Shown here: positions 1-64,000 of the stretch, one piece after another
Layout of the letters: each line of letters begins with the position of its first letter
How positions within the stretch are numbered: position 1 is the stretch's first letter
From: an uncultured Gemmatimonadaceae bacterium
Lineage (GTDB): Bacteria > Gemmatimonadota > Gemmatimonadetes > Gemmatimonadales > Gemmatimonadaceae
Reading direction: 5' to 3'
NCBI GenBank assembly: GCA_963781585.1
Contig: CAWAGQ010000005.1
Location: forward strand, 96,001 to 160,000
DNA: 64,000 nt
Position numbers and translations under genes: made by a program
Notes under the pieces: model-generated
Told to the model about the DNA's origin: nothing
The model's input: the letters and a program-made list of their open reading frames with translations, nothing else
The model's database searches: none

Positions 1-766
1 GGACCGTTCGGCCGATAATCGATCGGTCGGCCCCCAGTTCCTGCCAGAGGCCGTAACTCAACACCGCCGTCGCTGCCGCGCCGGGCCGGTCGTCGCCGGT
101 CTCGAACGTCCGGCCGAACAGCGCGTGGACGCCGAGGACGCTGAAGAGCTCCCACGAAGCAGCGATGCCGGAAACGAGGCGGGACGGGGCGTCTCCCAGC
201 TCGAGCGTCTCGTCGTCCGTGGTGTACTGCGCCACCCGGGAAAAGCCCGGGAAGTGCCCGCGAAGATACGCGAACTCCTGCGGCGTCCAGGAATACGGTT
301 TCCAGAAGACGCCGATCGTGCTCTGGTCGTGGAACGGGAGCGGGTCCAGCAGTACGGCGCGGGCGATCCCGAAGACCGCCGCGGTACCGCCGATTCCCAG
401 GGCCAGGGTCAGGACGGCAACGGTGGCATAGACCGGCCGGCGAACCAGCCGGCGGGCCGCGTATCGCGCGTCGATGAGCCAGCGTTCGAGGAATGGCCCT
501 CCGGGTCGCACCACGTTTGCCGCCGCCTCGAATCCCGTCCATCCACGCCACCAGCTGCGCCTGACGAGCGCCGGCAGCGATGCTGCGGCCTGCCGCCACC
601 ACCACAGGCGGGCCCGCCAGGAGCCGTCCCTGGCAACCCGGTCTCCGAATTCGGCAGACAGGTCGGCGAGCACCTCCTCGCGCTCGGCGACCGGGAGGAG
701 CGCCCGCAGCAGCGCCGCCGGCAGGCGAGGGACCGAACTGGGACGCGGACGGTGAAGATGAGTCAT
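1..766 (-). CDS. ABC transporter permease, ADOP/FtsX-MacB family (5' part; runs off the window)
   Basis: Own translation from ATG at 766: MTHLHRPRPSSVPRLPAALLRALLPVAEREEVLADL...DARYAARRLVRRPVYATVAVLTLALGIGGTAAVFGIARAVLLDPLPF...GRTFETGDDRPGAAATAVLSYGLWQ. This is typical ADOP N-terminus and a paralog of 6178..8934. Not in the ORF track because it is open-ended. Confidence 0.9.
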   Translation of the reverse strand, partial: MTHLHRPRPSSVPRLPAALLRALLPVAEREEVLADLSAEFGDRVARDGSWRARLWWWRQAAASLPALVRRSWWRGWTGFEAAANVVRPGGPFLERWLIDARYAARRLVRRPVYATVAVLTLALGIGGTAAVFGIARAVLLDPLPFHDQSTIGVFWKPYSWTPQEFAYLRGHFPGFSRVAQYTTDDETLELGDAPSRLVSGIAASWELFSVLGVHALFGRTFETGDDRPGAAATAVLSYGLWQELGADRSIIGRTV

Positions 767-768
767 GA

Positions 769-783
769 TTCTACAATGTAGAA
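769..783. promoter_or_regulatory. Perfect 7-1-7 palindrome TTCTACA-A-TGTAGAA, candidate PadR-type operator
   Basis: AT-rich inverted repeat 2 bp upstream of the ADOP permease ATG. Shares the ACA-A-TGT core with the palindrome upstream of padR (5701-5729). Confidence 0.6.
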
Positions 784-903
784 ATAGCCGTCGGCTCTGT
801 CACTGCAAGGCTCGCGGCGTTTCAGTTGGATGGGCGGGGCGCCTGAAATGGTTGGAACGCCGAGGCGGAGCGCGGTCTGAGGCGCCGCAGCCGCGCGAGA
901 GAC

Positions 904-1443
904 CTACCGAAAGACGTCGTCCAGCTCGACCGTCAGCGTCGCCGCGACCCCCTCCACCGTCCACGTGAGCCGGTCACGGGACTCCAGATCATCCCGTCCT
1001 GGGCGCACCGAGGTAATGGCGCGCTGCCCGGGATCCACGATCCAGTACTCGGCGACACCCGCATCCATGTAGAGGTCTCTCTTCTGCATGCGATCGCGGC
1101 GGCGCGTGGAGTCGGAGAGCACCTCTACGATCAGGATGGGCACGGGCCAGTCCTCCCAGGCAATGTCAGGGCCCGGTGGAGGCTGACGTACCATGAGATC
1201 CGGCTCCACCTCAGAGCCCTCGTACCGCACCACCGCGCGGGGGTGGTAGATGAATCCGAGTCCGTGCGTGCGTATGAAGGGTTCGAGGATCCGCGTCAGG
1301 CGCGCGAGTACAGTCTCATGACCCACGGTTGGCGGGGGCGTCACGAACAAGTCGCCCCGCACGAGCTCGTACTTGTTGCCGTCGTCGGGGAGGCTGTGCA
1401 GTTCCTCGAGAGTCCACCTCTTGGTCGTCGTGGCCATGTGCAT
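904..1443 (-). CDS. Uma2 (DUF820) family endonuclease
   Basis: Motifs WTLEEL..LPDDGNKYELVRG, EPDL, ILIVEVLSDST...D...KRDLY...GVAEYWIVDP. RBS GAGGAG before ATG at 1443. Confidence 0.9.
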   Translation of the reverse strand: MHMATTTKRWTLEELHSLPDDGNKYELVRGDLFVTPPPTVGHETVLARLTRILEPFIRTHGLGFIYHPRAVVRYEGSEVEPDLMVRQPPPGPDIAWEDWPVPILIVEVLSDSTRRRDRMQKRDLYMDAGVAEYWIVDPGQRAITSVRPGRDDLESRDRLTWTVEGVAATLTVELDDVFR

Positions 1444-1620
1444 GACGCCTGCCTCCTCGGCCGATTGCCACACGCGCGCATGCGCCGAGGGTAGCAGCGC
1501 GCCGGCAGGTCACCCGCATCGTTCCACCGCAACTCGCATCATCACGCTGCGCGATCGGGCCGCAGGCGAGCCCCATGCCGAGGGTACGCTCGGCCGCACC
1601 GCCGAGTCAAGGCACGCGCC

Positions 1621-1794
1621 GTGTATCGCTGGACGCTCACCGGGACAAACACCGGCGCCGAAGGCGACGGCAGGCGGGTTCGGATCAGCGGGTACGAGAA
1701 ATGGACGATGGGCCCGGACGGCCTGATCAGGGAGTCCATGGGACACTTTGACGATGCCGAGTACCGGCGGCAGTTGAAGGCGCGCTCGCCGTAG
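1621..1794 (+). pseudogene. C-terminal fragment of a SnoaL/NTF2-like (ester cyclase-type) protein
   Basis: Own translation: VYRWTLTGTNTGAEGDGRRVRISGYEKWTMGPDGLIRESMGHFDDAEYRRQL*. The N-terminal half is not recognisable upstream. Confidence 0.6.
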
Positions 1795-1891
1795 CCGGTC
1801 TGACAGCACCGCCGCTCCTCGCCATGTGCGCCTCCGTGTGCTACCGTGAAAGCCGTTGGAGCCCATCCCCCCAGGTTCACAGGAGAGCCCC

Positions 1892-2101
1892 ATGGACGAC
1901 GCAACGCGCGCCAGCACCGGCACGAGGCGCTCGAACGGCGCCATCGCGCTGAGCATCATTGGATCCGGCCTGGCCGGCGTGATCGCGATGCTGGCGGTGA
2001 TCCCGGCCTGGTTCGCCCACGACTGGACGGCCGTCGGCGTTCTCACGGGAGCGGCGGGACTTTCGTTCGGACTGCTCGCCAACGCGCTCCTGCGGCAGTG
2101 A
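1892..2101 (+). CDS. Small membrane protein (2 TM), hypothetical
   Basis: RBS AGGAGA then ATG 1892; 69 aa with two hydrophobic segments. Confidence 0.6.
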   Translation: MDDATRASTGTRRSNGAIALSIIGSGLAGVIAMLAVIPAWFAHDWTAVGVLTGAAGLSFGLLANALLRQ

Positions 2102-2268
2102 TGCTCGTCGCGGTACATCGGCGGAGGAGCGGGGCGGGAGGCGTCACGCGGGGCGCACCGCGCCTCTCTCCTGTGCGCCCCAGGCAGGAACAAGGGTCCG
2201 ATGGGGATGCGATCCGTCGCCCACCATTGATTCACATCCACCACCGTCATCTCCCCCGGAGCATCAAG

Positions 2269-3914
2269 ATGAATTCGCGTCGTTCGTTGCGTGCCATGAA
2301 GTCTTCCCTTCTTGCCGCCTTCAGCTCGGCGGTGCTCGTGCTCCCCGCACTTGCGCAGGGTGCCGGCACCGATCCGCGGCTCGAGAAGCTCAAGGCCGAG
2401 GCGCTCACCAGGGTCGACGCGCGTGCCAAGTTGATTCAGGAGATGGTCGACGAGGTCTTCTCGTTCGGCGAGCTCGGGTTCCAGGAGTTCGAGACGTCGA
2501 AGTACCTCACGGGCATCCTCGAGCAGAACGGCTTCACGGTGGAGCGCGGCGTGGCCGGCATTCCCACGGCGTGGGTCGCGCGCTGGGGCTCCGGCAAGCC
2601 GGTGATCTCGCTCGGATCGGACCTCGACGACATTCCGCAGGCGAGCCAGAAACCGGCCGTCGGTTACCACGACCCGATGATCGCCGGTGCGCCGGGGCAC
2701 GGTGAGGGACACAACTCCGGCCAGGCGGTGAACATCGCGGCGGCGCTGGTGGTGAAGGAGATCATGGGGCGCGAGAAGATCCCGGGCACGCTGGTGCTCT
2801 GGCCCGGGGTTGCCGAGGAGCAGCTCGGGTCGAAGGCGTATCTCGTTCGCGCCGGCGTCTTCAAGGACGTGGACGTGACGCTCTTCTCCCACGTGGACAG
2901 CAACCTCGGCGTCTCGGCGGGTCCGTCGGGCCAGCTCGCGCTGCTGTCGGCGCTGTTCAAGTTCCGCGGTCAGACGGCGCACGCCGCGGCGGCACCGTGG
3001 CGCGGGAAGTCGGCGCTCGACGCGGTGATGTTGATGGCCCAGGGGTGGGAGTTCCACCGGGAGCACATGGAACCGGTCCAGCGGTCGCACTACGTGATTC
3101 CCGATGGGGGCGATCAGCCTAACGTGGTTCCGGCGACGGCGTCCATCTGGTTCTACTTCCGCAACGTCGACTACCAGGGCGTCGAGGAGATGTTCGCGGC
3201 CGCCAGGGACATGGCCAGGGGTGCGGCCCTGATGACCGGTGCGCAGCTCGATACAGTCATCATCCTCGGCTCAGCGTGGAACGGGTGGTTCAACCGGACC
3301 ATCGCGCAGACGATGCAGAAGAACATCGAGCGCGTGGGAATGCCCTGCGTGGGACGCAAACGATGAGGCGATGGCGCGGGGGCTGCAGCGCGAGCTCGGC
3401 GTGCGCGAGTCAGGATTGGCGACCCAGGTGAACCAGCTGCGCGACGCCACGCCCACCGGTGGACGCGGTGGCCGGGGCGGTGGTGGGGGCGGCGGGGGCT
3501 CCGACGACATCGGCGATGTGTCGTGGACCGTGCCGACCGTCACGCTGCGGTATCCGTCCAACATCCCCGGTGGACCGGGGCACAACTGGGCGAACGCGAT
3601 CTCGATGGCGACGCCGATCGCCCACAAGGGCGCGGTGGCGGGGGCCAAGGTCCAGGCACTCACGCATGCTCGACATCCTGCTCACGCCGAAGGTCGTGGC
3701 AGACGCGTGGGACTACTTCCGCAACGTCCAGACGAAGGACATCAAGTACACGCCGTTCATCGGGCCGAACGACCAGCCGGCGATCTGGCTCAACGCCGAG
3801 ATCATGGCGAAGTACCGGCCGGAGATGAAGAAGTACTACTACGATCCGGCGAAGTACAAAACGTATCTGGAGCAATTGGGGATCACGTATCCGACGCTGA
3901 GGTCGATCCAATAG
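2269..3914 (+). CDS. Secreted M20 amidohydrolase, AbgB-like (two frameshifts, near 3346 and 3663)
   Basis: Signal peptide; ELGFQEFETS, GHGEGHN, PGVAEEQLG, GQTAHAA, GSDDIGDVSW, SMATPIAHKG, spread over three consecutive frames. Confidence 0.85.
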
Positions 3915-3934
3915 ACAGCGGACAGCAGACATTC

Positions 3935-4030
3935 AGCGCATCGCACTCAGCACTCAGCACTCAATCGCTCAGCACTCAGCACTCCATCGCTCAACACTCA
4001 ACACCCAACACCCAACACCCAACACTCAAC
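3935..4030 (+). repeat. Degenerate heptamer tandem repeat (CAGCACT grading into CAACACC)
   Basis: About 12 imperfect 7-bp units, read directly in the intergenic gap. Confidence 0.8.
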
Positions 4031-4035
4031 AGACA

Positions 4036-5548
4036 TTGCCTCTTCGCGCCTCCCTGCACCAGAACCCGCTCGACATCACGCCGGATGAGTTCCGGCGATT
4101 GGGCCACGCAGTCGTCGACGACCTCGCGGACTTCCTCGACGCCCTGCCGCACCGTCAGGTGACCTCCGGCGCATTCCCGGCGGCCGTCCGCGCCGCACTC
4201 GGCGGTGACGGACTCCCCGAGCATGGGGCCGATCCGGGCGATCTGCTCCGCGAGGCCACACGGCTGCTGGTGAGGGACTCCCTCTTCAACGGACATCCGC
4301 GGTTCCTGGGCTTCATCACCTCATCGGCGTCACCCACTCGGCGCCCTGGCCGACCTGCTCGCCGCCGCGATCAATCCGAACGTTGGCGGCTATGTCCTTT
4401 CCCCCGTGGCTACCGAAATCGAAGCCCAGGCGATACGGTGGATCGCCGAGTTGTTAGGCTATCCCGCATCGTGCGGCGGCCTGTTCGTGAGCGGCGGCAA
4501 CATGGCGAACTTCGTAGCCTTCCTCGCCGCGCGGCGCGCGAAGGCGCCGTGGGACGTTCGCGCGCTGGGGCTCCGTGGTGGCGAGCGCCAGCTCATCGCC
4601 TACGCCTCGAAGGAAACGCATACCTGGTTCCAGAAGGCGGCCGACCTCTTCGGACTCGGCCTCGAAGCCATCCGCTGGATTGCCGTGGACGACCAGCAGC
4701 GCATGGATGTCTCCGAACTCGAGCGTCAGGTCGCGGCCGATCGTCAGGCGGGCACGTTCCCGTTTCTGGTGGTGGGCACCGCCGGCACGGTGAGCACCGG
4801 CGCCGTCGATCCGCTGCGCGAGATCGCCTCCGTCTGCCGGACACACGACCTCTGGTTTCACGTCGACGGCGCATACGGGGCGCCGGCGGCGGCGCTGTCC
4901 GAGGCGCCCGACGATCTCAAGGCGCTGTCGCTGGCGGACTCGGTGGCGGTCGATCCTCACAAGTGGCTCTACGCGCCGATCGAAGCAGGGTGCACGCTGG
5001 TGCGCGACCCGCAGCATCTCATGGATGCGTTCAGTTTTCATCCCGAGTACTACCACTTCGCCGATATGGAGGGCGAGCAGCCGCGCAACTATCACGAGTA
5101 CGGGCCACAGAATTCGCGCGGATTCCGCGCGCTCAAAGTGTGGCTGGGGTTGCGCCAGGCGGGTCGGGCCGGACACACGCGGCTCGTTCGCGAAGACATC
5201 GCCCTGGCACGGCAGCTGTTCGACGAGGTCCGGAAGACGCCCGAGCTCGAGGCGCTCACCCACAACCTCAGCATCACCACATTCCGCTACGTGCCTCCGG
5301 ATGGTGCGGCGTCAGGTTCTGAATCTCGGGAATACCTCAACGAACTGAACGCGGCGATTCTCGAGCGGCTGCAGGCCGAGGGGGAGGTGTTCGTCTCGAA
5401 TGCGCTGATCGACGGGGCGTTCGTGCTGCGCGCGTGCGTGGTGAACTTCCGGACGACGCGGAGCGACATCGAAGCCATCCCGGGCATCGTAGTGCGCGTG
5501 GGACGCGAGGTCGCGGCCAGCCTGAGTGCGCATAGGCCAGCGGACTGA
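4036..5548 (+). CDS. Group II PLP-dependent decarboxylase (aromatic amino acid/glutamate decarboxylase family); frameshift near 4335
   Basis: HPRFLGFI, SGGNMAN, GTAGTVSTGAVDPL, WFHVDGAYG, DSVAVDPHKWLY (PLP lysine), QNSRGFRALKVW. Confidence 0.9.
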
Positions 5549-5602
5549 GGCGGGTCGGTCGACTGAGGGGGAGAGCAACCCTCTTCGCCGGAGCGGACTT
5601 AG

Positions 5603-5839
5603 CCTTTGACCTTTGGCCTTTGACCTTTGGCCTTTGACCTTTGGCCTTTGACCCCGGCCTTCGCCTTCCCCACATCAAACGCTTTCCGTCGAGGCGGTGT
5701 CTATTATCCCGACAATGTCAGTGAAATAGCTTTGGCCTTTGACCTTTGGCCTTTGACCTTTGGCCTTTGACCTTTGGCCTTTGGCCTTTGGCCTTTGTTT
5801 GACCTTTGGCCTTTGGCCTTTGGCCTTTGGCCTTTGACC
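5603..5839 (+). repeat. Two arrays of CCTTTG(A/G) heptamers (5603-5653 and 5730-5839) flanking a palindrome
   Basis: Tandem CCTTTGA/CCTTTGG units read directly. Confidence 0.95.
5701..5729. promoter_or_regulatory. Imperfect 29-bp palindrome CTATT-N5-GACA-A-TGTC-N5-AATAG, candidate PadR autoregulatory operator
   Basis: Dyad centred on 5715, upstream of padR; core matches 769-783. Confidence 0.5.
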
Positions 5840-5854
5840 CTGGACTCTCGCCCC

Positions 5855-6181
5855 ATGCCCCAGTCCCTCGGTGAATTCGAGCAGCTCGTGCTTCTCGCCC
5901 TCGCCCGGCTGGACGATGAAGCCTACGGCGTCACGGTGCAGCAGGAGATCACGCGACACGCACGCCGCGAGGTCGGACTCGGCAGTGTCTACAAGACCCT
6001 CAGCCGACTCGAGGACAAGGGAATGGTCGAGTCCTGGGCCGGCGAGCCTTCGCCCGTGCGCGGTGGACGGCGCAAGAAACACTATCACCTCCTCCCTGCG
6101 GGATCCCGCGAGCTCCAGCGGTCACTGGCCGCGCTCCGGGGCATGACGCGCGGTCTCACGCCACGGCTGGAGCTGCGATGA
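5855..6181 (+). CDS. PadR family transcriptional regulator
   Basis: LGEFEQLVLLAL...AYGVTVQQEI...GSVYKTLSRLEDKG...RGGRRKKHY. Overlaps the next ATG (ATGA). Confidence 0.92.
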   Translation: MPQSLGEFEQLVLLALARLDDEAYGVTVQQEITRHARREVGLGSVYKTLSRLEDKGMVESWAGEPSPVRGGRRKKHYHLLPAGSRELQRSLAALRGMTRGLTPRLELR

Positions 6182-8934
6182 CGGACTATCCCCGGGATCG
6201 CACGCCGGATCCGGCGGGTGGTCAATTGCATCCAACGAATACCCGTCCGATTCCCGACGAACACGCCGCCACCGATCCGGCGCGGCCCGGTCATGGTCTG
6301 CCGCCGAGGCTCGCGGTGTCCCTCGTCGTGCACCGCGTCCCCGACCGCGATCGCGAGTTCCTTCTCGGCGACCTCGAGGAAGCCTTTCACCATCGGGTGA
6401 GCGCAGTCGGCCGGCGACGGGCCCGACGCTGGTTCTGGCGCGAGGCCCTTCGGATGCTCCTCTCCCCCTGGCCATCACCTCGGGCGCCTCGCGTGCCTGA
6501 CGCTCCACAGGAGACCGGTATGCGCTCGCTCCTCAGTGATCTGCGATTCGCCGTCCGCACCATCGCTCGCACGCCCGGCGTGAGCGCGCTCATCGTACTC
6601 ACGCTGGCGCTCGGCATTGGCGCGGCGAGCGGCATCTTCAGCATCGTCTATCCGGCGCTGTTCGAGCTCCCCGGCCTGCGCGAGCCCTCCCGGGTGGTGC
6701 TCCTCTGGGAGCGCGAGCGCGCGGGTACCGAGAGCAACGTCGGCTACCTCACCTTCACCGACCTCCAGCGCGAGACGAAAAGCCTCGAGTCAGCCGCTGC
6801 GATGAGCTATTGGCAGCCGATCATTCGGGGAGGCATCGAGCCTGAGCGCCTCGACGGCCAACGCGTCACCGCCCGGTTCTTCCACGTGCTCGGCGTCCAG
6901 CCGTTGTTAGGCAGGGACTTCACGCCGGAGGAGGACCGGAACGGCGCCAACCGCGTCCTCATCCTGACCTACGGCCTCTGGCAACGCCGCTTCGCGGGCG
7001 ACAGTGGCATCATCGGCCGGACGGTCCCCCTCGGCGACACGCCCTATACCGTGGTCGGCGTGCTTCCACCGGACTTCGAGAGCGTTCTCGCCCCCGGCTC
7101 GGAGGTCTTCGGGCCGCTGGGATATGACGCTTCGCTCCCCTACGCCTGCCGGAGCTGTCGCCACCTTCGCGTGGTCGCCCGCGTCCGTGACGGCTTCACG
7201 ATTGCGAGCGCCGAGCGCGAGCTGAGTGCGCTGATGCCCGCGATCATCGCGCAAGCGCCGCGGGACTACGACGACAACGGCGTTTCGCTCGTCCCGCTGC
7301 ACGACTACATGACTCGCATGGCCAGGCCGGCGCTCCTGGCACTGGTGGGAGCCGTCGGGTTCGTCTTGCTGATCGCGTGCGCGAATGCCGCCAATCTCAT
7401 CCTGGGGCGCACGATTCGTCGTGAGTCGGAGTTCGCGGTGCGCACGGCGCTCGGCGCCGGCCGACGCCGCCTGGTTCGACTGATCCTGAGTGAGAGTCTG
7501 GTGCTGGCCCTGGTCGCGGGGGCGCTTGGGGCGGTTCTCGCGGTCGTGGGAGTACGCCTCTTCCTTCGATTCCAGCCCGCAGGCATACCCCGAATCGAGC
7601 ACATTCGCGTCAACGGAGTCGTGCTCGCGTTCACCTTCCTGGTGGCGATGCTGACGGGGCTGGCGGCAAGTCTGCTGCCTGCGATCGCGACGGCCCGCAG
7701 CGATCTGCACGGGTTGCTGAAGGCCGGCGCGCGTGGATTGTCGCAGGGGGTGCGGCATCGTCTCCGGGCGACGCTGGTGATCACCGAAGTCGCGCTCGCC
7801 GTCACGTTGCTCGCCGGCGCGACCCTGCTGTTCGAGAGTCTCAGCCGGCTCCTGGCCGTCAATGCCGGCTTCGACATGCGCAACCGCCTGACGATGGAGG
7901 TACAGGTCTCCGGTTCGAAGTACAGTGACAACGCCGTGGTTCAGCAGTTCTTCCACGACGCCATGGATGCCGTCCGCGCGGTTCCCGGGGTGCTGGCGGT
8001 GGGAGCGGCGAGTGAGCTCCCACTGGGCGGCAACGTCGACATGTACGGCGTGCACAGTGACGTGAACCCGGACCCCGCTTCCGAGCGGGATCCGGCTGCC
8101 CTTCGCTACACCATGACCGCCGACTTCCTTCAGGCGATGGGCATCCCCCTGCTGCGGGGGCGCACGGTCACGGCCGACGAGGTGCGTCGATCAGACCGCG
8201 TCGTGCTGATCAACCGGGCAATGGGACAGCGGCTGTACGGTTCGGCCGATCCGCTTGGCCACCGCATTCACATCGGTGGTCCGGACAGTCCCTGGCTGAC
8301 GATCGTGGGGGAGGTGGGGAACGTGCATCATCGCGGCCTCGACTCCGGTGACGAGCTGCAGATGTACCTGCCGTTCGGCCAGCCCTACACCGACGGTGGC
8401 ATGTCGTTCGTGGTGAAGACGGCGGCCGATCCCGCCTCCTTTCCCGCGGCGGTCCGGCGTGCGATCTGGTCGGTGGATCCCAACGTGGCGATCGAAAAGG
8501 TGGCGACGATGGAATCGCTGCTGGCGCAATCGACGTCGCAGCGCCGGCTCGCGCTGACGACGTTCGGGGTATTCGCGCTGATCGCGCTGGCGCTGGCCGC
8601 GGCCGGCATCTTCGGCGTGCTGGCCACGTCGGTCGCCGAGCGCACCCGGGAGATCGGCGTCCGCACCGCGTTAGGCGCTCCGCAGTCGCGGATCCTCGGC
8701 ATGGTGGTGCGGCAGGGACTGCGCCTCACGACGGTGGGACTGGTGCTGGGCATCGGCGGGGCGCAGGCGGCCGGCCGGCTGATCGAGCGGCTGCTGTTCG
8801 GCGTGCGCCCGCACGATCCGCTGGTGCTCCTGCTGGTCAGCGCCGTGCTGGGCGTGATTGCGATGGTGGCGTGTGCGATCCCCGCGCTGCGTGCCTCACG
8901 CGTCGATCCGGTGATCGCCCTGCGGGACAGTTAG
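6178..8934 (+). CDS. ABC transporter permease, ADOP/duplicated MacB-FtsX family
   Basis: DLRFAVRTI..TPG...TLALGIGA, VLLIACANAANL, EFAVRTALGAGR, RTREIGVRTALGA, RASRVDPVIALR. Confidence 0.93.
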   Translation: MTDYPRDRTPDPAGGQLHPTNTRPIPDEHAATDPARPGHGLPPRLAVSLVVHRVPDRDREFLLGDLEEAFHHRVSAVGRRRARRWFWREALRMLLSPWPSPRAPRVPDAPQETGMRSLLSDLRFAVRTIARTPGVSALIVLTLALGIGAASGIFSIVYPALFELPGLREPSRVVLLWERERAGTESNVGYLTFTDLQRETKSLESAAAMSYWQPIIRGGIEPERLDGQRVTARFFHVLGVQPLLGRDFTPEEDRNGANRVLILTYGLWQRRFAGDSGIIGRTVPLGDTPYTVVGVLPPDFESVLAPGSEVFGPLGYDASLPYACRSCRHLRVVARVRDGFTIASAERELSALMPAIIAQAPRDYDDNGVSLVPLHDYMTRMARPALLALVGAVGFVLLIACANAANLILGRTIRRESEFAVRTALGAGRRRLVRLILSESLVLALVAGALGAVLAVVGVRLFLRFQPAGIPRIEHIRVNGVVLAFTFLVAMLTGLAASLLPAIATARSDLHGLLKAGARGLSQGVRHRLRATLVITEVALAVTLLAGATLLFESLSRLLAVNAGFDMRNRLTMEVQVSGSKYSDNAVVQQFFHDAMDAVRAVPGVLAVGAASELPLGGNVDMYGVHSDVNPDPASERDPAALRYTMTADFLQAMGIPLLRGRTVTADEVRRSDRVVLINRAMGQRLYGSADPLGHRIHIGGPDSPWLTIVGEVGNVHHRGLDSGDELQMYLPFGQPYTDGGMSFVVKTAADPASFPAAVRRAIWSVDPNVAIEKVATMESLLAQSTSQRRLALTTFGVFALIALALAAAGIFGVLATSVAERTREIGVRTALGAPQSRILGMVVRQGLRLTTVGLVLGIGGAQAAGRLIERLLFGVRPHDPLVLLLVSAVLGVIAMVACAIPALRASRVDPVIALRDS

Positions 8935-9030
8935 GTCTCAGGCCACAGGCCAAAAACCAGACAGCGTCCATCGAGCGGGCCGCGGGGCGGCGGATGACCG
9001 ACGCCCTCAGACTGGCGAGTCGGTGTTGTG

Positions 9031-9209
9031 CCTTGGCCTTTGACCTTTGGCCTCTGGCCTTTGACCTTTGGCCTTTGGCCCTTGGCCCTTGGCCCTTGGC
9101 CTCTGGCCTTTGACCTTTGGCCTTTGACCTTTGGCCTTTGGCCCTTGGCCTTTGACCTTTGGCCTTTGGCCCTTGGCCCTTGGCCTCTGGCCTCTGGCCT
9201 TTGACCTTT
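9031..9209 (+). repeat. Heptamer tandem array CCT(T/C)TG(G/A), about 25 units
   Basis: Read directly; intergenic. Confidence 0.95.
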
Positions 9210-9276
9210 CAGTTCTATTGACTCCCTTCCCCGGGCAGGCTAGCGTCGTCCTGGCACTGGCCCCGTAGGTGTTGTC

Positions 9277-11026
9277 ATGAGTCGAAATCCCTGGACCGCC
9301 CTGGCAGGCCGCTGCGCGCTCGTCGTCGCCTCGGGACTTCTCATCGCCAGTCGCCCGCTGCCGGCGCAGATCGTCACCGGGACGGTCACCGATGCCCAGT
9401 CGGGCGCACCGGTGCGGGGCGCCGTCGTGACGCTCACCGCGCGCGCGGGGAACGGCAGTGTGCGACGCACCGTCAGCGACCCGGCCGGGACGTTCGCCCT
9501 CGGCGCTCCCGCCCCCGGATCGTACACCCTGGACGTGCGCGCCATCGGCTTCACCCCCTGGATCGACAGCACCGTGACGTTAGGCGCGGGCGAATCGCGC
9601 GTCGAACAGGTCGCCCTCAAGCCGTTCACCGTCCGGTTGGCGACCGTCCGTGTGCAGGGGCGCAGTGCCTGTCGCCGGTCCGGCGATCTCGATGTGGTCA
9701 CCACCGAGGTCTGGGACAACGTGTGGGCGGCGCTGGCATCCACCGAAATCGCGCACGCGCAGCAGGTGCAGGCCGACGTCTTCATGTACACCCGGGAGTT
9801 CGACGCCGAGTCGGGCGTGGTGCTCTCCGAGGACCACAACACCATTCAGGTGCGGGATGAGCGTCCGTTCCGCACCGCGCCGCCGGCCGAGCTTGCCCGG
9901 TACGGCTACTGGCGCCAGACCGTCGGCGGGCAGATCAACTACTACGGGCCCGACGCGCAGGTGCTGATGTCCCCGGAGTTCCTGGCCAGCCACTGCTTCT
10001 CGCTCGTCCGGGACGACAGCGCCGCCGCTCCCCGCATCGGACTCACCTTCCGGCCCAGCCGGGGCAACGCCAACGACGTGGAAGGAGTGCTCTGGATCGA
10101 TGCGCTCAGCGGCGAGTTGCGCGATCTCGAGTATGCCTACACCGGCCTTCCGCCTCTGCGTGGACGCCGCGCCGAGGGGCAGATCTCGTTCTCGCGCCTG
10201 CCCAACGGTGTCTGGGTGGACGATCGCTGGCTGATTCGCCATCCGCTGCAGCCGGGCGACGGATCCAGGCCGTCTCGTGACGCCCGCTCGCTGGAGATGC
10301 GGGAGGGGGGCGGCTTCGTGCTGACCAGCTTGTCGAGGGAGAACTATTTCGTCACCGCCGTGGGGCACATCCGGGATGGCGTGAACCAGCCGGCTCGCGG
10401 CGCGACGGTGGAGGTCATCGGAACGGACAAGCACGTGCTGGTGGATGAGGAGGGGGCATTCCGCATCGATACGATTCTGGAGGGCACGTACGAGATCCGC
10501 GTGATGCGTGCGGGCTCGGCGGAGGCTGGCGGCTTCGTCCAGCTGGGCACGGTCCCCTTCGAGGCGGGTGGCGCCACGCGTGTGGACGTCCGCGTTCCGG
10601 AGGTCGGACGCATGGTGGCGGACCTCTGTGAGGGAAAGACGCGACCCGATGGCGTTGCGCTCTACGGTGTGCTGCGCGACATCCATTCCGGTCGACCGGT
10701 CGCCAACTACGGCATGGAGGTCGGGTGGTCAACGCTCCTCGATTCGTCGGCCGGTACGCCGGTGCGGCGTCGCGCCGGCGGCGCCACCGTGACGTCCGAT
10801 TGGCGCGGTGCCTTCCTCGTGTGCAACGTCACGCCGGGAAGTGACGTGCGCTTCCGCGCCGCGCGCGCGAAGGACGAGGACTGGAGCCAGTTCCTCCCGG
10901 CAGGCTCGCACCTGTTCGCCATCGAGATCGCGGTGGACACCGCCGCGAAGGGCTCGGCGGGCAGGGGGACTTCAGCCGATCCAGACGCTCGGCGAGATCC
11001 TACCGAAGACCAGGCCGTGGAAATAG
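9277..11026 (+). CDS. Secreted protein with carboxypeptidase-regulatory-like domains; true end probably 11026 (indel near 10965)
   Basis: Signal peptide; GTVTDAQSGAPVRGAVVTL...G.YTL.VRAIGF. An alternative frame ends GGLQPIQTLGEILPKTRPWK* at 11026, directly before a hairpin. Confidence 0.75.
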
Positions 11027-11028
11027 AA

Positions 11029-11052
11029 CGGCCCCGGCACCTGCCGGGGCCG
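11029..11052. terminator. GC-rich hairpin between convergent genes
   Basis: CGGCCCCGGC-ACCT-GCCGGGGCCG, perfect 10-bp stem. Confidence 0.65.
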
Positions 11053-11113
11053 CCGCCTGACGAGTCATCCCCTCCGGTCAGGGAGAGCCGGGTGGCCGTC
11101 CCGGGCGACCTCC

Positions 11114-14100
11114 CTATCCCGGCCCGGCGCCGAACCCGCGGCCATTCTTGACCCGGTTGGGCACTTTCGCCCACTGGTCGGTCGTGAGGATCGCCTGCGC
11201 CTGCTTCAGGGCGTCCTGCTGATTCTTCTGGAGCTTGTCCAGCTGGGGCCGGAGCTTCGGCATCAGCGCCGCCATATCCGGGTTCGCCCCGGCGTTCGCC
11301 ACCTGCTTCTGCACGTCCTGACCAAGCACGGTGTTCTTCGCATTCAGTGAGTCCGCGATCACCTGCAGCTTCGCGACCTGATCATCGCTGAGCTTGAGGG
11401 TGTCCTTCATCTGAATGATGGAATTTACCGGATTCACGTTCGCCAGCGCCGTCGCGAATCCAGCGGGACCTCCGCCTCCGGGACCGCCACCGCCACCACG
11501 CCCGCCACGGCCGCCGAACGCCGCGCCGCGAACGGCGTCGATCGCGTCACGGACGCGGTCGGGGCCGAGCGTGTAGCGTGCGTTGATGCCCACCTGGAAC
11601 GGGATCTGGATGCCGTTCTGCCCCTGCCGCGACGAACCGAAGCGCTCGTTGACCTGATAGATGTAGCTCTGCGACGACGGATCGAAGCCACGCACGTAGA
11701 GCAGCGTGTTGTCCTCGCCGCGGAACGAGCCCCAGCCATGCAGGCTGTTCTTGCCGTGGAGGAGCTGGTCCATGCCGCCCAGGAAATTCTGGGTCACCAC
11801 CGACACCATCAGGCGACGGTTCAGTCCAAGCACCGCCGGGCGCCAGTTGAGCTGGAACTCCAGGCTGGTCTGCCACGGTCCGCGGCACGAGTTGCGCTCG
11901 GCGATGGTGCCGAGGTTCCTGCTCAGGCACTCCCGCACCCCCGGCGACGTGCCGGCGAGCAGGCGCTCCATGCCGCTGGCGACCGCGGTATCGCCGACGC
12001 TGGACGGGTTGAACAGGAACGCCCGGTCGTTTCGTGCGCCGTCACCGTTGATGTCCGCACTCACCATCGGTGTGAACGGCGATCCCGACGACAGCCGTCC
12101 CACGGCAGTCACTTCCATGCCGAGGTTGATCGGATAGGTGATCGATCCGGTGATCGAGTGGCGGCGATCGAAGTTGCTCACGGCCCACTCGTGCACATTG
12201 GGGTCGCCGGCGGTGGTGGCCGACGAGAAGCCTCCGCCGCCCGAGGAGAAGCCGCCACCGGTGTTGCGCCCGAAGCCTCCGCCGCCGAATCCGCCGCCCG
12301 AGGACTGGTCACGCGAAAAGCCGAGCGTGTAACCCAGGTTGAAGATCGCGCCCCGGGTGGTGATGCCGTTCAGCGAAAGCGACAGCTGCTTCGATTCCGA
12401 TCCGAGGTTGGAACTCGTCAGCAGCACCTGACTGAAGTTCGGATTGAGTCGCGAGGCGAGGAGGTTGGTGGTGCCGCTGGTGGGCACGATCGAGGCCGGG
12501 TCGGCATACACCGGCCGCCCGTCCTCCGCCGCCAGATTGAACTGCGGGGTCTCGCGCAGATTGAGGTCGCGATATCCGGTCTGGGCCACCCCGCGCGAGT
12601 AGCTGAGGTCGGCGCTGAACGAATAGCGCTCGAAGAACCGGCGCTGGGCACCTAACGAGGCGCGCCATGCGCGGGGCGCCTGGAAGTTCTTGTCGAACAG
12701 CGTGACGTTGGGCACGCCGGTGGGAGAGTAGAGGTTCCCGCCGCCGACGCACTCGGTGGGAATGCTCGACGGGTCGAGCTCGAACGCCGACCAGTCCGGT
12801 TGCGGGACGTAGGCGCCGGTGCACACCAGCTGCGCTTCCGAATTGGCGAGGCCGGTTGCCGCCGCCGCCGCCGAAAACAGGTTGGAGCTCACCGTGCTGC
12901 GGAATTCACCGATTCCACCGCGCAGGATGAGCGGATTGCTCCCGCCACCGCGACCGCCGAATCCGCCACCGAATCCGCCCCCGCCGCGACCACCAAATCC
13001 GCCGCCGCCGCGACCGCCGAAGCCGCCCCCACCACCCGCCCCTCCACGACCGCCACCGTCCGCGCCACCCGGGCCGCCACCCGACGAACCGAGCGTCATC
13101 GTGAATCCCACCCGCGGACTGACGTGCACCTCCTTCGGCAGGAAGTCGGTGCGGTGTCCGAACGCCTGCTCCACCGCCGGATTCTCCCTGGGCGCATTGC
13201 CGAAACGTCCCCCCTCCAACCGGCCGCCGTAGGTGACCTGCAGAGACCGCGAGACCCGCCAGACATCTCCGAGATAGAGCCCCGCATTGATCTGCGACCC
13301 CTGTCGCACGTTAGGCTGCAGCGTCCGGGTGAAGCTCGTCGCCTGGCCGGCGTCGAAGTCCGCCAGCGAGTTGAACATGTAGGTCCCGAACCGGTTCGAC
13401 GTCACGTCCTGCTTGAACGTCTGCTGGTTGAGCAGCCCGCCCAGCTTGAACCGGTGTCCCGGCGTGAGCCAGGAGACTTCGTCGGTGGCCTCGAATCCGG
13501 TGCTGCGTCCGTTCTGCGGCAGGCCGGTGTTCCCGCCGAAGGTGAGGGTGGACACCGCGCGCGTGGCGTCGCTGGTCAGGTCGGAGGCGACCTGGACGCG
13601 GCCGGCCGGCAACGTGAGGAACGCTCCCTGGTTCCGCTGGCTGCCGGAGTAGTACGCCTTCAGCTCGTTGATGTACTTGCCGGCGAAGATTGACGTATAC
13701 GTGGCCATCATCCCGGCACCCCGGTTCTTCGACGTCCCGCCTGTCTGCGGCAGAGACAGCGTCCCCACCCGCGCCGGATCCTGGTCACTCCAGTTCCAGT
13801 CCCATCGCAGCGACAACGAATGCCCATTGGGCATCAGCCAATCCGAGCGGACCAGTCCGGAGAGGTTATTCGACGTGCGGTTGGGATCGAAATACGACCC
13901 CGCCTTCATGCCATTCTGCGCCGCGATGCTGAAGAAGCGCGCTACCGAATCGGAGCTCACCCCGAAGCGCGACAGCGTGGTGGCATCGGCATTGTACAGG
14001 GACGGAAGAATGTCCTGGCGCTGGCGAAGCTGGAGCGACCCGAACGCGAACAGGTTGTCCTGCACGATGGCCCGGCCGAACCCGCCGGACAGCTGGTTCT

Positions 14101-14950
14101 GCGTGTAGCCCTGTGACAGCGGCGACACATCCTCGCCGCTGATCACGAGCTGATCGTCGCGGAGCTGGTAGGAGAAGTTCCCCTGGGGCCGATTGGTGCC
14201 CGACCGCGTCGTCGACGCGATCAGACCGCCCGAAAACTGCCCGCGGGTGACATCGTAGGTGCTGGTGATCACCCGGGTGCTGCGGGTGGCCTCGGACGGC
14301 ACCTCGGTGGTGCCGAAGCTCACGCCATCCAGCGTGATGGCGTTCGCCTCGGGGCGCTGCCCGGCCACCGAGAACCCCGCCGCTGTGGTGTCGGACCCGG
14401 TGATCGCCACCACGTTAGGCGACAGGAGCGCCAGGTTCAGCAGGTCACTGGCATCCACCGGGAGCCGGGCCGCCTGGTCGGGCGTAAACGCCCGCTCGAT
14501 CGACCCCGGCGTGGGGAGATCACCACCGCGCGGGAGTGGCTGCCGTGCCTGGACATTGACGCCCTGCAGCGTGGTCGCGTTCATCGACAGCACCGCGTCG
14601 GCCACCAGCCGGTCCTCGTCGGCGATCCGCGTGAGCCGCTGGGCGTTTGGCGCGAGACCGATCTGGCGGATCACCACCTGGTAGTCGCCGCCACCGTCCG
14701 GGAACAGGATCGTGTATCGGCCCTGCGCGTTCGTGCGAGCGCGCCGCGTCACGCTGGTCTCGAGCGACGTGACCTCGACGGTCGCGCCCTCGATCGGGGC
14801 GCCGTTCTCCGCCTTGACGGTCCCGGTGATGATGTCGGTGGTGACGCCGATCTGCGCGCGCGCCACGGCGGGTGCAGTGAGAAACAGCGCGAACACGAAT
14901 GCAATGCGGTGCCAGCGTCGAGCGCCAGGCGCCAGGGCACGAAGTGGCAC
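11114..14950 (-). CDS. TonB-dependent-receptor-like (Oar-type) outer membrane protein with N-terminal carboxypeptidase-regulatory domain and C-terminal helical extension
   Basis: RBS AGAGGAG, signal peptide, plug-like SVAGQRPEANAITLDG...GQFSGGLIASTTRSGTN, barrel strands, SPRVGF, Gly-rich loops. Confidence 0.85.
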   Translation of the reverse strand: MPLRALAPGARRWHRIAFVFALFLTAPAVARAQIGVTTDIITGTVKAENGAPIEGATVEVTSLETSVTRRARTNAQGRYTILFPDGGGDYQVVIRQIGLAPNAQRLTRIADEDRLVADAVLSMNATTLQGVNVQARQPLPRGGDLPTPGSIERAFTPDQAARLPVDASDLLNLALLSPNVVAITGSDTTAAGFSVAGQRPEANAITLDGVSFGTTEVPSEATRSTRVITSTYDVTRGQFSGGLIASTTRSGTNRPQGNFSYQLRDDQLVISGEDVSPLSQGYTQNQLSGGFGRAIVQDNLFAFGSLQLRQRQDILPSLYNADATTLSRFGVSSDSVARFFSIAAQNGMKAGSYFDPNRTSNNLSGLVRSDWLMPNGHSLSLRWDWNWSDQDPARVGTLSLPQTGGTSKNRGAGMMATYTSIFAGKYINELKAYYSGSQRNQGAFLTLPAGRVQVASDLTSDATRAVSTLTFGGNTGLPQNGRSTGFEATDEVSWLTPGHRFKLGGLLNQQTFKQDVTSNRFGTYMFNSLADFDAGQATSFTRTLQPNVRQGSQINAGLYLGDVWRVSRSLQVTYGGRLEGGRFGNAPRENPAVEQAFGHRTDFLPKEVHVSPRVGFTMTLGSSGGGPGGADGGGRGGAGGGGGFGGRGGGGFGGRGGGGFGGGFGGRGGGSNPLILRGGIGEFRSTVSSNLFSAAAAATGLANSEAQLVCTGAYVPQPDWSAFELDPSSIPTECVGGGNLYSPTGVPNVTLFDKNFQAPRAWRASLGAQRRFFERYSFSADLSYSRGVAQTGYRDLNLRETPQFNLAAEDGRPVYADPASIVPTSGTTNLLASRLNPNFSQVLLTSSNLGSESKQLSLSLNGITTRGAIFNLGYTLGFSRDQSSGGGFGGGGFGRNTGGGFSSGGGGFSSATTAGDPNVHEWAVSNFDRRHSITGSITYPINLGMEVTAVGRLSSGSPFTPMVSADINGDGARNDRAFLFNPSSVGDTAVASGMERLLAGTSPGVRECLSRNLGTIAERNSCRGPWQTSLEFQLNWRPAVLGLNRRLMVSVVTQNFLGGMDQLLHGKNSLHGWGSFRGEDNTLLYVRGFDPSSQSYIYQVNERFGSSRQGQNGIQIPFQVGINARYTLGPDRVRDAIDAVRGAAFGGRGGRGGGGGPGGGGPAGFATALANVNPVNSIIQMKDTLKLSDDQVAKLQVIADSLNAKNTVLGQDVQKQVANAGANPDMAALMPKLRPQLDKLQKNQQDALKQAQAILTTDQWAKVPNRVKNGRGFGAGPG

Positions 14951-15374
14951 TGAGGAACTCCTCTAAGCCGAAGGGGGCCAGCAGGTTCTTAGACGCGCAG
15001 CCGGCACAGGACGTTAAACGTGTTCCGACGGCAACTCGCTGCGTGGCTGTCCCCTGGGTCACCCGAAGTGCAGTCCGACGCCCGGGACGCCGCAGTCGCC
15101 GCCCCCCTCACAGTCGCGCGCCAACGCCCTGCGCCCGGCACGCCCGTTGCGCAGCCGCAGGCACCCCATGGGGTTGGAGGAAAGATTCGGGTCCGTGACT
15201 GTTTGACAGGCCCCTGTCAGGTCGGCGATGCATTCTCCATGTCGCGCCCGCGAGCGCGAGTGGCCGGCGCCGCCGGCGCTCATACCGACCGCCAGCAGCG
15301 CTCAGGCGTGCCAGTTCGGTCCTCGGCGCGCTCCCCCTCAGCGCTGGACAGATCCACGAATCGCGACAGACCAC

Positions 15375-16589
15375 ATGCTGCTTGCCGAGATCATCGTCGT
15401 TGCCCTCGCCGCACTCCGCGCGAACAAGCTCCGCTCGCTGCTCACCATGCTCGGGATCATGATCGGCGTCGGCTCGGTGATCACCATGGTCGCGCTCGGG
15501 AACGGGGCCGAGCGATCGGTGCGCGACCGGATCCAGCGCCTCGGAACGACCATCATCCAGATCGATCCGCGACGGGTGCGGCAGGGTGGAATCGGCACCG
15601 CCGACCCCGCACGCCTGACGACGAAGGACGTCGACATGATCCTCGAGCGGGCGCCGAACGTGGTTGGGGTGAACTACACGCAGGACCGGACCCTCCATGT
15701 GGTGTGGGGCGCCCACAATGCGAGCGTGCAGGTGACCGGGAGCAACGCGAACTTCCTTGCGGTTCGCGGATTCAAGCTCGCCTACGGGCGGATGTTCACG
15801 GAACTGGAGGATCATCAGAAGCGGCGGGTGGCGGTCATCGGCGCGGGGGTGCTGCCCTACCTCACCGGGGACGACGGCGCCGGCCTGGTTGGAGAGCAGA
15901 TCCGCATCTCGGGCCGCGCATTCATCGTGGTCGGCGTGCTGCAGGACCGGGGTGTGACCGGTGTCGGTGACGCTGACGAGCAGATCCTGATTCCCTACGA
16001 AACCGGTCGCTTCGAGGTGTTCGGGCAAAACCGCATCGACGACATCTGGGCCCGCGCGGTGTCCGAAGACTCACTGATGCGCGCGATGGCCGAGATCCAG
16101 TCCGCATTGCGTCGATCCCAGAGGCTGCGCCCGGGGAGCCCCGACAACTTCAATATGCGCAATCAGGCCGACTTCCTGGTCGCCCTGAGCGAGACCACCG
16201 CCGTGTTCACCCTGCTGCTGGCGGGCATCGCCGCGGTGAGCCTGCTGGTGGGCGGGATCGGAATCATGAACATCATGCTCGTCTCCGTTACGGAGCGCAC
16301 GCGCGAGATCGGCGTTCGGAAGGCCCTGGGCGCCACCCGCTCGAACATCCTCCTGCAGTTCCTGGCGGAGGCTGTGGTACTCTGTCTGCTCGGCGGGGCC
16401 ATCGGCATCGCGGTGGGTGTCGGTGCATCGCAGGCGTCGCAGCGCACCATGGGGTGGAATACGGCGGTCGACCCCTGGTCGGTCGCGGTGGCATTCGGAT
16501 TCGCGAGCGCGATCGGACTCGTGTTCGGCATCTGGCCGGCGCGGCGGGCTGCGCGCCTCGATCCGGTCGAGGCACTGAGGTACGAGTGA
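15375..16589 (+). CDS. MacB-like ABC transporter permease
   Basis: NKLRSLLTMLGIMIGVGSVITMVALG; SLLVGGIGIMNIMLVSVTERTREIGVRKALGA; LDPVEALRYE. Confidence 0.93.
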   Translation: MLLAEIIVVALAALRANKLRSLLTMLGIMIGVGSVITMVALGNGAERSVRDRIQRLGTTIIQIDPRRVRQGGIGTADPARLTTKDVDMILERAPNVVGVNYTQDRTLHVVWGAHNASVQVTGSNANFLAVRGFKLAYGRMFTELEDHQKRRVAVIGAGVLPYLTGDDGAGLVGEQIRISGRAFIVVGVLQDRGVTGVGDADEQILIPYETGRFEVFGQNRIDDIWARAVSEDSLMRAMAEIQSALRRSQRLRPGSPDNFNMRNQADFLVALSETTAVFTLLLAGIAAVSLLVGGIGIMNIMLVSVTERTREIGVRKALGATRSNILLQFLAEAVVLCLLGGAIGIAVGVGASQASQRTMGWNTAVDPWSVAVAFGFASAIGLVFGIWPARRAARLDPVEALRYE

Positions 16590-16640
16590 AGGAGGCCAGA
16601 GGCCAGAGAGGAGACGCTCATGTGGCGTATGGCCTCTGGC

Positions 16641-18740
16641 CTATGGCCTCTCTCCGCTCCCCACCGCCACCCGCAACCCCACCCACACCGTCCGGCCGGG
16701 CCCCGGCTCGAAGAACCGCCCGTTCGACGCGTTCGACACCACGTTCGCGGCATACGTCCGGTCGAAGACGTTGTCGACGCCGATCACGGGCTGTGCCCCG
16801 AGTCTCCGCACATCGAGCATGACCCTGGTGTTGACGAGGGTGTAGGCGGCGGCGTAGTTGGCATTCGCATCGTCGGCCGGCTGCCGCGCGGCGTGCTGCA
16901 GCTCCACGGCGACCAGGCCCCACGCCGGCCGCGCGTTGGCATACGCGGTCCAGGTGGACGGCGCCACGCCCGGCACGTGGTTGTCGCGGTAGCTGGTGCC
17001 GCTGACGACGAAGTCTTCGTACGTATAGCGGAGCCAGCCTCCCGACACGCCTAACGAAAAGATGCCGCGGGCGGCGGCAAGACCGATCTCGGCGCCGCGG
17101 CGTGCGGTGCGCCCGGCGTTCCGATAGTAGCGGCGTCCGCTGCCATCGGGGACTTCGAACGGGATCAGTTCGTCGGTCGTGGTAACGCGATACAGCGCTA
17201 CATCATAGCTCAGCTGGCCGTGCCAGATGCCCTTGGCGCCCGCCTCGATGGTGCGTCCGTGCTGCGGCTTGAGCGTGCGATTGAGCCCACCGCTCCCGTC
17301 CGGTTGATTAGCCAGCTCGGTGGTCGTCGGCGTCTCGAACGACGAGGAGACATTCACGTAGACCGACGCCAGCCCCGCGACCCGCCAGTTGATCCCCGCC
17401 ATCGGCGTCACGTCGCTCAGCGTGCGCGACTGCTCGCCCGGCACACCGGTGGGGCGGTGGTCCAGTACGCCAAAGCGGGTCCGATCGCCCCGTACGGTCG
17501 CGGTGAGCGATAGCCGTTCGGTCGGGTCCACTTCGGCGCGGGCATAGGCTCCCAGCCCCAGGACCCGCTCGCGCTGATCCACCGTGATGCTGCCCTGATC
17601 GGACGTACCGGGGCAGGTGGCCGGCCGGGTCCCGGTGAGGCCGGCGCAGTTTGCGAAATTCTGCCGGTCGTCGTCCTGACTGAGCACGTCGATGCCTGCG
17701 GCAAGGCGTACCGGATGCCCGGCGGCGGTGAGATTATACTGACCGCGAGCCGCTCCGCCTAACGTCTTCCGGTCGAACGACACGATCGCGAAACTCTGGG
17801 GATTGTCGAGCGACCGCAGGCCGCCGTGCAGGTTGACGTTGAGGGAGCCGCGATCGCCGTCGTGAGACGCCTGGAGCGCCAGGATCGATTGCGTGACCGT
17901 CTTGCTCGCTCTCTTCCTCACGTTGGTGGGATCGGCGAGCGTGCGGTCGGAGGCCATCTCCGCCGCGGTGAGCGATCCCGGATTCTGCGCCAGCGGCGAA
18001 TCGAACCAGGTGACCTGGGCCAGGGACCGCGTGCCGCCGGCAGTCCATCGGGCGTCGGCGTTGGCGCTGGTATTCCGGAAGCGGGAATACGTGCGCGGCC
18101 CCTGGCCCTCGTTTCTCGTGGAGGTCGCCTGCATGCCCACCGCACCGGCGTGGCCACCCGCATACACCGACGCCCGTTTCACGCCGTCGGCGTAGAACGC
18201 GCGGACGCGCGCCTCGCCTCCGGAGTCGGGGGGCGGTGCGGTGCGGAAGTCCACCACGCCGCCTGACGAGTTGCCGTAGAGGGCACCGGCGCTGCCGCGA
18301 ATGACCTCGGCGGCGCCCACCGTCTCGAGGTCGAGATAGTCGACCGCGGTCTGACCGTCGGCGAGCGTGAGCGGGATGCCGTCGCGCAGGATGCGCACTC
18401 CGCGGATCCCGAACGCCGAGCGGGCGCCGAAGCCGCGGATGGCGAGCCGGGGATCCTGGGTGGGGTTGAACCGGTTGGCGACACTCACCCCGGGAACGAA
18501 CGCCAGCATTTCGGTGAGCGCGGCCCGCCTGGTCCCGGCGCGCGACGAGTCGATCGTCAGGCGCGTGAGGGCGAACGGCAGGTCGAACGTGGACCGGGCC
18601 GCGTCGCGGGTGACGGTGACGCGCACCGGCGTGATCCGGACGGCGGCGGAGTCCTGGCACTCCACCGGCGGTGCGTGCAGGACCAGCAGGAGCGAGACGA
18701 CCACGCCGGCAGCGCGGACTCGCGCGAATATGTCAGGCAC
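16641..18740 (-). CDS. TonB-dependent receptor (YncD-like)
   Basis: IRGFGARSAFGIRGVRILRDGIPLT, EVIRGSAGALYGNSSGGVV, FETPTTTEL, DNVFDRTY...FEPGPGR. Confidence 0.9.
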   Translation of the reverse strand: MPDIFARVRAAGVVVSLLLVLHAPPVECQDSAAVRITPVRVTVTRDAARSTFDLPFALTRLTIDSSRAGTRRAALTEMLAFVPGVSVANRFNPTQDPRLAIRGFGARSAFGIRGVRILRDGIPLTLADGQTAVDYLDLETVGAAEVIRGSAGALYGNSSGGVVDFRTAPPPDSGGEARVRAFYADGVKRASVYAGGHAGAVGMQATSTRNEGQGPRTYSRFRNTSANADARWTAGGTRSLAQVTWFDSPLAQNPGSLTAAEMASDRTLADPTNVRKRASKTVTQSILALQASHDGDRGSLNVNLHGGLRSLDNPQSFAIVSFDRKTLGGAARGQYNLTAAGHPVRLAAGIDVLSQDDDRQNFANCAGLTGTRPATCPGTSDQGSITVDQRERVLGLGAYARAEVDPTERLSLTATVRGDRTRFGVLDHRPTGVPGEQSRTLSDVTPMAGINWRVAGLASVYVNVSSSFETPTTTELANQPDGSGGLNRTLKPQHGRTIEAGAKGIWHGQLSYDVALYRVTTTDELIPFEVPDGSGRRYYRNAGRTARRGAEIGLAAARGIFSLGVSGGWLRYTYEDFVVSGTSYRDNHVPGVAPSTWTAYANARPAWGLVAVELQHAARQPADDANANYAAAYTLVNTRVMLDVRRLGAQPVIGVDNVFDRTYAANVVSNASNGRFFEPGPGRTVWVGLRVAVGSGERP

Positions 18741-18845
18741 GATGAGATATCGTCCGGATCAGGATTTGATGCGCCGCCACCATCGGCGTGACGGGGCGAC
18801 CCTCGGTTGCCCCGAACGGTGCACCGGTGAATCGGGTCACGGAAG

Positions 18846-18884
18846 ATGTTCTCTACGCATGTTCTCTACGCATGTTCTCTACGC
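18846..18884 (+). repeat. Perfect 13-bp tandem repeat ATGTTCTCTACGC x3
   Basis: Read directly in the divergent intergenic region. Confidence 0.95.
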
Positions 18885-19189
18885 CTGCCGCACCGCGTCA
18901 CCACACGTCGAAACGCCGTTGTCGCTCCGCCGCAGGGGTACTCGCAACACCGTGCCCCGGTGCGCTTTGATCTCACGCCGCCGGGAATCTCCCGATACGT
19001 GGTGGGGGATTCCCCCGTGCGTTGCGGTGAAACCACCTGCAGCAAATCCGACGGCTTCGACGCGATCCGACTGACCCGTCCAAGCTGGCTGTTCCAGTCG
19101 GCGTCCCGCTCAAACCCGCTGGCTCTTGTGGTTGTCCTATTATTCGAGTCACCTGCTTGATTCGAGTCGTCTACCCGGGAACAGCCACG

Positions 19190-20115
19190 ATGCGAGCACT
19201 CTCTCCTGTCCGCGCCGCCCTGGCGGGTCTCACCACTGCCGTGGCCATCACCGCGTTTGCGCCGGCCGTATCCGCGCAGAACGTGGTCGGGCGCAGTCAG
19301 GACGTCTGGACCTGGTCCGACCGTGTCGCGCCCGGCGATTGGCTTCGCTTCAATGCCAGCATGGGCGGTGTGGAAGTGACCGAGGGGTCGGGCGATCAGG
19401 TTCAGGTCCGCGCCGAGAAGGTGCTGCGACGCGGTCGCGCCTCGGACATCGGCTTCATCGTCGTGCACGACAACGACGGCACGACCATCTGCGCTGTGTA
19501 CGAGGATGACGACCAGTGCGAGGCGGACGGGGTGCACGGCGGTCGGGGGCACTCGTGGCGGGACCGCGCCAGCCTCCGTGTGAGCATCCAGCTGCCGCGC
19601 GGCGTGCGGATCCGCGCCGCCTCGGGGAATGGCGACGTGAGCGTGAGCGGCGCCAGCGACGAGGTAGTGGCGGTGAGCGGGAATGGGCGTGTGGATGTGC
19701 ACGGCTCGGGTGGCCGGGTGCGTGCCACGTCAGGCAACGGCGCCATGACGGTGGAGGGGCTCGCGGCCCGGTGGAGGCCAACTCAGGCAACGGCGACGTG
19801 TCGATCGCGACGTCGGTCGGTCCGGTGTCGGCGAACTCCGGCAACGGGGACATCACGGTTTCCATCGACGCGCTGCGCAGCACCGAGGCGATGACCTTTA
19901 CCACCGGTAACGGCCGGATCATGGTCACGCTGCCGACGGACTATTCGGCCGACCTCGACGCCTCCACGGGGAATGGCAGCATCGAGAGCGATTTCCCGAT
20001 CACGGTGTCGGGCCGGATCACCCGGTCGCACGTGCGCGGCACGATTGGCAAGGGCGGTCCGCGCCTGCGACTGGTGTCGGGCAACGGCCGGATCGAGCTG
20101 CGGAAGGGACGCTGA
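19190..20115 (+). CDS. DUF4097-type beta-strand repeat (adhesin-like) secreted protein; frameshift near 19760
   Basis: Signal peptide; repeated SGNG-x-V/I units; ends GGPRLRLVSGNGRIEL. Confidence 0.85.
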
Positions 20116-20156
20116 ATCGGCGCGCGGCTCCGCGCTGGCACCTGTTGATCGCGGCA

Positions 20157-21341
20157 TCAGGGAATCGCCGCGCCCGCGAGACTCCGTCGCAGCACCAGAA
20201 ACCCCGCCGCGGCCACGACCTTCAGGGTGACACCAAACAGGACGAGTGCAACGATCGAGTGATCGTAGAGGCGGCCCATGATCACGCTGCCAACGAACCA
20301 GAGCACGCCGTAGACGCCGTTGAAGCTGCCGAATGCCGTTCCGCGCTTGTTCATCGAGACCACGCGGGCTATCGCCGGCCTGAGGGTGGCGTCGGCGGCG
20401 CCGAGGCCGATCCCCCAGCAGGTCACGGCAACCGCCACCGCGCCGGGGCCGCCGAGGAATCCCAGCGGCAGCGCGAATACGGAGACGAGTATTCCGGCCG
20501 ACAGCACGGCGATGCCGTAGCGGTCGAACAGCCGCCCGAAGAGCAGCGCGGCCGCCCCGTTCACCGCCATCGCCCCCGCGTAGAACAACGGAATTGTCGG
20601 GGCGGAAACGAGCGCGGTCTTCTCGAGGTGATACGCGAGGAGCGCGAAATCGACGAAGCCGCACGCCATGAGGCCGGCCACCGCGCAGTAGATCCAGAAG
20701 ACGCGGGGGAGCGATTGCTCGTGGATCGGTAGTGGTGGCGGCGCGCCGCGCGACGGGTGCGTGATGCGCGCGAGGACGAGCGCCACGATCGAGGCCAGCG
20801 CCGGCACGGCAAGGATGAGGAAACCCGTCGCGAAGTGCTGCGAGCGGGCGACGACGGCCGCGACAACCAGCGGACCCAGCACGGCGCCCGTCTGATCGAG
20901 CGCGGTGTGCAGGCCGAAGCCCCAGCCATGCCCCACCTCCTGGGTGGCTTCGGACAGCAGGACGTCCCTGGCTGGCCCGCGCACGCTCTTGCCGAATCGC
21001 TCGGCGACCACGAGGAGGGCGGCTGCCTGCCAGCTGCCGGTGAACGCCAGTGCGGGAACGACGATCAGGTTGAGCGCGTAACCGCCGATGGTGATCGGCC
21101 AATAGGCGCGCGTGCGGTCGGCCAGTCGGCCGGTGAAGAATCGGAGGCCCGCCGCGACCATCTCGCCGAATCCGGCGACGAAGCCGACCTGCATGGCGGT
21201 CGCCCCGAATTCGCTGAGGAAGGGGCCGATGATGCTGCGGGCTCCTTCGTAGGTCATGTCGGCGAACAGGCTGACGATGCCGAGCCAGACGATGAAGCGG
21301 GTGGCGGCGCGGCGGGCGGCGGGGGAAGACCTGGCGGTCAC
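20157..21341 (-). CDS. MFS transporter
   Basis: GIVSLFADMTYEGARS, GRLADRT, ERFGKSVRGPARD..L, GRLFDRYG; 12-TM pattern. Start position approximate. Confidence 0.88.
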   Translation of the reverse strand: MTARSSPAARRAATRFIVWLGIVSLFADMTYEGARSIIGPFLSEFGATAMQVGFVAGFGEMVAAGLRFFTGRLADRTRAYWPITIGGYALNLIVVPALAFTGSWQAAALLVVAERFGKSVRGPARDVLLSEATQEVGHGWGFGLHTALDQTGAVLGPLVVAAVVARSQHFATGFLILAVPALASIVALVLARITHPSRGAPPPLPIHEQSLPRVFWIYCAVAGLMACGFVDFALLAYHLEKTALVSAPTIPLFYAGAMAVNGAAALLFGRLFDRYGIAVLSAGILVSVFALPLGFLGGPGAVAVAVTCWGIGLGAADATLRPAIARVVSMNKRGTAFGSFNGVYGVLWFVGSVIMGRLYDHSIVALVLFGVTLKVVAAAGFLVLRRSLAGAAIP

Positions 21342-21423
21342 CGAATGTCTCTGCGACGGCGGCCCGGCGCTCTCGCCGAATCGTGTGTGTGTGTTACCAT
21401 TTCTCCGGGGCGACGAGCACACC

Positions 21424-21570
21424 GTGAGCGACCTGTCATCGACATTACGCGACGCACTCTCCGGCCGCTATACGATCGACCGGGAGAGTGGACGTCGGGG
21501 GAGGGCGAACGTCTCGCAGGCGATCATGGCGCGGCGGTTGCCCTCACCCGCGCCACCGGTGCGCGGGCGT
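21424..21570 (+). pseudogene. Internally deleted remnant of a Ser/Thr protein kinase gene
   Basis: VSDLSSTLRDALSGRYTIDRESGRRGRANV joined to SQAIMARRL. This matches the N-terminus and a segment about 190 aa later (AQAIMAKRF) of the kinase at 32462. Confidence 0.75.
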
Positions 21571-21608
21571 CGCAGCGGTTCCGGCGTCCTGGTGAGCTGG
21601 TCGCAGGC

Positions 21609-22301
21609 ATGCGCACCACCGCGCTGATCATCGACGATGAAGCGCAGATCCGGCGCGTGGTGGCGAACGCGCTGCGGGATCTCGTGTCGCGCACCCTGGA
21701 AGCCTCCGCCGGGCGGCTGGCGATCGACCTGGCGGCGTCCGAACGTCCGGACCTCATCGTTCTGGATCTCGCGCTCCCCGACATGCCTGGGCGCGATGTC
21801 TGTCTGGAGATCCGCAAGTGGTCCACCGCACCCATCATCGTCCTGTCGGCACGCGATTCGGATCAGGAGAAGATTGCTCTGCTCGATGCCGGGGCCGATG
21901 ACTACGTGACCAAGCCGTTTTCCGCCGCCGAGCTGCGGGCCCGCGCGGGGGCGCAGCTCCGCCGTGCGCGGCTGGCCGCAGTCGCGGGCCCGGAGCAGGT
22001 GTTGCGCGTCGGCGCCCTCGAGATCGATCTGGCAAAGCCTGCCGTGCGGCGAGGGAGCGGCGCGGTGCATCTCACCCGGACGGAGTGGGATATCCTCCGG
22101 GCCCTGGTGCGTCACGCGGGCCGTACCCTGACGCACCAGCAGATCATTCGGGCAGTCTGGGGGAACGCGTTCGGGGACATGCAGCAGACGCTCCGCGTGC
22201 ATATCCGGGGGTTGCGACGGAAGCTCGAGATGGATCCCGTTCGGCCGTCACTCATCGTGACCGAGCCGGGCGTGGGGTATCGATTCGAGACCGGACCATG
22301 A
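21609..22301 (+). CDS. kdpE: KdpE-type OmpR-family response regulator
   Basis: LIIDDE, PDLIVLDLALPD, GADDYVTKPF, HLTRTEW, LRVHIRGLRRKLE.DP.RP.LIVTEPGVGYRF; kdp context. Confidence 0.9.
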   Translation: MRTTALIIDDEAQIRRVVANALRDLVSRTLEASAGRLAIDLAASERPDLIVLDLALPDMPGRDVCLEIRKWSTAPIIVLSARDSDQEKIALLDAGADDYVTKPFSAAELRARAGAQLRRARLAAVAGPEQVLRVGALEIDLAKPAVRRGSGAVHLTRTEWDILRALVRHAGRTLTHQQIIRAVWGNAFGDMQQTLRVHIRGLRRKLEMDPVRPSLIVTEPGVGYRFETGP

Positions 22302-23886
22302 ACCGGACGTCCGAGCGCGGACCCGTGCCCGGCGGGTGGCACTGGGTGCTGTGGCTGGGTGGGCTGGGGGTTCTCACCGCCACGCTGGTGCCGGTGCGCT
22401 CCCGGCTCAACGAGGCGCACATCGCGCTCGCGTTCCTGCTCCTGGTGCAATTCGCGAGTGCCCGTGGCGGCCGGGCGCTCGGGTTCACGGTGGCAGTTGC
22501 GGCGTTCTTCTGCTTCGACTTCTTCCTCCTTCCGCCCTACTACACGCTCCATCTCGACAATCCGGTAGACTGGCTGGTGCTGGCGGCGTTCCTGGTGACC
22601 GCGCTGGTGTCGGCGCAGCTCCTGTATCGAGCGCAGGCCGAAGCGGAGAACGCACGGCAGCGCGCGCACGAAGTCGACCGCCTGGCGTCGTTAGGCGCCG
22701 AGACCCTCAGCGCCGGGCGCGCCGATGCGGCGCTGGCCTCGATCGCCGGTATCATTCGCGCTACCCTGCAATTCGACGCGTGCATCGTTTACACCGTCGA
22801 TGCCGCGGTCGGCCAGCCGGCGGTGGCCGCCCAGGCGGGCATCCCCGGCTCGCCCCCGCCCCACGAGACCGCCCGCGAGGCGCGGTCCCTGGCGACCTGG
22901 GTGGCGGAGCACGGACAGGCGGCGGCACAGCGACTGGACCGGACCTCCACCCTCGGGGTCGCCCCGCGGGACGGCCGGCCGGGATCGCGGACCTGGCGCA
23001 GGTTCGCCTGCTCCTTCGCCCATTACGGGTCCGCGACCGCGTGGTCGGCGTGCTGGCCGTTCTCCGCGAAGGTGGTCTGGCGCTCTCGCCCGAGCAATTG
23101 CGCGTGCTCGACGCGCTCGACTACTACGCCGCGCTGGCGGTGGAGCGGGTGCGCCTGGTGGCCGAGGCCGAGCGCGCCGAGGTCCTGAAGGAAGCCGATC
23201 GCGCCAAGGATGCCCTGCTGGCGTCCGTGTCGCACGACCTGCGCACTCCGCTCACGACCATCAAGGGACTGGCGCACGAACTGGCGGAGGGCGGTGACGA
23301 CCGGGCGGTGGTGATCGAGGAGGAAGCCGACCGACTGGGCCGCCTGGTGGGCGACCTCCTCGATCTCTCCGCGATCAGCAGCGGAACGGTGCGACTCGAT
23401 CTGCAGCCTAACGAAGCGGAGGATCTCCTCGGCGCGGCCGCGCAACGTGCGGCCGGTGTACTTGGCGATCACGAGCTGCGGATCTCGGTGGCCGGCGGGG
23501 AGCAGCTCCTGTTCGGTCGCTTCGACTTCGCCCAGACGCTGCGCGCGCTGGTGAACCTCATCGAGAACGCCGCGAAGTACTCGCCGCCCGGCATGCCGAT
23601 CGCCCTCACGGCGGGGCGTGAGGGCGCGTGGCTGCGCTTCGACGTCGCCGACCGCGGTCCGGGCGTTGATTCCGCCGAACGCGAGCGCGTGTTCGAGGCG
23701 TTCTATCGCCGATCCGTCGGGGACCCCGCGCCACCGGGGTCCGGGCTCGGCCTCTCGATCGCCCGCAGCCTCATCGCGGCACAGGGCGGATCCATCACCT
23801 ATGGCGACCGCGACGGCGGCGGCAGCGTGTTCTCCATTCGCCTCCCCGCGCTCGACATCACCGAGACTTCCGCGCTCCCGGGATAA
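22298..23886 (+). CDS. kdpD: KdpD C-terminal half (DUF4118 membrane domain, GAF, histidine kinase); frameshift near 22975
   Basis: FDFFLLPPYYTL, SVSHDLRTPLTTIKG (H box), NLIENAAKYS, DRGPGV, GSGLGLSI. Lacks the N-terminal KdpD/USP domains. Confidence 0.85.
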
Positions 23887-23894
23887 GCCACCGG

Positions 23895-23915
23895 AATCTT
23901 CACGAAATCTTCACG
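23895..23915 (+). promoter_or_regulatory. Tandem direct repeat AATCTTCACG x2 (11-bp period), candidate KdpE binding site
   Basis: Perfect 10-bp repeat one helical turn apart, about 100 bp upstream of the kdp structural operon. Confidence 0.65.
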
Positions 23916-24013
23916 CGGTGGTCGTAGTCCCTCACAATGGATTCACCAGTCCCCCGATATCGTACTGTCGCCGGTGGACGGTATCGTCTCTGACGATTCG
24001 ACGGAGCACAGCG

Positions 24014-24136
24014 ATGATCGACCTGATCTACATCCTCATAACGGTGGCGTTCTTCGGCCTCATGCTCGCCTACTTGCGCGGCTGCGAAGTGCTCGGCCGC
24101 GGCGGAGTGGACGTCGACGAGGTGCGGAAGTCATGA
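24014..24136 (+). CDS. Small hydrophobic peptide upstream of kdpF (40 aa)
   Basis: RBS GGAG; MIDLIYILITVAFFGLMLAYLRGCEVL...; stop overlaps the kdpF ATG (ATGA). Confidence 0.75.
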   Translation: MIDLIYILITVAFFGLMLAYLRGCEVLGRGGVDVDEVRKS

Positions 24137-24222
24137 GTATCGAAAACGTGGTGGGCATACTCCTCTCGATGGGCGTGCTCGTGTACCTGATCTACACGTT
24201 GCTCCGGCCAGAGAAGTTCTGA
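24133..24222 (+). CDS. kdpF: K+-transporting ATPase subunit F
   Basis: MSIENVVGILLSMGVLVYLIYTLLRPEKF, with the canonical YL..LL.PEKF end. Confidence 0.92.
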   Translation: MSIENVVGILLSMGVLVYLIYTLLRPEKF

Positions 24223-24223
24223 T

Positions 24224-25954
24224 ATGACCGCGAACGGCTGGCTGCAGATCCTCTTCTACTCCGTGGTGCTGTTGGCGCTCACCAAGCCGCTCGGGCTGTA
24301 CATGGTGCGCGTCTACGACGGCTCCATGGGCTGGCTGCGCGCCATCGAGCGGCCGATCTACCGCGTCTGCGGCGTCGATCCGGACGAGGATCAGCACTGG
24401 ACGCGCTACGGCGCCGCGTTGCTGCTCTTCAGTCTCGCGGGGATGCTGCTCACGTATCTCGTGCTGCGGCTGCAAGCGCATGCTGCCGCTCAATCCCGCC
24501 CACATGCCGGCGGTGACCGACCATCAGTCGTTCGAGACCGCGGCGTCGTTCACCACGAACACGAACTGGCAGTCGTACGGCGGCGAGACGACGATGTCGT
24601 ACTTCTCGCAGATGACGCAGCTCGCGTTCCACAACTTCGTCTCGGCCGCCGCGGGCATGGCCGCCGTGATCGCGCATGATCCGCGGCATCGCGCGGAACG
24701 GCACGGAAGCGAAGGGCCGCATCGGCAACTTCTGGGCGGACCTGGTGCGGGGCACGCTGTACATCCTGCTGCCGCTCTCGCTGGTCGTCGCGCTCGTGCA
24801 TCGTCCAGCAGGGCGTGATCCAGAACTTCAAGGCGTACCTCGAAGTGACGACGCTCGAAGGCGCGAAGCAGGTGCTCGCGATGGGTCCGGCGGCGAGCCA
24901 GATCGCCATCAAGCAGCTCGGCACGAACGGCGGCGGCTTCTTCAACGTCAATTCCGCGCATCCGTTCGAGAACCCCACGCCGTGGTCGAACTTCGTCGAG
25001 ATGTTCTCGATCCTCGTGATCTCGAGCGCGCTCACCTGGACCTTCGGCCGGATGGTGAGGAAGCAGGCGCACGGCTGGGCGGTCTGGGCGGCGATGTTCG
25101 TGCTTTTCTTCGGCGGCGTGACGATGGCGTACTGGGCCGAGGCGCGGGGCAATCCGATTCACGCCGCGCGCGGCGTGGACGTCGTGGCCAGCCCCGTGAA
25201 TCCGGGCGGCAACATGGAGGGGAAGGAGGTGCGCTTCGGGATCGCCAACTCCGCGCTCTGGGCCGTCGCCACCACGGATGCGTCCAACGGCTCGGTGAAC
25301 TCGATGCACGACTCGTACACGCCGCTAGGCGGCATGGTCCGATCATGAACATGCAGCTCGGCGAAGTGGTGTTCGGCGGCGTGGGGTCGGGGCTGTACGG
25401 AATGATCGTGATGGCGGTGCTTACGGTGTTCATCGCCGGCCTGATGGTGGGACGCACGCCGGAGTATCTCGGGAAGAAGATCCAGGCGCGCGAGATCCAG
25501 ATGGTGATGCTGTACGTGCTGATCTTCCCCGCCGCCATCCTCATTCCCGACGGCGATCTCGGTGCTGTTGCCCGCTGGGCTCAAGGGGCTCAACAACGCC
25601 GGGCCGCACGGGCTCTCGGAGATCCTGTACGCCTTCACGTCGACCGGCGGCGAACAATGGCAGCGCCTTCGCCGGGCTGACGGGATCCACGTACTACTAC
25701 AACACGCTGTTCGGGCTGAATACGCTCATCGGCCGCTTCGCGATGATGGTGCCGATGCTGGCGCTCGGCGGATTCCTCGCCGAGAAGAAGCTGGTCCCTG
25801 AATCGGCGGGGACGTTCCCGGTCACGACGCCGCTCTTCGTCGTGCTGCTCGTGTCGCGTCATGCTGATCGTCGGTGCGCTGACGTTCTTCCCCGTGCTCT
25901 CGCTCGGCCCGCATCGTCGAGCACCTGCTGATGGGCGCGGGGAGGGTGTTCTGA
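24224..25954 (+). CDS. kdpA: K+-transporting ATPase subunit A (multiple frameshifts)
   Basis: [77 protein letters not shown]. Confidence 0.93.
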
Positions 25955-25956
25955 CC

Positions 25957-28098
<2,142 letters not shown>

Positions 28099-28107
28099 CG
28101 ATGCACG

Positions 28108-28692
28108 ATGCTCCGCAAACAGGTCCGGCCGGCGATCGTCATGACGCTCGTGCTGTGCGTCATCACCGGCTTCATCTACCCGGCATCATGACGGGGATCG
28201 CGCAGCTGCTCTTTCCCCGTCAGGCCAACGGCTCGCTCGTCACGGTGAACGGGCGCGTGGTCGGCAGCGCGTTGATCGGGCAGCCGTTCACGCAGCCGTA
28301 CTACTTTCATCCCCGGCCGTCGGCGGCCGGGAACGGCTACGACGCGTCCGCCTCGTCCGGCACGAACAAGGGCCCCACCGACGCGAAGCTCGCCGACACG
28401 CTCATCGCTCCGCGCGTGGACAGCGCTGGTGGCGGCCGGGGAAGTGACGAAGGGGCATGTGCCGTCCGACATGGTCACCGCGTCGGCATCGGGACTCGAT
28501 CCGCACATCTCGCCGGCGAACGCGCTTCGCGCAGGTGGGGCGCGTGGCGCGAGCGCGGAGCGCCGATTCCGCCGCCGTGCTCGCGCTGGTCGGCGCCACG
28601 TCGAGGGACGGACGTTCGGATTCCTCGGCGAGCCGCGGGTGAACGTCCTCCTGCTCAACATCGCGCTCGACTCGGCGTTCGCGCGCCGGTAG
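28108..28692 (+). CDS. kdpC: K+-transporting ATPase subunit C (frameshifts)
   Basis: [55 protein letters not shown]. Confidence 0.9.
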
Positions 28693-28713
28693 GGGACAAG
28701 GAGCTCATTCAAT

Positions 28714-29855
28714 ATGCGCATGTCATCTCAGACGCCAACGATGGCGCCTGCCTGTGGCCTGGCCCGGTGCGCCGTCTGGCTCGTCGCTCGCGGCGCCACT
28801 CGCCGCGCAATCCCCGGCCCCCGACTCCGCGAACAAGGTGCAGCTCAGCGGTTACGTCACAGCCTCGTACTTCTACGCCACCGAACCCGACGGGCGGCGG
28901 ATTACCGGGCGATTGTACGATCGCTTTCATGACGAGTTCGAGGTGAATGCCGCACGCCTCACGATTCAGAAGCCGGTCGCGATCGACAGGCGCGATGCCG
29001 GCTTCCAGGTGGACCTGCTCTACGGGCAGAACGCCTCGCAGATCCGCTCGGCGGGCCTCTCGCTCGGTGACGATGGCGACATTCCGCAGGCGTTCGTGAC
29101 CCTGAACGTGCCCACCGGGCAGGACCGGTACGTGCGGTTCGCGGCCGGAAAGCGCTGGACCATGATGGACGTGGAGTACGTCGACGATATCCTGAATCCC
29201 AACTACTCGCACGGCTACCCGTACATCTACGTGTCGAACTTCACCGACGTCGGCTTGAGCGTCGAAGCGAAGGTCTTCGGCGTCGTGGAGGCCGACGTGC
29301 GGTTGATCAATGGCTGGGACGTCGTGGAGGACAACAACAAGGCGAAGTCCGTCATGGCCCGACTCGGCATCACGCCATCGGACAAGGTGGCGCTGTCGTT
29401 CCTGGCCGGCGCGGGACCTGAACAGGCGGACAATACACACGACAATCGGTACGTGGGGCAGTTCGTCGGAACCTTCAAGCCGGCTCAGAAGACTACGTTC
29501 TACACGGAGTTCGACGCCGGAAGCGAGGAAGGACTTGGCCGCGGATGGTGGAAGCGCTTCATGGTGGAGCGCCGGCGTGTGGGGCGTCTTCGATCTCTGG
29601 CCCGCGGCGTCGCTCGCGCTGCGCGGCGACTATCTCGACGACACGGACGGGGTGCGCACCTCGGGCGTGTTCGGATTCCCCGATGCCGCCTCGCGACGGT
29701 TGCAGAGCCTGACAGCGACATTCAATGTGAAGTGGTGGGAGCATGCGCTGGTCCGGCCGGAGGTCCGCTTCGAGCATTCGAACCGGGACGACTTCGGCGG
29801 TGGAGTGAAGGCCAGCCAGCTGACGCTTGGTCTCGCGATGTCGTACATCTTCTGA
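28714..29855 (+). CDS. Outer-membrane beta-barrel porin (DUF1597-like); frameshifts near 28750 and 29560
   Basis: Signal-like start; [53 protein letters not shown]; terminal aromatic residue (..SYIF). Confidence 0.75.
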
Positions 29856-29936
29856 CGGATGGGTGCCGCCTCGCCGGGGCACAGCGGCGCGCGCAGAAAG
29901 GTCATCGCCCAGGAACAGATGGTGTCAGCCCATATC

Positions 29937-31194
29937 ATGGCCGAATCCGCACCCGAAGATCGGGCAGTGCCGGGGCCACCGCCCCTGAAGGGGCCTCGCC
30001 AGGCGCGGCGGAGGTCGCGGGCGAATCGCAGATCGGAACCACCGGTTTCTTCGAGATCGTCCGCCGCCGCGAGCGCGGCAAACTCAAGGTGTACATCGGC
30101 TCGGCAGCGGGCACCGGGAAATCGTATCGCATGCTGCAGGAGGCGCACGAGCTTCGGCGTCGCGGCGTGGATGTCGTCGTGGGGTTCATCGAGTCTCACG
30201 GCCGCTCCGAGACCGAGGCGCAGATCGGCAGCATCGAGGTGGTGGCCCGAAAGCAGATCCCGTATCGCGGCGTCATGCTCGAGGAGATGGACCTCGATGC
30301 GGTCATTGCACGCCGCCCCGAGGTGGCGATCGTCGACGAACTGGCGCACTCGAACGTGCCCGGCACCAAGCATCGCAAGCGCTGGGAGGACGTGCTCGAT
30401 CTGCTCGACGAGGGCATCAACGTCATTTCCGCCGTCAACGTGCAGCATCTGGAGTCGCTCAACGACGTCATCTCCCGTACGCTGGGCGTCACCGTGCGCG
30501 AGACGGTGCCCGACTGGGTCATCATGCAGGCCGACCAGGTCGTCAACCTCGACATTTCCGCGCAGGATCTCCAGCAGCGGCTGCGCGAGGGCAAGATCTA
30601 CAAGCCGGAGAAGATCGCGACGGCGTTATCGAACTTCTTCACCCATGAGAATCTGACGACGCTCCGCGAGCTCGCGCTGCGAGAGGTGGCCAAGTTCGGT
30701 GGACCGGGTGCGCGAGGAGATCGTGCGCCGCGAGGAAGGAACCGCGACGCGCCGGACGGTCGATCGTATCCTGGTCGCGATGTCCAGCAATCCGACGTAC
30801 ACGGCCGAGCTGCTCCGCAAGGGGAGCCGGGTGGCGGGGCGGCTCAACTCGGACTGGTACTGCGTCTACGTCCAGACGCCGGAGGAGACGTGCGTCGCGC
30901 ATCGACTCGGCCGTCCAGCGGAAGCTGGTGGACAACATCCAGCTGGCGCAGACGCTGGGCGCGGAGGTGGTGAAACTGGAAGGGGACGACGTGGCCGCGG
31001 CGCTCCTCCGGTTCGCACGGGAGAAGGGTGTCACGCTCATCCTGGTGGGACAGAGCCGCCGCTCGTGGTGGCAGCGGTTCCGTCAGGGATCGGTGACCGA
31101 TCGCCTGATGAAGAACACGCAAGGACTCGACGTGCTGGTGGTGGCGTTCGATTCGTCCACCGCGGCGGGAAGCCGCGCGGAGAGCGTGCGGTGA
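29937..31194 (+). CDS. Stand-alone KdpD N-terminal sensor domain plus USP domain (frameshifts)
   Basis: RGKLKVYIGSAAGTGKSYRML, ESHGRSET, VDELAHSNVPG, NVQHLESLND, LTTLRELALRE; then USP-like RILVAMS...LILVGQS. Confidence 0.88.
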
Positions 31195-32220
31195 GAGTCG
31201 GCCAGCGGCTCTTCCTGGCCGTTATCCCGGCGGTCATCGGCATTCTCGCCGTCGCCGCGCTCTACTACTGGGGACAGTTCGCGCGCGTCGTGCCTGAGTG
31301 GGTCGTGGCGATCGCGATCGTCGCGGCGACCCTGTCCCTGGTCATCTCGTGGATGAACACGCGCTACATCGCCACCCGTATCGATCGCCTGGCCGCGCGC
31401 GTCGGCGAGACGCGGGCCGCCGACGTCCGCGCGCCCCGCGCTCGGTTGCGCAGGCCATCACCGAGGTTGCGCAGACGGTCACCGACGTCGTCGCTCCGCG
31501 CGAGGCGAACCGCGGATCGCCTGACGAAATCGACGCGATCGAACAGACGGTCCAGCGGCTGAGCACCGCCGTCTCCGATGCCGAAGCCGAGCGGAAAGCC
31601 AAGCTCGAGGCGCTGGCGGTGCGCGAGCGCGAATACGCGGAGCTGGTGACGCAGACATCCAACGTCGGTGGCAAAGGCGCTCGACGAGGTTCGTCTGCCA
31701 CTTCACATTCTCCTCGAAAATCGCTTCGGGGAGCTGAACGAGAATCAGGAGGAGATGCTCGGCGCCGCCAACGTGGCCACGGAGGAGGCCACTGAGCGGG
31801 TACATCGCCCTGCGCGACATCGCCGACTTCGATCGGGGCGCGGTCGCGAACCGCGACGAGGCGGTGCGGTTCAGGGACATCTTCGGTTCGCTGGCGCCCA
31901 TGCTGCTTGCCGAGGCCGGGCTGCGTGGGGTCGTGGTACGGATCGACCTGGCTCCGGGGCTCCCTTCCATTGTGGGCGATCGCCGGCGCATTCAGGAGAG
32001 CGTGAGCGAGGTCCTCCTCGATGCGGTGCGCGCAACGCCGGACGGGACCAACCTCGACGTGTCGGCGGAGTTCGATGCCGGAGCCATCCGGGTCACGGCC
32101 TCGCATGGCGGCCAGGCGGCGCCGATCACGCAGCACGCACTCGCGCGCCGCGTGCTCGAGGCGCACCGTGGCTCCCTCGAGGAGACGCCGGGGCGGACCG
32201 TCATCCGATTCGCGCGATAG
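31191..32220 (+). CDS. Membrane-anchored histidine-kinase-like protein, degenerate (frameshifts)
   Basis: 2 TM, HAMP-like DEIDAI segment, HisKA-like ALDEVRLPLH..LL...GELNENQEEML, truncated HATPase-like tail. Confidence 0.6.
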
Positions 32221-32461
32221 CGCACCCACCGACCGGGACTTTCGGTAACAGACCCGGGTTCCTGACGTTGCCCTGGAGCAACGCGAGCAGCTCTCGCGCT
32301 ATCCGCGTTCGTGAGGGGGCTGGCGGGATCGAGGAGGGTGGCGGACGGCTCGATTTCCCCACTTCCTCTGCTCCGGCCGGACGCAGATACTATGGTCGTC
32401 ACTCCACGCGCGCCCGGCACATGGCCTGCCGGATCTCCCGCCGCCCACCTGCCCCCCCGTC

Positions 32462-34849
32462 GTGTCAGATCTCGTCACCGCCTTGCGAGATGCCCTCGCC
32501 GGCCGATATACCATCGACCGCGAGATCGGCCATGGTGGCATGGCGAGCGTCCTCCTCGCGCATGACGTGCGGCACGACCGTCCCGTCGCGGTCAAGGTGC
32601 TCCACCCCCAGATCGCCGCAGCGGTGGGATCCGAGCGCTTCCTTCGCGAGATCCAGGTAGCGGCTCGGCTGCGACACCCGCACATTCTGCCGCTCTTCGA
32701 CTCCGGCGAGGCGGCGGGACTCCTGTTCTACGTGATGCCGTACGTGGCCGGGGAGTCCCTGCGCGAACGACTGCGGCGGGCGGGCGCCCTTCCGTTGGCG
32801 GACGCGTTGCGCATCGCCCGCGAGGTGGCAGACGCGCTCGACTACGCGCATAAGCAGGGAGTGGTGCATCGCGATATCAAACCCGACAACATACTGATCG
32901 ACGACCGGCACGCGCTGATCGCGGATTTCGGCATCGCGCGCGCCGTCGCGCTCGACGACACGAGCGAGATGCTCACGTCCACGGGTCTGCTCGTGGGCAC
33001 GCCGGCGTACATGAGCCCGGAGCAGGTGAGCGGCGACCGCCTGCTCGACGGCCGGAGCGACCTCTACGCGCTGGGGTGCGTGCTCCATGAAATGCTCACG
33101 GGCGAGCCGCCGTTTTCGGGTCCGACGGCGCAGGCCATCATGGCAAAGCGCTTCGCCGGCGCCGCGCCGGCCATACCGGCTGACATCCCGCCGCCGGTAA
33201 CGGCGATCGTCGCTACGGCAATGCAGGTGGTCCCCGACAAGCGCTATGGCTCCGGGCGGGAGATGGCCGACGCACTCGACGCCGCAGAGAGCGCGAGCCG
33301 GGGTGTCGTGCCGACACCCGCGACGATGGCGACCAGGCCACCATTGCTGCGCCGTCCCGCCGTCGTGCTGGGCACGGCCGGCGCCCTCGTCGCGGTGATC
33401 GTGGCCGCCGTGCTGCTGAGGCAGCACGAACCAGCCGGAGCGGCACCCCCGGTGCAGGCCGCGTCGATCATGCCCTCGGTTGGCGTGCTGCCATTCGCCA
33501 ACCGGAGCGACAGCCGGGAGATGGAGTACTTCAGTGACGGCGTCACCGACGAGCTCATCACCGCGCTTTCGCGGGTGACCGGGATTCAGGTGGCCGGTCG
33601 TACCTCATCATTCTCGCTGAAGGGCAAGGGGCTCACGGCGCAGCAATCGGCCGACACGCTGCACGTGAAACTGCTGATCGACGGCAGCGTGCGGAGCAGC
33701 GGCCCGAGCGTCCGGGTGACGTGGGGTCTGATCGACGGCGCGAGCGGGCGGAGTCTCAACACCGGCGACTTCGACGGTGAGATGCGCAACGTCATCGCCC
33801 TGCAGGATTCGCTCGCCCGCACCATCGTGGCGCAGCTGCAGCCGGCGTTAGGCATCACGGTCACAGCCTCCACGCCCCGCCATACCACCGCGAACTTCGA
33901 GGCGTACAATCTGTATCTGCAGGGGCACTACTACTGGAACCAGCGGACGCCCGCGAGCATGCGGCGCGGCATCGCGTACTTCCGGGACGCCATCGCGCGG
34001 GATTCCGGCTACGCGCTGGCGTGGGCGGAACTGTCGAGCGCCTACACCCTGGAGGCGGGATTCGGCGACATGCGCCCCGGTGAGGTGCGGGACCTCGCGC
34101 GCGCGGCCGCCGAGCGGGCGGTGCGTCTCGACTCCACCCTGTCGGAGGGGTATACGGCGTTAGGCATCTGGCATTCGCTCGCAAACCAGGACTGGGCGAC
34201 GGCGCTGCCATATCTGGATCGGGCGGTGGCACTCGACTCGGCCAACTCGTTTCCGCACCTCTTTCGTACCTGGCCGCTGCTGGCGCTCGGACGCGGAGAG
34301 GAAGCCCTGGCTGAGGTCCGGAAGGCCGTGGCGCTCGATCCGCTGGCACCCACGCAGAATGCGCGGCTGGGCACCGTCCTCACCTGCCTGCGCCGCTACG
34401 ACGAGGCAATCGCCGGATTGCGCCGGGCCATCGAGCTCGATCCGTCAAACGTGCAGGCACGATTCGAGCTGGGGCACGCGTACGCGATGAAGGGTCGATT
34501 CGACGAGGCGTTCAAGGCGTTTCCCGACGCCATCGAATCGCAGGCCGGGTTCTCCACCGGATGGCTGGCCGCTTCCCTTGGCCGGGCCGGGCGGCCGGCG
34601 CAGGCGCGCGCGCTCTACGACCGGTTGCTGGCGCTGTCGAGGCAACGGCACGTCACGCAGGAGGCGCTGGCCCTCGCCGCGCTCGGCGCCGGTGACAAGT
34701 CACTCGCGCTGGACTGGCTGGAACGCGGGGTGCGCGAGCATTCGTTCTATCTCGTCTTTCTGAATGACGATCCGCTGTTCGACCCGCTGCGGAACGAGCC
34801 GCGGTTCCAGGCGATGCTGCGGCAGCTCCGGTTTCCCGGCGTGGGGTAG
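32462..34849 (+). CDS. Hanks-type Ser/Thr protein kinase with TM, TolB-like and TPR domains
   Basis: GHGGMASV, VAVKVL, HRDIKPDN, DFG, GTPAYMSPEQ; SVGVLPFAN...YFSDGVTDELI; TPR repeats. Confidence 0.95.
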   Translation: MSDLVTALRDALAGRYTIDREIGHGGMASVLLAHDVRHDRPVAVKVLHPQIAAAVGSERFLREIQVAARLRHPHILPLFDSGEAAGLLFYVMPYVAGESLRERLRRAGALPLADALRIAREVADALDYAHKQGVVHRDIKPDNILIDDRHALIADFGIARAVALDDTSEMLTSTGLLVGTPAYMSPEQVSGDRLLDGRSDLYALGCVLHEMLTGEPPFSGPTAQAIMAKRFAGAAPAIPADIPPPVTAIVATAMQVVPDKRYGSGREMADALDAAESASRGVVPTPATMATRPPLLRRPAVVLGTAGALVAVIVAAVLLRQHEPAGAAPPVQAASIMPSVGVLPFANRSDSREMEYFSDGVTDELITALSRVTGIQVAGRTSSFSLKGKGLTAQQSADTLHVKLLIDGSVRSSGPSVRVTWGLIDGASGRSLNTGDFDGEMRNVIALQDSLARTIVAQLQPALGITVTASTPRHTTANFEAYNLYLQGHYYWNQRTPASMRRGIAYFRDAIARDSGYALAWAELSSAYTLEAGFGDMRPGEVRDLARAAAERAVRLDSTLSEGYTALGIWHSLANQDWATALPYLDRAVALDSANSFPHLFRTWPLLALGRGEEALAEVRKAVALDPLAPTQNARLGTVLTCLRRYDEAIAGLRRAIELDPSNVQARFELGHAYAMKGRFDEAFKAFPDAIESQAGFSTGWLAASLGRAGRPAQARALYDRLLALSRQRHVTQEALALAALGAGDKSLALDWLERGVREHSFYLVFLNDDPLFDPLRNEPRFQAMLRQLRFPGVG

Positions 34850-35057
34850 TCCATTCCTCTCCTCTCTGCGGCTTCTGCGGTTCACGGACCACCGGAGGCG
34901 CGAAGGACACAGAGCATCCGCTTCATCCGCCAAATCCGTTGCCGTTTCAGCTCCTGGGCATGGGCAGGGCGTGCGAGTCCGACCGGGCCGCAACACCCTC
35001 CCCTCTCCGGCACCAGCATTCAGACTCCCACAAAGGCCGACACAGGACGTCCGCAAC

Positions 35058-36711
35058 ATGACCGTCACGAGATCATCTGTACGCTCACCGCGCCGAAGTA
35101 GTCGGTTTTTCCGGGTCGCGATGCGCGGCGCCGCGATAACACTCGCCAGCGCTGCCGGGTTCGCCCAAGCATCCGCTCAAACGACCGGCGGTGCAGAGGC
35201 CCGCGCCGCGGCCCGGGAGTATCGCGAGGCGAACGAAGCGAAGCTGGTCCGCGACTTCGCGACCCTGCTCGCCATGCCTAACGTGGCGTCGAACCTGGCC
35301 AACGTACGGCGGAACGCGGACTACCTGTCGGTCGCTGCTGCGCGAGCGCGGCATCACGCCTCAGCTGTTGGAGGTGCCGAACGCGCCCCCCGCGGTGTAC
35401 GGCGAGCTCACGACCCCGGGCGCCACGCGCACCGTCGTGCTCTACGCACACTACGACGGCCAGCCGGTGGATCCGACGCAGTGGGCCGGGGCGCCGTGGA
35501 CCCCGGTGCTCCGCGACAAGCCGCTCACCCAGGGCGGTCATGACGTCCCCTTCCCCGCCCCCGGCCAGGCGGTGAACGGCGAGTGGCGCATCTACGCCCG
35601 CTCGGCCGGCGACGACAAGGCGTCGATCATGGCGATGCTCACCGCGCTCGACGCCATGCGCGCGGCGAAGCTCGCCCCGACGGTCAACGTCAAGTTCTTC
35701 TTCGAGGGCGAGGAGGAGGCGGGTTCGGGCCACCTCGAGGCGATCCTGCGCAAGTACAAGGACCTGCTCCGTGCCGACGCCTGGCTCTTCTGCGACGGCC
35801 CCGAGCACCAGACCGGGCGCCAGCAGGTGCTGTTCGGGCAGCGGGGCGTGGTGGATCTCGAACTCACCGTCTACGGGCCCACTCGGCCGCTGCACAGCGG
35901 CCACTACGGCAACTGGGCGCCGAATCCGGCTGCGCTGCTGGCCAACCTGATTGCGTCGATGCGCGACGACGACGGGCATATCCGGATCGCCGGCTACTAC
36001 GACGACGTGCGTCCGATCAGTGCCGCCGAGCGACAGGCGCTGGCCGCGCTGCCGGCGATCGACCCCACACTGCGCGCCTCGTTAGGCCTGGCACGCACCG
36101 AGGCCGGCGACGCACCGCTGGTGGAGCGGATCATGATGCCCGCGCTCAACGTGCGCGGACTGCGGGCGGGCGGGGTGGAGGAGACCTCGGCCAACGTGAT
36201 CTCCACCGAGGCGCTGGCGTCGTTCGATTTCCGGCTGGTGCCCGATCAGACGCCCGAACACGTGAAGCAGCTCGTCGAACGGCACCTCGCGGCGCAGGGA
36301 TACCACATCGTTCGCGACGTGCCCGACTCAGCCACCCGGGTGACGTATCCGAAGATCGCGCGGCTGCGGTGGGGGAGCGGGTATCCGGCGCAGCGAGCGT
36401 CGCTGGACGACCCGTTCGGGCGGGCGCTCATCGCCGCGCTGTCCGACGGCGCGCCGCAGCCGCCGCTCGTGCTGCCCACGTCGGGCGGGAGCGGGCCGAG
36501 CTATCTATTCACCGAGATCCTGGGTGCGCCGGTGGTGGGGCTCCCGATCGCCAACTACGACGACAACCAGCACGTCGCGAACGAGAATCTGCGGCTGCAG
36601 AATCTGTGGGATGGGGTCGAGTTGTACGCGGGGTTGCTGGTGCGGCTGGGACCGGCGTGGAGGAGCGCCGGGGTGACGCCAGACAGCTTCTCGCGGCTTC
36701 GCACTCCTTAG
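35058..36711 (+). CDS. Secreted M20/M25/M40 family metallopeptidase; frameshift near 35330
   Basis: YAHYDGQP, YARSAGDDK, FEGEEEAGS, LHSGHYGNW, NQHVANENL. Confidence 0.9.
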
Positions 36712-36735
36712 CGTACGGTGAGGCGGATGCGTTTC

Positions 36736-37918
36736 TCACCCACGGTGTAGCCTGTAGAGAGTTACGTGCGGTTCGCCGACGCGATCCTCATACGTACCGA
36801 GAATGTAGTCGTCGGCAATGTCGAATACTGTGAGGCCGGTCGGTATCCGGACGTCACCCACCAAACGACCGTCGTCCGCCAGCGCCAACAGCCGTGTCTC
36901 GACGTCTCCCGGCAAGTAGAGTGACACCCATAGTGTACCGGCCCGATCAGTGAATAGCGCCGTGTACGGGGGCACAGTGGCTGGCATCGGCCCTTCCAAC
37001 TCCAGGTCCTTCATTAGCTGCCGAGTCCGTGCATCCTGCCCGTACATGGCGAGAGCGTCTGCGGATGCTTCGTACTGCGCTCTCGATGGTCTCCGCGGTT
37101 CTACCGGCACGCGGATGGACGCGCGTCGCTGGCCATCCAAGGCGAACACTTCGATCACGGCCGAATCGGCGGGGCCGACGTAGAGACGATCGTCGGATAT
37201 CGCTATCACCGGTGCACGACCCAAGGGTCGTGGGACCGCCGCGCCGATGTGCGTGATGCTGTATTCCGGTCCCGGTACCATTCCAATCACCGCCAAGGTA
37301 CTGTCAGCGCCATTCACGACTCGCAGTTTCGCCCGTTCACGCGCCGACACAACGCCTGGTTTCGGAGGTTGAGAAAAGTTCGGTCGATCGTGCAGCGCGA
37401 ATTGGCCTTTGCGATTGCAGCGGATCAGATAGGGCGCGGGATCGAGCCTTCCGGCCGACGGGATGATGAAGCTGACGTCCCATGCGCCCACTCTTGTCAA
37501 GCGCTGTCAGCCGCTGATGGAAGAAGTCCCAGACGAAGAGACTGTCCGCAGCGCACTGGCCGAGCCAGGAGATGAGGCGGAATTCTCCAGGTCCATCACC
37601 CGAACGCCCAACAGTCCGCAGCAGGTGCCCTCTGGCGTCAAAGAAGCTGATTCTGTCGCCTCGTCCGTCGGCGATCACAATGGTGCCGTCTTGCTGTCGA
37701 ACGCCTGCTACCGGTAGCTCGAGCAACGCGGCCCCGGTCGGAGACAGGCCGTGAATATCGACGCTCGGAACAGAGTCGACGGACCAATGCGTTTGTGCGA
37801 GTGCGCAAGATGCCGTAGCAGCGTGCAGTAGTGCACAGATCACCAGTAGTGATGTTAGGGACGAAGAGCAAGGCGATGACTCGCCCGTGATGGACGAAAA
37901 CTTCGAATACCATCGCAT
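36736..37918 (-). CDS. Exported 6-bladed beta-propeller (NHL-like) protein; frameshift near 37490
   Basis: RBS GGAG and ATG 37918; hydrophobic segment ending ALA-Q; IVIADG...FFDARG..LRTVGRSGDGPGEF; C-terminal DRAGTLWV...DDYILG...D..GEPHVTLYRL. Confidence 0.78.
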
Positions 37919-38069
37919 AGCTGGTGCTCCGTGAAAGCCCCGCTTGAGGCGCGAATCGGCCTGACGCGTCAAGACCAGTGACCCAGCCAGAAATGCTCGG
38001 AATGGCCGTGCTGCACTGCGAGCCACGGTCCCCGGGGAACTGTTTCCGCCAGCCGGAAGAGACTCTACC

Positions 38070-38731
38070 TGATTCCTACGCTGCTTAGTGCCGCGCAGGG
38101 CAACTTCGACCGATCGCCGTAGCTCCGGGGTCAGCCCCGCAAACAACGCTGAATCGACCAGGACCGTAGGCGTAACGAATATTCCCAGGCTGCGGCCTGC
38201 CGCAATATCACGTTCGACCACGCGCATGACCGCCGAATCGCCGATGCAGCTACTGAACCTCATCGTGTCACGAATGCCGGCGCGGACCGCGAGAGAGACC
38301 CATTCCTGTCGAATCAGCGCCGCTGGATTCTCAAAAAGCATATCGTTATAGCGGTCGAACGAGCCAAGCTTGGCAGCACACACAGCGCTGCGGGCTGCGG
38401 GCAGCGCGACCGGGTGTGCTCGAAGGGGGTAATGACGCCAGACCACTTCCAGCTGGTTCTGATGCGTGGGCCGGATCTTTGCGAGATAGTGGTGGAGCGA
38501 TCGGCACCCGGGGCACTCATAGTCCGAGAAGACGGTGACGACAACAGACGGTTGCGACGCACCAAGCTTCTCTCCAGCCGCGGCGATGGAGCGCCATTCC
38601 GGGATGATTAGCGGTGCCACGGCGGCTCGTATTGGTAGCCGCCGCACTTGCCACACGTTGCGTATGGTCAGCGCGCTGGCCAGCCCCACGAGCGCAATTG
38701 CCGCGACGCGCGTGAGCCTCTGCACGGGCAT
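38070..38731 (-). CDS. DsbA/DsbG-family thioredoxin-fold oxidoreductase, cassette 1 (no stop seen; reads in frame into the propeller gene; 3' end approximate)
   Basis: N-terminal TM; VFSDYECPGC (CxxC), RHYPL..H..A..AAR, G...TPT cis-Pro loop. Confidence 0.85.
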
Positions 38732-38832
38732 CAATCAGGATCAGGCATCGAAGCTGTGGCCATCCGCGGCACGAGGACGGGGACAGACATCACTTGGTCA
38801 GACTCGTTGCCAGCGCGCGCGTAGCCTGACCC

Positions 38833-39042
38833 TCATTGCTCCTCCATGTTGTAGCACTCCGGCCCTGGGAACGGATAGGGGAAGCAGTAGTTGCAGGTGA
38901 CGGAGAGGTTATCGCAGTCGGCATGCACCTTGCATCGGTAGTCGCTGCAGGTCGTGAAGGTTGTACGGTGTTGACTCGCGTACGCGAGATTTGCAGCCGA
39001 GACGAGGAGACCCGCTGCGGCTAGCAGAATGTTCTTCTTCAT
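38833..39042 (-). CDS. Small secreted cysteine-rich peptide 1 (69 aa, 6 Cys)
   Basis: RBS GGAGG 8 nt before ATG; signal peptide MKKNILLAAAGLLVSAANLAYA; mature part SQHRTTFTTCSDYRCKVHADCDNLSVTCNYCFPYPFPGPECYNMEEQ. Confidence 0.85.
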   Translation of the reverse strand: MKKNILLAAAGLLVSAANLAYASQHRTTFTTCSDYRCKVHADCDNLSVTCNYCFPYPFPGPECYNMEEQ

Positions 39043-39270
39043 CTGACATGCCTCCACATGAGCTGTTCAGCTGAGCGTGAGCGGCGTGGTGATGGATCAC
39101 CCAGCACGAGGACATTTGGTGCCGCGGCAACAGAACGGCTTGGACTTACGTTCAATGACGAAGCGATCGTCTTCTCGCGTGCGGACGCGACCAATCTCTC
39201 TGCTTGGCCCAGGAAGGATCAGTGCCCCCGCACGATGGCCCATGCTACGCTTGGACGTGGGCGTCCCACA

Positions 39271-39287
39271 ATAGATCGGTGATCTAT
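39271..39287. promoter_or_regulatory. Perfect palindrome ATAGATC-GGT-GATCTAT upstream of peptide 1
   Basis: 7-3-7 dyad; near-identical motif at 44490-44506 upstream of peptide 2. Confidence 0.5.
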
Positions 39288-39436
39288 GAAGTGAAGGCCG
39301 TCGCAAGAACAAGACGGCGAGATTCGAAGCAACCAGTAACCACGAGACCGTTGCTGCACACAATTCGAACTGCAGAGCGCGAAGAGCATGTCTCTGCGGT
39401 GATCACGCGAGCCACGGGTCGCGGCCGCAGCACTGC

Positions 39437-40126
39437 TCAAGCCTTCTCCTCGAAGTCTTCCAGCCGCAACATCCACGAGCCGGAGATACCCAGTTTTCCA
39501 TAAATCGCGTGCAGATGGTTGCGCACGGTCCGTTCGCTGATCCCGAGCCTCGCCGCTATTTCCCTGGCCGTACGTCCCGACGCCCTGAGTCCGGCCACGT
39601 CGCGCTGGCGCACCGTCAAGCGCTGTCGCGCTCGGGGCCGCCGATACCGGCCCGCTTCCGCTGCCCGCTGCAGCAGGTCCGACACCAGCTTGGGCCACGG
39701 GGACTGCCCTCGTACCGCCGCCTTCACAACAGCTTGAAGCTGCTGGGCGGTCGGATCACCGAGCACGAATCCACACGCTCCGAGCCGGACGAACTCGAGT
39801 ATCTCCCGCTCATCCTCCTCGTCCACACCGTAGACTACCACGTGAACGCCGGCAGGAATGCGTGGCCCGATCGAGGCGAACGCGCGCGCAGAAATCGACC
39901 CCCCGTCCAGCAGGAGCAACACCGATCCTGCTTCATCCGCCTCGACCGGCGTTGCCGATCGCCGCGAGGCGGGACTCACCGGAACCTGAACGACTGGCGC
40001 GATGACCCGCGCTATGGCCTCTGCATCGAGCAACAGCCCACTCAATACCACCACGCGACTGGCGCGAAATGGCGGAGCCCGGCCGGCGGGTTGCGACGGA
40101 CCGTCCTGGGACGTGACCATAGGCAT
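39437..40126 (-). CDS. LuxR/NarL-type HTH regulator with atypical receiver-like N-terminus
   Basis: LTVRQRDVAGLRASGRTAREIAARLGISERTVRNHLHAIYGKLG. Start approximate. Confidence 0.8.
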   Translation of the reverse strand: MPMVTSQDGPSQPAGRAPPFRASRVVVLSGLLLDAEAIARVIAPVVQVPVSPASRRSATPVEADEAGSVLLLLDGGSISARAFASIGPRIPAGVHVVVYGVDEEDEREILEFVRLGACGFVLGDPTAQQLQAVVKAAVRGQSPWPKLVSDLLQRAAEAGRYRRPRARQRLTVRQRDVAGLRASGRTAREIAARLGISERTVRNHLHAIYGKLGISGSWMLRLEDFEEKA

Positions 40127-40494
40127 CCTTCGGGAGCTCGCCGAAACCCAGACCCATCGCCTTCTGTGGCGTGTCCCCGCGGATCGCAAGGCTCGCTCGA
40201 TCCGTCGGGTACGTCTCTCCCGTACAGCCAAGTTGGGGTGTCTAGGCCGCGCGCACCGACACGCTATGTGCAGTTGCAATACACCATGTTACGTCGGGCC
40301 AGATATCCGGGGCGAGGCGACGCGATCGCGGACGTAGCCGGGCGAGCAGCAGCGAGATTCCGCTCCTCAGCAGGTGGCGATGCTCGCGGCGCTTGTGGAT
40401 CTCGATCGAGCTCACCGTCTCCGCGCCGACGCGTCCACTCCACCGCGGGCATTACGGAACTGGGCGCGTAGTCCGACTACCCTCGCTCAGTGGA
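39883..40494. repeat. Diverged direct repeat copy A (about 610 bp); copy B at 45138-45752
   Basis: Manual alignment: both copies start CGCGCGCAGAAATCGAC and end GCGCGTAGTCCGACTACC..CGCTCAG.GGA. Confidence 0.9.
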
Positions 40495-40778
40495 GACCGC
40501 TTCGCCAACCCGACTGCATTCCTGCACCCGAGGTGCCAGGATCGCGGGATCTTCGTGGCGCAGCATGGCCGTCTTGTATCCCACCACTTCCATCCCTAGC
40601 GCGCAGGCCTTGGTGAAGTTCGAGCGCGATCACGGGCAGGATGCCGTCGACTGACACAGCGATGGTCGACCGCGGGACATCCTGACCGTACGAACGCGGG
40701 CGTGCTTCCGGCAAGTCGAGCCGCGGTTCTAGCGACTTCCGGCCTTCAAACTCATTGCCCTGACACGGTAGCAAGGGA

Positions 40779-43235
40779 TCAGGGCGCCCGAGTCCACAAT
40801 ACAATCGTCCCGCACGCCGCCCCGGTCCCTCCAAACTGGATGGGCGTATTCGCCGGTCCCGGGTAGATTTCCATCGCCTCGACGCCATTCGGTGCAAAGT
40901 CGTCGATGTTGGGCGGCTTCACCAGCCCGCCCGGTTGAAAAATCACCGCTCCGTCGAGGTAGATCTGGAAATAGCACCGGTTAACGCCATAGGAGCCGTC
41001 CGGAAGCGCCTCTGTTGACAGTCGATCGAGAGTCGACGCGAAAGCTGAGCGGGTGCTCTCGAGAAAGACCGTATTATCAGGCCGGCGCACGAGCCTTACC
41101 CCGGGCACCGAGCGCAGGATGTCGCTCAGGCGCGAGTGCTCGCGTGCGGCGAGTTGCGCCCGGGTGATGAAGTGTCCCCCGGCATTCATCGCGCGCCGCT
41201 CCTCGAACCCCCGCATCTTCGCCGCCACGGCTGTTCCCGTCACCACCACACCGGGCAGTTCCGTCACGTTCGGCGTCAGCACGAACTCGCGCACCGCGTC
41301 CGCCGGCTGCGGCAGCGTCACCCGCGCGAGCACCGGCCGATAACCCACCGCGCGCACCACCACCGTGTATGTCCCCCAGGGCAGCATCGCGAAGGCGAAC
41401 GCGCCGTCGGCCGCCGTCCGCGCCGCACGGGACACGCCGGGCAGCAGCACCTCCGCAGCCACGGCCGGCCGCATGGTAGAGTCGTGCCTCACGACTACCC
41501 GCCCTCGCAGCGTCGTCGCCTTCGCCGCCGTCGCGCTCAACGCCAGCGTCACCTCGACCGCGCTCGCGGTGTCGGCCGCGGCCACGGTGCGGTCCCCGAT
41601 TGCCCCGCCCAGTTCCGCGTGCAGCCGCACGAGGTCCACCCGCGGTGGCCGGCAGAAGGTCACGATCCCGGCCTCGTCGGACTCGGTCTCGATGGTCGAG
41701 TCGCCCACTGACGCACTCACCAGCTCCGTTGCCGCCTGGACGGCGAGCCGCCGCCACGACAGCAACGTTCGCGCCCCGGGGACCGGAGCGTGCGTGAGTG
41801 AGTCGACGACGTACCCGATAATGAGCTGCGGCCGCTCGCCGCGACCGGTCTCGGCACCGCAATAGCGTGCACGTAGCGTCGCCGCACTCGACACCGTCCA
41901 GTTGGCGACCGACTCGCTCCCCCGGGAGAGCACGACCTCCTGCTGCGCTCCGTGCGTACCAAAGCGCACGAGTCGCGGGTCGTCGGTGGCCAGGATGTAG
42001 CGCCCCGCCAGAACACTCCGGAGCCGGTACCGGCCCGCGCTATCGGTCACCGCCTCGGCCACTCCGCCTGCCAGGCTGAGGTGCGCGCTCGACATGGGGA
42101 CCCCGCGCACACTGTCGAACGCCACCCCGGTCAGCGCCGGCAGGTCGGCCGGCGCCTCCCGGCCAGCGGCGAGCGCGGCCCACCCGCCCTCCTCACGGTA
42201 GCCGAGCAGACTGTCGCGGGCAGGCACGGTGAGCGCGCCGACGCGCACCGCGCCCACGCGGCCCAGCCGCGGGAGCCGGATGTACCACTGGCCCACAATC
42301 CACTGGCCGTTAGGCAGGGCTACGAACTCCAGCCGCCCGCCGGCGCGCCCCGCCTCGTTGCGCATGGGCAGGTGCGTGTACGTGTAGTCCAGCCACCGCA
42401 GTTCCGCGCTCGGCTGCTCGACCCAGAGCACCCCGCTCACGTCGCTCACCGTGCGCCCGGGAGCCGGCTCGAAAGCAAGTCCGATCAGCGCGTCGGTCCC
42501 GGCGAGCTCCTTCACGGCGAAGCAGTGGTCCTGCGTGAAGCGGTCCGACAGGAGGAGCCCCGCGTCGGGGGCGAAGAAGGTGAGCGTACCGTCCACGTCG
42601 TGGGCAAAGCCCAGGCGCGAGAGCTCCTCCGGCGGGGCAGTCGCGAACGGCATCCCTCCCGGAATTCCGTGCGAGGAGGTGGTCTCGGCGACCACGCGCA
42701 GCGCCTGGTCGAGGGTGCGCGTGTAGCGCAAGACCTGGATGGGGAGCCCCTGCGGCGCCGAGAGGACCGTGGCGTCGAGCGCCTTGCGCACTTCTGCCCA
42801 CAGCCGGGCCGCCGCCGTGCCCGTCGCCGGATCAAGCCGGCAAGAGCGGCGTGCACGGACGTCAACCTTCTCGAGCGTGAGGGGGCGCGCAACGAGGGCG
42901 AGGCGCACCGCCAGCGGATCGGCCTCCACCACCAGGAGCCCGGAGCTGTCGGCCGCGTAGCCGATGCGCTCGGCGCGGACCCGGACGCGCGCGCCTAACG
43001 TGGCATGCAGCGTGGCGCGTCCCTGTTCGTCGGTGAGCGCGGCGGTGGGCCGCGAGCCGTCGGCGAGCACCAGCGAGGCGATCGCGCCCACGAGTGGCGT
43101 GTCAGACGCCCGGTCCACCACCAGCACGCGAACGCTCTGCGCAAACAGGCCACAGCCCGGTAACCCAACCGTGAGGATGGAGGCGATGAGCCCACATACC
43201 GCGCGGCGCACTAGTCTGACTCGCTGCCGGCGCAT
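40779..43235 (-). CDS. Exported protein with several carboxypeptidase-regulatory-like domains and a C-terminal TonB plug-like domain (no barrel)
   Basis: RBS GAGGGG, signal peptide. Middle region is homologous to 9277..11026 (FFAPDA..LL...F...HCF; GVLW......ELR.L.Y.YT). End: GFEERR...FITRAQL...LSDILRSVPGV...VEAMEIYPG...CGTIVLWTR. Confidence 0.8.
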   Translation of the reverse strand: MRRQRVRLVRRAVCGLIASILTVGLPGCGLFAQSVRVLVVDRASDTPLVGAIASLVLADGSRPTAALTDEQGRATLHATLGARVRVRAERIGYAADSSGLLVVEADPLAVRLALVARPLTLEKVDVRARRSCRLDPATGTAAARLWAEVRKALDATVLSAPQGLPIQVLRYTRTLDQALRVVAETTSSHGIPGGMPFATAPPEELSRLGFAHDVDGTLTFFAPDAGLLLSDRFTQDHCFAVKELAGTDALIGLAFEPAPGRTVSDVSGVLWVEQPSAELRWLDYTYTHLPMRNEAGRAGGRLEFVALPNGQWIVGQWYIRLPRLGRVGAVRVGALTVPARDSLLGYREEGGWAALAAGREAPADLPALTGVAFDSVRGVPMSSAHLSLAGGVAEAVTDSAGRYRLRSVLAGRYILATDDPRLVRFGTHGAQQEVVLSRGSESVANWTVSSAATLRARYCGAETGRGERPQLIIGYVVDSLTHAPVPGARTLLSWRRLAVQAATELVSASVGDSTIETESDEAGIVTFCRPPRVDLVRLHAELGGAIGDRTVAAADTASAVEVTLALSATAAKATTLRGRVVVRHDSTMRPAVAAEVLLPGVSRAARTAADGAFAFAMLPWGTYTVVVRAVGYRPVLARVTLPQPADAVREFVLTPNVTELPGVVVTGTAVAAKMRGFEERRAMNAGGHFITRAQLAAREHSRLSDILRSVPGVRLVRRPDNTVFLESTRSAFASTLDRLSTEALPDGSYGVNRCYFQIYLDGAVIFQPGGLVKPPNIDDFAPNGVEAMEIYPGPANTPIQFGGTGAACGTIVLWTRAP

Positions 43236-43323
43236 GGTGAATAGCCCCTCCGTTCGACCGCCTGGCTGTCCCTCATCAGGGCGCGCTGCTTGCTGATGTG
43301 TGCTTCTGACCCCGGCCACCGGC

Positions 43324-44037
43324 TTATGGCCATTCCTTGTGGCGCCGTGCTGGCTGGGTTCCGAACGGCGCCTTCCCCTCGAGGAACTCCGTAATCACAT
43401 GCTCGAGCTCGGTCGAATCCGGAATGGACCAGTAGCGCCAGCCATTCAGCACGATAGTCGGCGTTCCGCGAACGCCGACCTTCTTTCCAAGAGCCAGCCC
43501 TGCAGCGATCCTTGGGACCGCAGCAGTGTCCGCGGCACAGCGTGCAAATTGCACGGTATCCTTAACGCCAGCGGCCGCAGCAAATGATGCCCAGGACTTG
43601 AGTCCGAGAGAATCTTGCTTCTCGTACAGAAGATCATGAAGTGCGCCAAACCTGCCAAACCTCTCAGCACACTCAGCGGCGCGGGCCGCGGGTTTCGCGA
43701 AGCGATGCTGCGGAAGTGGGAAATGTACCAGATAGACTCCGAAGTCTGCACCGAACCGTCGCCGCAAGCCCTTGGTTTGCTGGTAAAACAGCCTGCAGGC
43801 CGGACACTCCAAATCGGCAAACTCAACCAACTTAACCTTGGCACCAGGGCTGTAAACGGGAACCGCAACTCGCAGCATTTCGTCCCACTCTTTCACATAC
43901 TCAGGCGGGCGCTCCGAGTCCTGTAGTGGGTTCCTCGGAGCGCTCCCTCCAAACTCTCTGTGGAGAAGCGCAACCGCTACTGCGACCGCGGCAACGACCA
44001 GTGCGCCTGTCGCGAACGAGTCAAACGCCGATGCCAT
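43324..44037 (-). CDS. DsbA/DsbG-family thioredoxin-fold oxidoreductase, cassette 2
   Basis: N-terminal TM; VEFADLECPAC, HFPLPQHRFAKPAARAAECA, GVRGTPTIVLNG. Confidence 0.9.
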   Translation of the reverse strand: MASAFDSFATGALVVAAVAVAVALLHREFGGSAPRNPLQDSERPPEYVKEWDEMLRVAVPVYSPGAKVKLVEFADLECPACRLFYQQTKGLRRRFGADFGVYLVHFPLPQHRFAKPAARAAECAERFGRFGALHDLLYEKQDSLGLKSWASFAAAAGVKDTVQFARCAADTAAVPRIAAGLALGKKVGVRGTPTIVLNGWRYWSIPDSTELEHVITEFLEGKAPFGTQPARRHKEWP

Positions 44038-44106
44038 GGGACACGATCAGCACTGCATGAGTCTCATTGAATGGTCGCCGAGCGCGCGAATAGCTGATTC
44101 GGCCAG

Positions 44107-44358
44107 TCACGGATATTGACACGAAATGGTCGGACCAGGCGACGAGCACTGGGCGTCGAACGCGCAGCCATCCATCCCGGGACTTCCCAGACACACTTGC
44201 TGGCAGTATGCATCACCCTCCGCCTGCTCAGGGCACATGATCAGGGGCCAGCACCCGAAACAGTTCGAAAATGCCACCGCTGGCTTGGGCGTCAAGAGCC
44301 CGACGGCGCCAACCGCGATGACGGTCGTCGCAATCATCCGAAATGTACGGTGGACCAT
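44107..44358 (-). CDS. Small secreted cysteine-rich peptide 2 (83 aa, 8 Cys)
   Basis: RBS AAGGAGGT before ATG 44358; signal peptide ending PAVA; mature part FSNCFGCWPLIMCPEQAEGDAYCQQVCLGSPGMDGCAFDAQCSSPGPTISCQYP. Confidence 0.85.
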   Translation of the reverse strand: MVHRTFRMIATTVIAVGAVGLLTPKPAVAFSNCFGCWPLIMCPEQAEGDAYCQQVCLGSPGMDGCAFDAQCSSPGPTISCQYP

Positions 44359-44761
44359 TGTTACCTCCTTGCGAATTGTGATCCTTTCCATCAGTCGGCG
44401 CATTGCGCATGGGTGCTGGCGGTCACGGCAGAAGGCACGGGCGCATCAGAAAGGATGCTCCATTGTGAGTCACATCACGCTGCTGCGCCATGGATCAATG
44501 ATCTACGCCGACAGCACGATCCTTCAAAGCACGGCAGTCCCAGAACGCGGTCCGGTCTCTCCGCCAATGCCGCGCGGCTTCCCGTCCGTCGCTCCAACCC
44601 TCCTGTGCGACCAACGCGGTGCTCTCAGCCCGGTCGCACCCACAGGCTATCGGCAGTTGTGTTACACCAGGTTACGCACTGCGCTGTCGCCTGGCACGAG
44701 GCGACGCAAATCCGCCCATCACGCGGTCCTGGACGATCACCTCAGTCTCCCTCCTGGCCCT

Positions 44762-45137
44762 CTACTCATCCACCACCGTCTGCCCCTGCCTGCCGAACAC
44801 GAGCATCCCGCCCTGGAACGATGATCATCGCGCCTAACGCTGTGAGGGCCGTGAAGCGCTCGCCGAACAGCAGCACCGCCCAGGCCACCGCGAACACGAT
44901 CTGCAGAATCCCCGCCGTGGTCGCCCGCGCGGTGCGCTCGATCTGCAGTCCGCGCGTCATGTACATCTGCGCCAGCTGAGTCGCGCACCCCGCCCCGATC
45001 AGCAGCGTCCACTCCACCATGCCGGGCATCCGCCAGTGCAGCGCCACAAACGGCAGCGCCATCGGGATCTGCACCAGCGGCAGGTAGAAGACCACCACCA
45101 TGGGGTGCTCGACCTCGAGCCGGCGGATGGTGGCATA
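44762..45137 (-). pseudogene. 3' fragment of a DMT/EamA transporter, diverged duplicate of 46476-46855
   Basis: AYATIRRLEVEHPMVVVFYLPLVQIPMALPFVALHWRMPG...AQMYMTRGLQIERTARATT, nearly identical to the DMT C-terminus; 5' half missing. Confidence 0.85.
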
Positions 45138-45752
45138 CGCGCGCAGAAATCGACGCCCCGTCCAGCAGGAGCAACACCGATCCTGCTTCATCCGGCTCGA
45201 CCGGCGTTGCCGATCTGCGCGAGGCGGGACTCACCGGAACCTGAACGACTGGCGCGATGACCCGGGCTATGGCCTCTGCATCGAGCAACAGCCCACTCAG
45301 TACCACCACGCGACTGGCGCGAAATGGCGGAGCCCGGCTGGCGGCTTGCGACGGACCGTCCTGGCCCCTGAGCACCATAGGCCTCCTTCGGGAGCTCGCC
45401 GAAACCCAGACCCATGGCGTGCCGCGGCGTGTCCCCGGATCGCAACCCTCGCTCGATCCTTCGGCTACATCTCTCCCGTGCAGCCAAGTTGGGGTGTCCT
45501 GCCCGCACGCACCGACACGCTATGTGCAGTTGCGATACGCCATGTTACATCGAGCCGGATATCCAGGGGCGAGGCGACACGATCGGCCACGCAGCCGAGC
45601 GAGCAGCAGCGCGATTCCGCTGCTCAGCTGGTGGCGATGCTCACGGCGCTCGTGGATCTCGATCGGGCTCACCGTCTACGGGCCGACGCCTCCACTGCAC
45701 AGCGGGCAATACACAACTGGGCGCGTAGTCCGACTACCCCCCGCTCAGCGGA
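45138..45752. repeat. Diverged direct repeat copy B: truncated luxR 5' end, M20 remnant and vapC 3' tail
   Basis: Encodes RASRVVVLSGLLLDAEAIARVIAPVVQVPVSPASRRSATPVE, as in 39437..40126, but is cut before the HTH. Confidence 0.9.
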
Positions 45753-46174
45753 TTGACCACCCGAAGAAACGGGAATTGATGGAAGTCGGTGTCGGCGGTG
45801 CGTACTTCCGAAAGTCCGTGCTCGAGCATCAACGCCGCGGTGTGCAGATCGTGCACGGGATTCCCCGCGAGCCGCGGATGCCGCCCCGCAAGCTCGCGCA
45901 CGACCTCGGGATGACGTTCGGTTTCCGTGAGGATCCGGCAGCTGGGGCTCGCTCGCACGGCTGATACCCATAACCAGGCCTGCTCGAGGGAGAGCGGCCG
46001 GTCGAATACCGCGCGGTGCGTACTGACGCGGAGGAATTCGTAGATCACGCCCCAGGTGAGGAACCACAATACGTTGCCGCGTCGGTAACGCTCCACTTCG
46101 GCCAGCGCGACCTCGTGCTCGGGGGAGTCGGGGTTGATCGCGTAGAGGAGGATGTTCGTATCGACGAGGAACAC
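45734..46174 (-). CDS. vapC: VapC family PIN-domain toxin
   Basis: FLVDTNILLYA, YEFLRVST, VHDLHTAALMLEHG, TADTDF..F. Confidence 0.92.
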   Translation of the reverse strand: MFLVDTNILLYAINPDSPEHEVALAEVERYRRGNVLWFLTWGVIYEFLRVSTHRAVFDRPLSLEQAWLWVSAVRASPSCRILTETERHPEVVRELAGRHPRLAGNPVHDLHTAALMLEHGLSEVRTADTDFHQFPFLRVVNPLSGG

Positions 46175-46177
46175 CGG

Positions 46178-46408
46178 CTACCGGCCCTCCATCGCCCGGT
46201 ACAGCACATCCCGGTCGGCGAGGTCCACTCGGGGTGCGCCCATAGAGTAGACGGCGAGGGGCTCCTGCGCCGCTGGCGCCGCGTCTGTCCCGTCCAGTCC
46301 TCTGCGCAGCGTCTCGGCCACAACAGCGGAGAGCGTCTCCCGGCGGCGAGCGGCTCGGCGCTTCAGCTCGCGGAACAGCTGGTCAGGAATGATGAGAGTC
46401 GTCTTCAT
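46178..46408 (-). CDS. vapB: VapB-type ribbon-helix-helix antitoxin
   Basis: MKTTLIIPDQLFRELKRRAA....TLSAVVAETLRRGL, directly upstream of vapC. TATGAT lies 7 nt before the ATG, suggesting a leaderless promoter. Confidence 0.85.
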   Translation of the reverse strand: MKTTLIIPDQLFRELKRRAARRRETLSAVVAETLRRGLDGTDAAPAAQEPLAVYSMGAPRVDLADRDVLYRAMEGR

Positions 46409-46475
46409 AGGAATAATCATACTGTCAGTAGGACTATACGGAAAGCGCCGCGCCTGGTGCGTCTGGGCTCTGTCG

Positions 46476-47387
46476 CTACTCCTCCATCGTCACCGCCTGC
46501 TGCCTGACGAGCACCAGCATGCTCGCGCCGGCCACGATCGTCACCGCGCCGGCCACCGTCCATAGCGTGAACCGCTCGCCGAAGAGCAGCACCGCCCACG
46601 CCGCCGCGAAGACGATCTGCAGATAGCCGGTCGTGGTGGCGCGCGCGGTGCGCTCGATCTGCAGCCCGCGCGTCATGTACATCTGCGCGAGCTGGGTCGC
46701 GCACCCCGGCGCCGATCAGGAGCGCCCACTCCACCAAGCCAGGCATGCGCCAGTGCAGCGCCACGAACGGCAGCGCCATCGGGATCTGCACCAGCGGCAG
46801 GTAGAAGACCACCACCATGGGGTGCTCGACCTCGAGCCGGCGGATGGTCGCGTACGCCGCGCCGCTGCACGCGGCCCCGCCGAGCGCAATGAGGGCCCAG
46901 ACCGGCGGAATGCCGCTCGACGCACCGCCGAACAGCAACGCCGGCCGGGTGACGAGCAGCACCCCGATCAGCGACGTCGCCAGCGCCAGCAACTCGCGCT
47001 TCCCGATGTGTTCGTGGTACCAGAGCGACGCCAGAATGATCGCGAATACCGGATTGGTGTACTGGATCAGCGTTGCCTCGCCTAACGGGAGATGGGTGAG
47101 CGAGAAGATGAAGCAGGCCAGGGCCAGCGACCCCAGATGCCCCGCAGGACGAGCAGCCGCCGCTGGACGCCGAAGATCGCCCGCCCCCGCACCGCCCGGC
47201 GCAGCAGCACCAGGTAACTCAGGCCCAGCGTCACCAGCCCGCGATACAGCACGATGTCCATGCTCGGCACGGTGCGCCCGGCGAGCTTCACCAGCACGCT
47301 CATCACGCTGAACCAGAACGCGCCGATCGCCATGTAGCGGATGCCCGACGGGACGTCGGCGACCGCGTGCGTGATGGTGCGGGTCAT
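46476..47387 (-). CDS. DMT/EamA family transporter (frameshifts near 47135 and 46705)
   Basis: GIRYMAIGAFWFSVMSVLVK, LPLGEATLIQYTNPVF, QMYMTRGL, YLQIVFAAAWAVLLFGE. Confidence 0.88.
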
Positions 47388-47580
47388 CGACTCCAGCGGC
47401 GCCACCAGCAACGTCACGCGGCCCACCGCCGGCCGGTCGCGGCGCGGCGTGTCGGCCTCGGGATGTCCGGAGCGGGTTCGGCCATCAAGCGCGCTCGCGC
47501 CACGTCACCGGCGGGTGACCGCGACGCCGACAGTCGTACCGCGGACTTGCTGCCACGGCAAACGGAGCGAACAGTCGATC

Positions 47581-49626
47581 TCACGCATTCGGCTGCTGGT
47601 CTCCCGCATCGGCCGACGCCGCCATCACGCCGCCGGCCGGCGTCGGAACCGGCGCGCGCAGTCGCGCCGCCGCCTTCTCGAGCGACCGCGGCTCACCCAC
47701 CAGCACCACTTCGTCGCGCGGCTGGAGCTGCGTGTCGTCGTCCACGTCGTAGCGCACGACCCCGTCGCGGATGATCGCCACCGCGCTCACGCCCGCCGGG
47801 CGGCGCAGCTCGAGGGCGCCTAGCGATCCACCGGCCGCCTGCGTCCCGGCGGCGACCGGCACCGTCTTCAGCTCGACGCGCGACGCGAACGGCGAGAGGA
47901 AGCCGTCGACCCGCGTGAAGTTCGTCCCCCGCTCGCGCAGCAACTCGTAATGATGGCGCCGCGCCTCCTCGGCCTGCTCGCGGATGCTGCTCTCGGGCAC
48001 GCTGAAGCGGCGGAGCACACGCGCGAAGATCTCGAGCGACGTCTCGAACTCCTCGGGCACCACCTCGTTCGCGCCCAGCGTGTACAGCTCCTCGATGTCG
48101 GCCACATAACGCGTGCGGGCCACGATGTGGACGCGCGGGTTGAGATGCCGCGCCACCACGATCCCCCGCTTCTCGTCCTGGTGCGACGCGATGGCGAAGA
48201 CCAGGACCCGCGCCCGCCGAATCCCCACGCGCTCCAGCACCTCGCCCCGCGTTCCGTCGCCGAAGAAGATCGGCTCGCGGTCCAGCCGCGCCTGCCGCAC
48301 GACCTGCCCGTTCGACTCGAGCACCGCGTATGAGATCCCCGCGCTCCGCAGCGCGCGGGTGAGGTTCCGGCCGTTGAGCCCGTAGCCGATGATCAGCACA
48401 TGGTCCTGAAGCGGACTCGCCGCCGCACCTCGCGGGTGGCGAACTCCATCGTGGGCAACCGGCGGAACGAAAGAATCCACTCGGCGATCGAAGGCGCGGC
48501 ATCCACCAAGAACGGCGCCGCCAGCATGGTCACGACCGCGGCGCCGAGGAAGACCTGATACTCCTCGCTGCCCATCAGTCCGAGCGTGAGGGCCACCGAC
48601 GCCAGCACGAACGAGAACTCGCCCACCTGCGCCAGCCCGAGGCCGGCGATGAGCCCCACGCGCGACGACCGGCGCACGCCGCGCACCACGCCGTAGCCGG
48701 CGGCCGCCTTGAGCACCACCACGCCTGACGCAACTCCGGTCACCAGCAGGGCGTGCGATGCGAAGAAGCGCACGTCGAGCAGCATCCCGACCGAGGTGAA
48801 GAAGATCCCGCTGAACGTGTCGCGGAACGGCAGCACATCGGACAGGGCCTGCAGGCCGTACTCCGACTCGGCGATGATCAGTCCGGCCAGGAACGCACCG
48901 AGGGCCAGGGAGAGGCCGAAGAACGAGGTCAGGAAGGCCGCACCGAGTCCGATGCCGAGCACGCAGAGCGTGAAGATCTCCTGATTGCGCAGCGTCGCGA
49001 CGCGTTCCAGCGCCTTCGGTACCAGCACCCGGCCGGCCAGGACCATGCCGCCGGTGACGGCGATGGTCACCGCGACCGCCCGCACCACGGCGAACCATCC
49101 CTGCTGGGTCCCGGCCAGGAGCGGGAGGAGCACCATCAGCGGCACCACACACAGATCCTGGAAAAGCAGGATCGCCACCACCACGCGCCCGTGCGTGGAG
49201 TCGAGTTCGCCCCGGTCAGCGTAGATCTTGAGGATGATTGCCGTGGACGACAGGGCGATCAGCGCGCCCCAGAGCACCGCGTGATTCACCGGCTCGTGCA
49301 CCGCGACGGCGACCAGCGCGACGATCAGGATGGTCGCGCCCATCTGGATCGCGCCGCCGCGCAGCACGTACTTGCCGAGCCTGACGATGCGCGAGAGCGA
49401 CAGCTCGAGACCGACCGCGAACAGCAGCAGCACCGCTCCGACCTGCGCGAGCTTGTCTACCGTCTCGAGGTCACGGATCAGTCCCAGCGCATGAGGACCG
49501 ATCACGATCCCGGTGAGCAGGAAGCCCACCAGCGTGGGCACCTTCAGCCGGTGCGCGGCGATGACGACCGGGATCGCGACCGCGACCAGGATGACGAGGT
49601 CGCGGAGGAGGGGGATGCTGCTCCAT
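47581..49626 (-). CDS. CPA2 cation:proton antiporter with TrkA-N/TrkA-C domains (Kef-like); frameshifts near 49615 and 48420
   Basis: GFLLTGIVIGP, LLFAVGLE, LSSTAI, ILLFQDL, LGAFLAG, LAQVGEFSFVL; HVLIIGYGLNG, FFGDGT, GANEVVPEEFE. Confidence 0.9.
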
Positions 49627-49634
49627 GCGGGAAA

Positions 49635-49760
49635 GCTATCAGCAGACAGGCCGACAGCTAACAAGTAGAGCGGGCAGCTATCAGCGGACAGACCGACAGC
49701 TGACAAATAGAGCGGTCAGCCACCAGCGGTCAGCAGGCGGCGGTCTGATAGCTGAGCGCC
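49635..49760 (+). repeat. Degenerate heptamer array (CAGCTGA/CAGCGGA/CAGCCGA-like)
   Basis: Recurring CAGC-NNN units, read directly; intergenic. Confidence 0.6.
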
Positions 49761-49768
49761 GTTCCTGT

Positions 49769-49803
49769 ACCGCCCCGGCCCCCGTTGCGGGAACCGGGGC
49801 GGT
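49769..49803 (-). terminator. GC-rich hairpin downstream of the LytTR gene
   Basis: ACCGCCCCGG...CCGGGGCGGT, 10-bp outer stem with an inner CCCG/CGGG stem. Confidence 0.6.
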
Positions 49804-49833
49804 CAAGACCCCCGAACGGCAACCGGCCGGCGA

Positions 49834-50376
49834 CTACGACGCCAGCAGCTTCCGAATTTCTGGAACCCGGTTCCGGAAATTCCGCGACAGCGTCAATCGC
49901 TCGCCGTTCCGCGTGATGATCGTGAAATCACCGGTGCGGCGCGAATGCAGCTCGCGCACCACGTCGACGTTCACGATCACCGAGCGATGGATCCGCACGA
50001 ACCGGCTCGGGTCGAGGCGCGCTTCGAACGACGTCAGCGTCCCGCGCACGGTGTGCACGGAGTCGACGCCGACTTCGCCGCTCACCGCCTCGCGAAGGTG
50101 AAAGCGCACGTAGTTCCCGTACGCTTCCAGCCAGGCGACCTCACTGGTGTCGAGAAACAGGATCCGGTTGCGCGAGCGGACCGCGATCCGCTCGATGGGG
50201 GCGCCTTCCCGCTCCGCGGGGGAAGACTCGGGCATTGCCGTGAGCACGGCACCCCGACCATTCGGTTCGTTCACCAGCGACAGCGGCACCCGGACTTCGT
50301 ACTCGCCCGTGACTGTCGCTATCCCACCGGCCCTCACATACGGAGCTCCAGACATCGACCGACCATTCAGGCTCAT
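49834..50376 (-). CDS. Stand-alone LytTR DNA-binding domain protein
   Basis: RBS AGGAGG; RIAVRSRNRILFL...WLEAYGNYV, RLDPSRFVRIHRSVIVN, LTLSRNFR. No receiver domain. Confidence 0.88.
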   Translation of the reverse strand: MSLNGRSMSGAPYVRAGGIATVTGEYEVRVPLSLVNEPNGRGAVLTAMPESSPAEREGAPIERIAVRSRNRILFLDTSEVAWLEAYGNYVRFHLREAVSGEVGVDSVHTVRGTLTSFEARLDPSRFVRIHRSVIVNVDVVRELHSRRTGDFTIITRNGERLTLSRNFRNRVPEIRKLLAS

Positions 50377-50673
50377 GAGTCCTCCTAACGAGTAGTGGGG
50401 TGCGACGTAGCGGAACGGGCTGTCCCATTCCGGTGATGTACCCTCCCGGCACGGACGCGGGTCCGAGGCCGGTGAGGGCAAAGAGAGGATGTGTGCGCGG
50501 ATGAAAAGTCATGGGCGAACGGTTCGACCCATTCACGATAACTCCAATCAGTCGCGTGGCGAGCGCCGGGGGGGAGGGCGCGCACCGTCACAACCGTCGG
50601 ACGGACTTCGGCTGGGGCGAAACGACGCACCCCTCGTTCGGGACCGAAATCCTGCAGCCGAAGATTGTGCAAT

Positions 50674-53600
50674 CTATCGCAAAATGTCCACCAGTTGACG
50701 CTCCGCCGCCTCCAGCGCCGAGCGCACCTGAGCCAGCTGCGCCCGCTGGGTACTGGTCGGCGGATACAGGCTCCCTTGCTGCTCACCACTCCCGTTGAAG
50801 GCGTTGGCAATGCCGCCGAGCCGCCCCGCTGCACCACCGCGTCCCCCAGCCACTGCCCGGGCCACACTCGTTAGGCGTTGGAGTGCCGAGTCGGCGGCAG
50901 CCCGCTCGGCGCTCCCCTCGGCCGCCGCGTCACGGCGCGCCGCCGCGTCGCGGCTCGCGGTCGCCACCCGTCGGCTGAAGGCCTGCAGCCGCTGCTGCAG
51001 CGCGGCATACATCCAGCAGGAAGGTCTCCCGTTCCTTGTACTGCGCCAGCGTGAGCGGCAGCAGCGGATCGGGCGCCGACCCGCACCGACGTGCGCGCCT
51101 GCGCTCCGTCGGCCGTCAGCGTAATGGTGTACGTCCCGGGCGACACGAAGGGACCGCGGGGACCGATGTCGTGCGGCAGCGCCGCGCGCTGCTCTGCAGC
51201 CAGGCGTGCTGCTTCCGGATCGGCCGCCCCACGCCCGCCCCCGCCCCCGCCCCCGCCACGTCCACCCCGGCCACCACGCCCTCCTCCCACCGCGACGTCG
51301 GCGCCAGCCGCTCCACCCGTCTCTTCTGCCGTAACGAATCCACCGCCGAATCCCGCCGCAGCCGGTGGCTCATGACGCAGATCCCAGTTCACCCGCAGCA
51401 GCGTTCCCGCGACTCCGCGTCCCGTGAGCGTTCGCACCACCTTCCCATTGGCGTCGCTGATCGTCACCGAAACCGACTTCGCCGGCTCCTTGAGTACGTA
51501 CGTGATCAGCGCTCCCTCGGCCGGATTCTCGGCGGCGTACTCGCCCTGCCCCCAGTTGGAATAGTCCGCCCAGTACTGCATGAGCGTGGCGGCACGCACC
51601 GGGAAAAGATGGACCCGTTCCGCGGCCACCGCGTTGGACCAGGCCGCGAGCGGACTCGCGTCGTCAAGAATCCAGATGCTCCGCCCGTGCGTCCCCAGAA
51701 TCAGGTCCTTCGTGCGCGGATGAACCAGGATGTCATCGTAGCGCGTGGTCGGCAGATTGCCCGTGAGCTTCGCCCACGACTTCGCCGTGTCGGTCGACAC
51801 GTACAGGCCGAACTCCGTGCCAGCGAACACCACCCGCGGCTGACCCGGGTATTCGCGAACCGAACGCACCGACTGCGCCTCGGGCAGGCCCGCAATGACT
51901 TTCTTCCACGTGCGCCCGAAGTCCGTGGTGCGGAAGATGTACGGCGCGAAGTCACCCGACCGGTGCCCGTCGAACGACGCATACGCCACGCCGCGACCGG
52001 CCGACGACCCCGCCACGCGGCTCAGGCTCGTCCCGTCAGGCACACCGCTGACGTTGTGCGAGACCTCGGTCCAGGTCGCGCCGCCGTCGCGCGACACCTG
52101 CACGTTGCCATCATCGGTGCCCACCCACACGATCTGCCCATCCAGCGGCGACTCGGCGATCGTCGTGATCTCGCTGAAAGAGGACTCCCCATCGTTCTTC
52201 GACAGCATCGCCTCGCGACCGGACACCCCCATGATGCTGAGCGTATCGCGATTCACGCGCCGCGTGAGGTCCTTCGTTGGCGTCCAGCTGGAACCGTGGT
52301 CGTGTGAGATGAACAACCGGTTGCCACCCGCATACACCACGCCCTTCGTGTGGCGTGAGGCGAGGATCGGCGCCGCCCAGTCGAATCGATAGGCGGAATC
52401 GCCGAGCGCCGGCGTGGGCTTGATGTCGAGACGATCGCCGGTCTCGATGTCGACGCGCTGGAGATTCTGCTCGTCGCTGTTGCTGTACACCCACCGCGGC
52501 ATGAACGGATCGGGCTGCTGATAGACGCCGTCGCTGAATCCGATCTGCTTCCAATCGGTGTTCACGATGCCGAGCCAGTGCCGTGTGGCGCTGGGTCCCA
52601 TCCACGAGTGGTTGTCCTGCATCCCGCCGTACACCCGGTAGGGATCCCGGTCGTCGGCGCCGATCGCGTAGAACTGCCCGATCGGAATGTTGTTCAGCCG
52701 GATGAAGCTGTTGGCCGCATCCCAGGATTCGAACAGGCCGCCGTCGCCTCCGAGGTAGAGGTGCTCCGGGTTCGTCGGATCGATCCACAACGCGTGGTGG
52801 TCGGTCTTGAGCCCCACGTCGTACGTCGGCTGGGTGGGGGAATTCCGGAAGGTGCGGCCGCCATCGTCGCTGATCTGGACGCCGTTGCCGAGGATGTACA
52901 CACGCGCATCGTTGGTCGGGTCGATGAAGATCGCGCTGTAATACATCGGCCGGGGATTGACCCGGCTTACCCGGGTCCAGCTCTCGCCCCCGTTGTCGGT
53001 GCGATACGTGCCCGTCTCGGTGGCGTGCTCGATGGTGGCGAGGATATAGTTGCTGTTGGTCGCCGAGATCGCGAGACCGATGCGCCCCTTGTCACCCGGC
53101 GGGATCCCGTTGGTGAGACGATGCCAGGTGGCGCCGCCGTCGGTGGTCTTGTAGATCCCGCTTCCCGGTCCGCCGCCGTTGAATCCCCACGGTGTGCGCA
53201 ACCGCTGGTAGGTGGCGGCGATGAGCGTGTTGGGATTGTTCGGGTCCATCACCAGATCGGTCACGCCGGTGAGCGTGTCGACGAACAGGGACTTCGTCCA
53301 CGTGCGTCCGCCATCGGTGGTCTTGAAGACACCGCGTTCCGCACTCGGCTTCCAGAGATTTCCCAGCGCCGCGACGTACGCGACGTTGGGATCGGATGGG
53401 TGCAGCCGGATCCGGCCGATCGCACGCGTCTGTTCGAGGCCGACATGCGTCCAGGTGTTGCCGCCGTCGGTGGAGCGGTACACGCCATCGCCCCACGACG
53501 AGCTCTGTCGATTGTTCTGTTCTCCGGTGCCGACCCAGACGACGTTCGGGTCGCGGGGAAAGATCGCCACGACTCCGAACGTGGCCGTTCCCTCATGATC

Positions 53601-53849
53601 GAAGACGGGGGTCCAGGTCGTTCCCTTGTTGGTGGATTTCCATACTCCGCCTGACGCCGCGGCGATGTAGACCGTCGATGGATCCTTCGGGAGTGCCTCG
53701 ATGTCGTGGATGCGGCCGCCGAGTGCCGCGGGGCCGATGGATCGGAAATGGAGCGAGTCGAACAGTGCTTGTGCGCCGGCCTGGCGAGTGCCGGCCAGGC
53801 CGATACTCAGCGCGAGTATTGCGCGGATGCGAAACGTGGCAGGACTCAT
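50674..53849 (-). CDS. Secreted VPS10/sortilin-like BNR-repeat glycosyl hydrolase (frameshifts near 51000-51080)
   Basis: FRSIGPAALGGRI, repeated S.DGG.TW Asp-boxes, DHHALWIDP, GGMQDN, GTHGRSIWILDD, VNWDLR. Confidence 0.9.
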
Positions 53850-53940
53850 CTGTGCGAGAGGAAAAGGAGGGGTGGGGTCCTTGACGCTCGAAGACGTGTC
53901 GGGGGGGGCGGGGCCGTGGTGCCGGAGATAGCACGAATTA

Positions 53941-54066
53941 AGGCCACAGGCCAGAGGTCACAGGCCATAGGCAAAGGCCAAAGGCCAAAGGGCCAGAGGC
54001 CAAAGGGCCAGAGGCCAGAGGCCAGAGGCCAAAGGCCAAAGGCCAAAGGCCAAAGGCCAAAGGCCG
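53941..54066 (-). repeat. Heptamer tandem array AGGCCAA/AGGCCAG (reverse complement of the 5.6 kb and 9.0 kb arrays)
   Basis: About 18 units, read directly. Confidence 0.95.
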
Positions 54067-54067
54067 A

Positions 54068-55417
54068 TCAAGGTGCGATCGTCGACGCCGCGCGCCTTAC
54101 CAGCCACCATCCGACCACCCCGGCGATGGTCGACGCCACGATCACGCCCGCCTTGGCGGCATCGAGCATCCGCCCCTCGCCGAAGGCCAGGTCGCCCACG
54201 AACAACGACATCGTGAACCCGATCCCGCCCAGCCACGCCGCCCCGTGCAGCATCGGCCAGCTCACCCTTTCGGGCAGACGGGCCAGACCGGTGCGCGTCG
54301 CCAGCCAGCTGAACGTCAGGATCCCGAGGGGCTTGCCCACCACCAGGCCAAGGCCGGCGCCTAACGTGACACGACTGGTGAGCAGTTCGCCGACCCCCGT
54401 CAGGGCGACACCGGCATTGGCGACCGCGAACAGCGGCATGATCACGTATGACACCACCCCGTACAGCGCATGCTCGAGCCGCAGCAGCGACCCCTGCACG
54501 CTCTCGCTGGCGATGCGCAGGGCGTGAATGGCTTCCTGCTGCCCCTTGCTGGTGAGCACCAGCAGGTCCCCCGTCTCGGAGCGATCGAATCCGTCCATCA
54601 GACGACGCACGCGCGCCGAGAATTCGGCCGCGTTGATCTCGGTGCGGGTCGGGATGGTGAGGGCGAGCAGCACGCCGGCGATGGTGGCGTGCACGCCCGA
54701 CGACAGCAGGGCGAGCCAGAGCCCGACTCCCACCAGCAGGTAGGGAGCCAACGGACGCACCCCGAAGGCATTGAAGGCGACCAGGGCGGCCATCGCCACG
54801 GCGGCGGCGCCGAGGGAGATCCACTGAATGGCCGCTGTGTAGAAGACGGCAATCACCAGCACGGCGCCCATGTCGTCCACGATCGCCAGCGCGGTGAGAA
54901 AGACCTTGAGTCCGACCGGCACCCGCGCCGAGAGAATGGCCAGCACGCCGAGCGCGAAGGCGATATCGGTGGCCATCGGGATGCCCCACCCAGCCGCCCC
55001 CGCTGCCCCCGCGTTGACCAGCGCGTACAGCAGGGCCGGGATCAGCATCCCGCCTAACGCGGCGGCGATCGGCAACGCCGCCTGGCGCCGGGACGACAGC
55101 TCCCCCACCAGGAGTTCGCGCTTGATCTCGAGCCCCATCAGCAGGAAGAAGACGGCCATCAGGCCGTCATTGATCCAGTGACGCAGTGTGCCGGTGAACG
55201 GGTTCCGCACCGGTCCGATCGCAAGCTGCGCGTCCCAGAGGCGGAAGTAGTCGTCACGCCAGGGCGAATTCGCCCACGCCAGGGCCAGCGCGGTGCAGAC
55301 GAGCAGCAGCACGCCGCTGGTAGCCCCGACGCGGGTGAATTCCTGGAACGGTCGCAGGGCATTCATCAGCAGCCGCGCGGGCATGCGCGGCTCGGGCCCT
55401 CTCTCTGGCTCCGCCAT
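54068..55417 (-). CDS. nhaA: Na+/H+ antiporter NhaA
   Basis: WINDGLMAVFFLLMGLEIKRE, GWGIPMATDIAFALG, LAIVDDMGA, SGVHATIAGV, GIGFTMSLF. Confidence 0.95.
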   Translation of the reverse strand: MAEPERGPEPRMPARLLMNALRPFQEFTRVGATSGVLLLVCTALALAWANSPWRDDYFRLWDAQLAIGPVRNPFTGTLRHWINDGLMAVFFLLMGLEIKRELLVGELSSRRQAALPIAAALGGMLIPALLYALVNAGAAGAAGWGIPMATDIAFALGVLAILSARVPVGLKVFLTALAIVDDMGAVLVIAVFYTAAIQWISLGAAAVAMAALVAFNAFGVRPLAPYLLVGVGLWLALLSSGVHATIAGVLLALTIPTRTEINAAEFSARVRRLMDGFDRSETGDLLVLTSKGQQEAIHALRIASESVQGSLLRLEHALYGVVSYVIMPLFAVANAGVALTGVGELLTSRVTLGAGLGLVVGKPLGILTFSWLATRTGLARLPERVSWPMLHGAAWLGGIGFTMSLFVGDLAFGEGRMLDAAKAGVIVASTIAGVVGWWLVRRAASTIAP

Positions 55418-55530
55418 GCACGGCAACCTATCGACGCGGCACCGGCGGGTGAATCACGCGACCCGCCGCCGGCGATACACCCACCGGTCAGCCCCGGGTG
55501 AGCCGCCCCATTGCGGCGGGATTGGAAATT

Positions 55531-55613
55531 GGGGTCAGACTCGAATTACGGCCGTTGAAATGGGGGTCAGATTCGAATAGCGGTGCGGTCGCCAACTCGA
55601 ATCTGACCCCCAT
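55531..55613. repeat. REP-like element: three GGGGTCAGA(C/T)TCGA units, two forming a perfect 17-bp inverted repeat
   Basis: ATGGGGGTCAGATTCGA (55560-55576) pairs with TCGAATCTGACCCCCAT (55597-55613); direct copy at 55531. Confidence 0.75.
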
Positions 55614-55651
55614 GCATCCCTCGCGCCGACCGTCGCCGGACTCGCGGCGTG

Positions 55652-56191
55652 TCACGAGTCCTTCGCCGGTTCTCCCCTGGGCGCCTTTGTGCTCGACGCT
55701 GCCCGACGATCAGCGGTCAGAAAGTCGAGGTCGAACACATCGCCCTGATACATCGCTTTCTCGCTCGCGGGGGCGCCGCCGAACCACCGGATCAGTGTCA
55801 CCTCGAATTCCAGCGACGGATGGTCGTGTGGCAGCTTGGGCATCTCGCGGAGGCTGCTGCGGGTGAGCGTAGGGAGGAGCACGATGTCGTCCTTGGCATC
55901 GATTCTTGCTCGTCCCACGGGCACCAGGACATCCCAGGCGATGGTCACGTCCGGGCCGACGGCCTTCGGATCGATCTTCACGTCGATGTAGCGCAGTTCG
56001 TGTGCCGACCGGTCCATGAACAGGCGGTCTACCTTCCCGATCTCCGTCCCGTCGCTCGACCGGACCCTCCAGCCTCGCACATCAGGCGCGTCGTGCAGCC
56101 GAACGTCCTTCATGTCGCGCAGGGGCGCCACATTCGAGGAGGAAGACGATTCGGCCTGAGGGGTGTTCGTCGTTCGGGGGTTCTGGGTCAT
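55652..56191 (-). CDS. PRC-barrel domain protein
   Basis: RBS AAGGAG; PDVRGWRVRSSDGTEIGKVDRL...RYIDV...VLVPVGRARID. Confidence 0.85.
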   Translation of the reverse strand: MTQNPRTTNTPQAESSSSSNVAPLRDMKDVRLHDAPDVRGWRVRSSDGTEIGKVDRLFMDRSAHELRYIDVKIDPKAVGPDVTIAWDVLVPVGRARIDAKDDIVLLPTLTRSSLREMPKLPHDHPSLEFEVTLIRWFGGAPASEKAMYQGDVFDLDFLTADRRAASSTKAPRGEPAKDS

Positions 56192-56644
56192 CGCGGATCT
56201 CCTTCCTGGCAAGGTTCGTCAGGGTTGGCCAAAGGCCGAAGGCCAGCGGACGTCTCTCCCTTCCCCTCGGAGAGTGGCAGCGCGTGCTGCGGTGCAGCGA
56301 CCGCGACTCGCGGAGAGCGCTGCGACAGGCCTCCGTCGGGGCCATCGCTCGGATAGGTCTTCTTTGGACAGTACCTCGCTTGCACACCAATGTCAACACA
56401 TTTGCCAACAACGAGTTAGCATGTCATTGACGAGGCCGGCGCGCCAGCGGATGAGCCAGGTGGGAATTCGTTGGCGTCTCTGCAGCCACCGGTGTGGCGC
56501 ACGCCAGTACGCACGCAGGTCCCGCCTGCCTTTGCCAGGTCCTCCGATTGGATCTCATCGATCTTGATGATCGGTGATCCCACCGATAACGTCGCCTTGC
56601 TCGTGACACCCCCGATCCCGTTGAATTCCGTCGGAGACTTCTGC

Positions 56645-58121
56645 ATGCGAAGATCCTCTCTCGCCACGCGGCTGATTGCCGCCGCGCTGACCTCGCTCGC
56701 GCCCCCCGTCCTGCTCGCCCAGAGCATGTCGGTGGACATCGAGAGCGGGACGTGGGCGCTCACCAACGCGCGGATCGAGACCGTCACCAAGGGCACGATC
56801 GCCAAGGGCACCATCGTCATTCGCAACGGCGTGATCGATGCGGTCGGTGCCAACGTCACGCCACCGCCGGACGCGAGGGTCATGGATCTCTCCGGCAAGA
56901 CGGTCTATCCCGGGTTCATCGATCTCACGTCGACGATGGGGCTGACAACGGAGGCGCCGGCCGGTGGACGGGGTGGCCGCGGGGGGGGCGGGTTGAACCT
57001 CCCTCCCGGTGTGACCCCCGAGATGGTGGCGGCCTTTCTCGGCCAGGCACCAACTCAGCAGGAAGGGCCCGCGGAATGTGGGGCTCGAGCCGGGACGCGA
57101 CGTGGCCAGCGAGATCAATCCGTCGGCGACCGACGTGCGCGCGGCCCGTGATCAGGGAGTGACCGCGGTGCTGGTGGCGCCCGGTCGCGGCCTTTTCCGT
57201 GGCCGGTCGGCGCTGGTCCCGATGCGCGACGACACCGCGGCGCACTGGATCGTGAAGTCGCCGGTGTCGCTGAACGTGGGCTACCAGGGCGTACCCGGCC
57301 AGTACCCGGGGACGCTGCTGGGTGTGATCGCCTATCAGCGGCAGGCGCTGTACGACGCCCAGCCGTCACGCGATGGTCGTGGACCGCTACAAGGCGGACC
57401 CGCGCGGGATGCCGAGGGAGGAATACAATCCCGACCTCGACGCGCTGGTACCGGTGGTGCGTGGCGAGCTGCCGATGTTCATCGCGGCGAGCAACGAGAA
57501 CGAGATCCGCCGGGCGCTGGCCCTGGCGAAGGAGTTCGACGTCAAGGTGACGGTGGTGGGTGCCACCGAGGGATTCGAGGCGATCGATGCGCTCAAGTCG
57601 GCGCGGCCGCCGGTGGTCTCGGTGAACTTTCCCGATGCCGCAGCAGGTGACGGGCTGGGACTACGCGTTCGCCACGCGACCGGGCTTCGCGATGGACAGC
57701 GCGGCGCGGGTGGCAGCGGTCCGGAAGGACGTCGAAGGAAACCCCGCGGCCCTCAACGCGGCCGGCATCAGAGTTCGCGCTCGCCTCGGGCGGGCTCGCG
57801 CCTAACGTCTTCATGGCCAACGTGAAGAAGGCGATCGCCGCCGGCCTGCCGCGCCAGACGGCGCTCGAGGCGCTGACCATCCGTGCCGCCGAGATCGCGG
57901 GCGTGGACCAGCAGCTCGGCAGCATCGAGCCCGGCAAGATCGCGGACCTGGTGATCACCGAGGGCGACGCTGACCGACGGCGGGCACGTCCGCACCGTCT
58001 TCGTGGACGGCGACGACTACGCCGTGGTGCCGGCGCCGCCGGCCGGCGGTCGGGGCGGCCGCGCCGGTGGCAATTCCACACCTCCGAATCCACAGGAGAA
58101 GCCATGACGCCGATGGCATGA
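56645..58121 (+). CDS. Secreted amidohydrolase-fold protein 1 (no HxH motif; several frameshifts)
   Basis: ALTNARI...GTIVIRNG.I, DLSGKTVYPGFIDL, LGSIEPGKIADLV. Confidence 0.8.
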
Positions 58122-59549
58122 CTGACGGCCGGGGCGGCGTCCGTTGGGGGCGGCGCCCGATCGTTTCGTTTCACCGCCGGCGCCCTGGCGGCAGCGTTCC
58201 TCGTTCGGCGCGTCGGTCGGAGGGGCGCAGGATGCGCCACAGGCGACCGGCGGCTTCGATCCGCTGACGCTGCCGGTACCGCCGGCCGGGACGCTGGTGG
58301 CGATCACCCACGCCAACATCATGACGGCGAGCCACGGCAACATCATGAACGGCACGATCCTGATCCGGAACGGCAAGATCGCCGAGGTCGGGACCAACGT
58401 GCAGGTGCCGGCGGGCGCGAAGATCATCGACGCCACGAACAAGTGGGTCACGCCGGGCATCATCGACGAGCACTCGCACAGCGGCCCCGAGGCGATCAAC
58501 GAGGGGACGCAGTCGATCACCGCCGAGGTGCGCATCGGTGACGTGCTCAAGGAGGACGGCATCTCCTTCTACCGCCAGCTGGCCGGCGGCACGACGACCA
58601 TCAACGTGCTCCACGGTTCGGCCAACACCATCGGCGGCCAGAACCAGGTGATCAAGCTGCGGTTCGGGCTCCCGGTGGACAGCATGCGGCTTCCAGGGCG
58701 CGCCCCCGGGCATCAAGTTCGCGTTAGGCGAGAACGTGCGGCAGACCACCGCGCGCCGACACCACGCGCTATCCGCGCTCCCGCATGGGCCAGGAGGACG
58801 TGCTGCGCGAGGCCTTCACCCGCGCCCGCGAGTACCAGCACGAGTGGCAGGCCTACGACAAGGTCAAGGCCGATTACGACAAGAGCAAGAAGGGCGCGGC
58901 GCCCATTCCGCCCCACCGGGACCTCGAGCTCGACGCCCTGGTGGAGGTGCTCGAGGGGAAGCGGCTGGTCCACGCCCACTCCTACCGGGCCGACGAGATC
59001 CTGATGCTGCTCCGGGTCGCCAAGGACTTCGGGTTCCGGGTCGCCTCGCTGCAGCACGTGCTCGAGGGCTACAAGATCGCCGACGAGATCGCGGCCGCCG
59101 GCACCGGCGCGAGCACGTTCGCCGACATGTGGGGCTACAAGGCCGAGGCGTGGGACGCCATTCCGTACAACGCGGCCCTGATGGCCGAGCGTGGCGTGAA
59201 CGTGACCATCAACTCCGACTCCGACGAGCGGGCCCGCCGGCTGTATCAGGAGGCGGCCAAGGCGATGCGGTTCGGCGGCGCGTCGGAAGAGACGGCGCTC
59301 CGCATGATCACCCTCAACGCCGCGATCCAGCTCGGCATCGACAAGATGGTCGGCTCCATCGACGTGGGGAAAGACGCCGACATCGCGATCTTCAACGCGC
59401 ATCCGTTCTCGCCGGTGGCGCGGGTGGACATGACGCTCATCGACGGCCGGGTCTTCTTCGACCGCAACACCGCACCGACCCTCGAGTGGCTGATGCAGCA
59501 GATGAAGGCGAAGGGCAAGATCGCTTCCGACGGGGAGGGGGGGCGATGA
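58118..59549 (+). CDS. Amidohydrolase family protein 2 (metal-binding DEHSH; frameshifts)
   Basis: TPGIIDEHSH, LHGSANTIGGQ, HAHSYRADEI, QHVLEGYK, INSDS, GSIDVGKDAD. Confidence 0.88.
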
Positions 59550-60935
59550 AGGCCACAGGTCAGAGGTCGCAGGTCAGCGGCCGTAGTCGGGGTGCCGTGG
59601 GGTCCATGCGTCTGGCCGCGCTCCTGCTCGTGGCCTGGTTCGCGTCGCCGGCGGTGCGCACGCAGGGGCCGGTCGTCATTCGCAATGCGACCGTGATCCC
59701 GGTTACCGGACCGCGGATGCAGGACGCGATCGGTGGTGATGCAGGACGGCAAGATCTCCGCGGTGGGGCCAACGTGCAGCGCGCCGGCCGGTGCGCAGGT
59801 CATCGACGCCACCGGGATGTTCGTCTATCCGGGCCTGATCAACGCCGGTACCAATCTGGGATTGGTGGAGATGGGCGGCGTGCCGGGCCCGATGGACACG
59901 CGCGAGCTGGGCGACTTCAATCCGCAGGATCTGGTGATGACGGCGGTGAACGCGCAGTCGGAGCACATCGCCATCACCCGGGCGAACGGCATCACCAGCG
60001 CGGTCGCGGTGGCCGGCGGCTCGGTGATGTCGGGCATCGCCGCCCTGATCAATCTGTACGGCTATACCAACCGCGACATGATCGCGAAGGAGAAGCTCGC
60101 GCTCCTCCTCTCGTGGCCTAACGTCGGCGGCGGCGGCGGGCGCGGACGTGGCGGGCGGGGAGGCCGGTTCGGGGGCTCCGGCGCGGGCGGGAGCGCGGCG
60201 AGCGAATGGCCGCCTACCAGCGATCAGGTGCGCCAGATCTACGACTGGTTCAATGATGCCAAGGCGTATGCCGACGTGAAGTCACGCCTCTCGGCCAACG
60301 GGGCGCAGCTTCCGATCTCGTTCCACGAGAACCTGCAATACGATGCCATGACGCCGGCGATCCGTGGCCAGATGCCGGTCCTGGTGGATGCCAATACCGT
60401 GGAGCAGATGCGCGACGTGATCAGGTTCGCGGACAGCATGAACGTGAAGGTCATCATCCACGGCGCGCGACGAAGGGTGGAAGTATCGCGGACACGCTGG
60501 CCGATGAAGCACATTCCCGTGGTCGTGCCGCCGCTCACGTCCGAGCCGCCGAGTGAGGACCGTATACGACGAGGTGTACGCCAATCCGGGCGTCATGGCG
60601 AAGGCCGGCGTGATGCTCGCCTTCGAGACCGGCGGCGCATCGAGCGCGCGTGACCTGCCTTACGAGGTGGGGCTCGCCGAAGCGTACGGACTCGATCCGG
60701 AAGAGGCGCTGAAGGGGATCACCATCAACCCGGCGAAGATGTTCGGCGTGGACAACGAGTACGGATCGATCGAGGTCGGGAAAGTGGCGAACGTGATCGT
60801 GACGACGGGTGATCCGATCGACATCCGCACGCTGATCAAGCAGATCTTCATTCGCGGGCAGCGCTGCAGTTCGACGACCGGCATACGCTGGAATACGAGA
60901 AGTTCCGGGCGCGGCCGAAGCCGAAGAAGCCGTAA
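59546..60935 (+). CDS. Secreted amidohydrolase-fold protein 3 (no HxH motif; frameshifts)
   Basis: VYPGLINAGTNLGLVE, RANGITS, ITINPAKMFG, GSIEVGKVAN; ends YEKFRARPKPKKP*. Confidence 0.8.
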
Positions 60936-61329
60936 CCGCAGAGACAGCACGCGAAGCACCGAAGCAGGGTTGGTATCGCGTGTTCGAGGGCCTTCCGGTT
61001 CGCACGACGAACCGGAGGGCCCTCACCGTTGTGGTCCGGAATGAGCTGTGCGCTTGGTGCCTCGGTCCTTGGCGTGATTCGTTTCATCAACCGCGGAGGA
61101 CGCAGCGAGGAAAGGGTGACGGCGTGAGGCGCAGACTCCGTGGTAAGCGGCTCCGCGTGCTTGAGGACCGCTCCCCAGGATCACGGAAGCACCGCGAACG
61201 CCGCCACCAGCCCCCTTCCCAGACACGTGCCCTCCGCCAATTTCCCTGCATCCCGCGGAGCCGCACCACGCCGCTGCTTCCGCGGTCCGGCCGCCCCTCG
61301 TCTTTCCCGCACTTACCGTGGAGCACGGA

Positions 61330-64000
61330 ATGACTCGCCTGACCGCGTCCATCCGCCAGTCCGCCATCATCCGTCGCGCGTTTCTCCCGCGGTATCTCAT
61401 CCGCGCAGGGCACGACCCCGACCCGCATCGCCACCGCCTGCCAGGCAGTCGTCGGATTCCACTTCCGCATACAAGGGCCCGTTCACCAACGACGTCTTCG
61501 CGGGTCTGCACGCGCGGTCGATCGGACCCGCGGTCACTTCGGGACGCATCATGTCCATTGCCGTGCATCCCACGAATCACGCCATCATCTACGTCGGATC
61601 GGCGAGCGGCGGCGTGTGGAAGACCGTGAACGGCGGCGCCAGCTGGCAGCCGCTGTTCGACCGCCAGGGTTCGTACTCCATCGGGTGGGTCACGCTCGAC
61701 CCGACGAACCCGAACGTGGTGTGGGTGGGTACCGGCGAGGGCGACTCGCAGCGCTCGGTGAGCTATGGCGACGGCGTCTACAAGAGCGAAGACGGCGGCA
61801 AGACGTGGAAGAACATGGGGCTGAAGGAGAGTGAGCACATCAGCCGAATCGCCATCAACCCCAAGGATCCGAATATCGTCTACGTGGCGGCACAGGGACC
61901 GCTCTGGGGACCGGGCGGTGACCGCGGCCTCTACAAGACCACCGACGGGGGGAAGACGTGGGAGCAGGTGCTCAAGATCCGCGAGAACACCGGCGTCAGT
62001 GATGTCGTTCTCGACCCGCGCAACCCCGACATCGTGCTCGCCACCGCGTACCAGCGACGCCGCCATCAGTGGACGATGATCGACGGCGGACCGGAGAGCT
62101 CGGTCCAGCGCTCCACCGACGGCGGCAAGACCTGGACGAAGCTCAGCGGCTTCCCTAACGAGGAGCTCGGCCGCATCGGGCTGGCCATCTCGCCGGTGAA
62201 CCCGGACGTCGTCTACGCGATCGTCGAAGCCGCCAATGACAAGGGCGGCATCTACCGCTCGGCCGACAACGGGGTCACCTGGGAACGCCGATCCGACTAC
62301 AACCAGGGCGCCATGTACTACGGCTCCATCTTCGCCGACCCGTTCGACGTGGACCGCATCTATATAATGGATGTGGTCATCCAGATCTCGGACGACGGCG
62401 GGCGGACCCTGCACCCCATCGGCAGCCGCTACATGCACGTCGACATGCACGTCATCTGGGTGGATCCCGCCAACCGCGACCACTACCTGGTCGGCAACGA
62501 CGGCGGCCTGTACCAGTCGTGGGACGGCGCCGCGACCTGGACCTTCTTCCCCAATCTTCCGGTCACGCAGTTCTACGATGTGGACGTGGACAGTGACGCG
62601 CCGTTCTACCACGTCATGGGCGGCACCCAGGACAACTACTCGCTGCGCGGGCCTGCGCGCACACGGTCCGGCCATGGGATCCTCAACCAGGACTGGATCG
62701 TGACGCAGGGCGGCGACGGATTCACGTCGCACCCCGATCCGAAGGATCCCAACATCGTCTACGCCGAATCGCAGGGCGGCGGGATCGTGCGCAACGACCT
62801 GCGCACCGGCGAGCGACTGAGCGTGCAGCCGCGCGAGGACCGGGACGATCCCGCCGGCCCGCTGGAACTGGGACGCGCCGTTCATCGTCTCGTCGCATGA
62901 TAACAATCGGCTGTACATGGGATCGCAGTTCCTCTATCGCAGCGACGACCGCGCCGCCAGCTGGAAGAAGATCTCGCCCGATCTCACGCGAACGATCGAC
63001 ATCAACACGTTGCCGCTCATGGGCAAGCTGTGGGGTCCCGACGCCGTGGCCAAGAACACGTCCACGGCGCTCTACTCGAACATCTCCGCGATCTCCGAAT
63101 CGCCGAAGAACGAACGGCTGCTCTACGTCGGCACCGATGACGGGCTGATCGAAGTGAGCGAGGACGGCGGTACCACGTGGCGCAAGATCGAGAACTTCCC
63201 GGGTGTCACCAGCGACCGGCCGTACGTGAGCCGGATCAGGGCGAGCGTGAACGACGAGCGGCACGGTCTACGCCACGCTGGAGAACCACCAGAGCGCCGA
63301 CTTCGCGCCGTACGTGTTCAAGAGCACCGATGCCGGGCGCACGTGGACGTCGATCGCCGGCGACCTGCCGAAGCAGGGCTCGGTGTACGCGTTCGCCGAG
63401 GATCATGTCGATCCGAACCTGCTGTTCGCGGGAACGGAGTTCGGCGCCTACTTCACCAAGGATGGCGGCGAAGCACTGGGTGAAGATCGCCGGCCTGCCG
63501 ACGATCGCCGTGCGCGATCTCGCCATTCAGCGGCAGCGAGAACGATCTGGCGATGGCCACGTTCGGCCGCGGGTTCTACGTGCTCGACGATTACTCGCCG
63601 CTGCGCGCGACAACGGCCGCGACCGTGGCCAATGCCGCGACTCTCTATCCGGTCCGCGATGCGATGCTGTACGTCCAGACGCAGCAGTACGGAGGCGCCG
63701 GCAATGCGTTCCAGGGCGAGGTGTTGTACTCGGCGAACAATCCGCCGTACGGCGCGGTGATCACCTGGTACATGAAGGACGGATTGAAGACGCTCAAGGA
63801 GAAGCGTGTCGAGGCCGAAAAGGCGGCCGAGAAGGCCGGCAAGCCGATTCAGTACCCGACGGCGGACCAGCTGCGCGCGGAGGAGGAGGAAGAACCGCCG
63901 GCCGTGCTGGTGACGATCATCGACGCGTCGGGGCGGGAGGTCCGGACGGTAACGGGTCCGGTCGGCAAGGGGATGCAGCGCGTGTCGTGGGACCTCCGCG
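61330..64000 (+). CDS. Secreted VPS10/sortilin-like BNR-repeat glycosyl hydrolase (partial; frameshifts)
   Basis: RSIGPAVTSGRI, repeated S.DGG.TW, HVDMHVIWVDP, GGTQDN, GTDDG, GTEFG, TFGRGFYVLDD; runs off the window. Confidence 0.9.

Follow-up and report, generated by a model that had tools for sequence, protein, structure and literature searches.

The window, a 64-kb stretch of DNA from a Gemmatimonadaceae bin (G000), has a G+C content of 62–70% (per 2 kb) and contains 23 exact copies of the octamer CGTTAGGC, 11 on the plus and 12 on the minus strand, each lying where an initial annotation of this DNA had placed it. About two copies had been estimated as expected at that time; shuffled sequences give 1.25 ± 1.09 copies, with 0 of 100 shuffles reaching 23. 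Genes were called with our own self-trained caller, and the contig carries frameshifted genes, such as kdp. Eighteen copies lie in called genes, where they are read as TTA-GGC (11 copies) or CCT-AAC (six copies), the two readings previously described as typical, and once as CTA-ACG; among the five others, two form stop codons and one lies in a DUF4118 ORF (22085–23188). A co-assembled sister strain of 88% identity keeps 19 of the 20 window copies that can be aligned, so that the word is an artefact of neither base-calling nor codon usage.

Copies identical in the sister strain and read as TTA-GGC (Leu-Gly) are found in an ABC permease gene (8669–8676, plus strand), at 9578–9585 (plus) and 17757–17764 (minus), in a Ser/Thr kinase gene (33846–33853, plus), at 34158–34165 (plus), which forms the closest pair of the window with the preceding copy (312 bp), in an M20 peptidase gene (36080–36087, plus), at 42993–43000 (minus) and twice in one Na+/H+ antiporter gene (54359–54366 and 55052–55059, both minus). 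Those read as CCT-AAC (Pro-Asn) lie in an M20-family gene (3117–3124, minus), twice in one outer-membrane receptor gene on the minus strand (13309–13316 and 14413–14420, the copies being on the plus strand), and at 42308–42315 (plus) and 60116–60123 (minus); the CTA-ACG (Leu-Thr) reading, according to our gene call, is at 57800–57807 (minus). The remaining identical copies provide the TAG stop of ORF 47082–47426(−) (47080–47087, minus) and the TAA stop of ORF 50871–53849(−) (50869–50876, plus), or lie outside called genes at 35276–35283 (minus) and, in a frameshifted amidohydrolase region, at 58722–58729 (plus). Two further TTA-GGC copies differ: that at 17049–17056 (minus) is replaced in the sister strain by the tolerated variant CGTTAGGT, and that at 44832–44839 (minus) has no alignment there. 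The five one-mismatch copies reported earlier are all present, among them the tolerated variants TGTTAGGC at 4452–4459 and 6905–6912 (both plus) and CGTTAGGT at 12650–12657 (minus), both of which are enriched and avoid exact copies.

Two copy-free gaps, of 10,440 and 6,228 bp, were recovered as described. A kdp block (21501–32323) is missing from the sister contig and has two copies near its left end, in the DUF4118 ORF (22689–22696, plus) and, read as CCT-AAC, in a histidine kinase gene (23406–23413, minus), with none past 23413; a block of lower G+C content (63%; 37899–40745), also missing from the sister contig, is copy-free. The suggestion that absence of the word marks recently acquired DNA thus holds for the window but is weak as a rule, because strain-specific DNA still contains 0.195 copies/kb (22 in 112.6 kb, excluding contig C6, whose sister partner is shorter) versus 0.26 in shared DNA, and because the longest copy-free gap of the genome (38.7 kb) includes recA and ftsK. 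Scans of the window with Rfam and for attC sites gave no match.

Abundance, conservation and spacing of the word

Genome-wide, CGTTAGGC occurs 1,442 times (724 plus, 718 minus), on all 17 contigs, and is the most abundant 8-mer, with 44–51 copies expected under Markov models of order 2–3. A codon-aware null based on synonymous shuffling predicts 34.8 in-gene copies versus 1,114 found, an approximately 30-fold excess, and GGC follows 835 of the 1,318 TTA codons of the genome. All four open frames are occupied by in-gene copies, one of them holding 763 of 1,131, and the word is also found in intergenic DNA and at gene ends, where it accounts for 70 of 91 CGT-TAG and 44 of 52 GCC-TAA stops. Occupancy rises with GC3, from 4–7% of genes below 0.8 to 25–29% of those above 0.85. 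The proteome is shifted in the two densest genomes, in which the observed/expected ratio of [ASPT]LG is 1.41–1.42 versus 1.09 in word-poor genomes and 1.02 for the reverse order; comparable peptide enrichment has been reported for the uptake sequences USS and DUS (PMC2817400).

The word is not a palindrome, its reverse complement being GCCTAACG, and no extended consensus flanks it in G000. Its core is GTTAGG, with lineage-specific tolerance; the variant CGTCAGGC lacks an intact GTT core and is enriched 3-fold. A hairpin reading was rejected because C is disfavoured at position −1. Between the sister strains 82% of copies are conserved versus 45% for all 8-mers, and third-codon positions within the word are 93–99% conserved versus 70–87% in the flanks, in keeping with the DNA-level signal proposed in the initial annotation. 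Sister identity does not rise near copies, nor is divergence lowered there.

Copies in G000 are spaced out, with 12 pairs closer than 300 bp versus 77 expected and recovery by 600–800 bp, and this extends across gene borders (eight pairs below 600 bp versus 25 expected) and to the tolerated variants, which occur at 0.04–0.09 near a copy versus 0.147. No spacing-out was found in word-carrying phages (19 gaps below 200 bp versus 25) or in Verrucomicrobiota (32 versus 36). Inverted terminator pairs were also not found, none of the eight pairs closer than 100 bp in G000 being a close intergenic inverted hairpin.

Copies are surrounded by a symmetric halo of raised G+C of ∼200–300 bp, which lies on both sides of the word and amounts to +2.1 ± 0.2 points at fourfold sites (795 genes), with controls at −0.1 to −0.5. 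Genomes G239 and G009 show corresponding values of +2.0 and +1.2, and within 100 bp of the word Verrucomicrobiota show +0.9. The halo leans toward A/T-to-G/C change: near copies, the probability of G/C given A/T in the sister is up by 0.056 ± 0.026 and that of A/T given G/C is down by 0.012 ± 0.003, while C–G swaps show no clear change. The halo provides some 1,400 marked sites for base-resolution tests of G+C-biased gene conversion in bacteria, a process treated in PMC4450053.

Distribution among relatives, a second phylum and phages

Within the phylum, high numbers of the word are confined to scattered clades of a single order, the Gemmatimonadales. Density ranges from ∼40 to 1,250 per Mb and is near zero in close kin, and the densest genomes have 1.0–1.25 copies/kb. 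The RpoB tree used comprises 51 rows; it leaves out six genomes with no RpoB match and a further six whose matches were incomplete or not retrieved. CGTTAGGC is also abundant in some Verrucomicrobiota, with a core identical to that in Gemmatimonadales, and the tolerance of variants differs by lineage in a dialect-like manner. Phages carry 0.7–1.8 copies/kb, including one that is 98% complete and has no tyrosine integrase. In samples of 46–87 kb each, taken from six word-poor genomes and from a seventh that is weakly enriched, no other abundant word was detected. A literature search on the word and these taxa, covering the main text of mostly open-access papers, returned no description of it.

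Candidate explanations

Four options had been offered at the outset, namely an uptake-sequence-like, Chi-like, methylation-linked or nucleoid-protein site, of which the first fits best. The word is abundant, conserved at the DNA level, spaced out, surrounded by a halo and free of polarity, in a genome with competence genes, and the best reading, to which we would give a little under an even chance, is a tag resembling an uptake sequence, spread by a drive that arises from transformation with short DNA fragments. A selective step in the type IV pilus/ComEA/ComEC pathway would prefer outside DNA bearing CGTTAGGC, and short fragments, perhaps ∼500–700 bp, would recombine into the chromosome, so that word-bearing alleles would replace word-less ones by molecular drive. 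An extra copy inside one fragment length would bring no gain and copies would consequently space out, and G+C-biased conversion in the recombined tracts may leave the symmetric halo. In Haemophilus influenzae, short fragments have been reported to give USS-centred uptake peaks, with no gain from close USS pairs (PMC7811141). The competence machinery of G000 includes ComEC, ComEA, DprA, pilins and a secretin, which are also found in word-poor kin, and presence-absence profiling of candidates revealed no receptor or other reader of the word: ComEA (76 of 76), DprA (60 of 64) and PilW (60 of 80) are present in word-poor genomes as well and do not track it. When ∼460 kb from Verrucomicrobiota, only a small portion of their genomes, was compared with the G000 proteome, no DNA-handling gene of unusual identity emerged.

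Several observations speak against the uptake reading. A self tag would be expected to differ between phyla, yet the core is common to two, and phages are enriched although drive reaches lytic phages poorly. The presence of ComEA, DprA and PilW in word-poor genomes too, with no receptor found, the recA–ftsK gap, the lack of terminator pairs, the absent rise in sister identity near copies, the missing spacing-out in phages and Verrucomicrobiota and the absence of other abundant words from the samples of word-poor and weakly enriched genomes also belong here, and methylation-directed repair would likewise yield spacing and halo.

An intracellular enzyme of repair or recombination might instead read the word, as a nickase site, as a methyl-directed strand signal or as a Chi-like stop that acts on a nuclease other than AddAB, an explanation that we consider rather unlikely but the strongest of the alternatives. 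Two-sided short repair patches would favour the word's own fixation on any DNA replicating there, phages included, which accounts for the phage enrichment and fits both spacing and halo; the densest genomes are also near the saturation of ∼1 site/kb predicted by Elhai's ratchet for HIP sites, in which a neighbouring site brings no benefit (PMC4390886), and phages that have no recombination genes of their own are reported to accumulate Chi (PMC12315714). However, more effective repair would be expected to reduce divergence around the word, where no such reduction is seen, and not to increase A/T-to-G/C change. The methylation-linked option is left with no tracking enzyme, since the one core methyltransferase profiled has matches in 75 of 76 Gemmatimonadales, equally in word-rich and word-poor genomes and following the species tree, but no full-length match in five of five word-rich Verrucomicrobiota. 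This Eco57I-like methyltransferase, which occurs with an SNF2 helicase, was rejected as reader, its best single column separating rich from poor by only 0.56.

The Chi-like option is weakened because the word shows no polarity and an AddAB-sized helicase-nuclease match was found in only one of 16 word-rich Gemmatimonadales (one more being cut by a contig end) versus 12 of 30 word-poor ones, a comparison among kin that are not independent. Strand bias relative to ori and ter, which had been proposed as a check, was analysed on contig C4 (dif at 569,339) and revealed no leading/lagging preference (0.165 versus 0.149 and 0.295 versus 0.267); there is also no KOPS-like polarity toward dif, and the word is absent from the dif-like site. 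AddAB-sized matches occur in seven of 10 word-bearing Verrucomicrobiota, and G000 has one weak PDDEXK match. PDDEXK helicase-nucleases were rejected as readers, as they lean the opposite way to word richness.

It is improbable that the word is a nucleation site for a protein that coats the chromosome over a few hundred bases and shields the DNA, with selection for evenly spread sites. Such coating would be compatible with the spacing-out, the symmetric halo and the lower G/C-to-A/T change near copies, and the kilobase-scale periodicity of HIP1 has been interpreted as chromosome-coating nucleation (PMC5861425). By a two-state calculation, however, protection alone predicts a probability of G/C given A/T of ∼0.47, whereas 0.53 is seen (∼2 SD); the wide range of densities, with near absence in close kin, also argues against coating, and no candidate protein was found.

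A connection with integrons is raised by attC sites, the R box of which has the consensus GTTRRRY. In seven arrays of word-poor relatives 40 of 59 attC ends read CGTTAGGC, a share that is inflated because the arrays were found through the word. That the genomic copies are IntI core sites, whether they serve as decoys or secondary targets or arise as by-products when IntI is active, is quite improbable, more so than coating. G000 does hold an IntI and word-bearing attC sites, but IntI exceeds the cut-off in 13 of 25 word-rich versus 33 of 51 other genomes and attC-head counts have a median of seven in 25 rich versus five in 43 poor genomes; moreover, CGTTAGAC forms seven of the 59 attC ends but has only two in-gene copies, and the enriched CGTCAGGC has no intact GTT core. 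Inverted R boxes of the attC type (a 55–140 bp hairpin following a cassette ORF) were not encountered in the window, the copies of which lie in genes and come no closer to one another than 312 bp.

Alternatively, the two soil phyla may have independently tuned uptake to a cassette-ending word, fishing cassette-sized DNA (∼500–700 bp) from the soil pool, with copies in their own genes and in phages as a by-product; we regard this as a long shot, on a par with coating. The halo and the spacing of cassettes are both on this ∼500–700 bp scale. If true, the word would be a tag for other organisms' mobile genes, not for self, and cassette-directed uptake would explain the same word in at least five clades and a second phylum. 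If the attC match is causal, it would provide a route between cells for non-replicating integron cassettes, a transfer raised as a possibility in PMC4889954.

Codon-pair bias, a protein motif or long-read base-calling error, although the contig frameshifts are of long-read type and a single frame predominates, is virtually excluded by the ∼35 copies under the codon-aware null, which refutes codon bias, by the occurrence of the word in four frames, at stop codons and between genes, and by its recurrence in genomes assembled independently, of which 14 of 41 and 13 of 221 have at least 150 copies.

Comparison with known systems

Sequence-specific uptake tags are, to our knowledge, established in two proteobacterial families only. 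If the uptake reading is true, CGTTAGGC would represent a third such system, common to two phyla abundant in soil and to the phages of both, which would imply sequence-guided gene flow in soil and offer a possible key to transforming hard-to-culture groups. Like USS of Pasteurellaceae and DUS of Neisseriaceae, as described in PMC2817400 and PMC2397512, it is a short non-palindromic word that reaches up to ∼1/kb, has no strand polarity, lies in genes with peptide enrichment, appears scarce in atypical genes and has lineage variants. Unlike them, it has neither inverted terminator pairs nor, in G000, an extended flanking consensus, is common to two phyla and phages yet patchy within one order, and has no receptor found.

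Chi, recognized by RecBCD or AddAB, is likewise a non-palindromic octamer and is enriched in some phages (PMC12315714), and the footprint found here is conversion-like; CGTTAGGC differs in having no replichore polarity and a two-sided halo, with AddAB-sized matches mostly missing in word-rich Gemmatimonadales. The cyanobacterial HIP1 (GCGATCGC), recently proposed as an uptake tag, resembles it as a hyper-abundant in-gene octamer with DNA-level conservation, saturation at ∼1/kb and one-off end variants, but CGTTAGGC is not palindromic and is not tracked by the one core methyltransferase profiled. The attC core site is letter-identical to CGTTAGGC at the commonest attC end of the arrays examined, whereas the copies across the genome occur singly, with no partner to form a hairpin, are located in genes, show a different tolerance and do not track IntI.

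Abundance and placement of the octamer

All 23 exact copies of the octamer (core GTTAGG) that the initial annotation had counted in the window were found at the positions it gave (23/23), where shuffled sequences give 1.25, as were its five one-mismatch copies (5/5). Its reading of the word as TTA-GGC or CCT-AAC is borne out by the 18 copies in called genes (11 TTA-GGC, six CCT-AAC and one CTA-ACG); two further copies are stop codons. G000, the genome bin holding the window (5.7 Mb, 67% G+C), contains 1,442 copies (724 on the plus and 718 on the minus strand) carried by 17/17 contigs, a count raised by duplicated contigs of a second strain, which leave word density unaffected. Of the checks that the annotation had proposed, Markov models of order 2–3 predict 44–51 copies in G000 and synonymous codon shuffling predicts 35 in its genes, where 1,114 are present; that the word is an artefact is scarcely conceivable. 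The proposed ori/ter comparison, on the sole contig with a placeable dif, detected no leading/lagging bias. In G000 genes the word encodes 755 of 4,691 [ASPT]-L-G sites and 269 of 1,100 P-N sites, and it forms 70 of 91 CGT-TAG and 44 of 52 GCC-TAA gene ends.

Gene counts in G000 indicate that either pyrimidine is accepted at positions 1, 4, and 8, and that CGTTATGC is tolerated as well. Tolerated variants avoid the vicinity (≤300 bp) of exact copies (0.04–0.09 versus 0.147; neutral words mostly 0.11–0.17), which indicates that the same process reads them. The preferred form in a further genome, G239, is NGTTRGGC, and 89% of 137 Verrucomicrobiota copies carry an extra 5′ T. A second, weaker word in G000 genes, GATTCTCG/CGAGAATC, is enriched 3-fold after codon control and shows no avoidance of the octamer. 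Intergenic tandem arrays of heptamers (TGGCCTT/TGACCTT units) lie at window positions 5607–5661, 5733–5841, and 9034–9209, and the top 10-mer of G000, AAAGGCCAAA, is located in such clusters on several contigs.

The suggestion that absence of the word marks recent acquisition stands within the window, where the kdp block (21,501–32,323; two copies near its left end, none after 23,413) and a second, word-free stretch (37,899–40,745) are both missing from the sister contig, but is weak as a general rule, since strain-specific DNA is overall only about one quarter poorer in the word than shared DNA and the longest word-free gap in G000 includes recA and ftsK. Occupancy rises from 4–7% in genes of low GC3 to 25–29% at high GC3. 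Frameshifts split the kdp genes at 24013–31194, where a porin ORF reads into kdpD, reflecting either assembly error or decay. At 44766–47426 a transporter gene is interrupted, its 3′ part being duplicated around a PIN toxin-antitoxin pair (45734–46408).

Spacing, G+C halo and candidate mechanisms

With coding opportunity fixed, only 12 pairs of copies in G000 lie <300 bp apart versus 77 expected, a deficit that is gone by 600–800 bp; avoidance also extends across gene borders. The genome G009 has five gaps <100 bp versus 22 expected, and no clear spacing effect was found in Verrucomicrobiota or phages. Within 795 G000 genes, fourfold-site G+C is 2.1 ± 0.2 points higher <200 bp than >400 bp from a copy (+1.1 at codon positions 1–2). 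This halo flanks the word on both sides, is approximately zero at unoccupied look-alike sites, and is repeated in G239 (5.5 SE) and, at ∼2 SE each, in G009 and Verrucomicrobiota (site-level errors).

Two sister strains co-binned in G000, which explains its 7% contamination, share 88% identity across 623 kb (contigs C5/C8, C2/C6, and C11/C17). Between them the word is conserved at 82% versus 45% for all 8-mers, third-codon positions are kept at 93–99% within it versus 70–87% in flanks, and 19 of 20 alignable window copies are identical. In 88 genes, an A/T site near a copy is more likely to be matched by G/C in the sister (+0.056 ± 0.026) and a G/C site less likely to be matched by A/T (−0.012 ± 0.003); C–G swaps show almost no change. 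This is the pattern of G+C-biased conversion, of modest strength, which could alternatively arise from the word settling where recombination is already high.

Our leading, if tentative, explanation is that word abundance is driven by uptake of short fragments via the word followed by recombination, which would set a single length scale for both spacing and halo. In Haemophilus influenzae, short fragments produce peaks with a USS at their center, and a second USS close by brings no further gain (PMC7811141); DUS spacing agrees with conversion-tract length (PMC2397512). Competence genes were found in both phyla. A repair ratchet inside the cell, which would also predict spacing, saturation near one copy per kb, and phage enrichment (PMC4390886), is rather unlikely, as no enzyme tracking the word was found among those profiled and divergence shows no drop near copies. 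A coating protein nucleated by the word is an improbable source.

Still less probable is that IntI explains the copies. G000 encodes IntI and has word-bearing attC sites; four of its loci (C7:155000–187000, C13:335129–338230, C4:663997, and C11:121902) comprise the integrase, a loosely organized cassette region accompanying it, and attC sites distant from it. Word-poor relatives hold the word chiefly at attC ends (40/59 across seven arrays, a share biased by locating the arrays via the word). Neither IntI presence nor attC counts track the word across the genomes examined, and sequence tolerances differ between attC ends and in-gene copies, so that the word is probably read by something other than IntI. 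Its match to attC ends is then either coincidental or a clue to the target for which the reader evolved.

Several other DNA-processing genes were observed. An Eco57I-like N6 methyltransferase adjoins an SNF2 helicase (C2:155388–160996, locus L094; also on sister contig C6); the pair has matches in 75/76 Gemmatimonadales genomes, follows the species tree, and retains intact catalytic motifs, and judged by sequence it is core and orphan-like. AddAB-sized helicase-nucleases are absent from many Gemmatimonadales (found in 1/16 word-rich genomes versus 12/30 word-poor ones). An island at C7:477213–479892 (L097) places a C5 methyltransferase-Vsr fusion next to an EcoRII-like endonuclease.

Distribution and comparison with known systems

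At a threshold of ≥150 copies, the word is borne by 14/41 near relatives and by 13/221 genomes phylum-wide, with 0/69 outside the order; the count in G171 is owing partly to attC arrays. On an RpoB tree (51 rows, fast method) the word-rich label requires eight changes, strong branches forcing at least five. Among 80 named loci listed in a triple-copy scan of species genomes, at least 18 have copies dispersed over both strands (10 Gemmatimonadaceae and eight Chthoniobacterales/Verrucomicrobiae), the others listed being repeats or arrays. Median protein identity to G000 is 64% for records named Gemmatimonadaceae versus 40% for named Verrucomicrobiota, which assigns G000 to Gemmatimonadaceae. Five dispersed-copy Verrucomicrobiota genomes hold 2,498–5,186 copies each; in their class 5/200 genomes exceed 100. 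Phage records, selected by paired copies and mostly of unassigned lifestyle, reach 0.7–1.8 copies per kb. A CRISPR-like repeat containing CGTTAGGC is widespread in cyanobacteria, Haliangium, and Planctomycetota (L185, L188, L210, L235, and other loci).

Partial literature searches on the word and its taxa found no description, and identity with HIP1, Chi, KOPS, or attC was in each case ruled out by membership tests. Because the octamer lacks the terminator pairs that DUS/USS have, and its receptor is only hypothetical, it is left outside that class, although on the leading explanation it would act like these sequences.
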